This document shows positions 1-64,000 of a stretch of 64,000 nucleotides of DNA, piece by piece. The stretch spans positions 26,777 through 90,776 of the forward strand of contig CAIOAT010000038.1 of assembly GCA_903856085.1 (NCBI GenBank), written 5' to 3'. The notes below the pieces were generated by a model. That model had not been told where the DNA came from. It searched no databases and saw only the letters and a list, made by a program, of their open reading frames with translations. The position numbers and the translations under genes were made by a program. This DNA comes from Candidatus Omnitrophota bacterium (lineage in GTDB: Bacteria > Omnitrophota > Omnitrophia > Omnitrophales > Aquincolibacteriaceae). How positions within the stretch are numbered: the stretch's first letter is position 1; every line of letters begins with the position of its first letter.

Positions 1-3000
1 ATCGTAGAGGAGAAAAGGCCTCCTATGACCGTGATGGCGAGGGGCGACAGAAGGGAGGAACCTCCTCCGAGACCTATGGCCACCGGCAACATGCCCATAA
101 TGTTCGCGGTTGAAGACATAAGCACGGGACGCGTCCGGATTCTCGTCGCTTCCCAGACTGCGGAAACCATTTCCTTGCCGTCCGCACGGAGCTGATTGAT
201 ATACTCCATGAGCACAATCCCATTCCCCACGACCACGCCCTCCAGAAGCACGAGACCCAACAACGAGATCACGTTAAAAGAGGTCCCAGTTACTTTCAAA
301 GCAATAAGCGCACCCCCGAAAGAAAGCGGCACGGTCACCATGATGATCAAAGGCTGAAGGAAGGATTCGAACTGCGCAGCCATGATCATGTAAATAAGCA
401 TGACGGAAAGCACGAAGGCAAAAATAACCCCGCCGAAGTTTTCTTTGATCTCCTTGGCCTTTCCGGAAAGTTTGACCTGAAAATCCTGGGGGATATCCTC
501 CGGCACCTTCAGCCCGGCAAGAAGCCCTTGAACATCGGCCAGCACATCCTTGTCCTGACGGGTCTTATCGATCTCCGCAGAAATGGTCACCGTACGTTCC
601 TGGTCCATGCGTTTGATCTCGCTCGGCCCTTGGCCACGATCGATGGAGGCAATCTCTTTTAAAGGAACGTGAATATCCAGGACCTTCGAATAAAGCAGCA
701 GATTCCCGAGATTGGTGATGTTCTCTTTGTCTTTATCGCTCAACCTTACCCGCACATCGACCTCGCGCCCGGTCTCGCGGTACTGCGTCGCGACCACGCC
801 TTCGATGGCCGCTTTCGCTGTAAGCGAAATATCCATCGCGGAAACCCCATAAAGAGCCGCTCGTTTTTTGTTAATCTCAAGTTTAGTTTCGGGCGATTTT
901 TCTCCGATATCGTCCTGCAAATTGATCACACCGGGAATCTCACCAAGACGCGTTTTGAGTCGGCTTACCAGGCCTTCCATCTTGGCAAAATCGTATCCTT
1001 TGACCTCAATCAGAACCGGTTTAAGTCCCTTCCCCCCCACTGCAAATTCGCTTTCCTGAAGCACGAATTCGACCGAGGCGCTCTCTTTCTCCATGTTCAT
1101 CGCTTCGAGTTTCTTGGTCAGTGACGCCACAACTTTGGCGGAAGAAACCTTGCGATCTTTTTTTAGCGTCACGAGAATAAGACTTTGTGACGGCCGCAAG
1201 GTTTCGACCTTAATTTCACCACGGTTTGTTTTTTCACTCCCGATTGCGACCGAAATGTCCTGGACCGTCTCTTCGGAACGAAGCATTTCTTCCAACCGTT
1301 TGCAGATCCCGTCGGTCACGTTCAACCGGGTTCCGAGCGGCATATCGACCTTCACGTAGAACTGGCCCTGATCCACCTTGGGCAAAACCTCGCGATCGAT
1401 CGTCGGAATGAGGAAAAAAGTCAACGCTAAAACGGCGAAAACAAGAACCAAGATCCTGGTCATGAAGCGGTTCTGAGCATCCTTGCTCGGCAGATTCAGG
1501 ATCCTTTTATCCAGGTCTCCCGTAAGACTGAACGGCTTGTATTCTTGCCGTTTGACTTTCACGTAGGTTGAAAACAAAGCCGTCTGGCAAAGTGGAACGA
1601 AAGTCGAAATGGTATGCGAAAAAATAATGCTCCAAGAAAGGTCCTTGAAGATCTGCCCCGCAACGCCCGGCACGAATACAATGAGGGGAAAGAACACGGC
1701 AACCGAGGTGAGGTTTGAAGCAAAGACCGGCCAAAAAACTTCCGTGGCGCCCTCGATGGCTCCGCGTTCCGGGGAAAGACCTTCTTGGCGTTTCCGGAAA
1801 ATATTCTCCAGGACTACGATACTGGCATCCGTGATCAGCCCAACCGCGAGGGCAAGACCTCCGAGGGACATAATATTCACCGTAATGTGCATCATGGCCA
1901 TCATAAAAAAAACGCCGAGAATGGTCAGCGGCAGAGACACGAGCACAAGGGCGGAAACCGTGAACGCGCGCAAGAACAGGAAAAGCGTGATCAGCGAGAG
2001 ACCTCCGCCTTGCAGGGCCTCATGGGTCAAATCGTTAATGGTCTGGCGAATAAAAATGGAGTGGTCGTAAATGATCTTGACCTGGAGTCCCCGGGATGCC
2101 AAATCTTCTTCGAGAAACTTCAGTCCCTTGCGAAGCCTGTCCACAACTTGGATGGTGTTCGCATTCGATTGTTTTTGGATGGACACAGATATGTTCTGAG
2201 CGCCATTGTAACGGGAAATGCTGGTCTGTTCCGCCAGCCCATCCACAACATTCCCAATATCTTTGACGGTCACAAGGCGCTTCTCGAGCATCTGCTTCTC
2301 ATCCTCTCCCCGCAATCTCTCGATCGTCTGACGGGGGCCCTCACTTGTATCGCGCTCGACAAAACTTTTATCTTCTCGGCGAAGCTTTTCCACGTTATCA
2401 ACCCCGACCACTGCATACTCTATCTCGGCCGGTGAACGGAAATCTCCGACCGTCCGGATCAGATATTCATACAGACCTTTTTTGATGCTTCCGGCCGGAT
2501 AGGACACGTTCGCTTCATCAAGGGAGTTGACAACCTCCAGGAGTGAAAGATGGTTGGCCTGAAGACGCGGCTGGTCGATCTCCACCAAAATTTCGCGATT
2601 CACGCCGCCCGAAAGACTGACCGAAGCAACCCCTTCTACCTTTTCCAGGCGATCTTTGATCATTTTTTCGGTCAGGAGTTTCATGCGCACGGGAGAAAGG
2701 TCGGGAGCCGTGACAGAAAGCAAAAGGATCGGACGGGCAAGCGGATCGAATTTCAGAACCACCGGATCCCCGGCCTCCTTGGGAAGCCTTTCCTTGATAA
2801 GATCGACTTTTTCTCGGATGGCTAAGGCTGCGAAGTCAATATCCTGACCCCAGTTAAATGAAGCGGTGATGGTGCTACGGCCTTCGCGAGAAACCGACTC
2901 GATACGTTTCAAACCCGAAACGGATCCGATGCCTTCCTCAATGACACGGGTAATGAGCGTTTCAATTTCCTCCGGTGCGGCGTTGGTATAATCCGTAACG

Positions 3001-3140
3001 ATGGTAATCTGCGGGAAAGTAATCGGCGGGAAAAGATCCTGAGGAAGACGCTTAAAAGAGAGAACGCCCAGGAGGATCAGCCCAAGCGTGAGCATATAAA
3101 CCGTGACTTTTTTACTGATCGAGAATTCAGTTAAATTCAT
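1..3140 (-). CDS. RND efflux transporter permease subunit (AcrB/HAE1 family). It is partial because its C-terminus lies beyond the window start.
   Basis: The gene is not in the ORF track because it has no in-window stop. Minus-strand translation from the ATG at 3140 gives MNLTEFSISKKVTVYMLTLGLILLGVLSFKRLPQDLFPPI..., continuous for about 1046 aa. It has AcrB-like TM1, porter-domain motifs and late TM helices (..GLVLLGGVVVGNGIVL..). It lies directly downstream of the MFP gene. Confidence 0.85.
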   Translation of the reverse strand, partial: MNLTEFSISKKVTVYMLTLGLILLGVLSFKRLPQDLFPPITFPQITIVTDYTNAAPEEIETLITRVIEEGIGSVSGLKRIESVSREGRSTITASFNWGQDIDFAALAIREKVDLIKERLPKEAGDPVVLKFDPLARPILLLSVTAPDLSPVRMKLLTEKMIKDRLEKVEGVASVSLSGGVNREILVEIDQPRLQANHLSLLEVVNSLDEANVSYPAGSIKKGLYEYLIRTVGDFRSPAEIEYAVVGVDNVEKLRREDKSFVERDTSEGPRQTIERLRGEDEKQMLEKRLVTVKDIGNVVDGLAEQTSISRYNGAQNISVSIQKQSNANTIQVVDRLRKGLKFLEEDLASRGLQVKIIYDHSIFIRQTINDLTHEALQGGGLSLITLFLFLRAFTVSALVLVSLPLTILGVFFMMAMMHITVNIMSLGGLALAVGLITDASIVVLENIFRKRQEGLSPERGAIEGATEVFWPVFASNLTSVAVFFPLIVFVPGVAGQIFKDLSWSIIFSHTISTFVPLCQTALFSTYVKVKRQEYKPFSLTGDLDKRILNLPSKDAQNRFMTRILVLVFAVLALTFFLIPTIDREVLPKVDQGQFYVKVDMPLGTRLNVTDGICKRLEEMLRSEETVQDISVAIGSEKTNRGEIKVETLRPSQSLILVTLKKDRKVSSAKVVASLTKKLEAMNMEKESASVEFVLQESEFAVGGKGLKPVLIEVKGYDFAKMEGLVSRLKTRLGEIPGVINLQDDIGEKSPETKLEINKKRAALYGVSAMDISLTAKAAIEGVVATQYRETGREVDVRVRLSDKDKENITNLGNLLLYSKVLDIHVPLKEIASIDRGQGPSEIKRMDQERTVTISAEIDKTRQDKDVLADVQGLLAGLKVPEDIPQDFQVKLSGKAKEIKENFGGVIFAFVLSVMLIYMIMAAQFESFLQPLIIMVTVPLSFGGALIALKVTGTSFNVISLLGLVLLEGVVVGNGIVLMEYINQLRADGKEMVSAVWEATRIRTRPVLMSSTANIMGMLPVAIGLGGGSSLLSPLAITVIGGLFSST

Positions 3141-3185
3141 AGGATAGAGACTACTCTGCGGAAATCATCTCTCGTCCGCATGGCG

Positions 3186-4628
3186 CTAAAGTTCAGCTTC
3201 TTGGGTTTCGATTAAACGGACCTTCTTGGCATCCTCCAATCTCTCGAACCCAGTCATGGCTATAACCTCTCCTTCCGTAAGGCCCGCGTCGATCTGAGAA
3301 TAGTCGGTGCGGGTGTACCCCACGGTGACGGGACGCTTCTCAACGGTACCCTCCTCGATCTTTGTGGCATCTTTTTCGCCTGTCACTTTACCGGCTTCTT
3401 CTCCGCTCTTCTTTTCGGTCTTTTCCTGGGTGTTAGCTCCAGCGCTCAATGCAGCAATGACACCCATTCCGCCCCCCATAGCTCCCGCGACCTTGGGTTC
3501 TACGGGCTTGGAAACAGCACCTTCGGGCCGCTTAATCACATAAACGAACTTCTCGCCTTCACCGCCCTGAATGGCATCCGTCGGCACCACCAAAGCGTCC
3601 TTCTTACTGTAAAGCATAATGCGAACGCGAGCGAACATGCCCGGCATCAGAAGCCCTTCGGGATTCTCAATACGCACCTTGGCCGTCGAAGTGCGGCTTG
3701 TCCCCGAAATCTGCGGCGCAATATTTTCAATCACACCTTCAAAGGTCTTATCCGCATAAGCGTCCACAAAAACTTTGGCCTTCTGCCCTAGCGTAATTTT
3801 CTGAACATCGCGCTCGACGATCCCGAACTCCGCATAAACATATTCAATGTTGATATGGGTCCCGATCAGCGTACTCTGGCTGATATTTTCCCCTTCCTCA
3901 ATATTCAGATCTCCAAGCATCCCGGAAGAGGGCGCATAAAGGTTGGATTTCTCGAGCATAGCCTCATTCGCCTTCATTTCAAGGCGTTGGGCCTCAGCTT
4001 CATATTTGGCGGCATCCATTTCCAATTTCTTTTTTTCCACCGTCGACGGAGATATCGCCCCCATTTTCAGAAGCTTCTCATTTTCCGCGACCTCGTTCTC
4101 CGTCACTTTGGCTTGGGACTCTGCTTTGTTGAAAGCCGCTTGCGCCCGCTTCAACCGCAAAAGGATGTCGTCCTGCTTCATGGAAACGAGCAGGGCACCT
4201 TCCTCATAACGCTCCCCTTCTTTATAATTGATCGAGCTGATCACGCCCGGAATCTCGAAACTGAGTTTCAGTTCCATCGCCCCTTTGATAGTCCCAAGTA
4301 CGTTCATGGAATCTTCATAATTGAACCGGCCCACCTTGAATCCCTTGACCGCCACCGGCGCATCCTTGGCCGCCTGTTGTTGCTGTTTCATCGTATCGCT
4401 CAAAGAAGGCTTAGCAGCCTTGAAATGGCCCATCACCATTTTAGCGGCAAAAGCTAGCCCTATCACGACAACCACGATAATGATCAAGCGGACTCTATTT
4501 TGAAAAAGCCAAGAGCTTCGCATCGCCTCCGGGATCGGGAACGGCATCTTGACCGGCCCCTCCGACGGGGATTTAATTCTGAATGGAAGTTTCTCGTTTC
4601 CGTGATTTTCGTCGTTTTTTATATCCAT
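3186..4628 (-). CDS. RND efflux periplasmic adaptor (membrane fusion protein, HlyD/AcrA family)
   Basis: 480-aa ORF with an N-terminal TM anchor (LIIIVVVVIGLAFAA), a coiled-coil hairpin region (LLRLKRAQAAFNKAESQAK...KYEAEAQRLEMKANEA), and beta-barrel/lipoyl-like segments (VPTDAIQGGEGEKFVYVI). It sits between the OMF and RND genes. Confidence 0.8.
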   Translation of the reverse strand: MDIKNDENHGNEKLPFRIKSPSEGPVKMPFPIPEAMRSSWLFQNRVRLIIIVVVVIGLAFAAKMVMGHFKAAKPSLSDTMKQQQQAAKDAPVAVKGFKVGRFNYEDSMNVLGTIKGAMELKLSFEIPGVISSINYKEGERYEEGALLVSMKQDDILLRLKRAQAAFNKAESQAKVTENEVAENEKLLKMGAISPSTVEKKKLEMDAAKYEAEAQRLEMKANEAMLEKSNLYAPSSGMLGDLNIEEGENISQSTLIGTHINIEYVYAEFGIVERDVQKITLGQKAKVFVDAYADKTFEGVIENIAPQISGTSRTSTAKVRIENPEGLLMPGMFARVRIMLYSKKDALVVPTDAIQGGEGEKFVYVIKRPEGAVSKPVEPKVAGAMGGGMGVIAALSAGANTQEKTEKKSGEEAGKVTGEKDATKIEEGTVEKRPVTVGYTRTDYSQIDAGLTEGEVIAMTGFERLEDAKKVRLIETQEAEL

Positions 4629-4689
4629 TTTTGGCTCCGTTATAATTCTTGTTATTTATAAGAGGACTTTACGGGTCGTTGGGAACGCT

Positions 4690-6783
4690 CTATTTCTTCT
4701 GAGAGGTCTCCAGGCTGAAAAAATTCCGAATGCCCACCGCGTGATTAAGCGCTGCCTTGGCCGTAAAATATTCTTTGAGCGCCTTGTGAAGCTCCGCCTT
4801 TTCGCGCACAAGATCGGATTCGGCCTGAAGATACTCGGAAAGCTCGATCTCTTTTTTACTCAATCGGTGCTCGGAAAAATCGCGTAATCGTTTGCGATAT
4901 TCGAGGCGCTTGACCGTAGAATTCACTTGGATCACAGACTTTTGATAATCGTAATAGGCTTGCTTGACATCCTGAAGCACCTGCTTCTCGGCTTTTTCCA
5001 ATTCCACGACCTGGTTAAGCTTATCAACCTCGGCTTGCTTCACGTTCACAAAAGCATCTAATCCGTCTAAGATCCCAATATCCCAAACATTTTTTCTAGT
5101 AAAAGAGTTGGTTCCGCCCGCAAAGGCCGAGAGGCTTGGCGCTTTATAGTCCCTGTCATAAGTGTAGTTGACCTTGTTTCCCCCGAGATTCCAATTCATT
5201 TCCAGCATCAGACGCCACTGTTTTTTAAGATTGGGGTCATCTCCGATAGTCGTATCCAGCGAAGGTCTATAGGCCTCGCCGAGAGCTCCAAAATCATACG
5301 TCAAAAAAGCTTTGGGCAAGAATTCCCCCCACCGGACTCTTTCTCCAAGCCGCGCGGCCTGGAGCTTCGCGGCCTCGACCTGAAGTTCCGGACGATGTCC
5401 GTACGAAAGATCGATCAATCTAGAAAGTTCCGGCGCTTTACCTACGCCTTTAAAAACATCGGCCACGGGCTTGGCCCCGGCCACGCCCCCCGCGGGAATC
5501 TCCTGTCCTTGCACCACTTCATCAAGGTCATAGATCTTGGCGATCTTGATCTGGTCATTGACGGAAAGATCGAGATATTTCTGCATATCCAGCTTCGCGA
5601 TCTCCAGCTCCTGATTTGCGGACTCAAGATCGAATTGCATCTGACTATAAAGCGACTGCACGTTCAGACGTTCGATCTCGGAAATGATCTTTGCATTAAA
5701 CTTCTCTTCAGACATATCCGCAAAGCGCTTCATCTTTTCCACCGCAGCGCGATGTTCTTCGGCGGTCTGCAAAGTCCTCTGATATTCAAAATAGGCGCGA
5801 GAAAGATCGTACACAAGCTCCCCAAGGGTCTTATCATATTGTTTATTCGCGGCTTCCAGACTCGCCTTTTCCTGGAGAAAGGTATTCCAAAGAACGCCCC
5901 CGCTAAAAATCGGTTGTTTTAGCGAAATCTTCCAGTCCTTGCCATGGAAAGGACTTGGGCCGTCCACGCCAAAGGTTCCCGCGTCCTGTGCTCCCACACG
6001 ATCATTTAAAGCGAGCGAAGCTTCGGGAAAAAGTTTGCGGAAAGCCACCAGCATGCGCCGGTTATAGAGCGCGATATTCTCATGCGCAGCCTTGGCCTGG
6101 GTGTGTACCGATATGGCCCGCGAGATGAGCTCTTGAAGATCCTTGGTCCCGCCGCTTAAGAATTCCTCTTTCTGCTGAATCTTGAGGGGTGTGATGTTCG
6201 TCCGGATATAGACCCGATCCAGATAAGGCATCTCCCGGATGCGTTCCGCACGCATCTCGTCAACCTGCTGTGAAAAAACTTGGTCTAACGCTTCGTTGCG
6301 AGCACTCTGCTCAGCCTTTTCCCGCTTGCCAAGATTTTTATTTTCTTTTTGCTCCGGAATCTCGATGATAGCGCCGGAGGCGTCCGTGGACACAGCCCCA
6401 GGCCCTTCGGTTATAGGAACTTCATAGACGCGTTGATCCGGATCAGAAAAGACCTCTTCAAAAAGAGACTGATTAATACTTGGAAGAACCATGCCGCCAC
6501 TCGTTCCGGTTTTCGAAATAGCGGTAGGCCCTTTGCTTAGAGGAACCTCATAGGGAAGTTGGTCCGGATCCGGAGAAACCGCCTGAGGAAGTGACTGAGT
6601 ATCACTTTGGAGAACAACTCCACCACTCGTCCCAGATCTTGGGATAGCGCTGGATTCGGAAACCGGGGTAACGCCTGAAGCGGAAGCAGCTGCCTCAGAC
6701 GCGTGCGCCCAAGAGAAGGATAAACACACGACAACCATGACTGTAAGGCCACAAGTAGAGAAGTATGTTTTTTTCATAAGCAT
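4690..6783 (-). CDS. TolC-like outer membrane efflux factor with an N-terminal repeat-containing extension
   Basis: 697-aa ORF with a signal peptide (MLMKKTYFSTCGLTVMVVVCLSFSWAHA). It carries two OEP-type repeats (..LSRAYFEYQRTLQTAEEHRAAVEK.., ..VKQAYYDYQKSVIQVNSTVKRLEY..). It is the first gene of the OMF-MFP-RND operon. Confidence 0.75.
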   Translation of the reverse strand: MLMKKTYFSTCGLTVMVVVCLSFSWAHASEAAASASGVTPVSESSAIPRSGTSGGVVLQSDTQSLPQAVSPDPDQLPYEVPLSKGPTAISKTGTSGGMVLPSINQSLFEEVFSDPDQRVYEVPITEGPGAVSTDASGAIIEIPEQKENKNLGKREKAEQSARNEALDQVFSQQVDEMRAERIREMPYLDRVYIRTNITPLKIQQKEEFLSGGTKDLQELISRAISVHTQAKAAHENIALYNRRMLVAFRKLFPEASLALNDRVGAQDAGTFGVDGPSPFHGKDWKISLKQPIFSGGVLWNTFLQEKASLEAANKQYDKTLGELVYDLSRAYFEYQRTLQTAEEHRAAVEKMKRFADMSEEKFNAKIISEIERLNVQSLYSQMQFDLESANQELEIAKLDMQKYLDLSVNDQIKIAKIYDLDEVVQGQEIPAGGVAGAKPVADVFKGVGKAPELSRLIDLSYGHRPELQVEAAKLQAARLGERVRWGEFLPKAFLTYDFGALGEAYRPSLDTTIGDDPNLKKQWRLMLEMNWNLGGNKVNYTYDRDYKAPSLSAFAGGTNSFTRKNVWDIGILDGLDAFVNVKQAEVDKLNQVVELEKAEKQVLQDVKQAYYDYQKSVIQVNSTVKRLEYRKRLRDFSEHRLSKKEIELSEYLQAESDLVREKAELHKALKEYFTAKAALNHAVGIRNFFSLETSQKK
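6416..6667 (-). repeat. In-frame tandem duplication (2 x 126 nt, 42 aa) inside the 5' end of the OMF gene
   Basis: The DNA copies ggaacttcatagacgcgttgatccggatcag... (6416-) and ggaacctcatagggaagttggtccggatccgg... (6542-) are about 75% identical. They encode ..GTSGGVVLQSDTQSLPQAVSPDPDQLPYEVPL / ..GTSGGMVLPSINQSLFEEVFSDPDQRVYEVPI. Confidence 0.6.
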
Positions 6784-7042
6784 TGTATTGGCGACATTTT
6801 ACCACGGTTAAGGGCAAAATCCACAGCCCTTGTCTTGTATTTTATTTCTCAAAAGCTGGAAAAAACCACCTGGTTTCCTTTAGAAAAATCACCAAAAATC
6901 AGCATCCCCCCGATATCAACTTCGCTTTGCTTATCGGTATTGGGACAGCTCTTCATTTATCGGCAGAAAATCACCTAAGTTAATTCCGAAAATCCGTTTC
7001 CGCGACGGCGATCCAATCCCAGGTCCCTTTTTAAAAAAGAAG

Positions 7043-7076
7043 GAAAAAAACACGCCCCTAGCAGTCATCCTAGGGA
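7043..7076 (-). terminator. Putative intrinsic terminator overlapping the stop codon of the XRE/cupin regulator gene
   Basis: The minus-strand sequence CCCTAG-gatgactg-CTAGGG forms a hairpin followed by GCGTGTTTTTTTCC. Confidence 0.35.
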
Positions 7077-7723
7077 TGAGACTCCTGGCTCCGAAAGGCC
7101 CCCTGCGTCTTTAGACAGGACGGTGCTGCGACCAGGAGCAGCGCTGAATTGCGTTGAAGAACATTCGTAAGGTGAAATTTCATACCTCCGAAAAAATAGA
7201 GGTTATCGCCTTCCTTCAGGACCACTTTGCGCCCCTCGATCTCCCCGTCGAATTGGCCGCTCAAGGTCATGACAAAAAAGGCTCCGGCTCCGTCCCGGCC
7301 AAACAGTTTTTCATCAAATCGCTTTTGCCCTTCAAGAATCATCTTGCCGCAAAAAAGATCCTCCATGAGCGGCGTAAAGGAGATCAGCTGAATACCCTGG
7401 GACGGCAGGTCGATCTTGTAGAGGCCTTTGGGGGAACCTAGAGAAAAATAGTCCCGCTGCTCAAGTTCTGCCTGACGAAATAGATCGCTTACAGTCATCC
7501 CAAAGCCCTTCGCCAGCGCCTCGAGCGTGGCAATTGATGGATTCCGGATCCTTCCCTTCTCAAGCGCCGTAAGCGTTTTGGGGTCGATCCCCTTGCCACG
7601 GCGGCAAAGCTCCGCGCCACTCAATCCTTTTCCTTCGCGCAGGCGCCGCACCACGGAGCCTATCTCGAGCGGACGTACGGATGTTTTTCTTTTTTCAAGT
7701 TTTTCTTTTCGGGGCATCGGCAT
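7070..7723 (-). CDS. XRE-family HTH transcriptional regulator with a C-terminal cupin domain
   Basis: The N-terminus has a helix-turn-helix (VRRLREGKGLSGAELCRRGKGIDPKTLTALEKGRIRNPSIATLEALAKGFGMTVSDLF). The C-terminus has a cupin-like beta region (FFVMTLSGQFDGEIEGRKVVLKEGDNLYF). Confidence 0.7.
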   Translation of the reverse strand: MPMPRKEKLEKRKTSVRPLEIGSVVRRLREGKGLSGAELCRRGKGIDPKTLTALEKGRIRNPSIATLEALAKGFGMTVSDLFRQAELEQRDYFSLGSPKGLYKIDLPSQGIQLISFTPLMEDLFCGKMILEGQKRFDEKLFGRDGAGAFFVMTLSGQFDGEIEGRKVVLKEGDNLYFFGGMKFHLTNVLQRNSALLLVAAPSCLKTQGAFRSQESHP

Positions 7724-9680
7724 TCCGGATCTCCTTTTCTTGAACTAAGATAAGCTTCCCCAGAACAAAACGCTGGTATTTTTCTTCATTGCGAAAAAAC
7801 CAAACAAGTTTTCCGTCCACGCCTTTACGGTCAATCTCATGCACGGCCGGGCTGAGCCGGATCTCCTTGCCCGGTCCCGGCGTCACTCCCAAATATTCCC
7901 AACCGATGGCACCTTCAATAATGTAACCTTTTTCATCGGCATAACTCTTCGCCAGAACCCTCTTTTTCTCCAACGGATCCTCCCCGCCCTGAAACCAGGA
8001 CCAGGCGGCAAGCTCCTTGTCATCACGCCCCGGCCTAAAACCCAGCTGATAATCCTGCGGATCGTTCCAAAAAAGCCCATCTCCCGCCGGGTCTATATAG
8101 ATTTCAAAAAGATCGTCGCGCCAGATATGCTTCCCTGTCCTTTTTACCACGATATCGTCATCGGTCACTTTCGCGACAAAATAAAGATACTCGCTATCCC
8201 ACGCAAAACGAACCTCCGCCCCAAGATCCTTCGGCCCGTTAAAATCCCCGAAATCTTTGTGCTCTTCTGAATTCATAACAATAGCCCCGCCAGGAGGCCA
8301 ATCCTTGAGAAATCCGTCCACCCGAATGCCTCCTGAGACATAGGGCGCTCGATAGACCGGCGGCTCCGGCCACGGGAGCGGCAAAGCCCCCTTCCGGAAT
8401 CCTATTTTTGAAAGCGCTTTTTGAACGGGTGCGCTTTGTGCCATGAACTTCCATATCAGTCCGGTGCGGTGATTCTCGATCATGAGGAGAAGCGGTCCCT
8501 GGTCGATCGCCAGAACCTTGTCGCTGAACCAACTCTTACCCACATTCATCGCGTCGGAAAAACCATAAGGCCCCCACATCGCATCGCTGTAATAGGTTCG
8601 AATGTTCTCAAGACAGGCGATAGATTCCTCAGGAGTGAACACAATCGAACTCCCGCAGGCCGTAGGCGCGATCGTCCCATCGTGAAAGACTGTCCATCCC
8701 GGCGGCGCACCATAAGCGCGATACCCTGCGGGGCCCTCGGAAGCCGAAAGTCCCCAGAGGTTCGGACCGTAACCAGCAAATTTCGAGGCCTGATCGATAC
8801 AAAAAGCGCGGTTCGCGCGCGAAGCGTTGACAGAATTCTCGAAATAATCCGCGAGCCCATCATTTTGGCCTCGAAGATCAAGCCAGACATGGGGGTATTG
8901 ATGCGTAAAAAGTGGTGGCATTTGGATCAAGCGAAAGTCGCGGTAGCTGCCCACAGGACGGAGGATCGCGCGCCAACTTTCTTCGGAGATCGGATGGCCC
9001 GGCGAACCGATCGCCAGAACATAAAGAAGCAGCGATTCATCGAAATGATCCCAACGCGCCTTACTAAACCCCGTCTCAGGACTCCAGGCAAGCGCGAAGG
9101 CCTTCCCCTTATTCAGCATCCAAGGGAAATCAACCCGTTCATAGATCTTTTGAACAAGGTCCCGGATCTTCGCGTCATCGTAATATTCAGCTGCAAAAAG
9201 AGCCCCGGCAAGAAAAAGCGCCGTGTCGATCGGCGAAAGCTCGCAGTGGTTCACCCTTTCACCGGTCTCAAAGTTCAGAAAATGATAAAAGAATCCCTGA
9301 TGCTGGGGCGCTTGCTGAAGAAAAAACTCCAGCGTTCGCACGGTAAGCTCGTAAGCTGCTGCACGACTCATCCATCCCCGTTCCACCGCTACAGGATAAA
9401 CCGTAAGCGCGAATCCCGTCGCAGCGATACTGGCCGGAGCATTCGTTGCAACCCCGGACCTGTTCGGTGCGCTATCCCGCACAAGACCATTGTAGGGATT
9501 GTGCTGCTCCTCAAAATAACGGAACGCTTTTTCCTGAACCTCATTCAGGAGTTCTTCGTGAGAAGCGGAAGGTTCTTGAGCGGCTACGGAACACGAGAAA
9601 AGAAAAAACAGCAGGTAGCAAGTCGTAGGCAGAAGGCAGGAAAATGCAGGTCGCAAAAAAGATGCGGAGGGTTGTTTCAT
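7695..9680 (-). CDS. Secreted glycoside hydrolase, glucoamylase-like/DUF3131 (GH144-like beta-glucanase family), with a C-terminal CBM9-like carbohydrate-binding domain
   Basis: The start is reassigned to the ATG at 9680 (MKQPSASFLRPAFSCLLPTTCYLLFFLFSCSVAAQEP, a signal peptide). The ORF-track start at 9869 adds a Cys-rich 63-aa extension that overlaps the neighbouring gene. The central (alpha/alpha)6-like region reads ..DTALFLAGALFAAEYY..LLLYVLAIGSPGHPISEESW... The C-terminal region (GFLKDWPPGGAIV..FAWDSEYLYFVAKVTDDDIV..DLFEIYIDPAGDG) resembles CBM9/DOMON-like modules. Confidence 0.55.
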   Translation of the reverse strand: MKQPSASFLRPAFSCLLPTTCYLLFFLFSCSVAAQEPSASHEELLNEVQEKAFRYFEEQHNPYNGLVRDSAPNRSGVATNAPASIAATGFALTVYPVAVERGWMSRAAAYELTVRTLEFFLQQAPQHQGFFYHFLNFETGERVNHCELSPIDTALFLAGALFAAEYYDDAKIRDLVQKIYERVDFPWMLNKGKAFALAWSPETGFSKARWDHFDESLLLYVLAIGSPGHPISEESWRAILRPVGSYRDFRLIQMPPLFTHQYPHVWLDLRGQNDGLADYFENSVNASRANRAFCIDQASKFAGYGPNLWGLSASEGPAGYRAYGAPPGWTVFHDGTIAPTACGSSIVFTPEESIACLENIRTYYSDAMWGPYGFSDAMNVGKSWFSDKVLAIDQGPLLLMIENHRTGLIWKFMAQSAPVQKALSKIGFRKGALPLPWPEPPVYRAPYVSGGIRVDGFLKDWPPGGAIVMNSEEHKDFGDFNGPKDLGAEVRFAWDSEYLYFVAKVTDDDIVVKRTGKHIWRDDLFEIYIDPAGDGLFWNDPQDYQLGFRPGRDDKELAAWSWFQGGEDPLEKKRVLAKSYADEKGYIIEGAIGWEYLGVTPGPGKEIRLSPAVHEIDRKGVDGKLVWFFRNEEKYQRFVLGKLILVQEKEIRNADAPKRKT

Positions 9681-9964
9681 TTTATTTTTTTCAGAAATAC
9701 CGCAATCAGCCCCAACCTCTGAGCAACAGTCAACTCCAGCTCCGCGAGCAACCCCCTGGCACTGTGGAGATATTGTTTGTGTTCCGTCGGAGCATACCGC
9801 TGGAATCCCTCCGCAATGTTCGCAGAGGCTGAAACGGCAGCACGGTGAGGCAGCGAAGTCAAGCCACATACTTCCTCGCGAAGAAAATCAAGGATTGGCA
9901 CATCAACATCCGTCGTGATTTCGGTCCCAAGATTCCAAGTCCTCAAATCTTTAAAGCTCTGCAT
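9677..9964 (-). CDS. Four-helix-bundle protein (23S rRNA intervening-sequence protein family, TIGR02436-like)
   Basis: It carries the hallmark motif ..GLTSLPHRAAVSASANIAEGFQRY..HSARGLLAELELTVAQRLGLI. The likely start is the ATG at 9964 (MQSFKDLRTWNL); the ORF-track start at 10018 is probably upstream of the true start. Confidence 0.55.
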   Translation of the reverse strand: MQSFKDLRTWNLGTEITTDVDVPILDFLREEVCGLTSLPHRAAVSASANIAEGFQRYAPTEHKQYLHSARGLLAELELTVAQRLGLIAVFLKKIK

Positions 9965-10018
9965 CTTTTCCATACGCATTCCTAACGAGATTCGCTTCAC
10001 CGACATACGACATGCCAT

Positions 10019-10762
10019 TTACTTCGCCCTGAAATAGACCAGTTTTTTAACCAAAAGCATCATCGCTGAGAGAGAACTCCCCTTATAACCTTTTTCGATG
10101 ACCGCCGGATCGCCGAAACGGCGCATTTCGGAAAGCTCTTCGCCGGAAATGGAATCGAAGAAAACGATCACGGGGATCTCGAGCTTCATCGCCTTGAATT
10201 TTTCATAAAATTCGCGGCCGTCCATGACCGGCATTTTAATGTCGAGAAGGATCGCGTCCGGCCGCTCACGCGCAATCGCTTCGAGTGCTTTCTCGCCATT
10301 TGCGGCGCATGTTACCTCGAACGCGGGAGATTTTCGCCCGTCCAAATAATCCCGAACCATTATTCCGATCTCCTCTTCATCATCCACCACCAACAGCCGC
10401 AGCAGTTCAGGCATCGGAAGAATCTCTACGAAACGCTTGTTGAGATCGACGGGGGACGGCATAGCGGGAAAAACGGCGTCGAAGAGAGCTCCTTTATCGG
10501 CCGCCGGAGCTTCCCCAAGAAGACAAAACCGGAACGTCGGATCCGTACTCTTACGAACCTTGATCTTTTGGAGAAAAGCCTTGCTTAAAAAGCACGGCTC
10601 GGCAAAAAGAACGCCGGGAAGGGATTTGTCAAAAACGATGGAGGCTTTTGAAGATTCTTCGATGATCGATACGATCGCGGGCGTGTCACTTAAATAATTC
10701 CGTAGAAAAGGCCCCCAAAGCCCTCCGCTTTTCTCGAGAACGAGGGCAGAAGGTACGAACAT
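10019..10762 (-). CDS. Response regulator with a C-terminal receiver (REC) domain and an N-terminal domain of unknown function of about 115 aa
   Basis: The REC signatures are LLVVDDEEEIGIMVRDYL..DAILLDIKMPVMDGREFYEKFKA..IPVIVFF. This is the phospho-accepting Asp pocket, DD..D..K. The N-terminal 115 aa have no recognisable motif. Confidence 0.7.
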   Translation of the reverse strand: MFVPSALVLEKSGGLWGPFLRNYLSDTPAIVSIIEESSKASIVFDKSLPGVLFAEPCFLSKAFLQKIKVRKSTDPTFRFCLLGEAPAADKGALFDAVFPAMPSPVDLNKRFVEILPMPELLRLLVVDDEEEIGIMVRDYLDGRKSPAFEVTCAANGEKALEAIARERPDAILLDIKMPVMDGREFYEKFKAMKLEIPVIVFFDSISGEELSEMRRFGDPAVIEKGYKGSSLSAMMLLVKKLVYFRAK

Positions 10763-10774
10763 GATCTTTTAAGG

Positions 10775-11224
10775 CTATGAAAACGAGCCGCACACGTTGG
10801 CGGAATTATACGTCGGCCCGTAAAGATGGGTTCCGGCAAAAACACCCCCATTCGTCAAAGTGACCGTCCCGGCACAATCATTCGTTGCACCTGCCTTATG
10901 CAACCGCGTCGCCGTCGCGATGAAGTTCGAACCGCTAGTCAAATCAACCTTGTAGGAAAATTGAGCATTGTTCGGATCATCGATCCCTAACTTATTCCAC
11001 TCCGTGGAACCACTCGAAGAAGTAAGCGATAGGTAAGCGCTATTTTCGAGTTTATAGGCCTCCTCACCTTGTCGAATGGCGGAGAGAATCACGACCGATT
11101 CGGCAACAACCCCACGTTCCTCCTGACCAAAAAAACGCGGGATCATCAGCGCCGCCAATAATCCAATGGCAACCAACACGATCAAAATCTCAATCATCGT
11201 AAAACCTTTATTCATTCTCATCAT
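10775..11224 (-). CDS. Type IV pilin/pseudopilin-like protein with a prepilin-type N-terminal cleavage/methylation domain
   Basis: MMRMNKG|FTMIEILIVLVAIGLLAALMIP is the class III signal. The start is reassigned to the ATG at 11224, with a GAGGGGGG Shine-Dalgarno upstream. Confidence 0.7.
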   Translation of the reverse strand: MMRMNKGFTMIEILIVLVAIGLLAALMIPRFFGQEERGVVAESVVILSAIRQGEEAYKLENSAYLSLTSSSGSTEWNKLGIDDPNNAQFSYKVDLTSGSNFIATATRLHKAGATNDCAGTVTLTNGGVFAGTHLYGPTYNSANVCGSFS

Positions 11225-11413
11225 GTTAGAAGCCCCCCTCTTTTTCCAAAATTCCCTTAACATCAAGCTACTCACCGGTGCAAGGATTACAAACATGAAA
11301 CCGAAACTCGATCAAGAACACACACCTTCATCTTTCCTTCCCTCATGGAAAAGAGCCGAGGGTTCATTTTCTTCGATACCTATCGGACAGATTCAGTCAG
11401 CAATCTAAAGTGT

Positions 11414-11887
11414 CTAGGATGCCTGACATGCAACCGTCACGAGCTTGCCGTCAAAACCTTCCGTCGTCACAGGCTTATACGACCCCAAACAAACATAGGC
11501 CCCGGTTGCGATATCTATCCGGATACCATTTCCCCCCGGACCTATCCTGCCCGTCTCAGTCGCCTGGCAAGCTCCCTCTGCCGGCAAACATTCATAATCA
11601 AACCCGGTACTGGCTTCCACATTCGGAAGTTTCATCTCGTTCCACCCTGGTGTATAGATTCTCTTCTCGCCAATTTTTCTTGCGGAAAGAGGCTTGTAAG
11701 CCTGGGTGGATTGCTGGTAAGCCGTCTCTGCGCGGCGGAGCGTCACAAGCATTTTCTGCGCTTCCGTCAAATTTGCGCGAAATTTCTGCTCTGGCTCCGG
11801 TCTAGGACGAAATAAAAAAAACATAAATGAAAAAAGCGATGCGAGTAAAACCAGATAAAGAATCTTCTTCAAACAGATACCTCGCAT
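11414..11887 (-). CDS. Hypothetical pilin-fold-like protein lacking a canonical G-F-T-L-I-E prepilin site
   Basis: It has an N-terminal hydrophobic helix (ILYLVLLASLFSFMFFLF), a pilin-like amphipathic segment (LTEAQKMLVTLRRAETAYQQSTQAY), and C-terminal Cys pairs (ECLPAEGAC, CLGSY...VAC). It sits inside the pilin array. Confidence 0.35.
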   Translation of the reverse strand: MRGICLKKILYLVLLASLFSFMFFLFRPRPEPEQKFRANLTEAQKMLVTLRRAETAYQQSTQAYKPLSARKIGEKRIYTPGWNEMKLPNVEASTGFDYECLPAEGACQATETGRIGPGGNGIRIDIATGAYVCLGSYKPVTTEGFDGKLVTVACQAS

Positions 11888-11931
11888 CGCTTTCTGCTCT
11901 GCCGGATCAAAAAACAACCGGCATCATTGCA

Positions 11932-12369
11932 CTAGAGCAGAGTGCATCCCCCATTCGTCATGGTCGTATAATCCGAACCGCAGCTCCAAACTCCGGCACT
12001 GGTTATAGTTGCACGTTTATTGGTAGCTCCAGTCCTTTCAGCCGCACACTGCGAACTTGAACATGTGTAAGTGAACTTGGCGCCAACACCACTTGACACG
12101 GCAGCTCCGGGAGTTCTCATCCCCAGCCTGGCCCACTCCGACGAAGAGGTATTCGCGGTGATCGTGGCAAAAACGCCTCCCGTATCGATGTTTGCCTGCT
12201 GCGCGCGAATCATGGTACCAAGCATCATATTGGCCTCCGCAGCCAAGGCTTTCTCCGGCGCAGATAGCATTCGCGGCATGAGTAGAGACGCCAAAATACC
12301 GATAACCACTACTACGATTAAAATCTCTATGAGTGTAAACCCCTTATTTCCACCCATTGTAGTCTTCAT
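11932..12369 (-). CDS. Type IV pilin (major pilin-like), paralog 1
   Basis: MKTTMGGNKG|FTLIEILIVVVVIGILASLLMP, a C-terminal disulfide (TYTCSS..C..WSCGSDYTTMTNGGCTLL). It is about 85% identical to paralog 2. The start is reassigned to the ATG at 12369. Confidence 0.8.
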   Translation of the reverse strand: MKTTMGGNKGFTLIEILIVVVVIGILASLLMPRMLSAPEKALAAEANMMLGTMIRAQQANIDTGGVFATITANTSSSEWARLGMRTPGAAVSSGVGAKFTYTCSSSQCAAERTGATNKRATITSAGVWSCGSDYTTMTNGGCTLL

Positions 12370-12378
12370 TTTACCCAA

Positions 12379-12393
12379 CCCCCCCCCCCCCCC
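12379..12393 (-). promoter_or_regulatory. Homopolymeric C15 tract on the plus strand, G15 on the coding strand. It lies 9 nt upstream of the pilin paralog-1 start codon, in the RBS/promoter-proximal position.
   Basis: Read directly: ...ttacccaa ccccccccccccccc ttgtaccc. On the coding strand this is CAGGGTACAA-G15-TTGGGTAAA-ATG. Confidence 0.6.
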
Positions 12394-12463
12394 TTGTACC
12401 CTGGTTTCCCGGGACAGGCCGGCCGATAGGCCAAGCCTGCCCCGAGAGCAGAGAGTAGTTAGA

Positions 12464-12901
12464 CTACAATAGCGTACAGCCACCATTCGTCATGGTCGTA
12501 TAATCGGAACCGCAGCTCCAAGCTCCTGCACTGGTTAAAGTTGCAGTTTTTGCGGCAACGCCAGTCCTTACCGCACCACACTGCCCACTTGAACATGTGT
12601 AGGTGAACTTGGCGCCAGCGCCGGCTGTTAATGCAAGTCCGGGAGTATTCATGCCTAAACGGGCCCACTCCGAAGAAGAGGTATTCGCGGTGATCGTCGC
12701 AAAAACGCCTCCTGAATCGGTGTTCGCCTGTTGGGCACGAATCATGGTGCCAAGCATCTGATTGGCTTCAGCGGCTATAGCTTTCTCCGGCGCAGACAAC
12801 ATGCGCGGCAGAATTAAAGACGCCAAAATCCCGATGACAACAACTACGATCAAAATTTCTATAAGGGTAAAACCCTTACTTGAACCCTTCTTGTTTTTCA
12901 T
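12464..12901 (-). CDS. Type IV pilin, paralog 2
   Basis: MKNKKGSSKG|FTLIEILIVVVVIGILASLILPRMLSAPEKAIAAEANQMLGTMIRAQQAN... It is near-identical to paralog 1 through the N-terminal helix and the C-terminal disulfide loop. Confidence 0.8.
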   Translation of the reverse strand: MKNKKGSSKGFTLIEILIVVVVIGILASLILPRMLSAPEKAIAAEANQMLGTMIRAQQANTDSGGVFATITANTSSSEWARLGMNTPGLALTAGAGAKFTYTCSSGQCGAVRTGVAAKTATLTSAGAWSCGSDYTTMTNGGCTLL

Positions 12902-12998
12902 ACTTTCCTCCTTTGATTAACTGCCTATTTATTAATCGACACATCCACTTTTTCCTTCACTTTTTCCTTCACTTCTTCCCAACAACACCCTCACACTT

Positions 12999-13433
12999 CT
13001 AAAGCAAGCGACATCCACCATTAAGCATGGGCGTATACTCCGGACCACAGGTCCAAGTTCCACCCGCACTCAGCTTTGCCCATTTATTAGGCTGATCAAG
13101 CCTGTAACCAATACACTCCTGCGTAGCGGAGTTGCATGTATAAGAAAACTTTGCACCATTGCCAGAGGCTGTGGCAGATCCGGGTTGGATCATGCCTAAT
13201 ATTTGCCAGGGCGCGGGAGTCACATTATCGCTGACTGCGAGAAAACCGGATCCCTTATCAACGTTCACCCTCTGCGCTCGCATTATGGCGCCAAGGGTCG
13301 TATTGGCCTCCGCCACAAAAGCTTTTTCTGGCACACTCACCAACTTCGGAATGATGATAGCTGCCAAAACCCCGATGACCACGACCACCAACAACACTTC
13401 AACGAGCGTGAAGCCTTTCTTATGTCTCATCAT
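12999..13433 (-). CDS. Type IV pilin, paralog 3
   Basis: MMRHKKG|FTLVEVLLVVVVIGVLAAIIIPKLVSVPEKAFVAEANTTLGAIMRAQ..C..C..WTCGPEYTPMLNGGCRLL. The start is reassigned to the ATG at 13433. Confidence 0.8.
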   Translation of the reverse strand: MMRHKKGFTLVEVLLVVVVIGVLAAIIIPKLVSVPEKAFVAEANTTLGAIMRAQRVNVDKGSGFLAVSDNVTPAPWQILGMIQPGSATASGNGAKFSYTCNSATQECIGYRLDQPNKWAKLSAGGTWTCGPEYTPMLNGGCRLL

Positions 13434-13582
13434 AGCCTCCCTACCATCTATTCTAGCACCGATACCGCAAAAAGGGAATACCACTAAGAAAATGCCCTTT
13501 ACTTCATGAACCGCCCTCTTCCGTATAGAGCTGATACCTTTGATAAAACACCGTGCCATTGGGGCTGCTTAAAAACACTCGC

Positions 13583-14920
13583 CTAATTTGTCCCTGCCCG
13601 GGTCGACAGTTCAATGATGGGCATAAACATGGCAATCACGATCGTACCGATCACACCCCCCATGAACACCAAAAGGAATGGCTCCAAAAGCGTCGTCAGA
13701 CGTGCAAGAAACGTGTCGACCTGATCTTCATAATAGTTAGCCAAAAGGTCCAAAAAACGATCGAGTTGACCGCTTTCCTCGCCAACTGTAATAAGCTGGG
13801 TCATAAAGACCGGAAATATCTTCCGGGCTTCAAGCTGAGCACCGAGTCTTTGCCCGTTGCGAACCTGCTGCGCTACCCGTTTGATACCCCCCTCAATGAA
13901 CGGATTCTCCACAAGCCGTCCGGCGATCTCAAGCGCCTGAAGGATTTGCACGCCGGCACGCAGAAGAGTTCCGAGCGATCTTGTGAAACGGATCACGGCC
14001 ACTTGCATCAGGATCGTCCCAAAAATAGGCGCTCCTAAAGCTATTCTGGAGTAAAACATCTGCACCGAGAGCATCTTTCCACTCCAAACAAAAGCAATCA
14101 CCGCGGCAGCCACGCACCCAGCCGCCCAGAGAAAGTGCATTCTCAAGACATTGCTTATGGCCACGACGATCTGGGTCAAGACCGGAAGCTCTAATTTTTG
14201 AGACGCAAAAATTTCAGAGAACTTCGGAACGATAAATAGCAAAAGAAATGTGAGAGCGCAAATCACCGCCACCGTCAGAACCCCTGGATAAAAAAATGCG
14301 GTAACCACCTTGCTTTTGATCCGCGCTGCTGATTCCTGATAGTGAGCGATCTCTTCAAGACACTCCGGCAGTTTTCCTGTTGTTTCTCCGACCCCCACAA
14401 GATTCACCCAGATCCACGGAAAAACATGCGGGAAGCTCCGAAGCGCGTTACTGAACGTACCGCCTCCCGTGATCTTCTTACACATGGACTGGAGAACCTT
14501 CCGAAAAAAAAGATTCGTAATACCCCTTTCAATGATCTCCAGCGCTCGAAGAAGCGGAATACCCGCCTTGAGAAGGGTCGAGAGTTGCACAGCGAAAAAA
14601 ATGGCCTCGCGAGGCGAAACGTGATTGGAGAATGAGAACAAAGCTCCTCCAGACTTCTTATCGGAATCGGCGGGCAACGAAGGTTTCGAAAAGATATTTT
14701 TAAACCCGCTTTTCTTCTTTCCTTGCTCCCAGACTTTAATCACGACATACCCTTGACCAAGAAGCTTTTGAATGGCGGCATCCTTTGTCGGAGCTTCCAC
14801 GGTCAAAGTCTTAGCCTCCCCCGGACGGTCGCGCAAGCGGACCTGAGCATCAAAGCGCAGATCCGGCTCTTTAGACATGTTCGCTTGTTGGAATCCCATG
14901 ATGGGTTCATTCATAAGCAA
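13583..14920 (-). CDS. pilC: Type IV pilus assembly platform protein PilC (GspF family)
   Basis: Two GspF repeats (..LLKAGIPLLRALEII.., ..LLRAGVQILQALEIA..), three TM helices, and an N-terminal F.Y.A.D..G pattern (RFDAQVRLRDRPGEAKTLTVEAPTKDAAIQKLLGQGYVVI). The true start may be an internal Met, 14878 or 14899. Confidence 0.85.
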   Translation of the reverse strand: MLMNEPIMGFQQANMSKEPDLRFDAQVRLRDRPGEAKTLTVEAPTKDAAIQKLLGQGYVVIKVWEQGKKKSGFKNIFSKPSLPADSDKKSGGALFSFSNHVSPREAIFFAVQLSTLLKAGIPLLRALEIIERGITNLFFRKVLQSMCKKITGGGTFSNALRSFPHVFPWIWVNLVGVGETTGKLPECLEEIAHYQESAARIKSKVVTAFFYPGVLTVAVICALTFLLLFIVPKFSEIFASQKLELPVLTQIVVAISNVLRMHFLWAAGCVAAAVIAFVWSGKMLSVQMFYSRIALGAPIFGTILMQVAVIRFTRSLGTLLRAGVQILQALEIAGRLVENPFIEGGIKRVAQQVRNGQRLGAQLEARKIFPVFMTQLITVGEESGQLDRFLDLLANYYEDQVDTFLARLTTLLEPFLLVFMGGVIGTIVIAMFMPIIELSTRAGTN

Positions 14921-16601
14921 CGCTCAAAATCTCGTCTAAAGAGGTTAACCCTCGCTCCACCTTCTTGATCCCGTTCTGAAGGAGCGTCTCATATTTTTTT
15001 TCTTTTTGAAGATCCCTCAACTTGGAAATATCCGCGTCCTTTGTGATAAGACGCCGGATATCTTCACCGATCGGCAGAACCTCATAAATGGCCATACGCC
15101 CCCAATAACCAATATCCCGGCACTTGGGACAACCTTTGGCCCTGTAAAGAGTCTCCGTCCGGATCCGATAATCCGCCTGGGTCTTAGGATCCACTTTGAA
15201 CGGTTCTTTACAGTGCGGACAAAGAATACGGATCAGGCGCTGGGCCGCTACAAGCCCGAGACTTCCCGCGACCAAATAGGCCTGAATCCCGATGTCGATA
15301 AGGCGGGTCATGGCCGTCACGGCATCGTTGGTGTGTAATGTGGAGAGCACCAAATGGCCGGTGAGGGACGCGCGAATGCAGATCTCGGCCGTCTCAAGAT
15401 CGCGCACTTCTCCCACCAAGATCACATCCGGATCCTGACGCAAAAAAGCGCGTAGAGCCGCAGAAAAAGTCAGTCCGATCTCCGGCTTCACCTGGACTTG
15501 GTTCATGCCCGAAATTTGATACTCGACTGGATCTTCAATGGTCAAAATATTGATCTCTGGAGAAAGACGTTTGTTCAGAGCCGCGTAAAGCGTTGTGCTC
15601 TTACCGCTTCCCGTCGGTCCGGTCACAAAGATAAGCCCATAAGGCCGCATCAGTGCCGTCTCAAACTGCGCGAGCTGTTCGGGTTCAAAACCAAGCGAAT
15701 TCATATCCAAAAGATCCACGCGCTTCTCCAGAATACGCATCACAACCTTTTCTCCGAAAACAATCGGGATGGTTGATACGCGCATATCAACCTTGTTTCC
15801 TTTGTACTGCAGCGCGAACGAACCATCCTGAGGAATCCGCTTTTCAGCAATATCCATTTTGGAAAGGATCTTGATGCGCGAGACCAGCGCGTTATGCAGT
15901 TCCCGGGGAGGCGGAGGAAGTTCGTAGAGAACGCCGTCAATGCGATAGCGAATATTAATCTTGTCGTGGAACGGTTCGATGTGGATATCGCTTGCTCGGT
16001 CCTCAAGAGCTTTACGGATCAGGACATCCACGAGCTTGACCACGGGGGCCTTTTCAGCTTCTAAAATGGTCGCTTCAAGATCGATCTTATGATCGCCCTC
16101 TTCCTTGACAAAATCCTGCGTAACATCATCGACCTCCGAGGACGAAACGACTTCCTGAAGATCGGAACTGCCATAATACGTCTCGATGGCCCGCCGAAGT
16201 TCACCCTCGGTCGAAAGAACCGTCGTAATGTCAAACCCGGTAAGTTTGCGAAGATTATCCATGAAAATAAGATCGGGCATTTTCGCCACGGCTACTTTGA
16301 GCACCTGTCCGGAACGCTCCAGGGGAAGAACGAGATTGGCAAACGCAAACTCAGCTGAAATGCACTCCTTGAGGCGCTGGTCCATGCGGGGTTTTAATTG
16401 CGCGGGGGCAAGGAAAGAAACGCCGAGCTGCTCGGCCAAAACTACCTTGAGCTGAGCATCCTGCAGGAAACCCAAGTGGATCAAGATCTGACCCAGCGGT
16501 TCTCTGGATTCTTTTTGTTTGGCAAGAGCCTGGGCGAGCTGCTCCCGGGTGATGAGCCGCCGTTCGACAAGAATGTCGCCCAACAAAGCGTTAGTACCCA
16601 T
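14907..16601 (-). CDS. pilB: Type IV pilus assembly ATPase PilB (GspE family)
   Basis: The N-terminal T2SSE_N-like domain is LITREQLAQALAKQKESREPLGQILIHLGFL. Walker A is GPTGSGKSTT, with Asp/His boxes. The zinc-binding tetracysteine motif is CPHCKEP..CPKCRDIGYWGR. Confidence 0.9.
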   Translation of the reverse strand: MGTNALLGDILVERRLITREQLAQALAKQKESREPLGQILIHLGFLQDAQLKVVLAEQLGVSFLAPAQLKPRMDQRLKECISAEFAFANLVLPLERSGQVLKVAVAKMPDLIFMDNLRKLTGFDITTVLSTEGELRRAIETYYGSSDLQEVVSSSEVDDVTQDFVKEEGDHKIDLEATILEAEKAPVVKLVDVLIRKALEDRASDIHIEPFHDKINIRYRIDGVLYELPPPPRELHNALVSRIKILSKMDIAEKRIPQDGSFALQYKGNKVDMRVSTIPIVFGEKVVMRILEKRVDLLDMNSLGFEPEQLAQFETALMRPYGLIFVTGPTGSGKSTTLYAALNKRLSPEINILTIEDPVEYQISGMNQVQVKPEIGLTFSAALRAFLRQDPDVILVGEVRDLETAEICIRASLTGHLVLSTLHTNDAVTAMTRLIDIGIQAYLVAGSLGLVAAQRLIRILCPHCKEPFKVDPKTQADYRIRTETLYRAKGCPKCRDIGYWGRMAIYEVLPIGEDIRRLITKDADISKLRDLQKEKKYETLLQNGIKKVERGLTSLDEILSVAYE

Positions 16602-16624
16602 GCTTTTTTGTATTATTCCCTATC

Positions 16625-18388
16625 TTAGGATTGACTCGAAGCAGGCGCCTTCGGACCCTGATCCAGATTGCTCAGAGTGTTATCGATCAACCGCTTCCGA
16701 AGATCGAAATAACCGTCAAAATCCGTTTTTTCCTCCGGCCCGTTCTTAAGCTCCTTGTACCACTGCTTGTCCTTCACCTTCCAGAAGGGCGCCTTCTCCT
16801 CATTGAAAGACAGTTTCTTTTCGGGGGGATTGGGAGTGTGAAGCATGGCAGGATCCGTGATGATGTAAGGTGTCACAAAAAGGATCAATTCCCGATCCTT
16901 GATCGATTTCTTGTTGCTTGTAAAAAGCGCCTTGCCGATCACGGGGATATTTCCAAAAAAGGGCACTTTCTGGTCATCGTTGGACTGAGAGCTGAAAAGC
17001 AACCCTCCCAGCGCGATCGTCTGTCCGTCATTGACCATCAGGGTGGTCCGAGCAGTCCGGGTCGTGGGATCTCCCGTCTGCCCTGCGGTGGGACCGCTAC
17101 CGTTCACCTTGATCGCAGAATCTTCTACCGTTGCAAATGTCGGTTCCACCGTCAATGTGATACGTCCCCCGGTATTAATGAGCGGTGTCACACGCAAGAT
17201 GGTTCCGACCTCATAACGTTCGGTATCTGAGGAAGTGGTTCCCGACCCGCCCCCCGTCGTACTCGTCGACGTGCCAATCGCCGCGTCGGTCGAAATCTTG
17301 ATTAGAGCGGCCTGATTATCTAAAGCGAGAATCTTGGGTTTGGCCAGAATCTTGAGCTTGTTGGTATCCTCCAACGCTTTGATCGTAACCGCAAAGCTCG
17401 AAAAATCCCGAATCCCCGGAGTCACCGCGCCCGTATTGTGCGTGGGATTGAATTGTTTGGCGGTATCCTTGAGAGTATCCCCGATATCGTTAAAAAAACC
17501 TTTGGAGGAGCCTGTTCTTAACGGCCAATTGGTGTCGGTTGTAGAACCTGAGATGGTCCCAAAAACACCATCGGTCCCCCAATCGATGCCGAGGCTCCGG
17601 TCAAGATCCTCAAACGTCTCAACCAGAATCACATTGATAAGCACCTGGTCCAGAGGGCGATCGAGCTGGGTAATTGCAGACTCGATCATCTTGAGCCGAT
17701 CCTCTGAATCGGTCACGATCAAGCTATTGGAACGGTCATCGACCGAAACTTTGCCTCGTTCGGAGAGGATCTTTTCAACTGCCGTGACGATCGCCGCACC
17801 TTTAGTATCCTCTTTGGGGGCATGAAGGGTCGTAAGCGAGCCTGATCCACTCGCCGATCCACCGGATTCGATCTCTTTAATGGCGGTCACTTTCAGATAA
17901 TAAAGTTTAAAAACACGCGTCAGCAAAGACGGTCTTTCAGGAGCATCGGACGAAGCCCTGAAAAGATAGATGTTCCTTCCCGGGAGAAAATCATAGCTGA
18001 CATTACATCCGTAAGCGATTGCCTGCAAAACATCCTCAAGGACGACATTGTCGAGCGTCATGCTGACTTTCCGGTCCGACACTTCGGTCCCCGCGATGAA
18101 ATTGATCCCGCTTAGATTCGAAAGCACGTTCAGCACATTGATAAGCGACGCAGATTTAAAATCCAGGTAATATCTTCCGTCGGCCGTCTTCTCGACCTTA
18201 GGGACCGGCACTGCGGCAGTCGATGCTCCCAAAGCTGGTTGTTGCATGTCCGAAGAGCCAGGAGCCGGAGAAGCCGGTGTATCCAAAGGAACGCCCGCGT
18301 CTTCCGCAAAGCCGGGATGAGAGAGACAGAGACACAACAAAAAAGCAGCGGGGAAACTTCTGATAAAAAAACGGCCTGCTTTTCTCAT
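16625..18388 (-). CDS. pilQ: Type IV pilus secretin PilQ (secretin with an N-terminal STN/secretin-N domain)
   Basis: Signal peptide MRKAGRFFIRSFPAAFLLCLCLSHPGFA. Secretin-N domains (LNVLSNLSGINFIAGTEV..). The C-terminal secretin core is GQTIALGGLLFSSQSNDDQKVPFFGNIPVIGKALF..ELILFVTPYII. A C-terminal tail of about 90 aa rich in charged residues follows it. Confidence 0.85.
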   Translation of the reverse strand: MRKAGRFFIRSFPAAFLLCLCLSHPGFAEDAGVPLDTPASPAPGSSDMQQPALGASTAAVPVPKVEKTADGRYYLDFKSASLINVLNVLSNLSGINFIAGTEVSDRKVSMTLDNVVLEDVLQAIAYGCNVSYDFLPGRNIYLFRASSDAPERPSLLTRVFKLYYLKVTAIKEIESGGSASGSGSLTTLHAPKEDTKGAAIVTAVEKILSERGKVSVDDRSNSLIVTDSEDRLKMIESAITQLDRPLDQVLINVILVETFEDLDRSLGIDWGTDGVFGTISGSTTDTNWPLRTGSSKGFFNDIGDTLKDTAKQFNPTHNTGAVTPGIRDFSSFAVTIKALEDTNKLKILAKPKILALDNQAALIKISTDAAIGTSTSTTGGGSGTTSSDTERYEVGTILRVTPLINTGGRITLTVEPTFATVEDSAIKVNGSGPTAGQTGDPTTRTARTTLMVNDGQTIALGGLLFSSQSNDDQKVPFFGNIPVIGKALFTSNKKSIKDRELILFVTPYIITDPAMLHTPNPPEKKLSFNEEKAPFWKVKDKQWYKELKNGPEEKTDFDGYFDLRKRLIDNTLSNLDQGPKAPASSQS

Positions 18389-18921
18389 AATGACGCTTGC
18401 TCCCTTCCCGATACAGATGACGATGTTTGCGGCGGATGAGCCACCGAAGCGCTTTCTATTGCGCCCTTTTCTTTTGCCCGATCCCTGGCCTTTTGAAGGT
18501 CCTGACCTGGAAATAAGGAAACCGTACGCTCTCCACCGTTCACTAGAATATCGACCTCTTGCCTTCGGACCTCAACCAATTTTATTCCATTCTTCGTATC
18601 ACCCTTATAGAAAACATCCCCCCCAATGATAGCATAGGCGCCCTTGCTTCCCAATCCAATCCCCTCCAAATCTACCTTGACCTGAGGAACATCCTCCTTG
18701 GCGACTTCGACAGGAGGGGGAGGAGGCTCCGCTTCAAGCACCTTACCCATTCCAAAAGGATCACGAACTTCTTCCTGAGACATCTCGTCATCGCTAGCGG
18801 TGGACGCTGAGGAAGCCGAAGAAGGACCTCCCGGCGAGGGCTCTGCGGCATAAAGCATCAGAACCGAAGGCCACATCATTGCCAGGAAAAATCCAAGAAA
18901 CCACCGGTTTATTTTAGACAT
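18385..18921 (-). CDS. pilP: PilP-like pilus assembly lipoprotein
   Basis: Signal anchor (MSKINRWFLGFFLAMMWPSVLMLYA), a Ser/Pro-rich linker, then the conserved RDPF motif (EEVRDPFGM) and a beta domain. The gene lies between pilO and pilQ. The start is reassigned to the ATG at 18921. Confidence 0.5.
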   Translation of the reverse strand: MSKINRWFLGFFLAMMWPSVLMLYAAEPSPGGPSSASSASTASDDEMSQEEVRDPFGMGKVLEAEPPPPPVEVAKEDVPQVKVDLEGIGLGSKGAYAIIGGDVFYKGDTKNGIKLVEVRRQEVDILVNGGERTVSLFPGQDLQKARDRAKEKGAIESASVAHPPQTSSSVSGREQASL

Positions 18922-19462
18922 TATTTTTTTTTGCAGCCTGCTGTAATAAAAGCGTTTCGAACACGATTTTGACCAGCAAAGGATCCCTATCTTCCTGAGG
19001 ACCAACAGAGGGCTTCCACATAATGGAAACAGCCGCAACTTGGATTTCGTCCCCGATTTTTTCGACCGCTTGCAGGAATTTTATCACCGCGAAAAAATCA
19101 CCTCTCCCCTCCATTTGCATCCTCAACTTGACATAGGCCCCATCCGGTTCGGTCCGGGGAGTCAGTGTCTCAACAGAGATTCCGTTCCCACCGGCAATAT
19201 CCGAGATCTTAGCAAGAAGCTGGGATCTCTCCGTGAGCGTCGCCAAAACTCTCTCACTCCCGCTAAGGCTGTCTGTCAGATTCTGGACTTCTCGATAAAG
19301 TTCGCGGCGTTTTTGAGAATCTATAATGTTTTGACGCAAGGTCACCATGCCCGGAAAAATCGGGTGGATCATGACCGCATAGCACAACACACAAGCTGCG
19401 ACCCCTACCGCACCCTTGATAGCCCATTCTTTTTGCTGCTCATAGATTTTCGTCATTGGCAT
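18914..19462 (-). CDS. pilO: PilO-like pilus assembly protein
   Basis: The N-terminal TM (AIKGAVGVAACVLCYAVMI) is followed by a coiled coil (QKRRELYREVQNLTDSLSGSERVLATLTERSQLLAKI) and a ferredoxin-like C-terminal region. The gene lies between pilMN and pilP. Confidence 0.6.
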   Translation of the reverse strand: MPMTKIYEQQKEWAIKGAVGVAACVLCYAVMIHPIFPGMVTLRQNIIDSQKRRELYREVQNLTDSLSGSERVLATLTERSQLLAKISDIAGGNGISVETLTPRTEPDGAYVKLRMQMEGRGDFFAVIKFLQAVEKIGDEIQVAAVSIMWKPSVGPQEDRDPLLVKIVFETLLLQQAAKKNNV

Positions 19463-19475
19463 ATTCTAATACCCC

Positions 19476-21005
19476 TCACTCCCCCAAGATCCGGAAACGC
19501 GTAACATTCCGGTAATGAAACTTTTCCCGCTTGATCTCGTCAAGCTTGACCTCTGTGAAAGAACGCGCCATGATTTTTCGCTCGCCAAGCGCTTTCACCC
19601 AAGCGCTGATAGTCGCCGTCTCGTTTTCGGCACCTCCCAGATAACAGATTCCACTCACTAGCAAACGCCTTCCCCCTTTTTTGTCATCCGATGTTTCCTG
19701 TCCAACCACTTCCTCTAACGAGATGAGATCGAGCAAAACCGATTGGGGGAGCCCTTGTCCCAAAGACCTGACCAGAGACGCCGCTGAAACCTTGCCACTA
19801 AAAAATTTCTTCAGTTGCCCCACGCGCTCGCCCATACTTTCTTTCTCTTTGATCAGGTCTCCTGTAGAACGGGAAGCAAGCGTGGGAAATTCCTGATCGG
19901 CGGGACCGAGAACCGCTTTATTCTGCCCCTCCAGATGCATCCGATACGGGAGAAAAACTCCATAGCGAACCGCAGCAAAAAGCATGAGGACCAACAAGCA
20001 TTCAAGCCCCAGGAATGTCAGAAGCTGCGGGAGATTCGACCTGCGCTCCATTTTAGGTAACAGCTGAATATCCCCCATGGCGTAGCGGTACCCCATAGAC
20101 CGAAGCGCCAATCCGAAAGCCACCAACACCGCGTGAAGCATCTCCGGTGGCAGATTCTTCGCCGTGGATAAATTCGCGACATCGAAACGGATCGCATAAT
20201 TGAACGCTTGTTCCAAATACTCGACCCAGATCTTGAGATCTCCGGCCCCGGCTAAAAAGATCTGCCCGATCGCCTCGCCTCCGGTCAACGTATAAAAATA
20301 ATCCATCGAGGCTTTAAGCTCGCTATGGAACCGCAATTTATCCTCTTCCAATTTTCCGCTCAAAAGAAAATCGCGCGAAAGGTAGACGATCCCCTTGGAA
20401 GCAAACGTCACGTTCACATTTCCGTCAGATTGAAGAACCACAAAACCATGGGTCTTGGTCTTGCCGACCATGTTGAGAGCCGAGAACGCACGGCCAACGG
20501 CATTGTAGACCGGCTCCACCGAAAGAACTTTAGCGGATGCCGAGCGCAGGTCTTCCAAGTACGTATCGAGGACCTCGCCTCGGATCGCAGTCACTGTGAC
20601 CGAGAGAACATTCTTGTGGGTCAGATGCGCTTGATAATCCAGCGCCGAATCGGAGATCTTGAATGGAACGTAGCGGCTAGCTTCATTACGAACCGCACTC
20701 GGCTCATCTTTTTTGGGAACCACCGGCATGATGAAGTGCCGCGTCACAACCTGCAAAGGACTGACGGCAACATTCACGAAAGCCCCGGGTCTCTTGATAT
20801 GTTCAAGAGCCTTAAGAATGGCACGCCCTTCAGGACTTATTTTTTTGGCCTTATGAGCTTCTTGGCCAAAGACGGGTTCGTCTGGATCTTCGGGGCTGAT
20901 GGGTTGTATTGCATAAGATTCGACTTGTGGCCCCGTCGCCGTGCGGATCGCAGAAACCGCAATCACTTCGTTGCGACCGATATAGACGCCAACGCCTTTT
21001 GACAT
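19476..21005 (-). CDS. pilM: PilM-PilN fusion protein. The N-terminus is an actin-like ATPase-fold PilM and the C-terminus is a PilN TM/coiled-coil domain.
   Basis: The actin-like PilM region covers about residues 1-330 (..GVYIGRNEVIAVSAIRT..). A TM segment follows (LLTFLGLECLLVLMLFAAVRYGVFL), then a PilN-like periplasmic region. No separate pilN ORF is present. Confidence 0.7.
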   Translation of the reverse strand: MSKGVGVYIGRNEVIAVSAIRTATGPQVESYAIQPISPEDPDEPVFGQEAHKAKKISPEGRAILKALEHIKRPGAFVNVAVSPLQVVTRHFIMPVVPKKDEPSAVRNEASRYVPFKISDSALDYQAHLTHKNVLSVTVTAIRGEVLDTYLEDLRSASAKVLSVEPVYNAVGRAFSALNMVGKTKTHGFVVLQSDGNVNVTFASKGIVYLSRDFLLSGKLEEDKLRFHSELKASMDYFYTLTGGEAIGQIFLAGAGDLKIWVEYLEQAFNYAIRFDVANLSTAKNLPPEMLHAVLVAFGLALRSMGYRYAMGDIQLLPKMERRSNLPQLLTFLGLECLLVLMLFAAVRYGVFLPYRMHLEGQNKAVLGPADQEFPTLASRSTGDLIKEKESMGERVGQLKKFFSGKVSAASLVRSLGQGLPQSVLLDLISLEEVVGQETSDDKKGGRRLLVSGICYLGGAENETATISAWVKALGERKIMARSFTEVKLDEIKREKFHYRNVTRFRILGE

Positions 21006-21029
21006 GATTCCCCTGGGATCAAGGTTCCG

Positions 21030-22562
21030 TTAAGAGAAAGAAACGCTATCGCCTTGTCGAATCATCTGCAACATGCTCGCGTTGCGAAGCACAGCGACGG
21101 ACATGGTAGGATAAATCCGGTCTATGGACCCTTCCGCTATTCCAACACCGGCCCTGAAAATCTTGATCAAGCGTCCGGAGCTGACTCCCTGGGTAGCGCC
21201 CATATTAATCACAACAAGCGCGCCATTGACCGAGGCGACCTTCCCCTGGAGCGTGGAAGTTTCTGCCGATGAAAAGGGTTCTTGTGAAAGTCCGGCAGCA
21301 GCCCCTGAAAGAGCCGATTTTCCAGCCTGCTCGATGATCCTTTCGAAAGCATGGCTCTGAGCTTTGAGCGCATTGACAATAGCATCCTTGGTTCGAATAG
21401 TCCCGCGCAAAACATCGATCTGGGTTTCATATTCGGCGGTGATCCGCATAAGCTCTGCGCGGTATTTTTTTTCAAGACTTCGGCCATATTCGGCTTTATT
21501 CTCCTGGAGCGTTCTCAAGTCTCCCTCCAGACCCCGAAGCTGGCTATTCAGCCCCTTTATTTTCGCGCTCTGAGTCACCGAAGCGTTCTGAAGCTCAACA
21601 TAAGACTGCTTGAGCTGATCTCTTTCGCTTTGAAGCTGTGTCAGCCGTTTCAAAGCCTCGCGATTTGATAAGGCCCCCTGAAGATACATCAGGATGAGAG
21701 CCCCTGCCACAAGCCACCCGCATACCAACAAAAATTCCGCGAGGCCCGAGAAAGCTTTTTTTGAACTACGCGGGGGGTCTTTGAATTTGGGGATACTCGG
21801 AGACAACGGCACTGCGGTCTGAGTGGTAAAAGTTTCAAATGCCGGCAAAGGTTGTTTCGCCGGGATTCTCGGTGACTGTTTCACGGGAATTTTCGACACA
21901 GGAATAACGTTCTTGAACTGAGCCGTTTTTTGCTCTCTGTAATCGTGAATGATCTTTTCTTCCAACGCTACCCACTTCGTCACTGCTGCGACATTCGCTC
22001 GTGGGACATTCAGCGGAGGGCTTTTGAGAACAGACCCCCTTAGAACGGGGGCAGTATTTTTCAAGCGAGCTTCCTCCCTCGAAGAATTAAAAAAACTGAA
22101 AAGGGTGAATCCCTTCTTGGCAGCCAACGGCACCGATATCTTTTTTTCTGGGTTGTTGAGATTTGAAGGCACGGACAAGAACTGCTTCGTAGAAGTTTTT
22201 GGCAAAGGAAGAGCTGCCTTCAACTGAGCCGTTTTTTGCTCTTTGTAATCGTGCACGATCTTTTCTTCGAGAGCAACCCAGCTCTTGACTGCAATCAGAT
22301 TGGCGCGCGGCACACTCGGAGGAGAGCTTCTGAGAGCAGGCTCTTTAAAAACGGTGGTGGTGGCTTTGCCATGGGATTCAACCCTGGGAGAAGTAAAAAG
22401 ACCGAAAAAAGTCATCTCTTTCTTAGGAGCCAACGGTCTAGATGCATTCTGCCCCCTTCTAGGGGTGATCTCGATCTTTTTGTCGATGAGTTTTTGCATG
22501 GCGCCAGTCTCTCGCGATAAAAGGTCCCGTATTTGCCCTCCTTTAATTATTGGGGAAGACAA
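21030..22562 (-). CDS. Hypothetical membrane-anchored protein with two 102-aa tandem repeats, one TM helix, a long coiled coil and a C-terminal beta-rich domain. It is the first gene of the pilus operon.
   Basis: Repeats: ..VPRANLIAVKSWVALEEKIVHDYKEQKTAQLK.. and ..VPRANVAAVTKWVALEEKIIHDYREQKTAQFK... TM: LAEFLLVCGWLVAGALILMYL. Coiled coil: about residues 300-400. C-terminal domain: ..VVINMGATQGVSSGRLIKIFRAGVGIAEGSIDRIYPTMSVAV... I recognise no family. Confidence 0.45.
   Translation of the reverse strand: MSSPIIKGGQIRDLLSRETGAMQKLIDKKIEITPRRGQNASRPLAPKKEMTFFGLFTSPRVESHGKATTTVFKEPALRSSPPSVPRANLIAVKSWVALEEKIVHDYKEQKTAQLKAALPLPKTSTKQFLSVPSNLNNPEKKISVPLAAKKGFTLFSFFNSSREEARLKNTAPVLRGSVLKSPPLNVPRANVAAVTKWVALEEKIIHDYREQKTAQFKNVIPVSKIPVKQSPRIPAKQPLPAFETFTTQTAVPLSPSIPKFKDPPRSSKKAFSGLAEFLLVCGWLVAGALILMYLQGALSNREALKRLTQLQSERDQLKQSYVELQNASVTQSAKIKGLNSQLRGLEGDLRTLQENKAEYGRSLEKKYRAELMRITAEYETQIDVLRGTIRTKDAIVNALKAQSHAFERIIEQAGKSALSGAAAGLSQEPFSSAETSTLQGKVASVNGALVVINMGATQGVSSGRLIKIFRAGVGIAEGSIDRIYPTMSVAVLRNASMLQMIRQGDSVSFS
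21915..22330 (-). repeat. Tandem direct repeat of about 306 nt within the 5' half of the 21030-22562 gene
   Basis: gagccgttttttgctctctgtaatcgtgaatgatcttttcttc... at 21920 and gagccgttttttgctctttgtaatcgtgcacgatcttttcttc... at 22226. Confidence 0.6.
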
Positions 22563-22739
22563 GCACAGGACTGGATTTCAACTATAGAAACCAATAAGAT
22601 CCATGCGCACACTCAGACAAAACCCGCATGAGATCTAGTCCAGTACATTATGTTTTCGGCTTACCCGGGGTTTTTCTTGATACAAAGCTTTTAAAATCAC
22701 AGGGTTGACCACAAGCCTAGAAAAGGGCTACCGGACCGT

Positions 22740-23714
22740 TCATTTCAGGCACTCGCCCGGATGTTCCACAAACCAGCGAACCGTCCGCCTGAGCCCCTCT
22801 CGATAGGGAACAAGGTCGCCATACCCCAAAGATTTCCGTGCTTTATCGATACACGCATAGGCTCTTCGAAAGTCACCGGCCCGTTTCGGCCGGCGGATCA
22901 TCTTCACTTTTTTAACCCCCAAAAGACCCTGAACCTGCGCGATCATCCCCAAGAGCGTCGTTTCTTCATTCCCGCCGATGTTAAAAATCTCTCCCGCGAC
23001 ATTTTCCGCCTTCATAGCAAGCAGATTAGCCTTAACAACATTTTCGATAAAACAAAAATCGCGGGATTGCTTTCCATCCCAGTGGACTTCGAGGCTCTCC
23101 CCTTTGAAGAGCTTCGCTATGAATAAGGGGATCGCGTTGGCATATTTCGAATGAGGATCCTGCCGCGGGCCAAAAACATTGAAATAACGCAACGAGACAG
23201 TTTCAAGTCCATAAAGTTTCCAAAAAATCCGGCAATAATATTCCCCCAGCGCCTTCGTCGCCGCATAGGGAGATTCTGGAGACAAAGGATCGCTTTCACG
23301 CATAGGAAAATGCTTTGTGCCTCCATAGACAGAAGACGAGGAAGAAAAGATGAAACGTTTGACCTTCGCTTTCCGGCAGGCCATCAAAAGTCTCAGCGTC
23401 CCGGAAGCGTTCACGTCATGGACCTCGACGGGGCTCTCAACGGATCGCAGAATGGATCGCATCGCCGCGACATGAAATACATAATCCACGCCACGAACCG
23501 ACCTGTTGACGTCTGAATCAATCCTAAGATCGCCGCGAACGATTTCGATCTTAGAATAAACTTTTTTTAAATTACTCATCTTCCCTGTCGAAAAATTATC
23601 CAAAACACGAACTTGATATCCTTCGTCAAGAAGCTTCTCCACAAGATGAGAACCAATAAATCCAGCCCCGCCGGTCACAAGACAATTGGGTTTGCAAAAT
23701 ATTTTTGTCATCAT
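22740..23714 (-). CDS. NAD-dependent nucleotide-sugar epimerase/dehydratase (GalE/WbpP-like SDR)
   Basis: Rossmann motif VTGGAGFIGSHLVEKLL. The catalytic YxxxK is PYAATKALGEYY. Length 324 aa. Confidence 0.8.
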   Translation of the reverse strand: MMTKIFCKPNCLVTGGAGFIGSHLVEKLLDEGYQVRVLDNFSTGKMSNLKKVYSKIEIVRGDLRIDSDVNRSVRGVDYVFHVAAMRSILRSVESPVEVHDVNASGTLRLLMACRKAKVKRFIFSSSSSVYGGTKHFPMRESDPLSPESPYAATKALGEYYCRIFWKLYGLETVSLRYFNVFGPRQDPHSKYANAIPLFIAKLFKGESLEVHWDGKQSRDFCFIENVVKANLLAMKAENVAGEIFNIGGNEETTLLGMIAQVQGLLGVKKVKMIRRPKRAGDFRRAYACIDKARKSLGYGDLVPYREGLRRTVRWFVEHPGECLK

Positions 23715-23735
23715 AGATTTGACAGCTCCTGTTTT

Positions 23736-25982
23736 TTAAGCGAGTCGCTTCCATCCTTTTGAAAAATTATTGATCTTTATCTCAAAAAGCGGGATGTGTT
23801 TTTTTTGGCACGAATCCCTTAACCCTGTCTCCGTCCGTTCATCTTCTTCACTGTAGAATTTGGGATCCGCCCCAACAAGCCATATCCCATTTCCTTGAAC
23901 AATTCTCCCCTGTCTAAGAACAAAATCGATCAACGTATACGCTTCGGACATTGAAATGAATTTCATTCCTTTTTTGACTGAAAAACCTTTCGGCCTATTC
24001 ATAGGTTGAGCGAGTTGGCGCGGAACAAAAAATACCAAAACGCCTTTAACCCTTAAGGGATCCGTCTTGGGCTCCTGCATTTTAGAACCCAACTCTTTCA
24101 AAAACTGTTCGGGAAGCTCTTCTCCCGTCCGTTGAACTTCGTGTATATCTTCCCAAGCTTTCGCATATTCGTTTTTATGAAAATAACAAACTGCCCGGTT
24201 AAAATATGGCCCTTTTATTTGGGGATCTAGTTTCACAGCTTGATTAAAATCATCCAAGGCTTCGTCAAACCGCTCTTGAGACAGATAAAGCGTCCCGCGG
24301 TCAAAATAAGGCAAACCCCGGGATGGGGCTAATCGAATGGCCATTGAATAATCCAAAAGCGCTCCTTTGAGATCTTGCATACTAGCTTTAACGCTACCTC
24401 GTCCTGAGTAGGACTCCGAACGATTAGGGTTTAATGCAATCGCCTTGGAAAAATCGACGATGGCATCAGCATGATTTCCGAGTTCTTCGCGAATCGCACC
24501 TCTTTCACAATACGCCGCAGGAAGATCAGGCGCCAATTCGATAGCCTTCGTTAGGTCTGCGATTGCCCCGGGATAATCCTGCAGCTTTCTCCGAAACACG
24601 GCTCTTTGAAAATAAAACTCGGCAGCACGAAAAGCAAGTTCAGGCCGATCAGACGCCAGTTGAATGCTCTTCTCATAATCTTCCGCCGCTCCTTTGTTGT
24701 CACCGTACCATTCTTTTTCAGTCGCTCTAAAGGTATAGGCCGAGCTCCAGTTAGGATTTTTCTCAATAACCTCATTTAAAAACAATAAGGAGTTTTTCCA
24801 CACCTTACACCTCTGCACCGTTGCCAAAGAAAAAAAGGCCACATACCCCACCAAAAGGAAACAGAGCAAAACCTTGATTTTGCGAACTCCCGCCCTCGGA
24901 TTTTCCATGAATTTCACAAATAAATGGCTCGCGAGAAAAAATAATCCCAAATAAGCCATATAAGCGTATCTTTCCGCGACCACCACGACTCCGCCTATAG
25001 GCATTAAATGCAACACCAGCCCGATAGAGCATAAAAAAAACAAGAACCCAAAAACTATCTTTTTTCGATCCTCCTGCGATCCCTTAATTAAACGATCCAT
25101 TCCCCACAAGAAGCAAAGAACGAAGATCGGGGAAAAATAATAAATCAAAGGGAGCCCGGACATGTTTTTCACATCAGGGTAGATGTAACAAAGAGAAAAA
25201 TTATAAGGAACAAAAGAGCCGAGGACATAGTATGAAAAAGCATAAAATCCCATAAAGATGCGGCTCGTAAGGTCCAAGCCCGATTCCCCATAGACGATTT
25301 GGGACGTTGCAAATGAAACCATGCGGTGGATCCATAAAAAAATGGCCACAATGAAAAAAAATGGGGCTTTTTCAAAAAAAGCCTGAAAAGTCATTTTTCG
25401 ATTTTCCACATAATCGATTAAAAAAAGAACGAACGGAAAGACGAGGGCGGCAGTCTTGGACATTAATGAGAGTGAGAAAAAAAACAATGCGAGGATCAGA
25501 AAATGTATTTTGAATTTTTTCCTAACATAGAAGATATAACTTATCAAGCCGAGAAGATAAAAAAAAGCGTAAAGCATATCTTTTCGCTCAGTGATCCAAG
25601 CCACGGACTCGACGCGATAGGGATGGATCCCGAAAAACAAAGCGGTTAGTAATGCTACTTCGTATCTTTGAAACAATAAATAAATTAAAAAAAAGACGAG
25701 GAGAACGTTTAGCAGGTGAAATGCAATGTTTTCTACGTGATAAGGCCCGGGGTCAAGACCCCACAATTTATAATCGATCGCGAACGACGCAAGAGTGGCG
25801 GGAAGTTCTTCGTGAAAAAAAGAAAGGGCGATTTTTTGGATGCCCTCACTCGAAAAATCCCTAATATCGGGGTTATCCACCACATAGCTTTTATCATCCA
25901 CAAGTATAAAATCGCACTGAGGCAGATAAGCATAAATGCTTGCCGTTAATGTCAAAACCGCCAACAGAAGAATCACTTTCAT
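23736..25982 (-). CDS. TMTC-like GT-C fold membrane glycosyltransferase with C-terminal TPR repeats and an extra C-terminal domain of about 130 aa
   Basis: The N-terminal motif DFILVDDKSYVVDNPDI matches the FxFDDxxxIxxN motif. About 11 TM helices follow, then at least six TPRs (..AIELAPDLPAAYCERGAIREELGNHADAIVDFSKAIALNPN..). The start is reassigned to the ATG at 25982 (MKVILLLAV..). Confidence 0.7.
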   Translation of the reverse strand: MKVILLLAVLTLTASIYAYLPQCDFILVDDKSYVVDNPDIRDFSSEGIQKIALSFFHEELPATLASFAIDYKLWGLDPGPYHVENIAFHLLNVLLVFFLIYLLFQRYEVALLTALFFGIHPYRVESVAWITERKDMLYAFFYLLGLISYIFYVRKKFKIHFLILALFFFSLSLMSKTAALVFPFVLFLIDYVENRKMTFQAFFEKAPFFFIVAIFLWIHRMVSFATSQIVYGESGLDLTSRIFMGFYAFSYYVLGSFVPYNFSLCYIYPDVKNMSGLPLIYYFSPIFVLCFLWGMDRLIKGSQEDRKKIVFGFLFFLCSIGLVLHLMPIGGVVVVAERYAYMAYLGLFFLASHLFVKFMENPRAGVRKIKVLLCFLLVGYVAFFSLATVQRCKVWKNSLLFLNEVIEKNPNWSSAYTFRATEKEWYGDNKGAAEDYEKSIQLASDRPELAFRAAEFYFQRAVFRRKLQDYPGAIADLTKAIELAPDLPAAYCERGAIREELGNHADAIVDFSKAIALNPNRSESYSGRGSVKASMQDLKGALLDYSMAIRLAPSRGLPYFDRGTLYLSQERFDEALDDFNQAVKLDPQIKGPYFNRAVCYFHKNEYAKAWEDIHEVQRTGEELPEQFLKELGSKMQEPKTDPLRVKGVLVFFVPRQLAQPMNRPKGFSVKKGMKFISMSEAYTLIDFVLRQGRIVQGNGIWLVGADPKFYSEEDERTETGLRDSCQKKHIPLFEIKINNFSKGWKRLA

Positions 25983-25998
25983 GTGCCCGCTGCTGATA

Positions 25999-27516
25999 TT
26001 ATGCATCGAAATAACTTTCATATCCCAAAGCATAGCGAGTCCCCGCAAGCTTGTTAAAAATCCTTAAAAGAAACAAAAACAAAATTGCCTCGACTGGAAA
26101 TTGGAACCGCTTAAATTTAAATCTTAAATAGACTAGCGGATACAGCAATTTATTGATAATAAAAACAGCCCACCGCTGTTTTTCAGGGATAAGTTTATAA
26201 AAATCCGGATTGGCAAGCGGTAAGTAAAAATTGGCAAAGATCTCAAGCGCCCACCGGTAATCTTTTTTAAACCACGGCGCATGGAACTTCCTGAGCGTGT
26301 ACGTGGCCCAGTCGGCCAACCGCTCAGGAGCCTTCAGACCATGCTGCAAAGCCTTTGCATAAAGTTCGGTCCCCGGATAGGGCGTATAAAAAAAGATCCG
26401 GGCTCGCAGCGATGGGTCGGTCAACTTCGCCTGACGGATCATATCGAGCGTGAGACGAATGTCTTTATCGGGATTATCCGGAAACCCCACCATCGTTGAA
26501 AAAAGCGGCGTGATCCGGTGCCGTTTCAACAACGCAGCAAACCGAAGATTATCTTCAACCTTGGCTTCCTTGGCGATCAGATCCAGAACTTCCTGATCTC
26601 CGGACTCGGCCCCGATGTAAACCTGCCGGCACCCGGACCTATAAAGAAGCTCCAGATCTTCCTCCTTGAAGATCTTCAAAAAAAGACCGGCATGAGCGCT
26701 CGTATCCCACAAAAGATCCAATTTCTGGTCGATGAGTTCCTTTGCCAATTCCAGAGCAAAGGCTTTATTGACAAAAAAGTTGTCGTCGTCAAAGGTAACG
26801 CTGTCGATCCGCGCCTGTTTCTTAAAAAACCTCAGGTCCGTGATCACATCTGCCACTTTTTTCCGGTACCATTTCCGGCCATAGATCTTTGCAACGCAGC
26901 AGAACTTACAATTGTAAGGACAGCCATGACTGCAAAAATAACCGATACATCGATTGGAGTAAGCGCTTTTAAAAACATACGGGTTGAAATCTAGCAACCG
27001 ATAATCCACTTCCGGAAATTGGTTGATATCCTGGAAACTGGCGGGAGGATTGACGAGGATCTTGTCTTTCTTTTTAGAGCCCACGCCCGGAACACCGGAA
27101 GGGTCACGTGATGCCATCAATTCTTCCACAAGCTTTTGAAAAGGCATCTCCCCTTGGCCGCAAATCACGTAATCCACATAAGGCTCGATCAACACCTGTT
27201 CGGGCAAAAGTGTCGCGTGCCACCCGCCCCAAACAACGGGAACATCGATGAGCTTTTTGACCGCTTGGGAGAACCGGATACCGCCCAAGATCTGATGACC
27301 GGTCATCGCGCTTACACCGGCCAAAAGCAATCGGTCTTTGACCGATTCAAGGATCGGGAGATAATCCCGAGAAGTCTGTTCATTAATGAAAATAACTTCC
27401 AGACCTTTTCCGCGGATCATGCGCTCGAGATACAGCAGCGCATAAGGAATTCGTCCCCGCTGTTCACCCTGCCAAGGCGAAGGATAGAACAAAACGATCA
27501 CATTCTTCTCAGACAT
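25999..27516 (-). CDS. B12-binding domain-containing radical SAM enzyme (class B radical SAM)
   Basis: The N-terminal B12-binding Rossmann region (IVLFYPSPWQG..) precedes the radical SAM cluster CSHGCPYNCKFC. The start is reassigned to the ATG at 27516. Confidence 0.8.
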   Translation of the reverse strand: MSEKNVIVLFYPSPWQGEQRGRIPYALLYLERMIRGKGLEVIFINEQTSRDYLPILESVKDRLLLAGVSAMTGHQILGGIRFSQAVKKLIDVPVVWGGWHATLLPEQVLIEPYVDYVICGQGEMPFQKLVEELMASRDPSGVPGVGSKKKDKILVNPPASFQDINQFPEVDYRLLDFNPYVFKSAYSNRCIGYFCSHGCPYNCKFCCVAKIYGRKWYRKKVADVITDLRFFKKQARIDSVTFDDDNFFVNKAFALELAKELIDQKLDLLWDTSAHAGLFLKIFKEEDLELLYRSGCRQVYIGAESGDQEVLDLIAKEAKVEDNLRFAALLKRHRITPLFSTMVGFPDNPDKDIRLTLDMIRQAKLTDPSLRARIFFYTPYPGTELYAKALQHGLKAPERLADWATYTLRKFHAPWFKKDYRWALEIFANFYLPLANPDFYKLIPEKQRWAVFIINKLLYPLVYLRFKFKRFQFPVEAILFLFLLRIFNKLAGTRYALGYESYFDA

Positions 27517-27580
27517 GGGACTCCTTGAACTCCTTGATGAAAATATGTGACAGTCCCGTATTGGCCACGCGGAACTGCGG

Positions 27581-28495
27581 TCAACGCTTTCGAGCAACCA
27601 CAATCATTCTCCCCGCCCCCCACGGACAAAGCAAATAGCCCGCGAGCTGACAGATCATAAATTTCAACCCATGGGGTAGTGAGTTGAAACATTGCGCTAA
27701 TATTTTTTGAATGCCGGGAGCAGCATGCAAAGCATGATAGCGAATACTCCGTATCATATCCTCCGCGACCACCTCCCCCTGGATGGAAATCTCGCAAAAT
27801 CCAATGCCCTTTAAGATCCTGGACAATCCCCCCTTCGTAAAATGCACCCTGTGGCGAGGCAAATCAAACCCATGCCAAAACTTCCCGAATTTTTTCGCTT
27901 CCCAGGAGTCCATCCGGGGAAGCTTTAAAAATAGAATCCCTCCCCGTGCAAGCCCCTTCTGATAAATCTTCTCAAGACATTCGCGGAATCCATCGAGATG
28001 CTCCAACACATGCCTTGCAACAATGACATCCCACGGCCTTTCAAACCGCATCTCCGAAGCGAACACCTGATTGAGATGAATGTCATATTGGCTCGCCGCG
28101 AATCTTACTCCTTGCCCCCCCGGCTCAATCCCAGACACCTCAAACCCGCGATCTTTTGCCGCGCGAAGGAATTCCCCTCGTCCAGCGCCCACCTCAAAAA
28201 GAAACTTCTGCCCCGGATCTAAATACGCAGAGATCTTTTTCAGATCACTTCCGTATTTAATCTTTTGCAAAAACCCCCAAAATGTTTTTTTGGGAACATA
28301 CGCTTCAAAATCGTCGGGATAATAGATCGAAAATTCATCCGGGGGCAATGCCGGAAAACTGTACCCAATCTCACAGATGCTACAATAGCTGACACCAAAA
28401 GCCGGCGATCGACCGTCCAGCAAAAAAAAATCGGCTCCGTCGTTGAACAAAACCTTCGTCATGCCACCACAGATCCGGCATTCTTTTATGTCCAT
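27581..28495 (-). CDS. Class I SAM-dependent methyltransferase with an N-terminal zinc-ribbon
   Basis: CRICGG...CSICE is a zinc ribbon. Motif I is LFEVGAGRGEF. The acidic motif is DVIVARHVLEHL. Confidence 0.7.
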   Translation of the reverse strand: MDIKECRICGGMTKVLFNDGADFFLLDGRSPAFGVSYCSICEIGYSFPALPPDEFSIYYPDDFEAYVPKKTFWGFLQKIKYGSDLKKISAYLDPGQKFLFEVGAGRGEFLRAAKDRGFEVSGIEPGGQGVRFAASQYDIHLNQVFASEMRFERPWDVIVARHVLEHLDGFRECLEKIYQKGLARGGILFLKLPRMDSWEAKKFGKFWHGFDLPRHRVHFTKGGLSRILKGIGFCEISIQGEVVAEDMIRSIRYHALHAAPGIQKILAQCFNSLPHGLKFMICQLAGYLLCPWGAGRMIVVARKR

Positions 28496-28528
28496 AAAAA
28501 CTTCAACACCCTTCCCTTCAAATCATCT

Positions 28529-29695
28529 TTAAAGCTGTTGGTACACTTCGTGGATCCTTTGGCCGACCGCGTTCCAGGACAGATGCTCAACGGCTCTTTG
28601 ACGGGCTTTTTCTCCGAGATTCTTACAGGAAGCCGGATTTTGTATCGCCCATAGGATCTTCGCAGCCAGAGATTGAGCATCCTCCCTCTCAGCAAAAATA
28701 CCGCATTCCGCCAAGATCTCACGCGAGACAGAACGGTCAAAAGCAACCGTCGCCATTCCCATCGCCATATAGTTATAGATCTTTCCATCCCCTTCCGTGA
28801 CCGCGATCTTGGGGGCCACGGCAATATCCGATAAAGCCAGATACTCCGGTAGCAAGGCATAATCCACGCGCCCCAAAAACTTCACATGGTCTGCAATGCC
28901 GTACTGGTCACAGAGTGTCTTATAAGTCTCAATATTGGGATAACCGATCACGATGAACTGCGTCTGGAGAATCTCAAGGGCAACTGTCCGAAACGCTTGG
29001 AACATAAGATCCACCCCCTGATAAGACTCCAAAAGCCCCATGTAAAGAACCCTCGGCTTCGATCGATCGATGCCCACGCGCTCGGCTAATGCCAAAGGGA
29101 ATGGCCGGGGATAAAAAACATCCGTGTCCACTCCATCGCGCACATTCCTCTTCCGTTGCGGGGAGACCCCGAAAGATCCCAGTTCTTTCATCATGCTTTC
29201 CGATTGAGTGATCACAAAAAACCATCCGGCGATCCGCCGTTCCAAAAAAGAAAAGAATTGATGACGAAGTCCGCGTTTCCGGATGAAACGATGCTGCAAC
29301 AATTCCCCGGTCAAGGAACCTTGCATATCAAAAAGATATTTTGTTTTTCTGAAAAAAATGCGGCAGAAACGGGCAATGAGCGCTCCTTCATGGAGGTGGG
29401 CATGGATCACATCCGGCTTGAACTTAAGGATCGTTCGAATGACCGTAGCCGTTAAAAAAGGCAGAAGCAATATTTTGCTAAAACTCGGACCCGCCGAAAG
29501 CTTGTGGTACCAAGGCAGGCAAAAACACCTTACGATGGAAATGCCGGGGACGTCCCGACCGATCCCGTAGGTGCAAAGAACAACCTCGACATTTTCTTTT
29601 TGAAGCGCTTTGATCTCTTCATAGATCTGAACATGGCAGCCGCGGTCCGCGAAGAAAGGAGTGGGGGCGATCATGAGAACTTTCATTGCAGGCAA
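28529..29695 (-). CDS. Glycosyltransferase family 4 (GT-B, Glycos_transf_1)
   Basis: 388 aa. The N-terminal GT4 fold is MKVLMIAPTPFFADRGCHV. The C-terminal E-x7-E-like region is LGLLESYQGVDLM..EGDGKIYNYMAMGMATVAFD. Confidence 0.8.
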   Translation of the reverse strand: MPAMKVLMIAPTPFFADRGCHVQIYEEIKALQKENVEVVLCTYGIGRDVPGISIVRCFCLPWYHKLSAGPSFSKILLLPFLTATVIRTILKFKPDVIHAHLHEGALIARFCRIFFRKTKYLFDMQGSLTGELLQHRFIRKRGLRHQFFSFLERRIAGWFFVITQSESMMKELGSFGVSPQRKRNVRDGVDTDVFYPRPFPLALAERVGIDRSKPRVLYMGLLESYQGVDLMFQAFRTVALEILQTQFIVIGYPNIETYKTLCDQYGIADHVKFLGRVDYALLPEYLALSDIAVAPKIAVTEGDGKIYNYMAMGMATVAFDRSVSREILAECGIFAEREDAQSLAAKILWAIQNPASCKNLGEKARQRAVEHLSWNAVGQRIHEVYQQL

Positions 29696-29711
29696 ACAAG
29701 ATCCTTGCGGA

Positions 29712-30857
29712 TCACCTTAGAAATTCCAGGATTTTTTCAGAGACATAAGCCACTTCCTCATCCTTCAGCCTCAAGTGGAGCGGAAGGCTCACGGCTTCGC
29801 GCGAAGCCTTTTCAGCATTCGGACATGTTCCCAAAGCATACCGGTACATGGGATATTCCGAATTAATCCGGTAATGGACTCCCGGAAAGATATCGTGCTT
29901 ATTCAAAAAAAGGATCAATTCATTACGGGAATTTTCAGAAACGCGGATCTGGAATAAATGACGGGAGGACAGACAATCCGGAAGATATTCGGAAAAATGG
30001 ATCTGTTTGTGTTTGCCCAGCCGGCGTTCGTAAATTCCGCATAGCTCCCGCCGCCGTTTATTACCCTCTTCCAAATACTTTAGCTGCACCAGACAGATCG
30101 CGGCCATCACGGAATTGCCGTGGGCTTTCAGCCCGACATGAGGAACATCGTATTCCCATTTATAATTCCCCCTCTCCGAACCTGTGCCTGACCTCAAAAA
30201 AGTGTCCTTGTCGATCCCAAGCCACCCTTCCATGCGAACGCGAACATCCAACGCCCCGTCACAAAAACAGATCATCCCCGAATCCGCCGACGGAAGATTT
30301 TTCACGGCCTGAAAAGAAAAAACCGTGCAGTCGATACCATGCCCCACATGCTTTTCCTGATAATAAGTACCGGCCATATGCGCCGCATCAAGGATCAGCT
30401 TTAAATTTCTTTTTTTGCAGAGATCCCTCACATCCTTTAATCTGCCGGCATTCCCGGCCATCCCGACGAACATCACAGCTCTTGTTCTGGGCGTGATCCT
30501 TTGCTCAATCGAATGGGGATCAAGGCATAACGTCTCATCCACATCCGCAAAAACCGGACGCAACCGCTCATAGAGGATCGCATGGTTGGTGGACACAAAG
30601 GTCAGGGGCGTGGTGATCACTTCGTCTCCATCCTTCCAACCCAACTCGTCCTTAAAGATCTTTAAAGCCAGATGCAACCCGACTGTATTCGAGTTAAGAA
30701 AATAAGCAAAGGGCAGTCCTGTGTGCTTTTTCCAAGCGTCCTCAAATTGGTTTGTTTTAAAGCCAATGCCCGTCCACCCGACCTCAAGACATTCCCGGAT
30801 CTCCGCGAGACATTCTTCCACATGGAATTGAGGCGCGAACAGTTGTATCTTGCTCAT
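29712..30857 (-). CDS. DegT/DnrJ/EryC1/StrS-family PLP-dependent sugar aminotransferase
   Basis: 381-aa fold-type I aminotransferase. The PLP lysine context is FSFQAVKNLPSADSG. The gene overlaps the upstream GT2 gene by 4 nt. Confidence 0.8.
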   Translation of the reverse strand: MSKIQLFAPQFHVEECLAEIRECLEVGWTGIGFKTNQFEDAWKKHTGLPFAYFLNSNTVGLHLALKIFKDELGWKDGDEVITTPLTFVSTNHAILYERLRPVFADVDETLCLDPHSIEQRITPRTRAVMFVGMAGNAGRLKDVRDLCKKRNLKLILDAAHMAGTYYQEKHVGHGIDCTVFSFQAVKNLPSADSGMICFCDGALDVRVRMEGWLGIDKDTFLRSGTGSERGNYKWEYDVPHVGLKAHGNSVMAAICLVQLKYLEEGNKRRRELCGIYERRLGKHKQIHFSEYLPDCLSSRHLFQIRVSENSRNELILFLNKHDIFPGVHYRINSEYPMYRYALGTCPNAEKASREAVSLPLHLRLKDEEVAYVSEKILEFLR

Positions 30858-31810
30858 TGGCCGCTGTCCGTTCTCTCAAAAACTTCCTGGACATTGTAGG
30901 GTCTATCTTTGGTATTGGCGTAATAACTCTTGGAAAGCATATCCGCGATCAATCCTAGGACAAAAAGCAGCACGCCGGTCAGAACGAGAAAGGCAGACAG
31001 GATCGGCCATGCGGTGTGGCCTATTTTCCCCAATAAAAGATAAAGATAGAGAGCGTAAAGGAAAGTCACAAATCCGAGCGCTATGGATACCAATCCCATG
31101 CCTCCCAGAAGATGCAGCGGGCGCACCGCATATTTGTTCCAGAACCATACCGAGATCATATCGACAAACCCCTTCAGGGCTCGCCGCCAATCATACTTGG
31201 TTTTCCCGTATTTTCTCGGCCGGTGATTCACGACGATCTCTCCGACCCGGAAGCCTTTGATCTTTAAAATCGCCGGGATAAAGCGGTGCATTTCTCCATA
31301 GAGATCGATCTGTCGGAAGCATTCCTTTTTATAGACCTTAAGGGAGCAACCGCTATCATGAATGCCGTCCTGAATGAGAAACCCTTTGAGAAAATTAGCG
31401 GTCCTTGAGACGAACCGTTTAAGAAAGGGATCCATTCTTTTCTTCCGCCATCCGGAGACAACATCAAGGCCATTCTCTTGGAGATACTGGATCAATTTGG
31501 GGATATCATGCGGATCATTTTGTCCATCTCCGTCCATGGTAATCACGAGAGGATGTCGGGCTTGCTTGATCCCGGCATCGAGCGCAGCGGTCTGTCCAAA
31601 ATTACGCCGGAAACGGATCACCTTGACAGGGGCCAATGATTGGGCGACTTCGAAAGTCTTATCCGTCGAGCCATCATCCGCTAAAATAATTTCGTAGATA
31701 TAGCGGTTCTCCTCACAAACAGATTTTATCTCGCGAAAAATCTCCGGGATATTCTCTGCTTCGTTAAAAACCGGGATGACGATCGAGACAGAATCTATAG
31801 CATCTTTCAA
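30854..31810 (-). CDS. GT2 polyprenol-phosphate sugar synthase (GtrB/ArnC-like) with two C-terminal TM helices
   Basis: VSIVIPVFNEAENI..ILADDGSTDKT..MDGDGQNDPHDIP is the DXD region. The C-terminal helices are LHLLGGMGLVSIALGFVTFLYALYLYLLL and ILSAFLVLTGVLLFVLGLIADML. Confidence 0.75.
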   Translation of the reverse strand: MKDAIDSVSIVIPVFNEAENIPEIFREIKSVCEENRYIYEIILADDGSTDKTFEVAQSLAPVKVIRFRRNFGQTAALDAGIKQARHPLVITMDGDGQNDPHDIPKLIQYLQENGLDVVSGWRKKRMDPFLKRFVSRTANFLKGFLIQDGIHDSGCSLKVYKKECFRQIDLYGEMHRFIPAILKIKGFRVGEIVVNHRPRKYGKTKYDWRRALKGFVDMISVWFWNKYAVRPLHLLGGMGLVSIALGFVTFLYALYLYLLLGKIGHTAWPILSAFLVLTGVLLFVLGLIADMLSKSYYANTKDRPYNVQEVFERTDSGQ

Positions 31811-31834
31811 AGTCAGACCTCCTTTGAGATCCTG

Positions 31835-32491
31835 CTAGGATTTGAAACCCGCGAGAAAAAACTGCGCGTTGTGTGTCGCTTCGAACTCACGAATGGCTTT
31901 TTCTTCCTTGAGGGTAATCCCGATATCATCGAGCCCGAGAAGGAACCGCTCTTTGACCGACGGATCGATCTCGAAGCGGAAAATTTCATCGCCCGTAGCG
32001 GTGTGCACCATGATGGTTTGATCCATCAAATGGATGGTCGCCTCAAGACCCGGATCGCGTTGAACCAATTGGAAGATCTTCTCGACTTCGGCCTCGGAAA
32101 GCTCAATGGTTAAAAGACCGTTCTTGAAACTATTATTCCTGAAGATATCCGCAAACCCCGGGAGACGATCTTTCCCTTCCCCGGACCATGGGGCAATGAC
32201 CACCCGAAAACCATACTGACAGATCGCCCAAACCGCATGTTCACGACTGGAACCGCATCCAAAGTTGTTTCGAGCGACCAGGATCGTCGCATTTTGATAC
32301 TCTTCCCGGTTCAGAATAAATTCCGGATTGTTTTTTCCTCCGGGAAGATACCGCCAATCATAAAAAAGCGATTCTCCGAATCCCGTGCGAGCAATAGATT
32401 TCAAAAATTGTTTGGGAATGATCGCGTCCGTATCGACATTCGCACGATCCAGCGGCAGGATCACACCTCTAAAATTCTCGAACGCCTTCAT
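31835..32491 (-). CDS. leuD: 3-isopropylmalate dehydratase small subunit
   Basis: 218 aa, [31 protein letters not shown]... It is the typical LeuD/aconitase swivel domain and directly follows leuC. Confidence 0.9.
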
Positions 32492-33906
32492 GCTCCCACC
32501 TTCAGCTTTCTAATATCCACAAAATGCCCTGCCACGGCAGCCGCAGCCGCCATTTCAGCACCCACAAGATGCGTGCGGCCATCCTTGCCCTGGCGCCCCT
32601 CAAAATTACGGTTCGAGGTTGAAGCGCAACGCTCCTCGGGTTTCAGCTGGTCTGGATTCATGGCAAGGCACATGCTGCATCCGGATTCGCGCCATTCACA
32701 CCCCGCCGCCAAAAAGACCTTATCAAGCCCCTCGGCCTCGGCTTGCTTTTTCACCTGTTGGGAACCCGGCACCACAAGCACGCGAACATTCTTGGCGACT
32801 TGATGCCCTCTAAGATATTTTGCGGCAGCACGCAAATCTTCGATGCGACCGTTCGTACAACTTCCGATAAAAACCGTGTCGATCTTGATGTCCGTGATCA
32901 GCATCCCGGATTTCAGCCCCATGTACCTCAAGGATTGCTCAACATCCGCCTTGCTGTAGCCCGGAACTTTATCCGGTTCGGGTACACACCCGTCCACATC
33001 TACGACCATGCCGGGGCTTGTCCCCCAAGTCACTTGCGGTGCAATCTTGGACGCATCGATCGTAAGCTCTTTGTCGAATTTCGCTCCTGGATCGGTGAAA
33101 AGGGTTTTCCAATAAGCCAGGGCTTTTTCAAAATCTTTCCCCTTCGGCGCAAAGGGCCGATTCCCTGCGCCAATATACCGAAATGCCACATCATCCGGCG
33201 CGATCATGCCCGCGCGAGCACCAGCCTCGATCGTCATATTGCAAACGGTCATACGCGCTTCCATGGAAAGAGCGCGTATCGCCTCGCCGCAATATTCGAT
33301 CGCACAACCCGTTGCACCTGCGGTCCCGATCATCCCGATCAGTTTAAGAACCATATCTTTCGCGGAGACAGGTTCTTTCACCCGCCCTGTGAATTCAACT
33401 TTAAAAGTCTTGGGTTTTTTCTGCAACAAACACTGGGTCGCGAGCACGTGCTCCACCTCGGAAGTCCCGATCCCGAACGCAAGCGCGCCAAAAGCACCGT
33501 GCGTCGCAGTATGGGAATCACCGCAGACAATGGTCGTTCCGGGAAGTGTGATTCCGAGCTCCGGACCAACGATATGCACCACCCCCTGCTTGTCGCTATG
33601 AAGATCAAAAAGTGTCACGCCGAATTCTTTGCAATTTTTGGCCAGCGCTTCGATCTGGGCCTTGGCAATGAGGTCTTTGATATTGAAACGATCGACGGTA
33701 GGAACATTGTGGTCCATCGTGGCAAAGGTAAGCTCCGGATGACGAACCTTACGACCCGAAAGCCGCAGCCCTTCGAACGCCTGCGCGCTTGTCACTTCGT
33801 GAACCAATTGCCGGTCAATGTAGAGAAGCGCCGTTCCGTCCGGGAACGTTTTCACTACGTGCGAGTTCCATATTTTTTCGAAGAGTGTTTTTGGCATAAG
33901 CCTCAT
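32488..33906 (-). CDS. leuC: 3-isopropylmalate dehydratase large subunit
   Basis: 472 aa with aconitase-family motifs (..VCGDSHT.., ..[11 protein letters not shown].., ..SMCLAMNPD..). Confidence 0.9.
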
Positions 33907-34104
33907 AATTATATGAATTTACGATTAATGCGCAAGGATTGTAAATCGGTACGGTGTGCGGCGTAGGGCATCCCACACCTTTATCGTTATCCCCAGCACA
34001 CCTTGCGCCATACTTAGATTTCGGAACCAATCTCGGGACAAAGAACTTGTGCGTCATTCTCTTATCGAACATAATACGTCACGACCAGTGAACATTGAGG
34101 CATT

Positions 34105-35907
34105 ATGAATCTAAAGCCCCTATCCACGCGAACCTGTTTGCTCCTGATCCTGTTCTTCGGGATCGCGGCCTATTCCAATACCCTCACCAGCTCCTTTCAG
34201 TTTGACGATGTCCCGACCATCTTAGAAAATCATTCCCTCCAACCTCTCAATCTCGCGAAAATCTGGAGTTACCACCCTCCTCGTTTCATCACAGATCTCA
34301 GCTTCGCCTTCAATCTCTATCTGGCGGGTTTCCAAACATGGAGCTTTCACATTTTCAATCTCCTCATACATCTTTTCACTTCGCTGATCGTCTTCCAACT
34401 CACACTATGGATCCTCAGAACCCCTTCCATGGAAAATAAGATCCCATCTTCCCAACAGCATCTTTTCGCCTTGATCACTGCGCTTTTATTTACAGCACAT
34501 CCCCTGCAGACCGAAGCGGTGACCTATATCTCGCAGCGCGCGACTTCGTTGGCGACCCTTTTTTATTTAGCGGCGCTCTGGATGTATCTCAGGGCACGTC
34601 TTGAGAACGCTCGTCACTACGGGGCTGTTTTCATTTTCATGTTGGCAGCCATGTTTACCAAAGAGATCAGCTTCACCCTTCCCTTCGCCATTCTACTTTT
34701 GGAGTTATTCTTTTTCCCAATATCTGAAAAAGAACCCCTGAGCAAAAAACTCCTCCGCTGGACTCCTTTCGCGGCATTTCTGGTGATCATCCCGCTGCTC
34801 TATCTAACGAACGCCTACATTCTCGTGCGCGATGGGGGATCCATCAACATCATCCCCCCCTCCACCGCAAACACCATCTCCAGGTGGGATTACCTCCTAA
34901 CCCAGTTCCGCGTCATGAGAACCTATCTGCGACTTCTTGTTTTTCCGGTCAACCAATGCATCGACTATGACTATCGCCTTTCATCGGGCTGGGAAGATCC
35001 CGATGTATGGGCTGCTTTTTCATTACTCCTTAGCATCTTCCTCCTGAGCTTTGCTTTTGTTAAAAAAAATCGGCTCATTTCCTTTGGTATTTTATGGTTC
35101 TTCCTGACCCTCAGCGTCGAGTCGACGATTATCCCCCTTCCCGATTTTATACTAGAACACCGCCTTTACCTTCCCATGTTCGGCTTTGCTCTCTTCTCGA
35201 CATCTCTTTTATGGATGCTCTCAAAATCTATCAAACTTTTTACGGCTATCTCACTGTCCGTCGTTGTTATCTTTTCAAGCATGACTTATTTCCGTAATGA
35301 GGTATGGAAAAATCCTTTAACCTTGTGGCAGGATGCGGTAAAAAATTCTCCTAACAAATGGCGCCCTTATGCCAATCTCGGCACCGCTTACGCCGAAGAA
35401 TTGAGCGATGTAAAAACCGCGCTCCTGTATTACCACAAGGCACTCAAGCCAGGATCTTACCCCATTAATCTTCTGTCCAACATGGCTACTGCTTATTCCC
35501 GATTGGGGGATTCTAAAGCAAGCGCCTCTTATCAAGCCTTGGCGCTTTCTCTTACGAATTCGGGAGACCGTGCTTTGCGAGGCATTCTTTATTTTAATCA
35601 GGTCGATGCTTTGAGAAATAAAGGGGAAATGGCCGGAGCCATCAACGTATTGAAAAAAGCCATCGAAAACACCCCTCAAAACCATCTTTTTCATGTCAAG
35701 CTTGGGGAACTCTACCGTGAATCGGGACAGGAGGATGCAGCGATCGCTGCTTTCCGTAGAGCGATTGAGTTGGCGCCCTTATCCGAGGACGGCTACGATG
35801 CCCTCGCTCTTTTTTATAAAGAAAAAGGGGACAAACAGAAGGCTCTTGCTGTACTAGTGGAATATCTGACTTATAAAAAGAAACACAAGCCTTTGTTTGG
35901 AAATTAA
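34105..35907 (+). CDS. TMTC-like GT-C membrane glycosyltransferase with C-terminal TPR repeats (paralog A)
   Basis: SFQFDDVPTILENHSLQPLN is the FxFDD motif. About 10-11 TM helices are followed by TPRs and a conserved tail ..GDKQKALAVLVEYLTYKKKHKPLFGN. Confidence 0.75.
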   Translation: MNLKPLSTRTCLLLILFFGIAAYSNTLTSSFQFDDVPTILENHSLQPLNLAKIWSYHPPRFITDLSFAFNLYLAGFQTWSFHIFNLLIHLFTSLIVFQLTLWILRTPSMENKIPSSQQHLFALITALLFTAHPLQTEAVTYISQRATSLATLFYLAALWMYLRARLENARHYGAVFIFMLAAMFTKEISFTLPFAILLLELFFFPISEKEPLSKKLLRWTPFAAFLVIIPLLYLTNAYILVRDGGSINIIPPSTANTISRWDYLLTQFRVMRTYLRLLVFPVNQCIDYDYRLSSGWEDPDVWAAFSLLLSIFLLSFAFVKKNRLISFGILWFFLTLSVESTIIPLPDFILEHRLYLPMFGFALFSTSLLWMLSKSIKLFTAISLSVVVIFSSMTYFRNEVWKNPLTLWQDAVKNSPNKWRPYANLGTAYAEELSDVKTALLYYHKALKPGSYPINLLSNMATAYSRLGDSKASASYQALALSLTNSGDRALRGILYFNQVDALRNKGEMAGAINVLKKAIENTPQNHLFHVKLGELYRESGQEDAAIAAFRRAIELAPLSEDGYDALALFYKEKGDKQKALAVLVEYLTYKKKHKPLFGN

Positions 35908-35936
35908 AACATCCCAACAGTGAACATTGAGGCATT

Positions 35937-37727
35937 ATGAATCTAAAATCCCTGTCCACGCGAACCTGTTTGCTCCTGATCCTGTTCTTCGGGATCGCAG
36001 CCTATTCCAACACCCTCACCAGCTCGTTCCAGTTTGACGATGTCCCGACCATCTTAGAAAATCATTCCCTTCAGCCTCTAAATTTCGGAAAACTTTGGCA
36101 TTTCCATCCCGTTCGATTCATCACAAATCTCAGCTTTGCCTTCAACCTCTATCTGGCGGGTTTCCAAACATGGAGCTTTCACATTTCCAATCTCCTCATA
36201 CATCTCTTCACTTCGATGATCGTCTTCCAACTCACACTATGGATCCTCAGAACCCCTTCCGTGGAAAATGAGATCCCATCTTCACGACAGCATCTTTTCG
36301 CTTTGATCACGGCTCTTTTATTTACAGCACATCCCTTGCAGACCGAAGCAGTGACCTATATTGTGCAACGCGCGACTTCGCTGGCAGCCCTTTTTTATTT
36401 AGCGGCGCTCTGGATGTATCTCAAGGCGCGTCTTGAAAGCCCGCGTCATTATCTTCTCGCCCTCTGTTTCACGGCAGCGGCCATGTTTACCAAGGAGATC
36501 AGTTTCACACTCCCTTTCGCCATTCTACTTTCGGAATTGTTCTTTTTTCCAATATCTGAAAAAGAACCCCTCAGTAAAAAACTCCTCTGCTGGACTCCTT
36601 TCGCAGCATTTTTGTTTATCATCCCGTTGCTTTATCTGACGAATGCTTACCTGCTTGTGGACGGAGGTGGATCCATTAACATCCTCCCAACCACTGCTAA
36701 CAACATCTCCAGGTGGGATTACCTCCTGACCCAGTTCCGCGTCATGAGAACCTATCTGCGACTTCTTGCTTTCCCGGTGAACCAATGCCTTATTTATGAT
36801 TATCGCTCTTCATCGGGCTGGGGAGATCCCGATGTATGGGCTGCGTTTTCATTACTCCTTAGCATCTTCCTCCTGAGCCTCACTTTTTTAAGAAAAAATC
36901 GGCTCATTTCCTTTGGTATTTTATGGTTCTTTTTGACCCTCAGCGTCGAGTCGACGATTATCCCCCTTCCCGATTTTATATTCGAACACCGCCTTTACCT
37001 TCCCATGTTCGGCTTTGCTCTCTTTTTGACATCTCTTTTATGGATGATCTCAAAATCTATCAAACTTTTTACGGCCATTTCACTGTCCGTCGTTGTTGTC
37101 TTTTCAAGCATGACTTATTTCCGTAATGAGGTATGGAAAAGCAAGGTTTCGTTAGCGCTAGATACCGTGAAAAAATCACCTCTCCTGGGCATCTCTTACG
37201 CCGGGCTAGCCGATGCCTATAGCAGAGAAACGGGAGATGATAAAACCGCGGCCACCTGTTATCAAAAAGCATTGGAATTGGGCTTTGCCACTCCTTGGGT
37301 TTATGCAAACTTGGCCGCCGTTTATTCCCGCCTTGGCGAATACGAAAAAAGCCTTCATTTTCAAAAAATAATCTCGTCATCTTCGGTTTTAAAAAAGAAC
37401 CTTTCCTTTTATGACAATCATGCCCTTGCTCTGATGAATGCCGGCAAGAACTCAGAAGCCATCGAGATGCTTAAGGATGACATGCGAATGAGTCCTGAGA
37501 ATCCTTTGCTATACATCCAGCTTGGAGAAGCTTATCGCCGAATACAACGAGGGGATGATGCCGTTTTTTCTTTCCGAAAAGCGATTGAGTTGGCACCGCT
37601 ATCCAAGGAAGGGTATCAGTCTCTCGCTCTATTCTATGAATCAAAAGGAGATAAACAAAAAGCTGTGGCTGTGTTGGTGGAATACTTGAAGTGCAAAAAG
37701 AAACACACACCTTTGTTTGGCGATTAA
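35937..37727 (+). CDS. TMTC-like GT-C membrane glycosyltransferase with C-terminal TPR repeats (paralog B, tandem duplicate of A)
   Basis: The first ~390 aa are about 90% identical to paralog A, including the 20 nt upstream (cagtgaacattgaggcattATG). The TPR region is diverged. The conserved tail is ..GDKQKAVAVLVEYLKCKKKHTPLFGD. Confidence 0.75.
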   Translation: MNLKSLSTRTCLLLILFFGIAAYSNTLTSSFQFDDVPTILENHSLQPLNFGKLWHFHPVRFITNLSFAFNLYLAGFQTWSFHISNLLIHLFTSMIVFQLTLWILRTPSVENEIPSSRQHLFALITALLFTAHPLQTEAVTYIVQRATSLAALFYLAALWMYLKARLESPRHYLLALCFTAAAMFTKEISFTLPFAILLSELFFFPISEKEPLSKKLLCWTPFAAFLFIIPLLYLTNAYLLVDGGGSINILPTTANNISRWDYLLTQFRVMRTYLRLLAFPVNQCLIYDYRSSSGWGDPDVWAAFSLLLSIFLLSLTFLRKNRLISFGILWFFLTLSVESTIIPLPDFIFEHRLYLPMFGFALFLTSLLWMISKSIKLFTAISLSVVVVFSSMTYFRNEVWKSKVSLALDTVKKSPLLGISYAGLADAYSRETGDDKTAATCYQKALELGFATPWVYANLAAVYSRLGEYEKSLHFQKIISSSSVLKKNLSFYDNHALALMNAGKNSEAIEMLKDDMRMSPENPLLYIQLGEAYRRIQRGDDAVFSFRKAIELAPLSKEGYQSLALFYESKGDKQKAVAVLVEYLKCKKKHTPLFGD

Positions 37728-38084
37728 GGCACAACGATTCCATCCCCTAGGAACCAGACAAGCAACGCTCTGATTTGGAATCGGAATTCATTTCTTCTTT
37801 ATTATATTGCCTCGTTATTGGAACGCTCCTTACTCACACCCCGACTCTTCTCAAACGTAATCCGTTTTTGAAACCCTCGGCTCAGCTTATGCTTATGGGT
37901 TTATATTCGGCCCGATTTTGGATTGTGCCCAGAAAAGTCTCCAGACAGACAACTCGAGATGCGGAAAAAAGAAAGATTTTTGAGCGCCTTGAAATGTATT
38001 ACAATTCCTAGAGAGGTCCATCTGGTTTTTTCAAAGAACTCCAGGAAGCCTTGCATAGCACAGATAACCAACTGGGGAGAACCA

Positions 38085-39503
38085 GTGCCGAAAGTTTTTT
38101 TTGCCACACCGCCTATCAGCATGGAAGAACGCTACGGTTCGCTAGCCGGGGCCGGAAGTTGCCTTCCCTCGCTTGGCATTCTTTTTCTTGCCGCGATAAC
38201 CCGAAAAGAAGGCTTCCCAACCGCGTTGGCCGATGCCTCGGCGCTCAGTCTCACAGGGAAGGAGTTACTGCAACGTGTTGAGTCTGAGCAACCCGATGTT
38301 CTCGGACTTTCAGCCACGACCTTTTCCATTTTTCATGCCGCCAAATTTGCGGCCCTGGTAAAAGAACGGTTCCCCGCCATGACCATCATCATCGGAGGCC
38401 CCCACGTTTCAGCAGCACCTCATGAAACGATGGAACGCTTTCCTGTTTTTGAAGTTGCGGTTCTGGGAGAAGGCGAGGAAACGATCATCGACCTTCTGGA
38501 GACTATGGATACCCATGCCCCCTTGGCGAATATACCGGGAACCATCCTGCGTAGCGACGGAAAATTGGTAACGACCCAACGCCGAGAGTTTCTAAAGAAT
38601 CTCGATTCACTGCCCTATCCAGCTTGGGATCTATTGGAAGGATTTCCAGAGCGTTATCGACCCGCTCCCTTCAAAGTACGCCGGTTCCCGGCCGCCTCAC
38701 TTGTAACCTCGCGTGGTTGTCCCAACCAATGCATTTTCTGCGACCGATCCGTATTTGGAACAAGTTGTCATGCCTTTTCGGCCGAGTATGTGACAGGGAT
38801 GATTCGTCATCTTGTCGAGCACTTCGGGATCCGGGAATTCAGTTTTGAGGACGACACCTTCATTACTTTTAAAAAACGTCTTGTGGCCATTTGTCAGGGC
38901 ATTATCGACCTTGGAATTGATATTTCCTGGACCTGCCTGGGACGGGTGAACGGTGTAGACAAAGAGACCCTGGAGTTGATGCGGCGGGCTGGTTGCTGGC
39001 AGATCAGTTTCGGTATCGAGAGCGGTTGCCAGGAGATCCTTACCACCATTCACAAGAACATCACCCTTGAACAGATTCAAAATGCCGTGGCCCTTTGCCG
39101 GAATGCAGGAATTCTCAGCAAAGGCTTTTTTATCGTCGGCCATCCGGGAGAAACACGGGAGACTCTGTCACGAACTATGGACTTTGCCTTAAAGCTTCCC
39201 CTCGATGATATCAGTGTTACCATGCTGACCCCTTTCCCCGGCACCGAGATATACGAACGGGCTGCGGAATTCGGAAAGTTTGACAGTGACTGGTCCAAGA
39301 TGAATCTGCTCAATGTCGTATTCATCCCACATGGACTCACCCGTGAGGATTTGGAAGAGTACCAGCACAAGATATTACGAAAGTTTTATTTGCGTCCGAG
39401 GATTATCTTGGGTTACCTTCGACGCCTTATTGCAAATCCTTCTATGTCAAAAGGGATACTGCTTGGAGCAAAGGCGTTTTTCCGCAGCGTCAATAAAAAA
39501 TAG
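38085..39503 (+). CDS. B12-binding domain-containing radical SAM enzyme
   Basis: A GTG start at 38085 is proposed (GGGGAGA Shine-Dalgarno, then VPKVFFATPPI...). The ORF-track ATG at 37923 adds an unlikely 54-aa extension. The cluster motif is CPNQCIFCDRSVFG. Confidence 0.7.
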   Translation: MPKVFFATPPISMEERYGSLAGAGSCLPSLGILFLAAITRKEGFPTALADASALSLTGKELLQRVESEQPDVLGLSATTFSIFHAAKFAALVKERFPAMTIIIGGPHVSAAPHETMERFPVFEVAVLGEGEETIIDLLETMDTHAPLANIPGTILRSDGKLVTTQRREFLKNLDSLPYPAWDLLEGFPERYRPAPFKVRRFPAASLVTSRGCPNQCIFCDRSVFGTSCHAFSAEYVTGMIRHLVEHFGIREFSFEDDTFITFKKRLVAICQGIIDLGIDISWTCLGRVNGVDKETLELMRRAGCWQISFGIESGCQEILTTIHKNITLEQIQNAVALCRNAGILSKGFFIVGHPGETRETLSRTMDFALKLPLDDISVTMLTPFPGTEIYERAAEFGKFDSDWSKMNLLNVVFIPHGLTREDLEEYQHKILRKFYLRPRIILGYLRRLIANPSMSKGILLGAKAFFRSVNKK

Positions 39504-39536
39504 CAATTCATAAATAGCGATGAGGAGGTTACCCGT

Positions 39537-40919
39537 ATGCATTTTGTCTTTGTTCAACCGCCCATAGGTAAGAGAGTAGTCAGTATAATACCCGCTTTAA
39601 GCATCCCTTACCTTGCTGCTATTGTGGAAGGAAAGCAAATTCAGGTATCGGTGGTTGCATCTGACGCTGAAGGTTTAAGCGTAGAAGAAACAGCGGAGAG
39701 AGTGATTGAGTTACGTCCGGATGTTGTCGGATTTTCAATTGGAACACTCGCTGCTCTTAATTCATACGAAATCGCCGGGCTGGTGAAAAAGAAAATTAGC
39801 GATGTGATAACTATTGCCGGGGGACATCATGCTACGATATTCCCGGAGGAGGTATTAACCAGCGGGATTGATTTTGTCGCAATTGGAGAGGGGGAAAAAA
39901 CGATTGGTGAATTTTCTGACTACCTCTTGAAAAATAAAAAGCTAGAAGAGGTTCGCGGAATTGCATATCGTCAGGGAGAGAGGATTAAATACAATGACAC
40001 CCAAACAGTCATTAAAAACTTGGACGATTTACCGCTGCCAGCATGGCATTTAATGCCAATCGACAAGTACAAAAGTGTCTTTCAAAAGACGCTGCGAAAC
40101 TTACCTATTGTGACATCACGTGGGTGTCACGGACAATGCATTTTTTGTTACAAAGGACTATTTGGAGATACGTTCCGAATGAGGTCGCCCAAAAACATTG
40201 TTAGTGAAATAAGATACTTGAAGGATAATTTCGGCATAAGTTCGTTCGATTTCATTGATGATCATTTCGCGACTATTCCTAAACGAGCAATAGAAATATG
40301 CGCATTGATAAAAAAGGAGGGGATCAATTTAGCCTGGGGACTCCCATCAGGGATACGCGTTGATGTGGTTACTGAGGAATTGTTAAACGCATTGAAAGAA
40401 GCGGGGTGCTATCGTATTGGATTTGGCGTTGAATCAGGAAATGACCGAGTGTTAAAAAACATCAAGAAAAATACTACGAAAGATCAAATTCGCAAAGCCG
40501 TACAATTGGCGCGAAGTATGAATTTTACAGTATATTGTTTTTTTATTATTGGCAATCTCGGCGAAACAGAGCGGTCGATTAATGACACCATTGAATTTGC
40601 TAGGGAACTTGACCCCGATATTGCACAATTCTCAGTAGCGGTGCCATATCCTGGGACTGAGATGTTTCGGATGTTAAAACAACAGGACAGAATTATCAGT
40701 TTTGATTGGAACGATTACGATTATTTTTCATCCGGTCGTCAAATTTTTAAACATGAGCATCTTGATTATCATGTCATCCAAAAAAAATACGCTGAAGCAT
40801 ACAGAAGTTTCTATTTAAGGCCAACGTACATCATAAAACAATTAAAGGCTTTAAAAAATTTAAACGAGATGAAGAAATTAATACAATCGTTTTTCCGATT
40901 ATTCGGTCTATTAAAATAA
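39537..40919 (+). CDS. B12-binding domain-containing radical SAM enzyme, AT-rich composition
   Basis: MHFVFVQPPIGK.., cluster motif CHGQCIFCYKGLFG. Composition and codon usage are visibly AT-richer than the flanking genes. Confidence 0.8.
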   Translation: MHFVFVQPPIGKRVVSIIPALSIPYLAAIVEGKQIQVSVVASDAEGLSVEETAERVIELRPDVVGFSIGTLAALNSYEIAGLVKKKISDVITIAGGHHATIFPEEVLTSGIDFVAIGEGEKTIGEFSDYLLKNKKLEEVRGIAYRQGERIKYNDTQTVIKNLDDLPLPAWHLMPIDKYKSVFQKTLRNLPIVTSRGCHGQCIFCYKGLFGDTFRMRSPKNIVSEIRYLKDNFGISSFDFIDDHFATIPKRAIEICALIKKEGINLAWGLPSGIRVDVVTEELLNALKEAGCYRIGFGVESGNDRVLKNIKKNTTKDQIRKAVQLARSMNFTVYCFFIIGNLGETERSINDTIEFARELDPDIAQFSVAVPYPGTEMFRMLKQQDRIISFDWNDYDYFSSGRQIFKHEHLDYHVIQKKYAEAYRSFYLRPTYIIKQLKALKNLNEMKKLIQSFFRLFGLLK

Positions 40920-41105
40920 TGCGTTGCAATGTTGTACTATTCTACGAGACGTCGATACATAGACATTTTTAAAGAAGTTTGTATAGCGCAAGAAGTCGGT
41001 AAAACGTCTTCTTTCGGCCCATAAAAGCATCGTTGCTGGACTTGAGCGTAAAGTTTTAGCGTACACAATGGATTAAATTATAATTAGCTCTATGAATCAC
41101 ATAAC

Positions 41106-42122
41106 ATGAAAACTTCGATTATCATCGTAAACTGGAATGGTAAAGAGTTTCTCCCTGAGTGCTTGGACAGTCTGCACACTCAGACGTATGACGACTTTGA
41201 AACCATCGTGGTCGACAATGGTTCGCGTGACGGCTCCGTGGAGCTGCTCCGTGGATCCTACCCTTGGGTCCGTCTGGTTCAACTGGATTCAAATACCGGG
41301 TTCGCAAGCGGCAACAATGCGGGGCTCTCTGCCGCTCGAGGCAGTAGGTACATTGTGACCCTCAACAACGACACCCGTGTGGATCGTCACTGGCTGGCCG
41401 AACTGACTGCAGCCGCCGAGAGTTCCCCTCAGATGGGAATGGTCGCTAGCCGCATCTGCGACTGGGACAACCCGGACCAGATCGACTCCCTTGGAATTGC
41501 CATTTGCCGCGACGGTATGTCCCGTGGCAGCAAACGGCATGCTTGTTTTTCTGCGCTTTCAATTGCCAAAAACGAGGCTATCCTCCTGCCCAGTGCCTGC
41601 GCCGCTTTGTACCGAAGAGAAATGATTAATGAAATTGGTTTTTTCGACGATGATTTCTTTGCTTATTGCGAGGATATTGATCTGGGACTGAGGGGCCGAC
41701 TGGCGGGCTGGCAGGCGGTGCTTGCACGCGACGCCATCGTGTATCATCGCTACTCACGCAGCGGCGGAGTATTTTCTCCCATGAAGCTGTACCTGGTAGA
41801 ACGAAATCATTTCTGGGTTGCGCTGAAATGTTTTCCGATTAATATGCTACTCACTCTGCCGTTCTGGACCATGATTCGCTATCTGGTGCAGGCACGACTG
41901 GTGTTGGAGGCAAGAGGCGCAGGAGCCCAGTTTCGCAACGCATCATCGGGCGATTTGATCAAGGCTGTCCTGCGGGGAATCATGGATGTAGCACGCGGAC
42001 TGCCGTCCCTCCTCCGCAAACGCCATGCAACACTAACGAAACAACGCCTTTCACCCAAAGAGATGCGTCAGCTTTTAAAAAAATATAAACTTACGTTCAG
42101 GGAGCTCCTCGATGCCGGTTGA
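41106..42122 (+). CDS. Glycosyltransferase family 2 (GT-A)
   Basis: SIIIVNWNGKEFLPECLDSL..TIVVDNGSRDGS..DDDFFAYCEDIDL is the DXD region. Confidence 0.8.
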   Translation: MKTSIIIVNWNGKEFLPECLDSLHTQTYDDFETIVVDNGSRDGSVELLRGSYPWVRLVQLDSNTGFASGNNAGLSAARGSRYIVTLNNDTRVDRHWLAELTAAAESSPQMGMVASRICDWDNPDQIDSLGIAICRDGMSRGSKRHACFSALSIAKNEAILLPSACAALYRREMINEIGFFDDDFFAYCEDIDLGLRGRLAGWQAVLARDAIVYHRYSRSGGVFSPMKLYLVERNHFWVALKCFPINMLLTLPFWTMIRYLVQARLVLEARGAGAQFRNASSGDLIKAVLRGIMDVARGLPSLLRKRHATLTKQRLSPKEMRQLLKKYKLTFRELLDAG

Positions 42123-42744
42123 CACGGGTTTGAACAAGGAAGGAATGATCTTTCAGCGGGATCAATACGCCAAGGGGGGCCTTGGAGTACGCTACTGGGA
42201 CTATCGCGATCGCAGCGCGCTTCAGCATGTCATCGGCAACGATATCCTGGATGCCGGTTGCGGCGAAGGGATTACCCTGGAAAAACTGGTGAAACTCTTC
42301 CCCAAGGCCCATGTGGTCGGCATTGATACTGAACCGGAAAATCTTGAGATCTGCCGCAAACATGGTTTACCCGCACAAGAGGGATCACTCTATGCTCTCC
42401 CTTTTGCCGATGCATCGTTTGATACGGTTCTCTTCTCCGAGGTAATCGAACACCTGGATACGCCGGAGAAGGCTCTGTCTGAAATTTTCCGGGTGCTACG
42501 CCCCGGCGGAAGGGTCATCATCATTTTCCCAAATGACCGCACTTTCTTGCTGGCACGTCTGGCAATAGGCATGATTCGCGAGGCATTCTATAATCCCGGG
42601 CATGTCCGGCAGTGGACGCCCCGTCAGATCCGTAAATCACTAAACGCCATTGGGTTTGTGCCGATTGCCGGAAGCAGCATTCCTTTTTTATTTTGGTCCA
42701 TAAGCTTACATCATATTGCGGTGGCCGAAAAAACCCATGATTAA
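42112..42744 (+). CDS. Class I SAM-dependent methyltransferase (Methyltransf_11-like)
   Basis: Motif I is ILDAGCGEGITL. Motif II is FDTVLFSEVIEHL. Motif III is LRPGGRVII. Confidence 0.75.
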   Translation: MPVDTGLNKEGMIFQRDQYAKGGLGVRYWDYRDRSALQHVIGNDILDAGCGEGITLEKLVKLFPKAHVVGIDTEPENLEICRKHGLPAQEGSLYALPFADASFDTVLFSEVIEHLDTPEKALSEIFRVLRPGGRVIIIFPNDRTFLLARLAIGMIREAFYNPGHVRQWTPRQIRKSLNAIGFVPIAGSSIPFLFWSISLHHIAVAEKTHD

Positions 42745-44110
42745 GTTTCTCTGGATCAATGCTATAGATTCCGCTTCGGAGGTTGAAACCCGATATCCTC
42801 ATTTGGGGATTGGCTACCTGGTTGCGTCACTCAAGAGATCCTTCGGAGATGATGCCTTTCTTTTCCAGGTTGTCAGTTCTGATATCGAAACGGCTCTAGA
42901 CAAATTCCAGCCTGACATCGTAGGGATTTCTGCTGTAAGTCAGAACTACGGACGTGCCATCCTCTATGCGGCCGAGGCACGACGACGGGAAATCCCAGTC
43001 CTTGTCGGCGGAGTTCACATCTCGTTTCTGCCCGAAACGCTTTCTCCCGATATGACAGTAGGCTGCATGGGTGAGAGCGAAGAAACTATCATCGAACTAA
43101 TGCGAATTTATCGTGAAACGCAATGTTTTGAACCAAAAAAACTGGCCTCCGTTGCGGGTATTATCTACCATGCTGAGGATGGCAGCCTCGTTACCACAAA
43201 ATCTCGCCCCCCAAAAATGGATCTCGATTCTCTCGCTATCCCGGACCGGAGTCTTTTCAAAGAATCATCGCATACGTATCTTTTTACTTCCCGGGGATGT
43301 CCGTACCGCTGCTCTTTTTGCGCATCTTCCCGCTTTTGGGATACGGTAAGATTTTTTTCCGCCGAACGGGTTATCCATGAGATCGAGGAACTCATGAAAA
43401 ACTCGGGCGTTACTTTTATCAGCTTTTTTGATGATCTTTTTGTTGCAGACAAAAAGCGTTTTCACAGGATCGTCGAGCTACTTGAACAGAAAAAGATTAT
43501 TGGAAAGGTCAAATTCTCCTGTTCTCTTCGGACCAATACCATCACAGAAGATGTCGTGGCCGGTTTAAAGCGCATGGGCATTGTGTCCGTCGGCATGGGG
43601 CTTGAATCGGGAAATCAAAGGGTGCTAACCTGGTTGAAGGGTGCCGGAATTACAGTAGAACATAACCGGCGCGCAGTGACATTGCTCCGGGCAAACGGGA
43701 TCATGGCAAACGCATCGTTTGTCATCGGCACTCCGGATGAAACGAAAAAGGAAATCCTGGATACTCTGCATTTTATAAAATCAGTTGGCTTGGGTCTTTT
43801 TGATGTCTATGTCCTGACGCCCTTTCCAGGAACCCCAGTATGGGAATCAGCAAAAAGCCGGGGGCTTGTCTCCGAGGGACCGGAAATGGACTGGAGCCGC
43901 TTGAATGTCAATTTTGAGGTTTCTCCTGACAAAGCCATTATCCTTTCGGAAGTCCTATCCCGCGATGAGATCGTGGAACTTTACGAAAAGTTTCGCCGGT
44001 ACCGTTTTCTTCACAATGTCGCCACGATCTGGCGGCATCCGATGCTCACGGACCTGCCCCGCTATGCCTTTAAATTGTTACGCGAAAAAATCCTGAGGGC
44101 CATACGATGA
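42737..44110 (+). CDS. B12-binding domain-containing radical SAM enzyme
   Basis: The start is reassigned to the ATG at 42737 (MIKFLWINAID..), which overlaps the methyltransferase stop by 8 nt. The cluster motif is CPYRCSFCASSRFWD. Confidence 0.8.
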   Translation: MIKFLWINAIDSASEVETRYPHLGIGYLVASLKRSFGDDAFLFQVVSSDIETALDKFQPDIVGISAVSQNYGRAILYAAEARRREIPVLVGGVHISFLPETLSPDMTVGCMGESEETIIELMRIYRETQCFEPKKLASVAGIIYHAEDGSLVTTKSRPPKMDLDSLAIPDRSLFKESSHTYLFTSRGCPYRCSFCASSRFWDTVRFFSAERVIHEIEELMKNSGVTFISFFDDLFVADKKRFHRIVELLEQKKIIGKVKFSCSLRTNTITEDVVAGLKRMGIVSVGMGLESGNQRVLTWLKGAGITVEHNRRAVTLLRANGIMANASFVIGTPDETKKEILDTLHFIKSVGLGLFDVYVLTPFPGTPVWESAKSRGLVSEGPEMDWSRLNVNFEVSPDKAIILSEVLSRDEIVELYEKFRRYRFLHNVATIWRHPMLTDLPRYAFKLLREKILRAIR

Positions 44111-44829
44111 ACAGCACAAACAACACGCGCTCCCTTGTACTGGTTCCGGCCTATAATGAGGCCGCGCGAATAGGCAGTGTTGTTGAAGGCATCAAGCATA
44201 TCGTCCCTGGAATGCCTGTGCTGGTGATCAATGATGGTTCCAAAGATGCCACTTCAAGCGTCGCCCGCACGTCCGGTGCGATCGTCATAACCCACCCCTT
44301 TAATATGGGATACGGTGTTGCCATCCAGACTGGATACAAGTACGCTCTTGCCAATAACTATGACTACCTTATCCAGCTAGATGCCGACGGCCAGCACGAT
44401 CCGTCCTGCATCCCGGCTTTGTTGGCTCCGGTGGTCAAAGGAGAGGTCGACGTTGCTATCGGCTCGCGTTTTCTTGGGAACAGCTATCGACCGCCTTTTG
44501 CGCGCAGGATGGGTATGGCACTCTTCCGCAGGATCGTATTTCTGGTAACGGGCAAATTCGTCACGGATACGACCTCGGGGTATCAAGCATTTAATCGCAA
44601 CGTGATACGTTTTTTTTCTACGGATATCTTTCCGGTCGATTATCCGGACGCCGACATGTTGATCACGCTTCACCGGGCAGGCTTTCGCATGACCGAAGTA
44701 CCGGTTCGCATGTTTGAAAACAGCGAGGGAAAGTCAATGCACGGCGGGTTTAAGCCGATCTATTATATGTTCAAGATGTTGCTGTCCATTAGTGTGACAT
44801 TCATGAGAGATAAGAGAAAAAACCAGTAA
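44107..44829 (+). CDS. GT2 polyprenol-monophosphate sugar synthase-like (DPM1/Ppm1-like, soluble)
   Basis: LVLVPAYNEAARI..VINDGSKDAT..QLDADGQHDP is the DXD motif. It has no TM helices. It overlaps the upstream gene by 4 nt. Confidence 0.75.
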   Translation: MNSTNNTRSLVLVPAYNEAARIGSVVEGIKHIVPGMPVLVINDGSKDATSSVARTSGAIVITHPFNMGYGVAIQTGYKYALANNYDYLIQLDADGQHDPSCIPALLAPVVKGEVDVAIGSRFLGNSYRPPFARRMGMALFRRIVFLVTGKFVTDTTSGYQAFNRNVIRFFSTDIFPVDYPDADMLITLHRAGFRMTEVPVRMFENSEGKSMHGGFKPIYYMFKMLLSISVTFMRDKRKNQ

Positions 44830-44880
44830 GACCCCCTGCGTTTGCGCCGCGGTGCAACCCTAGGGAGAAATGAGGAAACC

Positions 44881-45270
44881 ATGCTTGCAAGCCAAAGAAT
44901 CTTCGCTCTATTCATTTGCTGTTTTGTCTTTGCCTACACCCTGAATCTAGTGAGAAGGCGTAAACTTCGTGAAGAGTATTCCGTTCTCTGGCTTGCGACC
45001 AGCCTGTTGATGTTTATTCTTGTGATACGCTATGAATGGCTCGTAGCCCTCACAAGTTTGATCGGTGCGGGTTTACCGACCACCACTTTGTTCATCTGCT
45101 CGATCATCTTTCTTATGCTTGTAGCGGTTCAAATTTCCATCAAGATATCACACCTGACGGACCAGGTTAAAAATCTGGCCCAAGAAAATGCCCTACTTCG
45201 AACTAAAATGGATGCAACGTCAGCGGGCATGGGACACGGAGAAGTGAAAAACAAGCCTGTCTCTTTTTGA
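44881..45270 (+). CDS. DUF2304-like small membrane protein (usual partner of DPM1-like GT2)
   Basis: Two TM helices (IFALFICCFVFAYTLNLV, LVALTSLIGAGLPTTTLFICSIIFLMLVAV) precede a C-terminal amphipathic helix. The start at 44881 has a GAGGAAACC Shine-Dalgarno. Confidence 0.5.
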   Translation: MLASQRIFALFICCFVFAYTLNLVRRRKLREEYSVLWLATSLLMFILVIRYEWLVALTSLIGAGLPTTTLFICSIIFLMLVAVQISIKISHLTDQVKNLAQENALLRTKMDATSAGMGHGEVKNKPVSF

Positions 45271-45304
45271 TAAAAATAACATGCCCCGCGAAGGTTGAAG
45301 CCCC

Positions 45305-47404
45305 ATGAATCCAAGACCGCTATCCACGCGAACTTTTTTTCTCTTGATCCTGTTCTTCGGGATCGCGGCCTATTCCAATACCCTGCACGCCCCCTTCTAT
45401 TTTGATGACTATCCAAGCATACTTAACAATTCAAGCATTCTGAATCCTTGGGACTGGATCGGCCTACTGGACAAAGCCCCCACACGCTTTCTTGTTTTTT
45501 TTAGTTTTGCGATCAACTACAAAATAGGCGGGGCTTCTCCTTTTGGATACCATGTCGTCAATTTGATCATCCATCTTCTAAACGGCATTTTAGTCTTCGG
45601 AATAGCCCTGCTCTTATCGACACCCCATGAGCTCCAGGGGAAAACCCTCCCCCCTGCACAAAAAAATCTTATTGCCTTCGCCTCGGCGATTATTTTTGTC
45701 TGTCATCCCGTCCAAACCCAAGCTGTCACCTATATCGTCCAGCGAATGACCTCGATGGCTTCTTTTTTCTATCTAGCGACAATCTTACTCTATCTTCATT
45801 TTCGGATCAGCAAAGTGCGGGCATTTTACCTTTTAGGATTATTCACAGCTCTTCTCAGCATGCTCTCTAAAGAAATCGCGTTTACTCTCCCCGTAACCTT
45901 ATTGCTCTGCGAAATCTTGTTTTTCAATCAAAACGCAAAATCGATTCCGTCCCTTGTAAAACGCCTCCTCCCCTTCGTCCTCGTTTCTCTTTTGATTCCG
46001 GGAATGTATTTTTTGAATCATGAGCAACTCGTTCGACATGGCGGACAAATGGGCCTCGTGCCCACGGGCGCAAAGAATCTTTCCCGCAGCATGTATTTCA
46101 TCACCCAACTGGATGTTATCCGGACCTACCTTAGGCTTCTTGTTTTTCCGATCCGTCAAACCTTTGACTATGACTTCCCGCTTTCGACCGGATTCTTCAG
46201 CCCCGCAACCTTCGGTTCTTTTATGCTTCTTGTGGCCATTCTTGCTACCGGTTATCGCCTGATCCGGAAGCAACCGCTCGCAGTTTTCGGGATCTTATTT
46301 TTTTTCCTAACTTTGAGCATTGAGTCGACCATCATCCCCCTCCCCGACCTAATCTTTGAACACCGGCTTTATCTCCCCATGGCAGGTTTTGCTTTTTTAA
46401 CAGCTTCATTCCTCGCCAAATTCTTAAAATCGCCCCGTCTTTTTACAATCATCTCGATCGCCCTCGCACTCATCTTAGGAACGCTCACCTATCAGCGCAA
46501 TACCGTATGGACAAACGAGATCGTTTTTTGGAAAGACCAGATCAAAAAAGCTCCCTTTAAAGGCCGCGGTTATTTTCAGCTCGGCATGGCCTACAACAAA
46601 ATTCATCAATACCCGTTAGCGGCTGATAGTTTTTTAGAGGCGCTGCGCTGGACGCCGGAGGACAAGAAAAATGATATTGAGTTTAATAATGTGGGCGCGG
46701 CCTATGATCATTCAGGGCAAACCACAAAAGCGGAACATTGGTTTCGCAAGGGGCTAGAATCACATCCGAAGTCTGGAACCCTTCACACGAATTTGGCCGT
46801 CTTGGAAGCAAGAAAAGGGAATTCTGAGGATGCTATCTTATTGTTAAAAAAATCGATCGCGTTAGAGCCCGGAACTGCGATTGCGTATTATGAACTTGCC
46901 CATATTTATTCACTGAGAAATGAATACTCGAAAGCCATCCCGTTGCTCGAAAAAGCTATCGATTTAGACCCCTTCTTGAGCCCCGCGCATGAGCTTCTCG
47001 AAAGAATGTATGAACAGCAAGCAAACCAAGCAAAGAACCTTTCAACTCGTCAAGCCTCAGAAGGCAACTCCCCGAAAGACACTATTTCCCGAGATCGAAT
47101 TACCGGTTCAAAAAAAGAAAGTGCCACGCCGAGTGCCATCGTTGCGCTAGAAGAAGCCCTCCGGATCAGTCCTGCGGATCCGTCATTGCATGTTCAGCTT
47201 GGAGAACTTTATCGGAAATCGGGACAGGAAGACTCCGCGGTTAAATCGTTTCAAAAAGCCATCAAAGTCGCACCGCTGCGCAAAGAAGGCTATGAAGCCT
47301 TGGCCCTTTTTTATAATGGGCAAGGGGACAAACAAAAAGCCCTGGCTGTCCTGATGGAATACCTGAAGTTAAAAAAGAAACACGGCTCGTTATCGCGAAA
47401 TTGA
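45305..47404 (+). CDS. TMTC-like GT-C membrane glycosyltransferase with an extended C-terminal TPR array (paralog C)
   Basis: PFYFDDYPSILNNSSILNP. About 11 TM helices are followed by at least 8 TPRs. The conserved tail is ..GDKQKALAVLMEYLKLKKKHGSLSRN. Confidence 0.75.
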   Translation: MNPRPLSTRTFFLLILFFGIAAYSNTLHAPFYFDDYPSILNNSSILNPWDWIGLLDKAPTRFLVFFSFAINYKIGGASPFGYHVVNLIIHLLNGILVFGIALLLSTPHELQGKTLPPAQKNLIAFASAIIFVCHPVQTQAVTYIVQRMTSMASFFYLATILLYLHFRISKVRAFYLLGLFTALLSMLSKEIAFTLPVTLLLCEILFFNQNAKSIPSLVKRLLPFVLVSLLIPGMYFLNHEQLVRHGGQMGLVPTGAKNLSRSMYFITQLDVIRTYLRLLVFPIRQTFDYDFPLSTGFFSPATFGSFMLLVAILATGYRLIRKQPLAVFGILFFFLTLSIESTIIPLPDLIFEHRLYLPMAGFAFLTASFLAKFLKSPRLFTIISIALALILGTLTYQRNTVWTNEIVFWKDQIKKAPFKGRGYFQLGMAYNKIHQYPLAADSFLEALRWTPEDKKNDIEFNNVGAAYDHSGQTTKAEHWFRKGLESHPKSGTLHTNLAVLEARKGNSEDAILLLKKSIALEPGTAIAYYELAHIYSLRNEYSKAIPLLEKAIDLDPFLSPAHELLERMYEQQANQAKNLSTRQASEGNSPKDTISRDRITGSKKESATPSAIVALEEALRISPADPSLHVQLGELYRKSGQEDSAVKSFQKAIKVAPLRKEGYEALALFYNGQGDKQKALAVLMEYLKLKKKHGSLSRN

Positions 47405-48973
47405 AGTGTTGAGAAGCGCTGCCTTCAGAACCGGTCTATAGATCACATACTTCTTATTTTCATAGACTTTCTCAAGATCACGCGCTCGCTTGTCTTCCAT
47501 CACGATATAATCGATTTTATATTTGTTCGCAATCCGGATCAGATCATTTTCACTCAAACTTCCGTAATACCGGCGCATACTTGCAGGACAATTGCGCCCG
47601 GGCTCATTCAGGGAAATCCCGGCGGTATCCTGCAATCGCTCATACATTGAAAAAGCGAACTCCCTGTTCATGCAGTTGTACGTCCAATCCTTCCAGGAAC
47701 CAAGAGTGGATCTTTCTGAATAAATCCGGAACTCCGACGGGGGAAAAGGCGGAGTCAACAATAACGCTTGAGGTTCTGTATGCTCCTTCAGCCATAACTG
47801 CGCAGCGATATTTTCATTCATCGCGGGTTTGAACGGATTATCGATCTGCCTGCCATGATAATGCTGAGCCATTGGAATCAAAACAGCTCCGAATATGAAG
47901 AGGAGCCCCCCGATCACATAAAAGGTTCTGCCGCATTTCCGAACGGTCTCATAAAAAAGGTAGGCCCAAACCATCGGGGATAAGATGACAAACATATAGG
48001 ACGCCCTGAAAAACAAACATTGCAACCCTATCAGAATCGGACACTGGGTGACAAAGACAAGACCCAACGTAAATCCAAAAACCATGGTCAAGACAGAAGC
48101 TCCGTACAAGATCAATCCCATGCGACCGTTCCCCTCCGCAGCTCTCTGAAAGAAAAAAAGCAATGGCAATCCCGCCACAGCCTGCGAGAGAAAAGAAAAA
48201 AATTCCGCGTAAGGCGGGGAAAAATGCCCCGAGCTTCTCACGAGGATCATCCGCAGCCAAACCGGATCAACGATGGCAAGCGGATCCCTGGGGAGCGATC
48301 CCAAAGTACTTCTGAGAACGATCGGCAGAATGCCCGCAAAGAGTAGGAGACAAAAAGGGAGCGTTGCTTTCACTAAACGAACCTTGTCTCGTTCTAAAAA
48401 TAATTTTATCGAGAAAGCAACCGCCACAAACAAACCCAGATTCAGGAATGAGATGGAATGAATGTTCGCTGCCAGTGCCAACAGACCGCTTGCCCAAAGG
48501 CGCCTATTCGAAATTAAAAAATAGATCCCTAAAAGCAATAACACCGCCGCCAAGGTCCGTTCCTCAACGATCGGATCAAATGTCGCGATGCCTCCCAGGA
48601 CCTTTTTGGGGAACCATAACAATACTACAGACATTAGTCCGATGGTTTTTTCTCTAAAGATCGCGGTCGCCAACAAATAGACCGAAAGGAAAAACAATAT
48701 TTGCGTGATACAAAAAATGATAAAAAACACCACCTCGAAACCGAATATTTTTACAATGGGCCGTATGAGCACACCCAAATAGCTCGCATAATAATGCCGC
48801 ATGCTGACCGTGATATCTTGAGCATATAATCCGGAATGGTATTCGGCTTTCAAAAAAGGAATCTTGTAAGTATGGTCGGAAACGGCGAAGTGATACGGAT
48901 TAAGGAACAGACCGCAGGCTATCAAGAACAGAAGCGCGATCTCGAATTTGAATTTTTTAATATAATCGAACAT
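47390..48973 (-). CDS. Hypothetical polytopic membrane protein of at least 10 TM helices with a C-terminal soluble domain. It is a candidate GT-C/oligosaccharide polymerase-like protein.
   Basis: The hydrophobic helices run throughout the first ~400 aa. The C-terminal ~130 aa are hydrophilic (..NCMNREFAFSMYERLQD..YKIDYIVMEDKRARD..). It converges on TMTC paralog C with a 15-nt overlap. Confidence 0.45.
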   Translation of the reverse strand: MFDYIKKFKFEIALLFLIACGLFLNPYHFAVSDHTYKIPFLKAEYHSGLYAQDITVSMRHYYASYLGVLIRPIVKIFGFEVVFFIIFCITQILFFLSVYLLATAIFREKTIGLMSVVLLWFPKKVLGGIATFDPIVEERTLAAVLLLLGIYFLISNRRLWASGLLALAANIHSISFLNLGLFVAVAFSIKLFLERDKVRLVKATLPFCLLLFAGILPIVLRSTLGSLPRDPLAIVDPVWLRMILVRSSGHFSPPYAEFFSFLSQAVAGLPLLFFFQRAAEGNGRMGLILYGASVLTMVFGFTLGLVFVTQCPILIGLQCLFFRASYMFVILSPMVWAYLFYETVRKCGRTFYVIGGLLFIFGAVLIPMAQHYHGRQIDNPFKPAMNENIAAQLWLKEHTEPQALLLTPPFPPSEFRIYSERSTLGSWKDWTYNCMNREFAFSMYERLQDTAGISLNEPGRNCPASMRRYYGSLSENDLIRIANKYKIDYIVMEDKRARDLEKVYENKKYVIYRPVLKAALLNTSISR

Positions 48974-49154
48974 GAAACAAACGGCTCCTCTCAATAGCTA
49001 TAGCCATGGATTCCGCAGAACTAAATCCCATACGACCCCGGAACAAAGAGCGTCATCCAAAAATCGACCCGCCTTCCGAACGGAAGTATAAAAAGGGGCT
49101 CAAAAACCTCAAACAAACCATCTTGTGCGACCACGAACTTAAATCCGGCAAATA

Positions 49155-50240
49155 TCAAAAAAGTTCTCGTTGCAAAGGCTGTCGAGATATCACTTTCTTG
49201 TTCAGATTCAACCCACTGACACCGACCCCGAGGAGCCGAACAGCTTTTTTCCCGGCCAGCGTCTTCCTGAAAAGAAGGTCGATGACCGTCTCATAGATTG
49301 TCCGCCACTCCTGCGGCTCTCCGGCCAAGGTCTTGGATCGTGTGATCTGTTCGAAATCGTGGTATTTTACTTTAAGCACGATGGTCCGGCCCGTCCGGCC
49401 TTCCTGCTTCAGATCATAAAAAACATGCTCCGCAAGTTCGGCCAGTTTCCGCTTTAGCCACGACATGTCCATGATATCCTTAGCAAACGTCTCCTCGGCA
49501 CTTAATTGCGTCCGCTCCCAGTGAGGATTCACTTCCCGGTCTTCTTCTCCCCGCGCCTTATGGAACAGCTCAACCCCCCACTTCCCCAATAGGGCCGCAA
49601 GATCCTGCGGCTTCACGCCCCAGAGGTCCCCGCAAGTGTTGAGCATCATGCCGTGAAGAATCTCTTCGGCACGCGGACCAACGCCAGAAATTTTCCGGAC
49701 CGGAAGATCCTTGAGAAATTCCAGCACCTTATCTGGAGCGACCACTGTCAAACCGTCCGGTTTTTTCATATCGGAGGCGATCTTCGCGAGGAACATGGCG
49801 GGCGCCACGCCGGCCGAAGCGGTAAGTTTTGTCACCGCAAATATGTGTTGTTTGATGAGCGCCGCGAGCTTCACGGGGTCTTCCAACTTGAGCTTGTTCT
49901 CGGTCACATCGAGATACGCTTCATCAAGCGATACCTGTTCCACTAAAGGCGTATAGGTGTGAAAGATCGACATGATGGATTTTGAGGCCTCGCCGTATTT
50001 CTCAAAATCAGGAGTGAGGAAAACTGCGTGCGGACAAAGACGCTTGGCTTGTGCTGTTGGCATGCCGGAGTGAATTCCAAATTTCCGGGCTTCATAAGAA
50101 CAGGTGCTCACGACGCTGCGGCTATTCGGATTCCCGCCAACGATTACCGGCTTGCCTTTCAGCTCCGGACGATCGCGTTGTTCCACCGCCGCGAAAAATG
50201 CGTCCATGTCGATGTGGATGAATTTCCTGAGCCAATTCAT
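49155..50240 (-). CDS. dinB: DNA polymerase IV
   Basis: MNWLRKFIHIDMDAFFAAVEQRDRPELKGKPVIVGG.., Y-family polymerase palm motifs, 361 aa. Confidence 0.85.
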   Translation of the reverse strand: MNWLRKFIHIDMDAFFAAVEQRDRPELKGKPVIVGGNPNSRSVVSTCSYEARKFGIHSGMPTAQAKRLCPHAVFLTPDFEKYGEASKSIMSIFHTYTPLVEQVSLDEAYLDVTENKLKLEDPVKLAALIKQHIFAVTKLTASAGVAPAMFLAKIASDMKKPDGLTVVAPDKVLEFLKDLPVRKISGVGPRAEEILHGMMLNTCGDLWGVKPQDLAALLGKWGVELFHKARGEEDREVNPHWERTQLSAEETFAKDIMDMSWLKRKLAELAEHVFYDLKQEGRTGRTIVLKVKYHDFEQITRSKTLAGEPQEWRTIYETVIDLLFRKTLAGKKAVRLLGVGVSGLNLNKKVISRQPLQRELF

Positions 50241-50304
50241 AGATCAAGCACCGCGTATGGGGTGCGACGTATTGCAAAAAGAGGCTCGATGCTCCGCGCC
50301 CAGA

Positions 50305-51990
50305 TTAAGCGAGAGAAGCAATAATGGAATGCAGATCCACCAGCTTCGTCTCACCGGTCTGGCGATTTTTGAGCTCGACCTTGCCCTCTTTCAAGCTGCG
50401 ATCACCAATGATGATTTGCGTGGGAATGCCGACCAGATCGGCGTCATTAAATTTTACGCCGGCACGTTCATCGCGGTCGTCAAAAAGAACATCTTTGCCG
50501 GCCTGGGTGAGCTCTTCGTAGATCTTGTCAGCAGCAGCACGGACTTTCTCATCGGAATGATTCACAGTAATGATCTCGACCGCGAATGGCGCAATGGCCT
50601 CAGGCCACTGGATCCCCTTCAGATCGTGATGCTGCTCGATCGTAGCCGCAAGGATGCGATTCACGCCAATCCCGTAGCAGCCCATGATGGCAGGTTTGCG
50701 TTCGCCTTTTTCGTCCAGGAAATGAGCGCCGATGGATTCTGAATACCGGGTTCCGAGTTTGAAGATATGACCGATCTCCATGCTGGTCGTAAGAGCGAGT
50801 TTGCTTTTTCCGTCCGGCGCGAAATCGCCGTCTTTCACGAAACGAATGTCTCCTGTAGCCGTGGCTGTAAAGTCGCGACCGATCGTCACTCCTTTCAGAT
50901 GCTTATCCTTTTGATTGGCACCCGTCACCGCATCCGCGATCCCGAGAATATCCCAATCCACATAAACCGGGATCTTAAGGCCCACAGGACCCGCAAATCC
51001 GACCGGTGCGCCGGTGGCCTCCAGGATCTCGTGCCCATCCGCCTGACGAAGGTCTTTGGCCCCGATCAGTTTCCGCAATTTGCTCTCATTGACTTCACTA
51101 TCCCCCGTCACAAGCGCCGCAACCGGTTTCCCGTCCGCCATATAAATAAGCGTCTTAATCATATGTGAAGCTTGAATTTTATAACGATGCGAGATCTCTT
51201 CGATGGTCCTTAAATTGGGCGTATCAAAAGCCTCCGGTTTTTCTGATTGGGAGTTCGGAGTCTGGATCTTGGGATTAGCTCTTTCAGCAATGTCCTGGCT
51301 TGCGAGATAACCGTCCTCGGAACTGGCGACGCGGTCTTCTCCATACGGACAGATCACCATGAACTCCTGACTCATCTTGCCGCCCATCATTCCGGTATCC
51401 GCGTTCACAACCTGGAACTTGAGGCCACACCGCGTGAAGATCCGGTGATAAGCCTCAAACATTTTCTGATAGTTCACATCCAGGCCCTTCTCATCGGTAT
51501 CAAAACTGTAGGCGTCTTTCATAATGAATTCCTTGGTGCGGATGATGCCGAAACGCGGGCGAGCCTCATCGCGGAATTTTGTCTGGATCTGAAAAAGATT
51601 GAGCGGCAGATCGCGAAAAGATTTGATGTTGGCCCCGACGAGGTCCGTGATGATCTCTTCATGCGTAGGTCCCAGCACAAACTCATGTCCCGCGCGGTTC
51701 TTGAAAGCGATCTTGTCATCCCCCAACGTGTCGTAGCGTCCTGATTTTTTCCAAATCTCGGCCGGATGGAGGGCAGGCATCAGCACTTCTGAGGCCCCAG
51801 CACGATTCATCTCCTCGCGAATGATCCCGATGATCTTCAGAAGCACCCGAAACCCGATCGGCAAATAGCTATAAACCCCGGAGGAAAGTTGCCGGATCAA
51901 TCCGGCCCGGAGCGCAAGCTGATGGCTGATGGCTTCGGCATCTTTGGGAACATTTCGAAGACTGGGGATCAGGGTTTGGGTCCAACGCAT
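50305..51990 (-). CDS. proS: Proline--tRNA ligase
   Basis: 561 aa, class II aaRS motifs, N-terminal MRWTQTLIPSLRNVPKDAE.. Confidence 0.9.
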   Translation of the reverse strand: MRWTQTLIPSLRNVPKDAEAISHQLALRAGLIRQLSSGVYSYLPIGFRVLLKIIGIIREEMNRAGASEVLMPALHPAEIWKKSGRYDTLGDDKIAFKNRAGHEFVLGPTHEEIITDLVGANIKSFRDLPLNLFQIQTKFRDEARPRFGIIRTKEFIMKDAYSFDTDEKGLDVNYQKMFEAYHRIFTRCGLKFQVVNADTGMMGGKMSQEFMVICPYGEDRVASSEDGYLASQDIAERANPKIQTPNSQSEKPEAFDTPNLRTIEEISHRYKIQASHMIKTLIYMADGKPVAALVTGDSEVNESKLRKLIGAKDLRQADGHEILEATGAPVGFAGPVGLKIPVYVDWDILGIADAVTGANQKDKHLKGVTIGRDFTATATGDIRFVKDGDFAPDGKSKLALTTSMEIGHIFKLGTRYSESIGAHFLDEKGERKPAIMGCYGIGVNRILAATIEQHHDLKGIQWPEAIAPFAVEIITVNHSDEKVRAAADKIYEELTQAGKDVLFDDRDERAGVKFNDADLVGIPTQIIIGDRSLKEGKVELKNRQTGETKLVDLHSIIASLA

Positions 51991-52005
51991 GGCTTTATCC
52001 TAGGT

Positions 52006-53151
52006 TCAAGTTTTTGTGAAATGGAACAGATTTTTCAGTTTGTCGAGGATCGAAAGATTCACAACGTCATTATAAAGCACGAACACCATAAGTGCCATGA
52101 GCAGGAAAAACCCGCCGGTCGTGATCCGTTCCTGCCATACCGGACTGATGCGCTTGCGCGTCACAAGTTCGATCAGAAGAAATACCAGATGTCCCCCATC
52201 CAGCGCCGGTAACGGAAAAAGATTGATCACCGCAAGCGAAACGCTCAAGATCGCCAGCAGTTGCAGAAGCGCCGCGATCCCCGCCTTAGCGGCTTGCCCG
52301 CTGATCTGGATGATCCCAAGCGGCCCCATCAAATTCTTGGGCGATATTTGTCCTGTCATCAGATAAAAAAGGGCCTTGTGCGTCAACACCGTGTGAAAAA
52401 CCTCGAGCTCCCAAGCCTTCGCAAGTGCCGGCAAAGCGCCGTAGCGCTCCACCACGAAGGATAAGGGATCCGGCGTGATCCCCACGCGTTTCATTCGGAC
52501 GGTCTTGCCGAAAAGATCCCTCACATCTTCAACCTTGGGCTTGATCTGGACGATTAAAAGTTCCGGCTGCGCGTTCGCATGCGGCCGCTGAACGTTCAAT
52601 TTGATCATGGCCCCTGGCGCTGCATCGAACCGGTCAAGAATGTCTTTCCAATTCGTAACGACCTTATCATCTACTTTAAGGATCTTATCATTCACTTTGA
52701 GAAGACTGGCCTCGGCGGGATAGCCCTTCACGAAACCGCCGACCCCGGTTCCCGGCATGGGGCGGCCGATCATGAAAACAGCCCAGAACACCATAAACGC
52801 CAGAACGTAATTCATCGCAACTCCGGAAACAACAATGAAGATCCGTGAAAGAACGGGCGCAGCGAGAAAATCTCCAGGCTTCGGTCCTTCCGGCCCGACC
52901 TTTGATGCCTCTTCGCCGGCAGGACTCACAAAACCGCCTAGCGGAAAAAGAGAGATTGAAAAACGCGTCTCTCCGGACTGCCAATGCAGAAGCTCCGGCC
53001 CGAATCCGATCGAGAATTTCTCAACTCGAACCTTCGAAAACCGGCACGCAATAAAATGTCCAAATTCGTGAACAATAATGAGTACACCAAAAACGATCAG
53101 AGCCGGCAGGATCGATGGTAACGAATGCAAGAATGGGGGTAAATGGGTCAT
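52006..53151 (-). CDS. rseP: RIP site-2 zinc metalloprotease
   Basis: HEFGHFIACR is the HExxH motif in TM1. A PDZ domain and the C-terminal LDG motif (ALDGGHLVFLLIE) follow. Confidence 0.85.
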   Translation of the reverse strand: MTHLPPFLHSLPSILPALIVFGVLIIVHEFGHFIACRFSKVRVEKFSIGFGPELLHWQSGETRFSISLFPLGGFVSPAGEEASKVGPEGPKPGDFLAAPVLSRIFIVVSGVAMNYVLAFMVFWAVFMIGRPMPGTGVGGFVKGYPAEASLLKVNDKILKVDDKVVTNWKDILDRFDAAPGAMIKLNVQRPHANAQPELLIVQIKPKVEDVRDLFGKTVRMKRVGITPDPLSFVVERYGALPALAKAWELEVFHTVLTHKALFYLMTGQISPKNLMGPLGIIQISGQAAKAGIAALLQLLAILSVSLAVINLFPLPALDGGHLVFLLIELVTRKRISPVWQERITTGGFFLLMALMVFVLYNDVVNLSILDKLKNLFHFTKT

Positions 53152-54290
53152 GAAAGCTCCTCAGCAGTTTCCCGGGCCCAAGCATCGGCCGCGAAGATAT
53201 CGGCCAGGACCGGTTTATAGACCAGACTGTGCGAACGCATGGTCTTTTCGATGATCTTCGGAATCCCGAGAAATCCGATACGATGGCCGAGGAACGCTTC
53301 CACGGCGACCTCATTGGCTGCATTCAAAACGGCCGGCATCGTTCCACCAATCTTGCTCGCAGTATAGCCAAGATCCAGACATGGGAAACGCATCCGGTCC
53401 GGTTTTTCAAAATGGAGCGCCGTAAGATGCGCCAGATCAAGATGCGGCAAATGGTCCTCAAGGCGCTCGGGATAGCTCAAGGCGTACTGGATCGGAAGTC
53501 TCATATCGGTCACTCCCAGATGCGCAAAATGCGAACCGTCCACGAACTCCACAAGTGCGTGCACAATTGCCTCTGGATGAACCAGGACGTCGATCTTCTG
53601 AGCCGGCACGCGGAAAAGGTTTGCGGCCTCGATCACCTCAAGTCCTTTATTCATCATCGTCGCGGAATCGATTGTGATCTTCGGCCCCATTTTCCATTTA
53701 GGATGATTGAGCGCCTGCGCCGGTGTGATCTTCGCAAGCGATCCCTTTCGGTTCCGAAAAGGTCCTCCGGAAGAAGTGATAATCAGTTTTTTGACAAAAA
53801 CAGGATCCTGTTTTTCAAGGCACTGCCACAACGCGGAGTGTTCGCTGTCGATCGGAAGCACCCGAACCCCAGACTTCTCGGCCGCCGCCAAAAGAAGTTT
53901 CCCCGCCATCACAAGGGGCTCTTTATTCGCGATCGCAACGGTCTTTTTTGCTCGCACGGCAGCGAAGATGGGCTTAAGCCCCACGGCACCCACCATGGCG
54001 CAGATCACTTCCTGGACCCCCACAAGCGTCGCAACTTCTTCGAGCCCTTCGTCCCCCATCACAACGCGGATCCCGAGACGTTTGAACTTGGGCGCGGCCT
54101 CTTGGGCCCTGGGGGCATCATAGATACAAACTACTTTGGGACGGAATTCCACGGCCTGTTCGTAAAGCTTCTCGATATTCTTTTTCACAGCAAGAGCCTT
54201 AACCGAAAATCGCTCAGGATGGATGCGAACCACGCGGAGGGTGTTCTCGCCCACCGAACCCGTGGAACCAAGGATCGAAAGATGCTTCAT
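53148..54290 (-). CDS. dxr: 1-deoxy-D-xylulose 5-phosphate reductoisomerase
   Basis: MKHLSILGSTGSVGENTLRVV.. with the NADPH-binding GSTGSIG-like motif, 380 aa. Confidence 0.9.
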   Translation of the reverse strand: MKHLSILGSTGSVGENTLRVVRIHPERFSVKALAVKKNIEKLYEQAVEFRPKVVCIYDAPRAQEAAPKFKRLGIRVVMGDEGLEEVATLVGVQEVICAMVGAVGLKPIFAAVRAKKTVAIANKEPLVMAGKLLLAAAEKSGVRVLPIDSEHSALWQCLEKQDPVFVKKLIITSSGGPFRNRKGSLAKITPAQALNHPKWKMGPKITIDSATMMNKGLEVIEAANLFRVPAQKIDVLVHPEAIVHALVEFVDGSHFAHLGVTDMRLPIQYALSYPERLEDHLPHLDLAHLTALHFEKPDRMRFPCLDLGYTASKIGGTMPAVLNAANEVAVEAFLGHRIGFLGIPKIIEKTMRSHSLVYKPVLADIFAADAWARETAEELS

Positions 54291-55084
54291 AATCTTTCAA
54301 GGCCCAGGACCATGGTCAGATAAAAATAAACAATGGGGATGGTAAAAAGCAGACTGTCCATCACATCCAGCATGCCGCCCAAGCCCGGGATCGTCCCCGA
54401 ATCTTTGACGCCCGCGTCACGTTTGATCAGGCTTTCCGCAAGATCGCCCAAAAGCGCTAACGCTCCCACTGCAATCCCAAGGATAAGAAGATGTACCGGT
54501 GGAACATGCAGATAAAAAACGGAACCGACCGAGAGGGCGATCGTCGCGAACATCTGGCCGATGGCACCCTCGATGGATTTCTTGGGGCTGACGTGCTCGA
54601 GAAGTTTTGTCTTTCCAAATTTTTTACCGACGAAATACGCGGCCATGTCTCCGCCCTTCACGATCAGGATCGTATACGCCACCCAATCCGCCCCATTGGG
54701 TAAAAGCTTGATCTTGATAAGATAAGAAAAGAACCACGCCACATAGATGATCCCAAAGACGCTTACCGAAACGCTTGTAATGGTCTTGTCCGGCGACTTG
54801 CGGTTGAACAGGAATATGAAAAGCGCCACGATGACCATAAGAAGATTCGTGGGCTGCAGCGAAAAATAAGCGGAGATCGGCAAAAGCGCGCCGAACACGA
54901 GGCCAAACCCCCGGTGAACAAGCAAGCCTTTTTGCTCTGCGAGGGAAAAAAACTCATAAAGCCCCACAAGAATGAACGCCTCCACCATCAGAAAAAAGCA
55001 CCAATGCGGCAGAAAAAAGATCACCGCTACCGCCGCTAAAATAAAGACCGATGAAGTCAAAAACCGTTTCACAAGCTGGTTCAT
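54287..55084 (-). CDS. cdsA: Phosphatidate cytidylyltransferase
   Basis: CTP_transf_1 signature region (..KRDAGVKDSGTIPGLGGMLDVMDSLLF..). The start is probably the ATG at 55084, giving an ATGA overlap with uppS. Confidence 0.8.
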   Translation of the reverse strand: MNQLVKRFLTSSVFILAAVAVIFFLPHWCFFLMVEAFILVGLYEFFSLAEQKGLLVHRGFGLVFGALLPISAYFSLQPTNLLMVIVALFIFLFNRKSPDKTITSVSVSVFGIIYVAWFFSYLIKIKLLPNGADWVAYTILIVKGGDMAAYFVGKKFGKTKLLEHVSPKKSIEGAIGQMFATIALSVGSVFYLHVPPVHLLILGIAVGALALLGDLAESLIKRDAGVKDSGTIPGLGGMLDVMDSLLFTIPIVYFYLTMVLGLERL

Positions 55085-55809
55085 GTCTTTCCTCCGTTCG
55101 CGGCGCACGTATCCCCAAAGCGTCTTTCACGTCCTCTATAATCCTCGAGCGCCTTTTCAAATTCATCCCGTGTAAATTCCGGCCAAAATTTTTGAGTGAT
55201 ATAAAGCTCGGCATAAGAGATTTGCCACAAAAGAAAATTGCTGATCCTCATCTCCCCGCTCGTGCGGATCAAAAGTTCCGGGTCCGGCATATTCGCGGTA
55301 TAAAGACTCCGGGAGAAAATCTCCTCGGTGATCTCGGAAGGCTTGATCGCTCCCTGAGTTGCCTGTTCCGCGATCTTTTGACAAGCCCGTAAGATCTCAC
55401 GGCGGCTGGAGTAACTCAAAGCGAAAGTCACGACCAGACCTGTATTATTTTTGGAGGTTTCCATAGCTTGCGTGAGTTTTTTTTGCAATATCGCGGCAAG
55501 GTCTCCCATCTCACCGATCACATTAAAAACGCAGTTGTTCTTGATCATCGCGTCGATCTTTTTATCCAGATAAGAAGATAAAAGCCCCATTAAAAATGCC
55601 ACTTCTTCTTTGGGACGACGCCAATTCTCTTTGGAAAAAGCGTAGAAGGTCAGAAAGCGAATTCCCTTGTCCTGCGCGGCTTTGATGATCTCTTCGACGC
55701 GCTGAACACCGACTTCATGTCCCTGAACGCGCAGAAGGCCTTGCTTCTTTGCCCAGCGTCCGTTGCCATCCATGATGATCGCAACATGCTGAGGGATCGC
55801 GTTGGGCAT
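55081..55809 (-). CDS. uppS: Isoprenyl transferase (undecaprenyl-diphosphate synthase)
   Basis: HVAIIMDGNGRWAKKQG.. and the cis-IPPS fold, 242 aa. Confidence 0.9.
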   Translation of the reverse strand: MPNAIPQHVAIIMDGNGRWAKKQGLLRVQGHEVGVQRVEEIIKAAQDKGIRFLTFYAFSKENWRRPKEEVAFLMGLLSSYLDKKIDAMIKNNCVFNVIGEMGDLAAILQKKLTQAMETSKNNTGLVVTFALSYSSRREILRACQKIAEQATQGAIKPSEITEEIFSRSLYTANMPDPELLIRTSGEMRISNFLLWQISYAELYITQKFWPEFTRDEFEKALEDYRGRERRFGDTCAANGGKT

Positions 55810-55817
55810 GAAAGGTC

Positions 55818-58690
<2,873 letters not shown>

Positions 58691-58741
58691 CTTTAAATCT
58701 CCTCTTTTGAAATGATGGCTCGAAAAGTTCGCATCCTTCTG

Positions 58742-59860
58742 TTATTTACAACAGCAGCAGGAAGAACCGGAGGAGGCCTTCATCTCTTTGAGAGTTTGTT
58801 CGAGCACTTTGAGCCCCTTCTCAATATCTTGCTTCGTGATCGCGCCCATATGACAAATGCGGACGACTTTTCCCTTCATCTGATCGCCTTGCCCGCCCGC
58901 GATCGCGATCCCCTTCTCATCACGCATCACCTCGCAAAGTTTTTCACCGTCAACACCCTCAGGCAACCAAGCCGCCGTCACAGTCGACGAAGCCGCTTTG
59001 GAAAAAAGCTTCAAACCTATTTTTTGAAGGGATTCACGCGTAAAAGTGGCGTTCGCAGCACAGCGTTTAAAAACGTTTTCGATCCCTTCCCGTTCGATCA
59101 GATCAAGCGACTTCTGAAGCCCGATCACCAGCGTCAAGGCCGGGGTCCACGGTGTGTCGCTATCCTTCAGAGATTTTTCATAATGTTTGAGATCGTAATA
59201 AAAACGCGGCAACTTAGCCGTTGCCATGCGCGCTTTTGCCTTTTCGCTTACGCTCAAAAATGCGAGCCCCGGAGGGAGCATCAGCGCCTTCTGAGAGCCA
59301 GCGATCACAAGATCCACGTTCCAGTTATCCGTTTCGATCCGATCAGCCCCGAGACCCGAAATAGCGTCTACGATGAGAAGGGCGTTCGTTTTTGCAACGA
59401 TCGCACCGATCGATTTGATATCACTTAAAACCGCGGTCGAAGTTTCACAAAGCTGGACACAAACGGCCTTGATGTCAGGCTCTTTTTGAAGCGCTTCTTC
59501 GATCTTCTTCGGATCGGGCGCTTCCCCGTAAGGAACCTTAAGGCTAATCGGAACGAGCCCGAAAGCCTTGGCGATCGCCGTGAAACGTTCGGCAAACTTA
59601 CCATTTTCCACGACGAGGATCTTATCTCCTGCGGAGTGACAGTTGACCAAGGCTGCTTCCATGGCCAAGCTTCCGGAACCGGCAAAGGTGTAAACAGGGT
59701 TTTTCGTCAGGAACACTTTTTTGAGGCGCTCGGAAACATCCCCGAAGATCTTGCGGTAACGAGGCGTGCGATGGTGAAAGATCGGCTCCGCCATCAACTT
59801 GCGTGTGACTTCAGGGACAGGAGTCGGACCAGGTGTTAAAAGAATCGTGGGTTTGCTCAT
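58742..59860 (-). CDS. Class V pyridoxal-phosphate aminotransferase (serine-pyruvate/phosphoserine aminotransferase family)
   Basis: [20 protein letters not shown].. with an AGXT/SerC-class-V-like fold. It is adjacent to serA. It has an odd C-terminal ..SGSSCCCCK. Confidence 0.7.
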
Positions 59861-60459
59861 GATTTGGGAACCTCCATGCGAGTTGTGATGACCTGGTCGA
59901 CAATACCGTAATTCTTGGCTTCTTCAGCAGACATGAAATAATCGCGATCCGTATCTTTTTCGATGCGATCGAGCGTTTGCCCGGTGTGATGGACAAGGAT
60001 CTGATTCAGTTGTTCTTTGAGTTTTAGGATTTCTTTCGCCTGGATATGGATGTCGGAGGCCGTCCCTTGCGTACCGCCCCAAGGCTGATGGATCATCACG
60101 CGGGCATTCGGCAAAGAATATCGCTTCCCCTTGGTACCGGCCGCAAGAAGCAGGGAGCCCATACTGGCAGCCTGACCCAAACAATAGGTCGCAACGTCGC
60201 ACTTCACGAAGCGCATCGTGTCATAGATCGCGAGCCCCGCGGTGACAGACCCACCGGGAGAATTGACGTAGATGTTGATGTCCTTGCCGGGCTCTTCCAT
60301 ATTGAGGAAAAGGATCTGGGCAATAATGAGGTTTGCGATCACGTCGTCGATCGGCGTTCCGATGAAAACGATACGTTCTTTGAGAAGGCGAGAGTAAATG
60401 TCATACGCTCGCTCCCCTTTTCCGGTTGTCTCAATCACCATCGGGACCAAGTAGCTCAT
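59857..60459 (-). CDS. clpP: ATP-dependent Clp protease proteolytic subunit
   Basis: The catalytic Ser context is [11 protein letters not shown], followed by His/Asp. 200 aa. Confidence 0.9.
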
Positions 60460-60477
60460 AGAACCCCCTTCAGTCTG

Positions 60478-61824
60478 TTATTTGGATTTCGCGTGCTGCT
60501 TCAAAAATTCAATGACCTTCTCGTTCCGGACCTGATCGAGCAACGTTTCCCGGGCTTCTTTATGTTCCTTGTAATATTTCTCGATCGTTTCCTTCGGCTG
60601 ACGATACTGTTGGCTCAAAGCCTCGTATTTTTTCCCGAGGTCCGCCTCTTCCGATTTGATGCCCTGCGTCTCCGCGATCTCATCCAGAAGAAAAGCGATG
60701 TGGATCTGACGGCGCGCCTCGGATTCAAACTCCTTTTGCATCTTTTCTTTTTCCTTATCAAAAAGCTCATCCGTACCGCCCTGCTGAAGGAAGCGCTGAC
60801 GCGCCTGGTCCATCAGGTATTCCGCCCGCCGCTGCAAAAGCCCGTTCGGCAATTCTATCTTATTATGTTTGACCAGCTCGTTTAAGAGCTCCCGTTCAAA
60901 AGCGGCCTCTTTCTCATCGGCATCCCGCTTTGCGAGATCGTCCGTGAGTTTTGTCTTGAGATCGGCGAGGTCTTTGTACTCCCCGGCTTGCTTCGCGAGA
61001 TCATCATTGAGCTCCGGAAGTGTTTTTTCCTTGATCTCCTTAACCTTCATTTTGAAGACGGCAGTTTTTCCGGCTGCTCTTTTATCCGCCATATCCTGCG
61101 GGAAAGTGATCTGAACGTCCTTTTCGTCTCCGATATTGACACCCACAAGCTGCGCGGAAAACCCCTTCAGGTATTCTTCCTCTTTGAGCTCGATCCAATC
61201 GTCATTGCGTTTTTCCATTTCCTTACCATCAACTGTGCAGACATAATCCGTAATGACGAAATCCCCCAACTTGGCCGCGCGGCCTTCGACTGCTTTATAT
61301 TGAGCATGCATCTCCTGGGTCTGTTTGAGCGCTTTTTCAATATCCTCGGACTTCACCCCGCTCTTTTCCTTCTTGGCGCTTAATCCAGTCACACGGGAGA
61401 GCTTGACCTTGGGACGGATCTCAATATGCGCTTTATAGGTGAGTTTTTCCTTGGAGAACTGGATATCCTTGATCTCAGGCGTCGTAAGAGGATTCAAATC
61501 TTTTTCCCGAAGCGCCTTAGGCAGAGATTCTGAAAGCAGCGCTTCCAGCACTGAGTCATTGGCATTCTTCTCATAATGCATGACCAACACATCGCGGGGA
61601 ACTTTTCCGGGACGGAATCCCGGCACTTTGGCGCGCGGGGCGATCGAATGATAAAAGGATTCAAACTCTTCGCTGATACGCTCCTGGGCCACTTCAACGG
61701 TCAGAATTTTTTCGCAGGCCTTACCGTCCTGCAATTTGATCTTGAGCAAAGAACCTTGGGGCTGCGAGGTTTCAAGGCTGGAAAGGTCTTCCGATGTTTC
61801 TTCTTTCTTCTTTTTCAGCAACAC
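60478..61824 (-). CDS. tig: Trigger factor
   Basis: The ribosome-binding N-domain is ..GFRPGKVPRDVL... A PPIase-like middle domain and a C-terminal chaperone domain follow. The ORF-track start (61893) runs into tRNA-Gly, so a GTG start at 61824 with an AAGG Shine-Dalgarno is proposed. The start remains uncertain. Confidence 0.75.
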   Translation of the reverse strand: MLLKKKKEETSEDLSSLETSQPQGSLLKIKLQDGKACEKILTVEVAQERISEEFESFYHSIAPRAKVPGFRPGKVPRDVLVMHYEKNANDSVLEALLSESLPKALREKDLNPLTTPEIKDIQFSKEKLTYKAHIEIRPKVKLSRVTGLSAKKEKSGVKSEDIEKALKQTQEMHAQYKAVEGRAAKLGDFVITDYVCTVDGKEMEKRNDDWIELKEEEYLKGFSAQLVGVNIGDEKDVQITFPQDMADKRAAGKTAVFKMKVKEIKEKTLPELNDDLAKQAGEYKDLADLKTKLTDDLAKRDADEKEAAFERELLNELVKHNKIELPNGLLQRRAEYLMDQARQRFLQQGGTDELFDKEKEKMQKEFESEARRQIHIAFLLDEIAETQGIKSEEADLGKKYEALSQQYRQPKETIEKYYKEHKEARETLLDQVRNEKVIEFLKQHAKSK

Positions 61825-61849
61825 AATAACCGCCTTATTTGTTGAGATA

Positions 61850-61923
61850 TGGAGCGAGTGGAGGGAATCGAACCCTCGTAGCTGCCTTGGCAAGGCAGAG
61901 CATTACCACTATGCTACACTCGC
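61850..61923 (-). tRNA. tRNA-Gly (anticodon GCC), CCA encoded
   Basis: Reverse complement of the plus strand: GCGAGTG TA GCAT AGTGGTA ATGC T CTGCC TTGCCAA GGCAG CTAC GAGGG TTCGATT CCCTC CACTCGC T CCA. All stems are Watson-Crick. Confidence 0.85.
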
Positions 61924-61933
61924 TTGTTAGATG

Positions 61934-62004
61934 AAACACTGCGGTCATCGTAGACGGCTGTCATTGAGCCGTCATGACGCCACATTTGTTCACTGAGAAC
62001 AAAG
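61934..62004 (-). ncRNA. Twin-hairpin conserved element, copy A. It lies between the predicted promoters and tRNA-Gly.
   Basis: Hairpins GACGGCT-n7-AGCCGTC (61953-61973) and TTTGTTC-n5-GAACAAA (61985-62003). It is about 75% identical to copy B, with compensatory substitutions in both stems. Confidence 0.45.
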
Positions 62005-62023
62005 CGACTTCCGGGGAGGCCGT

Positions 62024-62136
62024 ATTCTAGTCCCAATACTTATCAATTTCAACAAAGTTGAAATTGGGGCAATCCTTGTCAACCATTCGAAAGACAAACA
62101 ATGGACAAGGATAGAAGCGCGTCTTAACTTTGTCAA
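62024..62136 (-). promoter_or_regulatory. Two tandem sigma70-like promoters directed toward tRNA-Gly/tig
   Basis: Minus strand P1: TTGACA (62136-62131), 17 nt, TATCCT (62113-62108). P2: TTGAAA (62052-62047), 17 nt, TAGAAT (62029-62024). Confidence 0.35.
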
Positions 62137-62161
62137 ATAAACCGCTGTCATTCATTTAAAG

Positions 62162-62243
62162 TGCGGCCGGAGGGACTTGAACCCCCACACCTTACGGTAC
62201 AGGATCCTAAGTCCTGCGCGTCTGCCAGTTCCGCCACGACCGC
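62162..62243 (-). tRNA. tRNA-Leu (anticodon TAG), type II with a long variable arm, CCA not encoded
   Basis: GCGGTCG TG GCG GAACTGGCAGA CGC G CAGGA CTTAGGA TCCTG TACCGTAAGGTGT GGGGG TTCAAGT CCCTC CGGCCGC A. Confidence 0.85.
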
Positions 62244-62256
62244 AAACCTAGTCACA

Positions 62257-62282
62257 AGAAAAAGTGCGCCCTGAAGGAGTCG
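62257..62282 (-). repeat. 26-nt direct repeat of the tRNA-Lys 3' end plus 8 nt of trailer. The original is at 62433-62458.
   Basis: agaaaaagtgcgccctgaaggagtcg occurs at both sites on the same strand. Confidence 0.6.
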
Positions 62283-62370
62283 GCGCCTCCGCTTCGCTAC
62301 GGTCGGCCACCCGCGCTACAACCATGACTTTTGTCTGGTTGTAAGCAGCGCTCCCTTCGATTCCTGCAGC

Positions 62371-62440
62371 ACACAGTGCGGTTGTCGTAGAGGGCTTTCT
62401 TTGAGCCCTCACGGCACCGTACTTTTTCATTGAGAAAAAG
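62371..62440 (-). ncRNA. Twin-hairpin conserved element, copy B, immediately 3' of tRNA-Lys
   Basis: Hairpins GAGGGCT-n7-AGCCCTC and CTTTTTC-n5-GAAAAAG. Compensatory changes relative to copy A keep both stems paired. Confidence 0.45.
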
Positions 62441-62513
62441 TGCGCCCTGAAGGAGTCGAACCTTCGACCCAGTGATTAAGAGTCACTTGCTCTACCAACT
62501 GAGCTAAGGGCGC
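62441..62513 (-). tRNA. tRNA-Lys (anticodon CTT), CCA not encoded
   Basis: GCGCCCT TA GCTC AGTTGGTA GAGC A AGTGA CTCTTAA TCACT GGGTC GAAGG TTCGACT CCTTC AGGGCGC A. Confidence 0.85.
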
Positions 62514-62701
62514 AAAAACTCACAGCTTAAACCATCGATAAAGGGTATTGGCATCCTCTAAAAAGCCACCAAAGAGCGGGTATTCTACTCAAGAAAGTCT
62601 TTTTTTACAAGAAAGGGATTATCGATTTTTTTGAAAACCAGGGGACGATTCGAAGGTTGCTTTTTCGAATCGAAACCTCATAATACGCTCGAGGATATCT
62701 A

Positions 62702-63553
62702 ATGAAGAAAAGACGCCTTTTTTTATTCATCTCGCTCACATTTCTTTGGGCGATCCTGGGGCTCGCCCTCTGGGGCCTCCCCCGCCTTCCCGGGCTGGAA
62801 CGGGATCTTCTCCAGAGGCTAGCGAACCGTTCCGCTAAAGAATATTTCGCGGATTCCATACGGATCGAAAAAGTCTTTTTGGACTCTCACCTGAAGATCC
62901 ATCTTACGGGAATTACCGGGAAACTGAAAAACCGTAAAAGTCCCATCCCTTTGGAAATAGGATCCTTGGAATCCCAAGACTCCCTTTTACTTCTTATCGC
63001 AACAAAACCTGTCCGCTTCATCTTTACGGGAGTGCGACCCCAAGGATCTTCGCGCCCTGGATTTTCAGGAATGGTCATGATCCGAACGGGGACCGCTTTG
63101 CGCTTTGAATGTTCTGCCGATTTTGGAAAAACAGATTTGGAAGACTGGCAATGGCTTGACCCACAGAACCTTGCGGGAGCGACCGGTGCCATGAAAGGCA
63201 CTTTGACTTTCCGCCAGACTTTCGGCCAAGAGCCCGAATTCGGCATGGACCTCGAAGCCCCCGAACCCGGCGGCAATATCCAGGCACGGTTTTTTGATCT
63301 CTTCCTGCCTTATCTCCCCGCTTCCGTCCATAAGGAAAAGGTCCAAAAGATCTCCGAAAGCCGCGAAATGGTCCGCTATGAACGGGCCACTTTGAAGATC
63401 AACCTGCCCCAAAACGACAGCATGAAAGTTCTCCTCCAGATCTTCATTCCGGCTTATAATCTCAAATTGACATTGAACGCAACTTTGAAGGCCGACCAAA
63501 AAAACGCTTTCTCACAGATCACCCGACTCATGGGACTTTTTGAGGTAAAATAA
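62702..63553 (+). CDS. Hypothetical exported/membrane-anchored protein, upstream partner of the YnbE-like gene
   Basis: Signal anchor MKKRRLFLFISLTFLWAILGLALWGL. 283 aa with no recognisable motifs. Its stop lies 1 nt before the YnbE-like start. Confidence 0.45.
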   Translation: MKKRRLFLFISLTFLWAILGLALWGLPRLPGLERDLLQRLANRSAKEYFADSIRIEKVFLDSHLKIHLTGITGKLKNRKSPIPLEIGSLESQDSLLLLIATKPVRFIFTGVRPQGSSRPGFSGMVMIRTGTALRFECSADFGKTDLEDWQWLDPQNLAGATGAMKGTLTFRQTFGQEPEFGMDLEAPEPGGNIQARFFDLFLPYLPASVHKEKVQKISESREMVRYERATLKINLPQNDSMKVLLQIFIPAYNLKLTLNATLKADQKNAFSQITRLMGLFEVK

Positions 63554-63554
63554 T

Positions 63555-63779
63555 ATGAAATCCATCACAAGAGTAACCGTCCTGACTCGTTTAAAATTAA
63601 TCGGTATGGGGACCGCAATGCTCCTGACTGCGTTCACGATCGCCGGCTGCACCGTCAAGGCCGTAGGAGATCCCAACCGCCCCATCACGATTAACGCGAA
63701 CGTTGTCGTGGATATCCGGGGCCTCAAACAGACCGCCACGAATATCGAGGACATAGTCGCTGAAGGAGCCGCAAAATGA
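63555..63779 (+). CDS. YnbE-family small lipoprotein
   Basis: Lipobox FTIAGC, then PITINANVVVDI, cf. E. coli YnbE PITINMNVKIEH. 74 aa. Confidence 0.6.
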   Translation: MKSITRVTVLTRLKLIGMGTAMLLTAFTIAGCTVKAVGDPNRPITINANVVVDIRGLKQTATNIEDIVAEGAAK

Positions 63780-63817
63780 AAAACCATGACATCTTAAGTT
63801 CAAGGGAGGGTTTTACG

Positions 63818-64000
63818 ATGAGACATGCTTCCGCTTCTTTGCTTTCCATTTTTTTAGCAATGATGATCGCAATGCCCCTTTGTTTCGCAGGCACTTATGA
63901 TTTCAAAGAGATGACGCCCGCAATCGAGCAGGCCTTGAAGAACCGGCAAACAAGGTACCAGCTGCTCCAGAGCCTCAAGCAGGAAGGCGCTGTCGGAGAA
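63818..64000 (+). CDS. DUF1318/YdbL-like periplasmic protein. It is partial because its 3' end lies beyond the window.
   Basis: Signal peptide MRHASASLLSIFLAMMIAMPLCFA. Then ..EQALKNRQTRYQLLQSLKQEGAVGE.., a DUF1318-like pattern. GGGAGGG Shine-Dalgarno upstream. Confidence 0.4.
   Translation, partial: MRHASASLLSIFLAMMIAMPLCFAGTYDFKEMTPAIEQALKNRQTRYQLLQSLKQEGAVGE

What the first reader, a model, noticed from the sequence alone, without database searches (positions are those of the whole stretch)
12379..12393. Homopolymeric G15 tract in the ribosome-binding region of a pilin gene: a candidate slipped-strand phase-variation switch
Nine nucleotides upstream of the ATG of pilin paralog 1, the coding strand reads CAGGGTACAA-GGGGGGGGGGGGGGG-TTGGGTAAA-ATG. 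Tracts of this length are hypermutable by slipped-strand mispairing. Length changes would alter promoter or RBS spacing and switch the pilin on and off. The Bordetella fim2/fim3 poly-C promoters are the classic precedent.

No other pilin in the array has such a tract. Only this one paralog would therefore be phase-variable, giving stochastic pilin-subunit switching.
Basis: partly seen in the sequence, partly recalled or inferred. Interest (0 to 1): 0.6.

Follow-up and report, generated by a model that had tools for sequence, protein, structure and literature searches.

The report
Length-variable poly-G ribosome-binding site, pilin gene
A run of 15 G's sits directly in front of one of two tandem type IV pilin genes of an uncultured lake bacterium (Omnitrophota); it is real and differs in length between metagenome assemblies (8 to 15 or more), so it is a credible slippage hot spot, but it forms the ribosome-binding site itself and no effect on expression has been shown.

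Summary
The + strand carries C15 at 12379-12393, which is G15 on the gene strand, 9 nt upstream of the ATG (12369) of a 145-aa type IV pilin. The next-longest G/C run in 64 kb is 7, and about 3e-4 such runs are expected by chance.

The tract is not an artefact. It recurs in independent assemblies of the same Omnitrophota population. Its length differs (G8, G13, G14, G15, and at least 17 and 21 at broken contig ends) while the flanks are identical or nearly so. Three datasets break their contigs at the tract. That is the usual computational signature of a slipped-strand hypermutable repeat.

The proposed mechanism is not supported. No promoter hexamers bracket the tract. The tract is itself the Shine-Dalgarno sequence, and its 3' edge is fixed. 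The predicted SD:anti-SD duplex and its distance to AUG are the same for G8 to G15.

Any length effect more likely acts through RNA structure: pairing with an upstream CU-rich stretch, or an RNA G-quadruplex once the run reaches about 11 G. That would tune the duplicated pilin gradually rather than switch it on and off. A neutral runaway expansion of the SD remains a serious rival.

Verdict: a new member of a known kind, of moderate interest.

The parts
12379..12393 (-). Homopolymeric G15 tract (C15 on the + strand); predicted Shine-Dalgarno sequence of pilin 1 and the length-variable element
   Evidence: sequence, uniqueness. (lengths 8, 13, 14, 15, >=17, >=21 in other assemblies). (SD:anti-SD duplex depends on the tract).
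12370..12378 (-). Fixed 9-nt spacer TTGGGTAAA between the tract and the ATG (TTGGGAAAA in the G8 haplotype); its GGG can serve as the fourth G-run of a quadruplex
11932..12369 (-). Pilin 1: 145-aa prepilin (leader MKTTMGGNKG, then FTLIE...), 82% identical to pilin 2; the gene served by the tract
   Evidence: PF07963, 29.8 bits against a cutoff of 21.2
12411..12443 (-). GC-rich hairpin GGGGCAGGCTTGGCC-TATC-GGCCGGCCTGTCCC after pilin 2, with no U-tract; candidate attenuator or mRNA-stability element
   Evidence: fold. (not called as an intrinsic terminator). Analogous hairpins follow the last major-type pilin in relatives.
12444..12459 (-). CU-rich stretch ACUACUCUCUGCUCUC, predicted to pair with the G tract (a cis anti-SD)
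   Evidence: MFE -64.3 kcal/mol, z = -5.0, 0 of 200 shuffles as stable
12462..12472 (-). 5' arm of the predicted outer stem, CUAUUGUAGUC; it contains the pilin 2 stop codon UAG (12466-12464)
12354..12364 (-). 3' arm of the outer stem, GACUACAAUGG (end of codon 2 to the start of codon 6 of pilin 1)
12464..12901 (-). Pilin 2: 145-aa prepilin with a canonical AGGAGG SD and an unstructured leader; probably the main expressed pilin
   Evidence: leader MFE -4.4 kcal/mol, z = +1
12999..13433 (-). Pilin 3: 144-aa prepilin, 51% identical to pilin 1
13583..18388 (-). Upstream pilus machinery genes on the same strand: PilC-like platform (13583-14920), PilB-like ATPase (14907-16601), secretin (16625-18388)
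   Evidence: precomputed Pfam families (T2SSF, T2SSE/MshEN, Secretin)
10775..11887 (-). Downstream genes: 157-aa ORF with no Pfam match (11414-11887) and a 149-aa pilin-like gene (10775-11224) with a G6 run in its SD (11233-11238)

Best explanation
The tract is a slippage-prone poly-G repeat that has grown out of the Shine-Dalgarno sequence of a duplicated major-pilin gene (pilin 1). The gene lies in the type IV pilus operon of an uncultured freshwater Omnitrophota bacterium.

The tract sits in the 94-nt spacer between pilin 2 and pilin 1, downstream of a GC hairpin. It is most likely transcribed as part of the pilin 2 mRNA.

Shown here:
- the tract is real;
- it is the only strong SD available to pilin 1;
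- it varies in length (8 to 15, and longer at broken contig ends) among otherwise identical or near-identical haplotypes.

Inferred:
- Length changes leave SD strength and spacing unaltered, so any effect on expression would come from how strongly the G run is sequestered.
- Sequestration could be by pairing with the CU-rich stretch 5' of the hairpin, or by an RNA G-quadruplex. A three-tetrad quadruplex becomes possible at about 11 G or more when the downstream GGG is used, and within the tract alone at 15 G.
- Ribosomes terminating at the pilin 2 stop codon, which lies inside the outer stem, could partly reopen the structure (translational coupling).
- The net effect would be cell-to-cell and strain-to-strain variation in the pilin 1 to pilin 2 ratio. 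That is a rheostat rather than a clean ON/OFF switch.
For: Reality and uniqueness.

Independent assemblies and length polymorphism:
- G15 in the window, L002, L003, L005, L006 and L008;
- G14 in L102;
- G13 in L004;
- G8 in L097 and L104, where the tract is the only indel among 9 SNPs in 4.4 kb;
- at least G17 and G21 at the broken ends of JGI contigs L001 and L007.

Gene spacing in DNA-less records implies G15 twice, G8 once, and an 84-nt spacer once.

Contigs break at the tract in JGI 3300009502, in Logan ERR4193103 (L008/L103) and in ERZ1426555.

The tract is the SD:
- the duplex with the canonical anti-SD is -13.2 kcal/mol for G8 to G15, against -5 to -7 for G0 to G3, and the distance to AUG does not change;
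- a related species has G10-AGG-ATG where its sister has AGGAGGGGTGG-ATG;
- G5 and G6 SDs occur elsewhere in the window, including another pilin.

Structure:
- the pilin 1 leader folds at -64.3 kcal/mol, z = -5.0, with the G tract paired to the CU stretch and the stop codon and codons 3-6 in an 11-bp outer stem;
- the pilin 2 leader is unstructured;
- ViennaRNA with G-quadruplex terms predicts 2-, 3- and 4-tetrad quadruplexes at 8-10, 11-18 and 19 or more G.

Precedents:
- a 6-16 G repeat in the H. pylori tlpB leader gives graded control by pairing with a C/U-rich RNA loop (PMC8295292);
- homopolymeric tracts that are polymorphic between close relatives are taken as strong phase-variation candidates (PMC1891110).
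Against: No expression data of any kind are available.

G13, G14 and G15 differ by amounts that Illumina consensus error at a long G run could produce. The main dataset was sequenced with NovaSeq two-colour chemistry (PMC8121793). Only G8 against G15 is backed by linked SNPs.

G15 is the assembled length in most samples. G10 is constant in three assemblies of the related species. The mode therefore looks fairly stable.

The RNA structure and quadruplex are thermodynamic predictions. A poly-G run will pair with any pyrimidine-rich stretch. The analogous fold in the related species is not significant (z = -1.2).

The direction of an RNA-quadruplex effect depends on position; it was enhancing when placed 46 bp upstream of the SD in E. 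coli (PMC11087576).

The anti-SD used is the canonical one, because this organism's 16S rRNA is not in the window.
Confidence: 0.5

Rival explanations
1. Neutral runaway Shine-Dalgarno. A G-rich SD (GGAGGGG-like) mutated into a pure G run and then expanded by slippage. Because any 5 or more G's at the 3' end of the run give the same SD strength and spacing, length drifts without regulatory consequence. The tract is hypermutable, but it is not a switch or a rheostat.
For: - SD duplex energy and spacing do not change from G8 to G15.
- Short G-run SDs are ordinary in this genome.
- They also occur at pilin genes elsewhere: G10 in L092-L094 against AGGAGGGGTGG in L091, and G8 in a Nitrospirae pilin, L014.
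- The assembled modal length is the same (G15) in most samples.
Against: - 15 G is far beyond what an SD needs.
- A run this long is expected to cost something, through RNA structure, a quadruplex or replication and transcription slippage, so persistence at 13-15 in the dominant haplotype suggests tolerance or selection.
- The surrounding leader is unusually structured (z = -5).
- It is the only tract of its kind in 64 kb, and it lies at a duplicated surface-filament gene, the classic location of contingency loci.
Confidence: 0.28
2. A transcriptional ON/OFF switch of the Bordetella fim type. The tract spaces promoter elements, or an activator site and the -10 element, and pilin 1 is transcribed from its own promoter only at certain lengths.
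For: - By eye, a good -10-like TAAAAT overlaps the ATG and a weak -35-like GGTACA precedes the tract.
- The hairpin upstream could terminate pilin 2 transcripts, in which case pilin 1 would need its own promoter.
- Precedent: fim2, fim3 and fimX C-tracts of 10-18 (PMC1891110).
Against: - The consensus scan finds no promoter-like pair around the tract.
- The hand-found pair has a 21-nt spacer at G15 and 14 nt at G8. Only about G10-12 would be functional, and no such length was observed.
- Its transcript would start inside codons 2-3 and skip the first ATG.
- The spacer is GC-rich, with no AT-rich UP-like sequence.
- No sigma-54 -24/-12 match with correct spacing was found by inspection.
Confidence: 0.07
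3. A G-quadruplex or R-loop recombination initiator, as upstream of Neisseria pilE. The G-rich strand is the non-template strand of the operon. Transcription would expose it, a DNA quadruplex would form, and the resulting nick or stall would promote gene conversion between the tandem pilin paralogs. This would generate pilin sequence variants.
For: - G15 exactly meets the minimum for a three-tetrad quadruplex with 1-nt loops, and G15-TT-GGG offers more registers.
- It lies between two 82%-identical pilin genes.
- Allele P0002, at the pilin 2 position in another assembly, mixes pilin 1-like and pilin 2-like segments. P0035 joins the pilin 1 N-terminal part to the P0002 C-terminal part.
- Precedent: PMC3547852.
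Against: - There are no silent cassettes in the window, only one full-length paralog.
- The G8 haplotype could form at best a two-tetrad quadruplex.
- The mosaic alleles come from contigs of 649 nt and 1.9 kb, which could be assembly chimeras of paralogs, or ordinary allelic recombination.
- A homopolymer is a much better slippage substrate than a defined quadruplex motif.
- DNA identity between the paralogs (about 83%, with differences spread evenly) does not suggest frequent recent conversion in this strain.
Confidence: 0.06
4. A sequencing or assembly artefact, for example NovaSeq dark-cycle poly-G or a chimeric join.
For: - The main dataset was sequenced on NovaSeq 6000 (PMC8121793), where G is the no-signal base.
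- Junk G-rich sequence flanks the tract at the ends of JGI contigs L001 and L007.
Against: - The tract is internal, with unique and syntenic sequence on both sides.
- It appears in contigs of up to 281 kb, from at least three assembly pipelines and several samples, including a separate JGI dataset.
- A second haplotype carries G8 at the same position.
- Dark-cycle artefacts give long read-end poly-G, not a 15-mer bridging two genes.
Confidence: 0.02

Closest known systems
Simple-sequence-repeat contingency loci (homopolymeric-tract phase variation by slipped-strand mispairing) in Neisseria, Haemophilus, Campylobacter, Helicobacter and Bordetella
   Same: A G/C run well above the hypermutability threshold of about 8, next to a surface-structure gene, with length polymorphism between near-identical genomes and conserved flanks. 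This is the criterion used in PMC1891110.
   Different: The host is an uncultured environmental Omnitrophota bacterium, not a host-adapted pathogen. No paper in the searched library mentions phase variation together with Omnitrophota. The tract is neither in a coding region nor in a promoter; it constitutes the SD of an internal operon gene. No expression phenotype is known.
Bordetella pertussis fim2/fim3/fimX promoter C-tracts
   Same: A poly-C/G tract of similar length (10-18; PMC1891110) upstream of a filament-subunit gene, and one paralog among several.
   Different: The fim tracts lie inside the promoter and act on transcription. Here there is no bracketing promoter, the tract is 9 nt from the ATG in an intercistronic spacer, and the gene is a type IV pilin (PF07963) rather than a chaperone-usher fimbrial subunit.
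Helicobacter pylori tlpB-hp0102 leader G-repeat targeted by the sRNA RepG
   Same: A variable homopolymeric G-repeat (6-16 G) in an mRNA leader, whose length sets a graded post-transcriptional outcome by pairing with a C/U-rich RNA segment (PMC8295292). Here the G tract is predicted to pair with a C/U-rich segment as well.
   Different: In H. pylori the partner is a trans-acting sRNA loop and the repeat lies upstream of the RBS. Here the candidate partner is in cis, about 50 nt upstream, the repeat is the RBS, and no sRNA is known.
Neisseria gonorrhoeae pilE G4 with the gar sRNA (pilin antigenic variation)
   Same: A quadruplex-capable G-rich element just upstream of a type IV pilin gene that has homologous pilin sequence nearby (PMC3547852).
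   Different: The Neisseria element is a defined GGG-N-GGG motif upstream of the promoter, with its own sRNA promoter and many silent pilS donors. Here it is a homopolymer at the RBS with a single expressed-type paralog. Recombination is only hinted at by two mosaic alleles.
Neisseria pilC1/pilC2 poly-G; Moraxella catarrhalis uspA1 poly-G; Treponema pallidum tpr poly-G (recalled from my own knowledge, not checked here)
   Same: Poly-G tracts of 8-13 that control pilus-associated or surface proteins. The uspA1 and tpr tracts lie upstream of the ORF.
   Different: The pilC tract is inside the signal-peptide coding region and acts by frameshift. The uspA1 and tpr tracts act on transcription near the start site. 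None of them is described as being the SD itself.

Membership tests
Homopolymeric-tract contingency (phase-variable) locus | Tract longer than the hypermutability threshold (about 8-9 G/C or more) and longer than chance allows | tested here: met
   G15; the next-longest G/C run is 7; about 3e-4 expected
Homopolymeric-tract contingency (phase-variable) locus | Length polymorphism between closely related genomes with conserved flanks | tested here: met
   G8, G13, G14, G15, >=17 and >=21. Flanks are 100% identical, or differ by 9 SNPs in 4.4 kb with the tract as the only indel. Caveat: differences of 1-2 nt could be consensus error.
Homopolymeric-tract contingency (phase-variable) locus | Within-population (read-level or clonal) length heterogeneity at high frequency | not testable with these tools
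   Indirect evidence only: contigs break at the tract in three datasets.
Homopolymeric-tract contingency (phase-variable) locus | Tract length changes expression of the associated gene | not testable with these tools
   In-silico results only: SD unchanged; structure and quadruplex depend on length
Bordetella fim-type promoter tract | Tract lies between promoter elements or an activator site and the -10 element, so that length sets promoter geometry | tested here: not met
   No hexamer pair found. The hand-found pair has a 21-nt spacer and would start the transcript inside the gene. The tract is 9 nt from the ATG.
Coding-region frameshift tract (Neisseria pilC type) | Tract lies inside the ORF, so that +/-1 changes shift the reading frame | tested here: not met
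   The 184-aa ORF from ATG 12486 reads through G15 in frame. It is out of frame at G14, G13 and G8, overlaps the pilin 2 3' end and the hairpin, and is not needed, because the prepilin leader starts at ATG 12369.
RepG/tlpB-type G-repeat riboregulation | Variable G-repeat in an mRNA leader | tested here: met
   assuming co-transcription with pilin 2 (inferred)
RepG/tlpB-type G-repeat riboregulation | A C/U-rich RNA partner that base-pairs with the repeat | tested here: inconclusive
   A cis CU-rich stretch (12444-12459) is predicted to pair with it (z = -5). No trans sRNA was searched for or is known. Rfam finds nothing here.
Neisseria pilE G4 recombination initiator | Sequence able to form an intramolecular G-quadruplex next to the pilin gene | tested here: met
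   G15 = G3-N1-G3-N1-G3-N1-G3; ViennaRNA quadruplex prediction. In silico only.
Neisseria pilE G4 recombination initiator | Silent donor pilin cassettes and mosaic expressed variants | tested here: inconclusive
   No silent cassettes in the window. One full-length paralog. Two mosaic alleles, P0002 and P0035, on short contigs.
Type IV pilin / pseudopilin (class III signal peptide) | N-terminal G|FTLIE methylation motif followed by a hydrophobic helix | tested here: met
   PF07963 above the gathering score for pilins 1, 2, 3 and the 149-aa gene. PilB, PilC and secretin genes lie upstream.

The most novel reading that the evidence does not exclude
The G15 tract is a transcription-activated G-quadruplex/R-loop element that triggers gene conversion between the two tandem pilin paralogs. 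If so, a free-living or episymbiotic Omnitrophota bacterium would have a pilin sequence-variation system analogous to Neisseria pilE/pilS. The mosaic alleles P0002 and P0035 would be its products. Tract-length slippage would switch the system between quadruplex-competent lengths (about 11 G or more) and incompetent ones (G8).
Probability: 0.06. Interest if true: 0.85.

Novelty: new member of a known kind. Interest (0 to 1): 0.4.

Why it matters
Phase variation through simple repeats has been worked out almost entirely in host-adapted pathogens. Here the same genomic signature appears in an uncultured Omnitrophota bacterium from stratified lakes: a very long G run, polymorphic in length, in front of a duplicated pilus-subunit gene. 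The phylum consists of ultra-small cells with predicted host-dependent lifestyles, and type IVa pili are listed among their symbiosis-related genes (PMC10066038).

If tract length tunes which pilin is made, that would be a bet-hedging device for attachment, partner or host range, or evasion of pilus-specific phages, in an environmental lineage.

It would also be an unusual anatomical case, because the repeat is the ribosome-binding site. That makes a structure- or quadruplex-threshold mechanism directly testable with simple reporters.

If the tract is neutral, it is still a practical warning: it is a recurrent assembly breakpoint, and it produces spurious 184-aa and 141-aa gene calls.

Tried and rejected
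1. An exact scan of metagenome contigs with the 27-nt upstream flank found nothing. A second scan, with the flank of the related species' G10 tract, gave one unrelated chance hit. That collection does not hold these populations.

It returned only distant pilins (44% identity or less over matches of 100 or more residues), so no species-level relative was recovered that way. It did supply a background: one G8-SD pilin in about 600 kb of pilin loci.

3. The promoter and terminator scan found nothing at the tract or the hairpin. Inspection for sigma-54 -24/-12 elements found a TGGC..TTGGC-like string with the wrong spacing, which I rejected.

4. The 184-aa ORF that reads through the tract (GGGGG) was rejected as a real N-terminal extension. 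It is out of frame in the G8, G13 and G14 haplotypes.

5. Rfam finds no known RNA family in the spacer; the window has only three tRNAs.

6. L006 first looked like a 1.3%-divergent strain that still had G15. Its mismatches all lie at 15.5-16.05 kb, and its pilin region is identical to the window, so it is not an independent lineage.

It was reached through cluster-member ids instead.

8. The A-run cluster at 25.0-25.8 kb is the Phe-rich coding sequence of a membrane protein, so it is ordinary.

Full report
**Observation**

The + strand of the window carries exactly 15 C at 12379-12393. On the - strand this reads CAGGGTACAA-G15-TTGGGTAAA-ATG. The ATG at 12369 opens a 145-aa ORF, MKTTMGGNKG|FTLIEILIVVVVIG... 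This ORF matches the prokaryotic N-terminal methylation motif PF07963 above Pfam's cutoff.

The next-longest G or C run in 64 kb is 7. A run of 15 or more is expected about 1e-4 to 3e-4 times under i.i.d. or first-order models.

**Context**

The tract lies inside a type IV pilus gene cluster, all on the - strand (Pfam families). The order is:
- secretin (16625-18388);
- PilB-type ATPase (14907-16601);
- PilC-type platform protein (13583-14920);
- pilin 3 (12999-13433);
- pilin 2 (12464-12901);
- a 94-nt spacer;
- pilin 1 (11932-12369);
- a 157-aa ORF with no Pfam match (11414-11887);
- a 149-aa pilin-like gene (10775-11224);
- a response regulator.

Pilin 1 and pilin 2 are 82% identical in protein and about 83% in DNA. 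Homology starts at about the ATG and ends at the stop codon.

The closest named homologues are from Candidatus Omnitrophota MAGs. The matching contigs come from stratified-lake metagenomes labelled BUCK21, with ERR419xxxx runs, plus a JGI lake metagenome.

**Is the tract real?**

Exact-protein look-ups retrieved the locus from ENA, Logan and JGI assemblies. The tract is internal to contigs of up to 281 kb, with syntenic unique sequence on both sides.

The main dataset was sequenced on NovaSeq 6000 (PMC8121793), whose no-signal base is G. Dark-cycle artefacts, however, give long read-end poly-G, not a 15-mer bridging two genes. A second haplotype has G8 at the same site. I consider an artefact excluded for practical purposes.

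**Length polymorphism**

Tract lengths were measured with flank-anchored patterns.

| Length | Loci | Notes |
|---|---|---|
| G15 | window, L002 (=L095), L003, L005 (=L096), L006, L008 | flanks identical to the window |
| G14 | L102 | 225-kb scaffold, SAMEA6872761 |
| G13 | L004 | flanks identical to the window |
| G8 | L097, L104 | SAMEA6872781; distinct haplotype |
| at least G17 | L001 | broken end of a JGI 3300009502 contig |
| at least G21 | L007 | broken end of a JGI 3300009502 contig |

- The G13, G14 and G15 loci are otherwise 100% identical to the window in the pilin region.
- The G8 haplotype differs by 9 SNPs spread over 4.4 kb. Its only indel is in the tract.
- It also has TTGGGAAAA in place of TTGGGTAAA, and K2R in pilin 1.
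- Gene spacing in records without DNA implies G15 twice, G8 once, and an 84-nt spacer in one further assembly.
- Contigs break at or right next to the tract in JGI 3300009502, in Logan ERR4193103 (L008 ends and L103 begins there) and in ERZ1426555.

Polymorphism of a long homopolymer between near-identical genomes is the standard computational criterion for a candidate phase-variable locus (PMC1891110).

One caveat applies. Differences of 1-2 nt in a 15-mer can be consensus error. Only G8 against G15 is secured by linked SNPs.

**What the tract is in the mRNA**

No sigma-70-like hexamer pair lies around the tract. The spacer is GC-rich.

Just after the pilin 2 stop codon come three elements:
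- a CU-rich stretch (12444-12459);
- a strong GC hairpin with no U-tract (12411-12443);
- 17 nt later, the tract.

Co-transcription with pilin 2 is the simplest reading, but it is inferred.

Duplex calculations with the canonical 16S tail give -13.2 kcal/mol for G8, G13, G14 and G15, with the same 6-nt distance to AUG. They give only -5 to -7 kcal/mol when the tract is reduced to 0-3 G. The tract is therefore the Shine-Dalgarno sequence of pilin 1. Because its 3' edge is fixed, slippage does not alter SD strength or spacing.

This fits the relatives:
- One sister species has GAAT-G10-AGG-ATG in front of its first pilin, in three assemblies.
- Another sister species has GAAT-AGGAGGGGTGG-ATG at the same place.
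- More distant relatives have plain AGGAGG.
- The 149-aa pilin in the window uses a G6 SD.
- A ClpP-like gene in the window uses a G5 SD.
- A Nitrospirae pilin uses G8.

The tract looks like an SD that became a pure G run and then expanded.

**How length could matter**

The pilin 1 leader (12340-12480, - strand) folds at -64.3 kcal/mol, z = -5.0, and none of 200 shuffles is as stable. In the fold:
- the G tract pairs with the CU-rich stretch;
- the GC hairpin sits inside that pairing;
- an 11-bp outer stem joins CUAUUGUAGUC, which contains the pilin 2 UAG, to GACUACAAUGG (codons 3-6 of pilin 1).

By contrast, the pilin 2 leader is unstructured (-4.4 kcal/mol, z = +1) and carries AGGAGG.

With G-quadruplex energies switched on, ViennaRNA predicts:
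- two-tetrad quadruplexes for G8-10;
- three-tetrad quadruplexes from G11, as G11-UU-GGG, and within the tract alone at G15;
- four-tetrad quadruplexes from G19.

My best explanation is therefore that length tunes sequestration of the SD. Ribosomes terminating on pilin 2 may partly reopen the structure. The result would be graded variation in the pilin 1 to pilin 2 ratio, not a clean ON/OFF switch.

This resembles the H. pylori tlpB leader. There a 6-16 G repeat pairs with a C/U-rich RNA loop and gives gradual control (PMC8295292). The direction of a quadruplex effect cannot be predicted from sequence: it enhanced translation when placed 46 bp upstream of the SD in E. coli, and the same authors note inhibition when it lies close to the SD (PMC11087576). 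All of this paragraph is inference from thermodynamic models.

**Rivals**

- *Neutral runaway SD.* Since SD function is insensitive to length, the tract may simply drift. The stable mode (G15 in most samples, G10 in all three assemblies of the sister species) fits this. I give it about 0.28.
- *fim-like promoter switch.* By eye there is a weak -35-like GGTACA and a good -10-like TAAAAT overlapping the ATG. The spacer would be 21 nt at G15 and 14 nt at G8. The transcript would start inside the gene. No observed length gives 16-18 nt. About 0.07.
- *Quadruplex-stimulated recombination between the paralogs, as at Neisseria pilE (PMC3547852).* The G-rich strand is the non-template strand. Two alleles look mosaic: P0002, and P0035, which joins the pilin 1 N-terminal part to the P0002 C-terminal part. 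They come from very short contigs, however, and there are no silent cassettes. About 0.06.
- *Artefact.* About 0.02.

**Comparison with known systems**

The tract meets the sequence-level criteria of a simple-sequence contingency locus: its length, its polymorphism with conserved flanks, and a surface-gene neighbour.
- It fails the defining anatomy of the Bordetella fim promoter tracts, because no bracketing promoter is present.
- It fails that of coding-region frameshift tracts, because the 184-aa read-through ORF is out of frame at G8, G13 and G14.
- It shares the leader G-repeat feature of the RepG/tlpB system, but a trans sRNA is unknown.
- It is quadruplex-capable like the pilE element, but lacks that element's other defining parts.

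No paper in the searched library links Omnitrophota with phase variation. Type IVa pili are listed among the symbiosis-related genes of the phylum (PMC10066038).

**Verdict**

- It is a new member of a known kind, with an unusual anatomy in that the repeat is the SD of an internal operon gene. Interest is moderate (0.4).
- Read-level tract-length counts and a G-length reporter series would settle it.

Noticed in passing
P0002 (ERZ1426628 contig, no DNA held) and P0035 (649-nt ENA contig), compared with window 11932-12901: Pilin alleles look mosaic. P0002 sits at the pilin 2 position, has the pilin 2 N-terminal half, and mixes pilin 1-like (PGAAV, SSSQCAA) and pilin 2-like segments. P0035 is pilin 1 up to CSSSQCAA followed by the P0002 C-terminus. 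This could be gene conversion between the tandem paralogs, or assembly chimeras.
   Followed up: partly
window 12946-12979 (intergenic region between pilin 3 and pilin 2): A 12-nt tandem repeat of 2.8 copies: CACTTTTTCCTT on the + strand, AAGGAAAAAGTG on the gene strand. It lies about 50-80 nt upstream of the pilin 2 ATG and could be a regulator-binding or promoter-associated element for the main pilin.
   Followed up: no
window 12354-12472 (- strand): An 11-bp inverted repeat pairs the last codons and stop codon of pilin 2 (CUAUUGUAGUC) with codons 3-6 of pilin 1 (GACUACAAUGG), enclosing the whole spacer. It could serve translational coupling or be an RNase III-type processing stem.
   Followed up: partly
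window 11233-11238 (- strand): The 149-aa pilin-like gene also uses a G-run SD (GAGGGGGG, G6, 8 nt from the ATG). A ClpP-like gene at about 60464 uses AAGGGGG. G-run SDs seem to be a habit of this genome.
   Followed up: partly
L092:2988-2997, L093:2988-2997, L094:884-893: A related Omnitrophota species has a G10 tract, followed by AGG-ATG, in front of the first pilin of its array. It is identical in three assemblies. Its sister MAG GCA_043821445.1 (L091) has AGGAGGGGTGG at the same place.
   Followed up: partly
window 11932-12486; L005 and L096 gene calls; L102 gene call: The tract misleads gene callers. Some pipelines call a 184-aa ORF that starts at ATG 12486 and reads the G15 as GGGGG. On the G14 contig the caller starts at the second ATG and gives 141 aa.
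   Followed up: yes
L006:643-1200, corresponding to window 15500-16055: One assembly (ERZ27313059) is identical to the window over the pilins but has 124 mismatches packed into about 550 bp at the N-terminal part of the PilB ATPase gene. This could be a strain-variable or recombined segment, or a chimeric contig end.
   Followed up: partly
window 9677-10018 (- strand): A small gene that matches the 23S rRNA intervening-sequence protein family (PF05635) sits between the response regulator and a glycoamylase/CBM9 gene. This arrangement is conserved in the other assemblies of this population; the sister-species loci lack the gene.
   Followed up: no
window 61853-62513 (- strand): A cluster of three tRNA genes.
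   Followed up: no
window 38000-42000: GC skew turns positive only here and is negative across the rest of the window. This probably marks a block of genes on the + strand.
   Followed up: no

Follow-up and report, generated by a model that had tools for sequence, protein, structure and literature searches.

TMTC-like GT-C/TPR paralogs and polyprenyl-phosphate sugar synthase genes at an Omnitrophota locus

Genes of the region

The window analyzed here is a stretch of 64,000 nucleotides from a Candidatus Omnitrophota bacterium, and it carries four genes, designated T1 through T4, whose products combine an N-terminal GT-C domain with a C-terminal array of tetratricopeptide repeats (TPRs). A preliminary description of this DNA had named these reading frames with their coordinates and strands, along with a DegT aminotransferase, an epimerase, GT4 and GT2 enzymes, and methyltransferases. 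All are present (the methyltransferases number two), and the N-terminal motifs it quoted occur in all four translations. The genes are as follows.

22740..23714, minus: SDR nucleotide-sugar epimerase/dehydratase, outer boundary of the accessory block on the minus strand
23736..25982, minus: T1, divergent GT-C + TPR paralog, 748 aa
25999..27603, minus: B12-binding radical SAM enzyme (profile match)
27581..28495, minus: SAM-dependent methyltransferase (Pfam)
28529..29695, minus: GT4 glycosyltransferase (Pfam)
29712..30857, minus: DegT-family sugar aminotransferase, ArnB/PseC-like (Pfam, E 5.6e-81)
30854..31810, minus: ArnC/GtrB-type polyprenyl-phosphate glycosyltransferase (GT2; full length; Pfam GT2 match)
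31835-33906: leuC/leuD, mid-region
34105..35907, plus: T2, GT-C + TPR paralog, 600 aa
35937..37727, plus: T3, GT-C + TPR paralog, 596 aa, in tandem with T2
37923..44110, plus: accessory insert of five genes between T3 and T4, namely
37923-39503, plus: B12-radical SAM gene
39537-40919, plus: B12-radical SAM gene
41106-42122, plus: GT2
42112-42744, plus: methyltransferase
42716-44110, plus: B12-radical SAM gene
44107..44829, plus: soluble-type polyprenyl-phosphate sugar synthase (GT2; DPMS/PpgS/GacI-like; Pfam GT2)
44842/44881..45270, plus: DUF2304 small membrane protein (GacJ/Rv3632-type; Pfam PF10066, E 3.5e-25)
45305..47404, plus: T4, GT-C + TPR paralog, 699 aa
47390..48994, minus: polytopic membrane protein (DUF6798, weakly EpsG-like), at the position of a related genome's fourth GT-C/TPR paralog

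The four B12-binding radical SAM genes and the centrally placed leuC/leuD had been left out of the preliminary description.

The plus-strand operon begins with T2, and T4 lies directly 3' of the GT2 and DUF2304 pair. The T1 reading frame extends as far as a TTG at 26048; its plausible start is the ATG at 25982. Pfam TPR matches are strong at the C termini of all four proteins, and T1 has an additional tail of ~110 aa beyond its TPRs. The DD-loop motif reads DFILVDDKSYVVDN in T1 (VDD), SFQFDDVPTILEN in both T2 and T3, and PFYFDDYPSILNN in T4. Judged by sequence, the four are mutually homologous, with identities of 74% for T2/T3, ~40% for T4 against T2 or T3, and 25% for T4 against T1 (E 3e-35).

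Fold, topology, and relation to TMTC proteins

AlphaFold models of T4 (pLDDT 89.6 at full length and 84.4 for the N-terminal domain) place 11 membrane helices ahead of the TPR repeats, in agreement with the approximately 10 to 11 estimated previously. The matching folds are those of GT-C enzymes such as PMT, STT3/AglB, and ArnT, and the top structural match is a protein O-mannosyltransferase. The N-terminal domain of T1 through T4 has a GT-C fold, and the original assignment to GT-C enzymes of TMTC-type architecture is borne out by these matches together with the topology. O-antigen ligase/Wzy-type and PglL-type oligosaccharyltransferases, which use Und-PP-linked oligosaccharides, are also polytopic and in some cases carry TPR repeats. 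Nevertheless, we give hardly any credence to membership in that group, because the membrane domain matches neither Wzy_C nor related Pfam families at E ≤ 10, its fold matches are to GT-C enzymes, and the adjoining GT2 enzymes are predicted to make monophosphate-linked single sugars.

Residue conservation and topology were assessed with 60 diverse family members. The density of K+R is 0.215 in predicted cytoplasmic segments versus 0.079 in predicted periplasmic loops, and N-terminal tails are long and basic in many members. By this bias the FxFDD loop is predicted to be periplasmic, which answers a topology check proposed at the outset; the conserved DD loop, the remaining conserved loops, and the C-terminal TPR array face the periplasm. 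Conserved residues (T4 numbering D34, D35, H83, N86, H90, H134, P135, R147, K189, E352, R354, and Y356) correspond, loop by loop, to the TMTC motifs DD, KE(T/Q)xxT, and ERxxY. These proteins could instead be mainly noncatalytic periplasmic TPR scaffolds or chaperones on a degenerate GT-C-like membrane anchor, given that the TPR is a generic interaction module and that NCBI labels the family only as 'tetratricopeptide repeat protein'. We consider this improbable, because the DD pair and ~15 further loop residues are invariant or almost so in the 60 members, the GT-C domain is under purifying selection (dN/dS ~0.2), and donor synthases recur beside the gene.

A TMTC fragment from the insect Culex matches T4 (E 8e-12), T1 (E 6e-8), and the family profile (hhalign 98.5%, E 2.7e-15), whereas the profile matches no solved GT-C structure at E ≤ 10. 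At the sequence level the domain has significant similarity to animal TMTC, and T1 through T4 are closer to a real animal TMTC than to any solved GT-C enzyme. Of two Pfam profiles put forward earlier for checking this relationship, DUF1736 gave no match and PMT_2 only a subthreshold one (T3, 22.7 bits; cut-off 26.1). PMT_2 (PF13231) is present in some T1 relatives, and T1 itself has RKD (RxD) and ERYAY (ERxxY), which resemble TMTC motifs M3 and M7.

The bacterial GT-C + TPR family comprises 55,875 clusters at 50% identity. The statement that such proteins are essentially uncharacterized in bacteria holds for experimental work, of which we found none in the literature, but not for their recognition: full-length prokaryotic TMTC homologues were reported in 2021 (PMC7801869), and JGI labels many members 'protein O-mannosyl-transferase'. 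T1 through T4 belong to this very large, previously noticed, and experimentally uncharacterized family. Having four paralogs, from which several acceptor specificities were first suggested, is unremarkable; tandem arrays elsewhere reach nine copies.

Conservation of the array and its neighbors

A related genome (L083/L084) has the same backbone of leuCD, GT-C-TPR array, and dinB, with four tandem paralogs and zero sugar genes. The minus-strand accessory block (22740-31810) is missing from it, as is the T3-T4 insert between its orthologous R2 and R3. The genes for sugar synthesis are thus accessory insertions into an array that is itself conserved, and the DUF6798 protein is only a tentative member of the system. 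Among 80 related loci, a polyprenyl-phosphate-synthase-type GT2 lies within 6 kb at only ~15 to 25%, and the order GT2, DUF2304, GT-C-TPR was found again in one Nitrospirae (Nitrospirota) MAG and two Bacteroidales MAGs. From this recurrent but minority colocalization we infer a coupling of donor genes to GT-C-TPR. The synthases, described earlier as dedicated, do not form a conserved component of the system, as the donor genes are all absent from the closest related genome and occur at a minority of the 80 loci.

A pilus/T2SS-like locus lies at 10775-21005, and its pilins had been described as Ser/Thr-rich candidate substrates. The first term is overstated, since Ser+Thr make up only 11 to 21% of the pilin-like proteins. 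The second was based solely on adjacency, which is not conserved: pilus genes are close to 5 of the 80 loci, or approximately the chance level. A linkage of T1 through T4 to pilins is therefore not supported.

T2 and T3 share 88% identity (dS 0.33) in the GT-C domain and 47% (dS 1.6) in the TPR domain; at the DNA level the similarity breaks off sharply near nucleotide 35304, at the domain junction. The TPR domain of T2 is orthologous to that of R1 in the related genome (63% identity), and that of T3 is 70% identical to R2 versus 47% to T2; the GT-C domains, at ~72%, are equidistant from every T2-type copy of that genome. Homogenized catalytic domains are thus joined to old, orthologous TPR domains, a pattern consistent with TPR-encoded specificity. 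The proposed selectivity role of the TPR region gains indirect support from the mosaic and the cross-genome orthology.

Donor synthases, proposed function, and known systems

The GT2 enzyme at 30854-31810 has two hydrophobic C-terminal helices and matches ArnC (E 2e-40), GtrB (sll0501; 7e-29), and DPMS (4e-20) in PDB, and ArnC (156.7 bits) and PgfS (138.7 bits) below cut-off in NCBIfam; its description as GtrB/ArnC-like with two C-terminal membrane helices agrees with these data. For the enzyme at 44107-44829, called DPM1-like, the nearest PDB entry is indeed an archaeal Dol-P-Man synthase (5mlz, E 1.5e-11), with a subcut-off match to PpgS (107.7 bits), and the PF10066 match confirms its DUF2304 partner. 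On these NCBIfam and PDB matches, both cytoplasm-facing enzymes are polyprenyl-phosphate sugar synthases, as previously proposed. GacJ and Rv3632 act as GT2 activators, and the GT2+DUF2304 pairs characterized to date yield Und-P-GlcNAc or polyprenyl-P-GalNAc, which GT-C enzymes use to modify polyrhamnose or arabinogalactan (bioRxiv 10.1101/180810). The DegT protein scores 203.9 bits with ArnB and 196 bits with PseC in NCBIfam (both below cut-off), and the minus-strand block, with its ArnB-like and ArnC-like enzymes, looks like a 4-amino-sugar route. Because of these HexNAc-lipid precedents and this 4-amino-sugar-like block, the sugar is probably not mannose.

On balance we favor, with restrained confidence, the view that T1 through T4 are periplasm-facing TMTC-type GT-C glycosyltransferases that move a lipid-linked sugar to a TPR-recruited acceptor, likely a protein. 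The ArnC-like GT2, ArnB-like aminotransferase, and SDR enzyme would load one sugar onto undecaprenyl phosphate, and the DPMS/PpgS-like GT2, activated by its DUF2304 partner, would load another; of these two sugars, one is probably an amino sugar and the other a HexNAc. After a flippase had moved the lipid-linked sugar across the membrane, the GT-C domain would transfer the single sugar to the recruited acceptor. The analogy to TMTC and TMEM260 makes Ser/Thr residues on particular secreted or envelope proteins the most likely acceptor, and each paralog would serve its own acceptor set. Gene conversion would keep the T2 and T3 catalytic domains alike, each TPR domain staying similar instead to its ortholog in another genome, and the accessory sugar-synthesis genes would probably set the sugar used in this lineage.

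To our knowledge, every characterized bacterial ArnB/ArnC-like system modifies a glycan or lipid and not protein. The same is true of every characterized bacterial GT2+DUF2304 system (bioRxiv 10.1101/180810). Both precedents count against a protein acceptor. The favored reading is further weakened by the missing DUF1736 match, the departures from TMTC at motif M5 and at the KE of T1, the absence of donor genes from the closest related genome, and the failure to find any flippase. A real but lesser possibility is therefore a three-component periplasmic system like GtrA/B/Gtr*, GacI/J/K/L, PpgS/Rv3632/Rv3779, or ArnB/C/T, with the same Und-P-sugar chemistry but a polysaccharide, LPS/lipid A, or other envelope glycoconjugate as acceptor, and with the TPRs serving to dock the enzyme on export or assembly machinery instead of choosing protein acceptors. 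Polysaccharide export machines also use TPR domains as scaffolds. The pairing of ArnB-like and ArnC-like enzymes with T1, and the GT4, GT2, and EpsG-like proteins in the same blocks, are consistent with such a system. Against it stand the protein O-mannosyltransferase as best structural match and the significant sequence likeness to TMTC, with ArnT and other solved GT-C enzymes undetected by sequence. Furthermore, we know of no characterized glycan-modifying GT-C enzyme with a TPR array, and paralog arrays with conserved paralog-specific TPRs suit many acceptors better than one polymer.

Among known systems, the ArnB/ArnC/ArnT lipid A aminoarabinose pathway shares an ArnC-like GT2, an ArnB-like aminotransferase, and a GT-C enzyme, here in one co-directional string. 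However, all scores are far under NCBIfam equivalog cut-offs, the ArnA formyltransferase, ArnD, and ArnE/F are absent here, and T1 has TPRs and no detectable sequence likeness to ArnT. GacI/GacJ/GacL of Streptococcus and PpgS/Rv3632/Rv3779 of Mycobacterium likewise encode a GT2 HexNAc synthase and DUF2304 activator beside a GT-C enzyme, but those GT-C enzymes lack TPRs and have cell-wall polysaccharide targets, and, unlike in these three-component systems, no Wzx/GtrA-type flippase was found here. Compared with fungal and actinobacterial PMT (GT39), T1 through T4 have TPRs in place of the MIR domain, PMT_2 falls below cut-off, and PMT structures are unmatched at the sequence level.

Animal TMTC1-4 (CAZy GT105) are protein O-mannosyltransferases of the ER with cadherins as substrates. 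Like T1 through T4, they begin with a GT-C domain of 11 membrane helices, carry a noncytoplasmic TPR array at the C terminus, and occur as multiple paralogs per genome. Also shared are the DD of extracytoplasmic loop 1, a loop 3 motif of the KExxT type, and, between helices 9 and 10, one of the E(H)R.Y type, and the sequence likeness is significant across the loop1-helix2-helix3-loop2 segment. In contrast to TMTC1-4, DUF1736 is undetected, motif M5 (DW) lacks conservation, KE is replaced by KT in T1, and T2 through T4 have EHRLY without the RxD aspartate; the donor lipid here must be undecaprenyl and not dolichyl phosphate, and the clustered synthases suggest a HexNAc or amino sugar instead of mannose. 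Human TMEM260, an O-mannosyltransferase from a different GT-C family, is by description built like T1 through T4, with a lumenal TPR domain behind its GT-C domain, and that TPR domain alone binds acceptor peptide.

Gene content and accessory blocks

By using ORF listing and translation, we located the four genes that the preliminary description had assigned to GT-C membrane proteins with TPR arrays, here called T1 to T4, at the same coordinates and on the same strands. Each encodes a hydrophobic N-terminal region of ~400 residues with the xFxxDD...N motif that had been quoted for it, followed by a C-terminal part in which Pfam detects many strong TPR matches. The four are homologous: T2 and T3 are 74% identical, either of these is ~40% identical to T4, and T1 is 25% identical to T4 (E 3e-35). 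The last part of T1 (23736–24080) encodes ~110 extra residues past the TPR repeats, with no Pfam match.

Features of the locus (coordinates, strand, product)
10775–21005: type IV pilus/T2SS-like locus
22740–23714, minus: SDR epimerase/dehydratase
23736–25982, minus: T1, GT-C/TPR protein (ORF extends to a TTG at 26048)
25999–27603, minus: B12-binding (class B) radical SAM enzyme
30854–31810, minus: ArnC-like GT2, 318 residues
34105–35907, plus: T2, GT-C/TPR protein
35937–37727, plus: T3, GT-C/TPR protein
37923–39503, plus: B12-binding (class B) radical SAM enzyme
39537–40919, plus: B12-binding (class B) radical SAM enzyme
42716–44110, plus: B12-binding (class B) radical SAM enzyme
44107–44829, plus: GT2, 240 residues
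44881–45270, plus: DUF2304 protein
45305–47404, plus: T4, GT-C/TPR protein

The neighbouring genes form two divergent, tightly packed strings. The minus-strand string comprises, in order, leuC, leuD, the ArnC-like GT2, a DegT aminotransferase, a GT4, a methyltransferase, a radical SAM gene, T1, and the SDR gene, and the plus-strand string comprises T2, T3, two radical SAM genes, a GT2, a methyltransferase, another radical SAM gene, the 240-residue GT2, the DUF2304 gene, and T4. The leuCD pair and the four radical SAM genes add to the gene list reported earlier. The radical SAM enzymes adjoin glycosyltransferases and SAM methyltransferases within the accessory blocks described below; their top NCBIfam matches are HpnJ and BchE, with scores far under the cut-offs, and they might carry out sugar or lipid C-methylation.

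In a related genome (loci L083/L084), whose housekeeping proteins share 83 to 91% identity with those of the window, the backbone is the same and runs from PilM through the gene for a repeat protein, leuD, leuC, and four GT-C/TPR genes in direct tandem (R1 to R4, of which R1 to R3 pair with T2 to T4) to dinB, proS, rseP, dxr, cdsA, and uppS. T1 is absent from this genome, and so are the sugar genes, the radical SAM genes, and the methyltransferase genes. Synteny extends to the GT-C/TPR array and its flanks but not to the donor and sugar genes. This distribution indicates that the blocks at 22740–31810 and 37923–45270 are probably either accessory inserts in a conserved array or segments lost from the relative. 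Their G+C content, 0.43 to 0.49 versus 0.50 to 0.53 in the flanks, fits the accessory-insert reading. At the block joints, we found no flanking direct repeats and no adjacent tRNA gene as insertion signatures, the tRNAs being at 61.8 to 62.5 kb.

Several other genes of this region were noted. The slot of the relative's fourth GT-C/TPR paralog is occupied by a polytopic membrane protein (47390–48994, minus) with DUF6798 and a weak EpsG-like match, for which no relative was found among solved structures. The repeat protein (21030–22562, minus), which is encoded between the pilus locus and the accessory block, combines a membrane helix and a coiled coil with tandem repeats of ~60 aa (...AVKSWVALEEKIVHDYKEQKT...); the number of repeats differs between the two genomes, giving 510 aa in the window versus 621 aa in the relative (L083 1533–3398). 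Two further minus-strand ORFs (9677–10018 and 10019–10762) lie where the pilin-like gene cluster ends; one matches the '23S rRNA intervening sequence protein' family, and the other encodes a response-regulator receiver protein.

Two of the GT2 enzymes had been proposed to be polyprenol-phosphate-sugar synthases, and their matches support this assignment. The 318-residue enzyme has two C-terminal membrane helices and matches the structures of ArnC over its full length (E 2e-40), GtrB (7e-29), and an archaeal Dol-P-Man synthase (4e-20), and the adjoining DegT enzyme has ArnB and PseC as its top matches. The 240-residue enzyme is closest to Dol-P-Man synthase 5mlz (1.5e-11) and NCBIfam PpgS and is followed by its DUF2304 partner. 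The GT2s GacI (Und-P-GlcNAc synthase) and PpgS (polyprenyl-P-GalNAc synthase) are bound or stimulated by the DUF2304 proteins GacJ and Rv3632, respectively, and a GT-C enzyme outside the membrane then consumes the lipid-linked sugar from such synthases (bioRxiv 10.1101/180810). All donor-enzyme scores of the clustered synthases fall under the equivalog cut-offs; precedents point to sugars that would be a HexNAc and a 4-amino sugar, not mannose. No flippase of the GtrA, Wzx/GacK, or ArnE/F type was matched among the scanned ORFs of at least 100 aa between 22.7 and 49 kb. Since all characterised GacI/J-like or ArnB/C-like donor systems act on glycans or lipids, a role in which T1 to T4 modify a periplasmic glycan or lipid stays a serious, if rather unlikely, rival to protein O-glycosylation, our main explanation.

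Fold, topology, and relation to TMTC

We built a full-length model of T4 on an alignment of 60 homologs (pLDDT 89.6). A fold search with this model returned TPR proteins only (such as OGT, SPY, and APC subunits), and therefore the N-terminal 405 residues were modelled apart (pLDDT 84.4, pTM 0.90). The top 25 Foldseek matches of this second model are all GT-C, so that T4, as modelled, has an N-terminal membrane domain with the GT-C fold, as in TMTC (GT105). An O-antigen ligase or Wzy-type identity was rejected, since there was no such Pfam match and the fold matches are GT-C enzymes (such as PMT, STT3/AglB, and ArnT). The fold search also gave a weak match to PDB 8ebf, the 'C-terminal (TPR) domain of LIC11990, cytoplasmic membrane protein' of Leptospira interrogans, and LIC11990 may share the membrane-domain-plus-TPR design.

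The T4 models contain 11 membrane helices. Across 60 family members, the density of K+R is 0.215 in predicted cytoplasmic segments versus 0.079 in predicted periplasmic ones, a signal that is clear only family-wide, because T4 by itself gives an uninformative positive-inside count of 6 versus 7 in its short loops. Many members also have long basic N-terminal tails. The charge distribution and these tails place the TPR array on the predicted periplasmic side, together with the DD loop and the remaining conserved loops, and put the N-terminus on the cytoplasmic side; the periplasmic location expected for the FxFDD loop is thus also what the 60-member K+R density and the models predict. In 5 of the 60 aligned homologs, a cytoplasmic extension of 58 to 65 residues precedes the first membrane helix, and the three of them whose sequences were inspected have a similar lysine-rich motif in common (e.g. 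...HLNLRERVITDFLDQELKRK...).

The DD motif of the first loop (TMTC M1) is present in all four proteins, and family-wide conservation is complete for D34 and at least 90% for D35. Of the other TMTC motifs, M2 to M7 (SHKSYRP, RxD, KE(T/Q)xxT, DW, PxxP, and ERxxY; PMC7801869, Table 4), all but PxxP were compared by eye, with a mixed outcome. The invariant and near-invariant residues of the family sit in the same loops as the published motifs. The counterpart of KE(T/Q)xxT is K189-E-x-x-x-T194 in loop 3 (KEIxFT in T2 to T4, KT in T1), and that of ERxxY is E352-H-R-L-Y between helices 9 and 10 (EHRLY in T2 to T4, the canonical ERYAY in T1). RxD occurs, as RKD, in T1 only, and the DW motif is not conserved.

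For a sequence comparison, the published TMTC1 motif was used as a database seed, which yielded exon-sized animal fragments of 56 to 90 aa, including P0245 from Culex quinquefasciatus (90 aa, carrying SHKSYRPLCVL) and P0247 (61 aa, JGI name 'protein O-mannosyl-transferase'). The Culex fragment matched T4 residues 61 to 142 by BLASTP (E 8e-12), T1 with one gap (E 6e-8), and the family profile by hhalign (probability 98.5%, E 2.7e-15), and the stretch R..L...SF..NY..G...GYH..N...H aligned to TMTC without gaps. Queried with the membrane domain, by phmmer and with the family profile, the PDB gave no match at E<=10, though ArnT, PMT, PglB, and STT3 are present there. Detection of TMTC, and of no solved GT-C enzyme, by the same profile indicates that the family is specifically closer to TMTC than to ArnT, PMT, PglB, or STT3, as judged over the ~70 TMTC residues that this comparison covers. 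Our profile and fold searches of the PDB returned no TMTC structure.

The Pfam domains by which membership had been expected to be recognised did not identify the family. DUF1736 (PF08409; the helix 7–8 loop in TMTC) gave no match to the N-terminal domains of T1 to T4 (E<=10) or to 15 family members (E<=1), and none of 240 homologs has it in its precomputed Pfam list. PMT_2 reached 22.7 bits against a cut-off of 26.1, in T3 only among the four, and was sub-threshold in 3 of the 15 members. The membrane domain has no significant Pfam match.

Mosaic evolution of the tandem paralogs

The DNA of T2 and T3 is 88 to 97% identical over codons 1 to 400 (the first 1.2 kb), and identity drops abruptly to 42 to 70% from nt 35304, which is the exact GT-C/TPR domain junction. 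At the protein level, identity is 88% for the GT-C domain versus 47% for the TPR domain, with dS of 0.33 and 1.6, respectively. The TPR domains form ortholog pairs with those of the related genome (T2–R1, 63%; T3–R2, 70%; T4–R3, 61%), and T2 and T3, in their GT-C domains, are equidistant (~72%) from R1, R2, and R4. Orthologous TPR domains together with equidistant GT-C domains argue that the T2/T3 duplication predates the split of the two genomes and that homogenisation has since acted on the GT-C domains of each genome, leaving every TPR domain distinct. The domains differ in the same direction in other arrays.

This mosaic and the TPR orthology lend indirect support to the proposal that the TPR region is a selectivity module that would set acceptor specificity. 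The idea agrees with TMEM260, whose TPR domain alone binds its acceptor peptide. Conservation was also seen at the gene ends of T2, T3, and T4: the 5′ ends, including ~25 nt upstream of the start codon (34080–34208, 35912–36040, and 45280–45408), are 78 to 91% conserved in DNA, and the last 175 nt (35733–35907, 37553–37727, and 47230–47404) are 65 to 74% conserved, though the T4 protein overall is only ~40% identical. Such segments may serve the three genes in common, in regulation or in recombination.

Family distribution, acceptors, and comparison with known systems

Among sequences clustered at 50% identity, the membrane domain alone matched 55,875 representatives with E<=1e-3, of which 6,772 had E<=1e-30, and species-representative genomes hold more than 591 family loci. 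Hosts include Omnitrophota, Nitrospirota, Desulfobacterota (among them the cultured Geomonas paludis), Planctomycetes, Bacteroidales, Kiritimatiellae, and a CPR genome, and the nearest named relatives are Omnitrophota MAGs, which makes this phylum the probable origin of the window. Tandem arrays are common, with nine copies within ~24 kb on one Omnitrophota contig (JAJDCA010000018.1; loci L035 and L037) and four in another genome (loci L054 and L031 are also arrays). A polyprenyl-P-sugar-synthase-like GT2 lies within 6 kb at 12 (strong matches) to 20 (all matches) of 80 related loci, and the exact triad of GT2, DUF2304, and GT-C-TPR recurs in one Nitrospirae MAG and two Bacteroidales MAGs.

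JGI names many family members 'protein O-mannosyl-transferase'. Essentially full-length homologues with transferase and TPR regions were noted before in many poorly characterised prokaryotes, and one of them, from a deltaproteobacterium, matches human TMTC3 at E 3e-47 (PMC7801869). As the preliminary description had supposed, the family is essentially uncharacterised in bacteria: no experimental study of a bacterial member was found in the literature searched, the coverage of which is incomplete. T1 to T4 are thus correctly recognised members of an already noted, uncharacterised family and not a new kind of system; to what was known we add that the donor modules are accessory and that the tandem paralogs have evolved as mosaics.

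The proposal of the pilins as substrates, drawn from their adjacency to T1 to T4, is not supported. The pilin-like proteins have 11 to 21% Ser+Thr, pilus genes occur near only 5 of the 80 related loci, which is about chance level, and no pilin homologs were found near these loci. The wider form of the protein O-glycosylation reading, which we advance tentatively and at somewhat less than even confidence, is a very widespread bacterial system in which the TPR domain of each paralog would encode the target envelope or secreted proteins, catalytic domains would be homogenised in arrays, and swappable blocks would set the sugar; animal TMTC O-mannosylation would descend from this periplasmic system or at least be related to it.

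TMTC enzymes are important in human development, and their own transferase activity was described in 2021 as still not demonstrated. The locus offers a tractable entry, with candidate donor synthases in the same operon as a transferase, T2 and T3 as natural domain swaps that combine the same catalytic module with different TPR modules, and G. paludis Red736 as a cultured relative with a family member (L075 5956–7740, contig NZ_BLXY01000005.1). Acceptors, once found, would show whether Omnitrophota, Nitrospirota, Desulfobacterota, Planctomycetota, and Bacteroidota have a general eukaryote-like route of protein O-glycosylation.

Among known systems, PMT enzymes (GT39) have PMT/PMT_2 above threshold and a MIR domain, whereas T1 to T4 have neither in Pfam, and the four proteins likewise fall outside ArnT (GT83) by sequence membership. 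The published topology of TMTC, with 11 helices, a cytoplasmic N-terminus, and a lumenal TPR array, is also that predicted for T1 to T4. TMTC uses Dol-P-Man and O-mannosylates cadherin-type domains, whereas the synthases clustered with T1 to T4 resemble HexNAc/amino-sugar enzymes more than mannose enzymes. In three-component periplasmic glycosylation, a GT2 polyprenyl-phosphate sugar synthase is encoded with the GT-C enzyme, and two such GT2s are present here, one of them with a DUF2304 activator.

Follow-up and report, generated by a model that had tools for sequence, protein, structure and literature searches.

The four class-B radical SAM enzymes encoded in the window (the whole stretch of 64,000 nucleotides that was analysed) may be tailoring components of two operons for carrier-lipid-dependent surface glycosylation and act on lipid-linked sugars, a role to which we give about an even chance. 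This reading is based on the domain architecture and fold of the proteins, on conserved neighbourhoods and gene fusions, and on the families of the partner proteins at the superfamily level. In many bacteria and archaea such enzymes are repeatedly linked or even fused to synthases of lipid-carrier sugars, which suggests a tailoring of lipid-linked sugars, and the combination of polyprenyl-phosphate-sugar synthase, DUF2304 protein and GT-C/TPR protein makes it probable that the substrate is a sugar on a carrier lipid and not an NDP-sugar. The reaction is probably a C-methylation that takes place before the transfer by GT-C enzymes outside the membrane. From these lines of evidence we infer all four elements of the function: a lipid-linked sugar as substrate, C-methylation as reaction, the use of cobalamin, and the acceptor. 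The first-pass annotation had tied a radical chemistry on a glycan or lipid acceptor to the glycosyltransferases; this core idea has been retained, and the polyprenyl-phosphate-sugar synthase, DUF2304 and GT-C/TPR genes, which had been missed, are added to it.

It had also been claimed that four open reading frames each combine domains of the B12-binding and radical SAM types with a CxxxCxxC motif, and Pfam and the translations agree with that (Table 1). All four proteins are above the gathering cutoffs, with 45-74 bits for PF02310 (B12-binding, cutoff 32.1) and 70-92 bits for PF04055 (Radical_SAM, cutoff 29.5), and the cysteine motifs are present in the four translations (CSHGCPYNCKFC, CPNQCIFCDRSVFG, CHGQCIFCYKGLFG, CPYRCSFCASSRFWD). 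Gene calls made independently on metagenome contigs of identical sequence gave the same lengths for rSAM-B, C and D. The neighbours named at that time, three GT2, one GT4, one DegT aminotransferase and two class-I SAM methyltransferases, are likewise real, but the view of a single cluster was wrong, as the four genes are split over two divergent operons with the housekeeping genes leuCD in between. Along GT2-MT-rSAM-D-GT2 and GT2-DegT, adjacent genes share 4-11 bases: the ArnC-like GT2 shares 4 bases with the DegT start and the GacI-like GT2 shares 4 with the rSAM-D stop, and the Methyltransf_11 gene overlaps both neighbours, which suggests translational coupling. The best NCBIfam matches of the SDR are TviC, GalE and LegB, all below cutoff. 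The DUF6798 protein, with about nine hydrophobic segments and a weak EpsG match (E 0.0018), is possibly a polymerase or a GT-C protein. Directly downstream of operon 1, four prepilin-like genes form part of a gene set for a pilus or for type II secretion.

Table 1. Genes of the two operons, the leuCD region between them and the DUF6798 gene, in window coordinates
Gene	Position	Strand	Description
SDR	22740..23714	-	NAD-dependent sugar epimerase/dehydratase; last gene of operon 1; PF01370 226 bits
TPR770	23736..26048	-	GT-C-like membrane domain and C-terminal TPR; start codon uncertain
rSAM-A	25999..27516	-	505 aa; radical SAM, class-B architecture; PF02310 45 bits, PF04055 70 bits; CPYNCKFC
MT, cassette 1	27581..28495	-	Class-I SAM methyltransferase (Methyltransf_23); PF13489 62 bits
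GT4, cassette 1	28529..29695	-	Glycosyltransferase; PF00534, PF13439
DegT, cassette 1	29712..30857	-	ArnB-like sugar aminotransferase; PF01041 273 bits
ArnC/GtrB-like GT2	30854..31810	-	Polyprenyl-phosphate sugar synthase type; first gene of operon 1
leuCD	31835-33906		Housekeeping genes
TPR600	34105..35907	+	GT-C-like and TPR; first gene of operon 2; TPR Pfam matches
TPR596	35937..37727	+	GT-C-like and TPR; tandem duplicate of TPR600
rSAM-B	38085..39503	+	472 aa; radical SAM, class-B architecture; PF02310 73 bits, PF04055 79 bits; CPNQCIFC
rSAM-C	39537..40919	+	460 aa; radical SAM, class-B architecture; PF02310 74 bits, PF04055 92 bits; CHGQCIFC
Generic GT2	41106..42122	+	Glycosyltransferase; PF00535 91 bits
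MT	42112..42744	+	Class-I SAM methyltransferase (Methyltransf_11); PF08241 90 bits
rSAM-D	42737..44110	+	457 aa; radical SAM, class-B architecture; PF02310 47 bits, PF04055 87 bits; CPYRCSFC
GacI/PpgS-like GT2	44107..44829	+	Polyprenyl-phosphate HexNAc synthase type
DUF2304	44881..45270	+	Small membrane protein (GacJ/Rv3632 family); PF10066 88.7 bits, cutoff 25.5
TPR699	45305..47404	+	GT-C-fold membrane glycosyltransferase domain and TPR
DUF6798	47390..48994	-	Multi-TM membrane protein; PF20604 36.6 bits

Judged by their sequences, the four radical SAM proteins are old paralogues (pairwise identity 25-32%), and rSAM-C alone has 3387 homologues at E<1e-10. [quoted passage not shown] HpnJ is the top NCBIfam match of rSAM-B (227 bits) and the top curated-family match of rSAM-C (208 bits) at a cutoff of 577.6, the BchE family score is 210 at a cutoff of 481, and also the scores for HpnR, the ladderane family and BzaD are far below their cutoffs, so that there is no firm clustering with families that modify lipids or cofactors. 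In the PDB, AprD4 is the top sequence match of rSAM-A, B and D, while MgmA (9ccb) is the top match of rSAM-C and second or third for the others. The AlphaFold (AF2) model of rSAM-A (pLDDT 92.6) matches the folds of TsrM, MgmA, AprD4, OxsB, TokK and CysS with E-values of 1e-23 to 1e-16. AprD4 is a diol dehydratase whose Rossmann-like domain binds no cobalamin (PMC12931638), and with this enzyme as top match of three of the proteins, cobalamin use and methyl transfer are not assured, and B12 dependence is unproven by the architecture alone.

The sugar may remain the substrate while the chemistry differs: at least one of the radical SAM enzymes would carry out a radical rearrangement, and the class-I methyltransferases would supply all methyl groups. 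Such a rearrangement could be a ring contraction that yields a carbocycle, which has been proposed for HpnJ and Cds, a 1,2-diol dehydration or deoxygenation of the AprD4 kind, or an epimerisation, and even taken together these are rather unlikely. Besides the HpnJ and AprD4 matches just mentioned, a PIG-L deacetylase, a GT2 and two radical SAM enzymes occur together in the locus L006, a set that resembles HpnI/K/J with the roles that HpnI and HpnK presumably have. [quoted passage not shown] However, the family cutoffs of HpnJ and AprD4 (500 bits for the latter) are far from reached, the characterised radical SAM enzymes with B12 domain are mostly methylases (PMC12931638), and three to four paralogues per cluster suit several regiospecific methylations better than the repeated rearrangement of a single sugar. 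[quoted passage not shown]

A lipid-linked sugar as substrate is suggested by the partner proteins, as both operons carry a GT2 that resembles polyprenyl-phosphate sugar synthases. The one of operon 1 matches NCBIfam ArnC over the full length, albeit below cutoff (157 bits versus 529), and in the PDB it matches ArnC (9bhc, 2e-40, residues 5-311), followed by GtrB (5ekp) and DPMS (5mlz). The one that follows rSAM-D has its best NCBIfam matches in PpgS (108 bits, below the cutoff of 370), AglJ and Dol-P-hexose transferase, and DPMS (5mlz) is its sole PDB match at E<1e-8. The DegT protein has ArnB as top NCBIfam match (204 bits versus a cutoff of 631) and TlmJ and ArnB as top PDB matches; the ArnA formyltransferase and the ArnD deformylase were not found alongside these ArnB/ArnC-like genes. 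The DUF2304 family is a stimulating partner of GacI/PpgS, as described together with the GacI-GacJ-GacL mechanism (bioRxiv 10.1101/180810).

The four large TPR proteins carry, at the superfamily level, a GT-C-like membrane glycosyltransferase domain. For TPR699, the AF2 model of residues 1-410 (pLDDT 86.6, pTM 0.91) has AglB, PglB, ArnT and STT3 as top Foldseek PDB matches (probability 1.0, TM 0.41-0.52), and by this model a GT-C fold is present in the N-terminal domain. Within the TPR699 family, D34 is invariant and D35 nearly so, and several homologues are labelled 'protein O-mannosyl-transferase' by JGI. TPR770, which can be aligned with the TPR699 family, has a multi-TM region of about 400 N-terminal residues with an F-I-L-V-DD motif after TM1 and TPR Pfam matches at about 470-650, and a homologue of it adjoins a gene similar to rSAM-A in L049. 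The multi-TM N-terminal domain of TPR600 has an F-Q-F-DD motif; TPR600 and TPR596 are 74% identical, with the membrane domain far better kept than the TPR part, and TPR596 is the only paralogue with a PMT_2 match (22.7 bits, below the cutoff of 26.1). With scores below the NCBIfam and Pfam cutoffs, the GT2 and GT-C assignments are to be read at the superfamily level only.

As TPR domains usually bind proteins, a modification of a protein or peptide has also to be considered, either of a GT-C/TPR acceptor protein or of a RiPP-like peptide, as by MgmA/QCMT, Mmp10 and PoyC. The MgmA matches, sub-threshold matches to the RiPP-family models ApyD and TIGR03975, and the prepilin-like and secretion genes next to operon 1 would fit to this, but it is improbable: the scores with the MgmA family do not exceed 142 bits versus a cutoff of 360, the partners conserved across phyla are sugar enzymes and not peptides, and in the cluster there are no short precursor-like ORF and no genes for RiPP recognition, proteases or transporters, a scan of intergenic ORFs being unremarkable.

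With lipid-linked sugars as substrates, the pathway would begin at the inner membrane face, where GT2 enzymes of the ArnC/GtrB/DPM1/GacI type would place a sugar on polyprenyl phosphate, in operon 1 an amino sugar for which the SDR and the ArnB-like aminotransferase would be responsible, and in operon 2 a HexNAc-type sugar loaded by the GacI-like GT2 with the aid of its DUF2304/GacJ partner. Class-I methyltransferases and radical SAM enzymes would then alter this sugar, or a short glycan, while it is linked to the lipid, the likeliest reaction being a methylation of unactivated carbons via methylcobalamin and a 5'-deoxyadenosyl radical, and after flipping, the GT-C/TPR enzymes would pass the modified sugar on to acceptors in the periplasm or at the surface that may be chosen by the TPR domains. 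HpnJ and Cds are precedents for an action of radical SAM enzymes on lipid-linked sugars (PMC13459092). The C-termini of rSAM-B, C and D are basic helices with a strongly amphipathic character (hydrophobic moment 0.55-0.65), and that of rSAM-A is a hydrophobic tail, which is consistent with binding to the membrane surface, and the enzymes are probably cytoplasmic and membrane-peripheral. Against the pathway it counts that a flippase of the Wzx, GtrA or LPG_synthase_TM type was not identified in the window, and that the GT4 of cassette 1, which weakly matches a GlcNAc-phosphatidylglycerol synthase (4e-11), has no obvious slot in the three-component scheme.

This GT4 match and the C-termini would also be compatible with a modification of lipids, be it the polyprenol carrier, acyl chains of phospholipids or glycolipids, or a membrane-spanning lipid, in which case a glycolipid or aminoglycolipid as product would account for the nearby glycosyltransferase genes. 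Lipid enzymes are frequent among the characterised relatives (HpnP/R, the ladderane family, Tes, Mss, Gms, Gmm; PMC13459092), all four proteins score 97-111 bits with the ladderane-type TIGR04072, and a gene for an LPG_synthase_TM flippase of the MprF type comes after the rSAM-A orthologue in L092, L093 and L095, and after a B12-dependent radical SAM gene in L009. Nevertheless a lipid substrate is unlikely, since every lipid-family score is below cutoff, the cluster has no genes for fatty-acid, isoprenoid or glycerolipid synthesis, the fusion partners of the family are GT2, Alg14 and methyltransferase domains and not lipid enzymes, and the closest-linked partner is a GT2 of the polyprenyl-P-sugar synthase type. 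Hopanoid or GDGT genes are absent from the window.

The co-inheritance with glycosylation genes holds in relatives. The cassette DegT-GT4-MT-rSAM-A recurs in three other loci, L092 from a Spirochaetota MAG, L093 from a Bacteroidetes MAG, and L095, at identities of 47-67%. In these loci the orthologues of rSAM-A are 62-65%, those of the GT4, in kept position, 63-67%, and those of DegT 62-66% identical; the MT (47-52%) is directly upstream of the rSAM-A orthologue in the two MAGs and one gene off in L095, where PMT_2/TPR and YfhO GT-C proteins flank the cassette. A Wzx-type cluster (L004) unites orthologues of the three radical SAM genes of operon 2 (rSAM-B, C and D), of the GacI-like GT2, of the DUF2304 protein and of the generic GT2 (GT2_338); in it the rSAM-B orthologue (42% identity, 420 bits) adjoins the GacI/J-like genes and that of rSAM-D has 49% identity; the generic GT2 has orthologues there (198 bits) and in L011. 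In a locus from Woesearchaeota, three such radical SAM genes are found amid AglB/STT3, GT2, a WecA-type transferase and a flippase. In several phyla a short GT2 similar to polyprenyl-P-sugar synthases abuts radical SAM homologues, and all seven of seven adjacent GT2s from distant phyla had polyprenyl-P-sugar synthases as best match. Among 80 genome loci, a same-strand GT2 is directly adjacent in 14, and the GT2 density per flank segment is 0.116 and 0.086 in the first two kb from the radical SAM gene and falls to 0.01-0.05 beyond 2 kb. Also fusions occur: Alg14-B12-rSAM in two representative clusters with an adjacent Alg13-like gene, B12-rSAM-MT, and an uninterrupted ORF of 1879 aa with the order B12-rSAM-MT-GT2-MT-GT2-B12-rSAM. 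What counts against a tailoring of lipid-linked sugars is that by single-seed phmmer a GT2 was undetected in 53 of the 80 loci, and that a homologue of rSAM-A with 53% identity is placed in an NRPS/PKS cluster.

Glycosyltransferase genes are common, and leuCD shows that unrelated genes can be interspersed, so that the radical SAM genes might be found at this place incidentally and with unrelated functions. B12-dependent radical SAM genes are numerous, too (83,589 sequences analysed; PMC12931638). Yet this is close to refuted by the cassette kept across phyla, the overlaps of start and stop codons, the drop of GT2 density with distance and the multi-domain fusion proteins. In contrast, the claim that four genes within 18 kb are unusual was overstated: of 45 loci of relatives that span at least 15 kb, 22 have two or more such genes and 5 have four or more, and as multi-copy clusters are common in the family, four copies are at the high end, yet typical.

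Among known systems, the biosyntheses of gentamicin (GenD2/GenS2/GenN/GenD1, GenK) and moenomycin (MoeK5) resemble cassette 1 by enzyme class, with a dehydrogenase/SDR, a DegT aminotransferase, a class-I MT, a class-B radical SAM enzyme and a GT4 in common. The gentamicin enzymes act on an already attached sugar and generate a C-methylated, N-methylated amino sugar. GenK, GenD1 and MoeK5 are Csp3 methyltransferases (PMC12931638). While those pathways belong to actinomycete secondary metabolism, the operons described here would serve envelope glycosylation in an anaerobe-type genome and include polyprenyl-P-sugar synthases and GT-C/TPR transferases. Cds (calditol synthase) and HpnJ (hopanoid cyclitol ether) have both been proposed to remodel a sugar that a glycosyltransferase has already attached to a lipid, but rSAM-B and C remain far under the HpnJ cutoff, and the lipid is a membrane lipid end product there, whereas it would be a polyprenyl-phosphate carrier here. 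TsrM, MgmA/QCMT, TokK, OxsB, CysS and AprD4 share the N-terminal Rossmann domain, the radical SAM barrel with CxxxCxxC and the helical C-terminal domain, at a sequence identity to rSAM-A of just 13-20%; their substrates are tryptophan, protein glutamine, a carbapenem, a nucleotide and an aminoglycoside, and none is encoded in a glycosylation operon. Protein O-mannosyltransferases of the PMT/TMTC type have the multi-TM N-terminus, the DD after TM1, the GT-C fold and the C-terminal TPR in common with the large TPR proteins, but PMT_2 is sub-threshold and limited to one paralogue, and PMT and TMTC structures are absent from the top Foldseek matches of TPR699. The periplasmic glycosylation systems GacI-GacJ-GacL, PpgS-Rv3632-Rv3779 and ArnC-ArnT share the GT2 synthase, the DUF2304 protein directly downstream and the GT-C transferase, and like in the Arn system an ArnB-like aminotransferase adjoins the ArnC-like GT2, with likeness below equivalog cutoffs throughout; these systems have no radical SAM enzymes, and the C-terminal TPR arrays on four GT-C paralogues are a difference as well.

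What the first-pass annotation had treated as a single cluster consists of two divergent operons with leuC and leuD between them. The two leu genes are genuine, with scores above the equivalog cutoffs of NCBIfam, and they lie between the glycosylation operons also on identical metagenome contigs. The reading frames of neighbouring genes overlap by 4-11 bases at GT2/DegT, at the junction of a generic GT2 (GT2_338) with the following methyltransferase (MT), at MT/rSAM-D and at rSAM-D/GT2, and scans for promoters and terminators in 31.5-49.5 kb gave counts no higher than the shuffled expectation. The neighbours that had been named for the radical SAM genes, namely GT2 and GT4 glycosyltransferases, a DegT aminotransferase and two SAM methyltransferases, are real by Pfam; for the 304-aa methyltransferase (Methyltransf_23), a PDB search returned uncharacterised methyltransferases only. 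By its overall layout the locus resembles two carrier-lipid glycosylation systems, in which a GT2 leads to a GT-C enzyme with TPR, and into which tailoring enzymes have been inserted. The DUF6798 protein encoded after operon 2, on the opposite strand, has a weak EpsG-like match (E 0.0018), so that a polymerase and an additional GT-C are both candidate roles for it. The G+C content is 0.43-0.49 over most of 22000-50000 and 0.49-0.53 in the flanks, with one bin of 0.52 over leuCD, and this low G+C, together with the 47-67% identity of the DegT-GT4-MT-rSAM-A cassette of operon 1 to cassettes in Spirochaetota and Bacteroidetes MAGs, is consistent with a horizontal acquisition of the glycosylation region.

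Features of the two glycosylation operons and their surroundings in the window
Feature	Position	Strand	Description	Basis
HlyD/OEP efflux pair	3186-6783	-	upstream of the pilus genes	
Glucoamylase-like protein	7695-9869	-	with CBM9; upstream of the pilus genes	
Type IV pilus / T2SS-like set	10019-22562	-	complete; 510-aa coiled-coil ORF, PilM-like, secretin, T2SSE ATPase, T2SSF platform, four prepilin-type (N_methyl), response regulator	
Operon 1	31810 to 22740	-	seven genes: ArnC-like GT2, ArnB/DegT-like aminotransferase, GT4, Methyltransf_23, rSAM-A, 770-aa membrane/TPR, SDR sugar epimerase/dehydratase	
rSAM-A	25999-27516	-		ORF list and translation
leuD and leuC	31835-33906	-	between the operons	NCBIfam
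Operon 2	34105 to 47404	+	ten genes: two tandem membrane/TPR proteins, rSAM-B, rSAM-C, GT2, Methyltransf_11, rSAM-D, 240-aa GT2, DUF2304, 699-aa membrane/TPR protein	
Tandem GT-C/TPR gene, first	34105-35907	+		
Tandem GT-C/TPR gene, second	35937-37727	+		
rSAM-B	38085-39503	+	472 aa	ORF list and translation
rSAM-C	39537-40919	+	460 aa	ORF list and translation
rSAM-D	42737-44110	+	457 aa	ORF list and translation
DUF6798 protein	47390-48994	-	multi-TM; convergent on operon 2	

The four B12-binding radical SAM genes (rSAM-A to rSAM-D) are borne out at these positions by the ORF list, the translations and the Pfam scores, and the lengths of rSAM-B, rSAM-C and rSAM-D are the same in independent gene calls on identical metagenome contigs. 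All four score 70-92 bits against PF04055 (Radical_SAM, gathering cutoff 29.5) and 45-74 bits against PF02310 (the N-terminal, Rossmann-type B12-binding domain, gathering cutoff 32.1), and the CxxxCxxC cluster motif that had been claimed can be read in every one of the translations, in which GGxH and G(E/Q)GE/GESE motifs are visible as well. They are old paralogues with a mutual identity of 25-32%, rSAM-B and rSAM-C being the closest pair. An AlphaFold model of rSAM-A that was built from 40 homologues (pLDDT 92.6) matched TsrM (2e-23) and MgmA (1.5e-22; PDB 9CCB, PMC12931638) in a Foldseek search against the PDB, and also AprD4, OxsB, TokK and CysS; the TM to solved class-B enzymes was 0.6-0.7 in this fold test, which covered rSAM-A only. 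As far as the sequences go, the class-B radical SAM domain architecture of all four is certain, whereas cobalamin use and reaction type are uncertain, as AprD4 and ArsL carry similar domains yet bind no cobalamin (PMC12931638).

When the four were scored against the curated NCBIfam families, each at its own cutoff, none reached any of these cutoffs, and a firm clustering with lipid- or cofactor-modifying radical SAM families was thus not found. The highest single score was obtained with HpnJ (TIGR03471; B 227, C 208, D 117, A 108 bits; equivalog cutoff 577.6), lower ones with MgmA/QCMT (TIGR04014; C 142, B 124, D 112, A 81 bits; cutoff 360), the AprD4-family diol dehydratases (NF033070; B 113, C 98, D 82, A 80 bits; cutoff 500), HpnR (70-117 bits; cutoff 650) and the ladderane family (at best 111 bits; cutoff 360). 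In the PDB sequence search, AprD4, MgmA/QCMT and TokK were the best matches, with AprD4 at the top for A, B and D. The label "anaerobic Mg-protoporphyrin IX monomethyl ester cyclase" (BchE), which JGI gives to homologues, was rejected as an over-annotation because all four stay below the BchE cutoff (TIGR02026; B 210, C 196, D 152, A 117 bits; cutoff 481). The ORFs annotated across the 64-kb window include no hopanoid genes, as would go with HpnJ. That the enzymes modify a lipid tail or the carrier itself is unlikely. A non-methylating rearrangement of the sugar, of the HpnJ/Cds or AprD4 kind, has its precedents in HpnJ and Cds in the literature and is a somewhat unlikely reading for these four, with their scores below the HpnJ and AprD4-family cutoffs.

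The ArnC-like 318-aa GT2 matches ArnC over the full length (PDB 9bhc, 2e-40), followed by GtrB and DPMS, and reaches 157 bits with the ArnC model of NCBIfam (cutoff 529), while the 240-aa GT2 has PpgS as its best NCBIfam match (108 bits, cutoff 370), followed by AglJ and Dol-P-hexose transferase, and DPMS (5mlz) as sole match in the PDB at E<1e-8. All of these are polyprenyl-phosphate sugar synthases, and as the scores lie below the equivalog cutoffs, the assignments hold at the superfamily level only. Operon 1 was also considered as a true Arn pathway for lipid A Ara4N and rejected, as all scores are sub-threshold (ArnB 204 bits, cutoff 631; ArnA model only 70 bits, on the SDR) and neither the formyltransferase nor the deformylase was found in the window. 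Directly downstream of the 240-aa GT2, 13-52 bases past its stop depending on the choice of start codon, there is a small membrane protein of DUF2304 (PF10066, 88.7 bits, cutoff 25.5). This is the GacJ/Rv3632 family, small membrane proteins that associate with GacI/PpgS in a complex and enhance its activity; the polyprenyl-phosphate sugar so made is then consumed by a GT-C enzyme on the outer side of the membrane (bioRxiv 10.1101/180810).

In all four membrane/TPR proteins, roughly the first 400 aa form a domain rich in TM segments, in which TM1 is followed by a conserved DD motif; for these four domains, Pfam at relaxed thresholds gave one sub-threshold PMT_2 match only. In the case of the 699-aa protein, a model of residues 1-410 (pLDDT 86.6, pTM 0.91) had exclusively GT-C enzymes or the related PIG-U among its top 12 PDB matches (probability 0.99-1.0, TM 0.41-0.52), and since the best of them are AglB, PglB, ArnT and STT3 (probability 1.0, with weak E-values of 9e-4 and worse), the model indicates a GT-C fold. 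Several homologues of this protein are named "protein O-mannosyl-transferase" by JGI. The tandem GT-C/TPR genes are duplicates with 74% identity overall, in which the membrane (catalytic) domain is near-identical and the C-terminal TPR part strongly diverged, and this conservation pattern suggests a shared donor and different acceptors. The pilus-like gene set comes immediately after the end of operon 1, in its orientation, and its (pseudo)pilins, with the prepilin-like proteins encoded at 10775-13559, could be acceptors of the GT-C/TPR enzymes.

The co-inheritance of the radical SAM genes with glycosylation genes in relatives holds, both for the DegT-GT4-MT-rSAM cassette and for the gene set of locus L004. 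The rSAM-A homologues form a tight family, and the cassette is found in the same order in three other loci, L092 from a Spirochaetota MAG, L093 from a Bacteroidetes MAG, and L095, with 62-67% identity to the window for DegT, GT4 and rSAM and 47-52% for MT. It is usually followed at its 3' side by an MprF-type flippase-like gene and AsnB, and its flanks in L095 encode three PMT_2/TPR proteins and a YfhO GT-C. A further rSAM-A homologue (53% identity) lies inside an NRPS/PKS cluster, at 10001-11557 of L091 on a 3.05 Mb contig, where its neighbours encode a JmjC/cupin protein and a UDP-GlcNAc 2-epimerase, so that the family is used also in secondary metabolism. L004 has orthologues of rSAM-C (77% identity), rSAM-D (49%) and rSAM-B (42%) together with a GacI-like GT2 (42%), DUF2304 and GT2_338, inside a Wzx-type polysaccharide cluster and in a shuffled order, which fits the insertion of an IS66-family transposase (16706-18127) in that cluster. 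The closest named genome for rSAM-C is an uncultured Geobacteraceae MAG (74% identity), one distant locus combines two adjacent B12-rSAMs with GT2, DegT and PIG-L, and a Woesearchaeota locus has three B12-rSAMs amid AglB/STT3, two GT2s, a WecA-type transferase and a Wzx flippase. L079 has a module of the form MT-rSAM-GT2-rSAM.

More broadly, 80 GTDB species-representative genomes were scanned with a 12-sequence alignment as query, a 30-sequence alignment being too diverse. At least two B12-rSAM genes occur in 30/80 loci. Of the 45 loci that measure 15 kb or more, 22 have two or more such genes and 5 have four or more, so it had been overstated that four copies are unusual. The GT2 density per flank segment is 0.116 and 0.086 in the first two kb and 0.01-0.05 past 2 kb; in 14 of the 80 loci a GT2 is directly adjacent on the same strand, and the seven adjacent GT2s that were scanned, from Patescibacteria, Planctomycetia, Omnitrophota, Geobacter and Riflebacteria MAG loci, all have polyprenyl-P-sugar synthases as best match. 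Co-occurrence was screened by phmmer with single window sequences as seeds, and as this under-detects divergent GT families, the absence of matches in many loci is weak evidence.

The association goes as far as gene fusion. Alg14 is fused to a B12-rSAM in P0022 and in a second representative with 66% identity (P0368), and in L008 such a fusion is adjoined by an Alg13-like gene, a GT2 and a PMT_2 GT-C. P0390 joins a B12-rSAM to a class-I methyltransferase, and P0374 is an uninterrupted ORF of 1879 aa, checked at the DNA level, with the order B12-rSAM-MT-GT2-MT-GT2-B12-rSAM, which is the parts list of operon 2. With such fusions to Alg14, MT and GT2, a merely coincidental co-location is very unlikely, to the point of being nearly negligible. 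Protein-level calls on P0370, P0375, P0376, P0396, P0437 and others show giant proteins of 1,500-2,300 aa with several B12-rSAM modules, P0370 having five radical SAM domains and a SPASM domain, and one homologue whose radical SAM domain is split by an intein that carries a LAGLIDADG endonuclease.

Of the proposal that radical chemistry takes place on the glycan or its acceptor, the functional tie to the glycosylation genes is thus what stands, by co-inheritance and fusions, and this tie is quite probable; the argument from an unusual copy number does not. A tailoring of carrier-lipid-linked sugars by the radical SAM enzymes is the best explanation overall, at about even confidence. The enzymes would act in the cytoplasm at the membrane surface, as the C-termini of rSAM-B, rSAM-C and rSAM-D are strongly amphipathic basic helices and that of rSAM-A is a hydrophobic tail, and their substrate is likely a polyprenyl-phosphate-linked sugar or short lipid-linked glycan made by the adjacent GT2, which after tailoring would be flipped and then transferred by GT-C/TPR enzymes. 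Two points stand against this scheme: the GT4 has no obvious place in it, and no dedicated flippase (GtrA, Wzx, ArnE/F or MprF-type) is found among the window ORFs scanned, whereas relatives' loci do have Polysacc_synt or LPG_synthase_TM genes. An MprF-type LPG_synthase_TM gene, absent from the window, lies 3' of the B12-rSAM, directly or one gene on, in L092, L093, L095 and L009, and its product may be the flippase of the pathway. A modification of a protein or peptide instead of a sugar is quite improbable, and when the gap at 37.7-38.1 kb was searched for short ORFs resembling precursors, nothing convincing came up. As to the reaction of the lipid-linked sugar tailoring, C-methylation is the most probable one, if only as a tentative assignment, because every characterised B12-rSAM group includes C-methyltransferases (PMC12931638), and a methylation at multiple sites fits the presence of several paralogues besides O/N-methyltransferases.

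A 2026 review puts the number of B12-dependent radical SAM sequences at 83,589, in over 100 groups, the largest of which are still unexplored, and makes no mention of roles in glycans or polysaccharides (PMC12931638). In the literature, nothing was found that ties B12-rSAMs to undecaprenyl-linked or O-antigen-type glycans, and no description of class-B enzymes as recurrent parts of polyprenyl-phosphate/GT-C envelope glycosylation. It is possible, and falls only slightly short of an even case, that there is a widespread B12-type radical SAM class in Desulfuromonadota, Spirochaetota, Bacteroidota, Planctomycetota, Omnitrophota, Patescibacteria and DPANN archaea, with pathways that often contain several members, some of them fused to a GT2, Alg14 or methyltransferase domain, and that this class acts on polyprenyl-phosphate-linked sugars or lipid-linked oligosaccharides and gives C-methyl or carbocyclic/deoxy rearrangements in the surface glycans of anaerobes. 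What the locus and its relatives offer is a hypothesis on the substrate that can be tested: it would be whatever the neighbouring polyprenyl-phosphate sugar synthase makes. If such a class exists, part of the large unexplored B12-rSAM sequence network would gain a first function, and many "+14 Da" glycan modifications that are now taken as O-methyl could be C-methyl. The family also reaches into Patescibacteria and DPANN archaea, the surface glycans of which are, to our knowledge, almost unknown.

The S-layer glycan of Kuenenia is heavily methylated, with methyls inferred mainly from mass differences and positions not determined (PMC5088730). If confirmed, the proposed chemistry would explain such unusual methylated sugars of anaerobes, and radical C-H functionalisation would join the known repertoire of prokaryotic envelope glycosylation. 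The component families as such are already known, and sugar-tailoring class-B enzymes are familiar from antibiotic pathways (GenK, GenD1, MoeK5). In the gentamicin pathway, garosamine is reportedly tailored by a dehydrogenase, a DegT aminotransferase, an N-methyltransferase and a class-B C-methyltransferase, and the cassette of operon 1 has the same toolbox.
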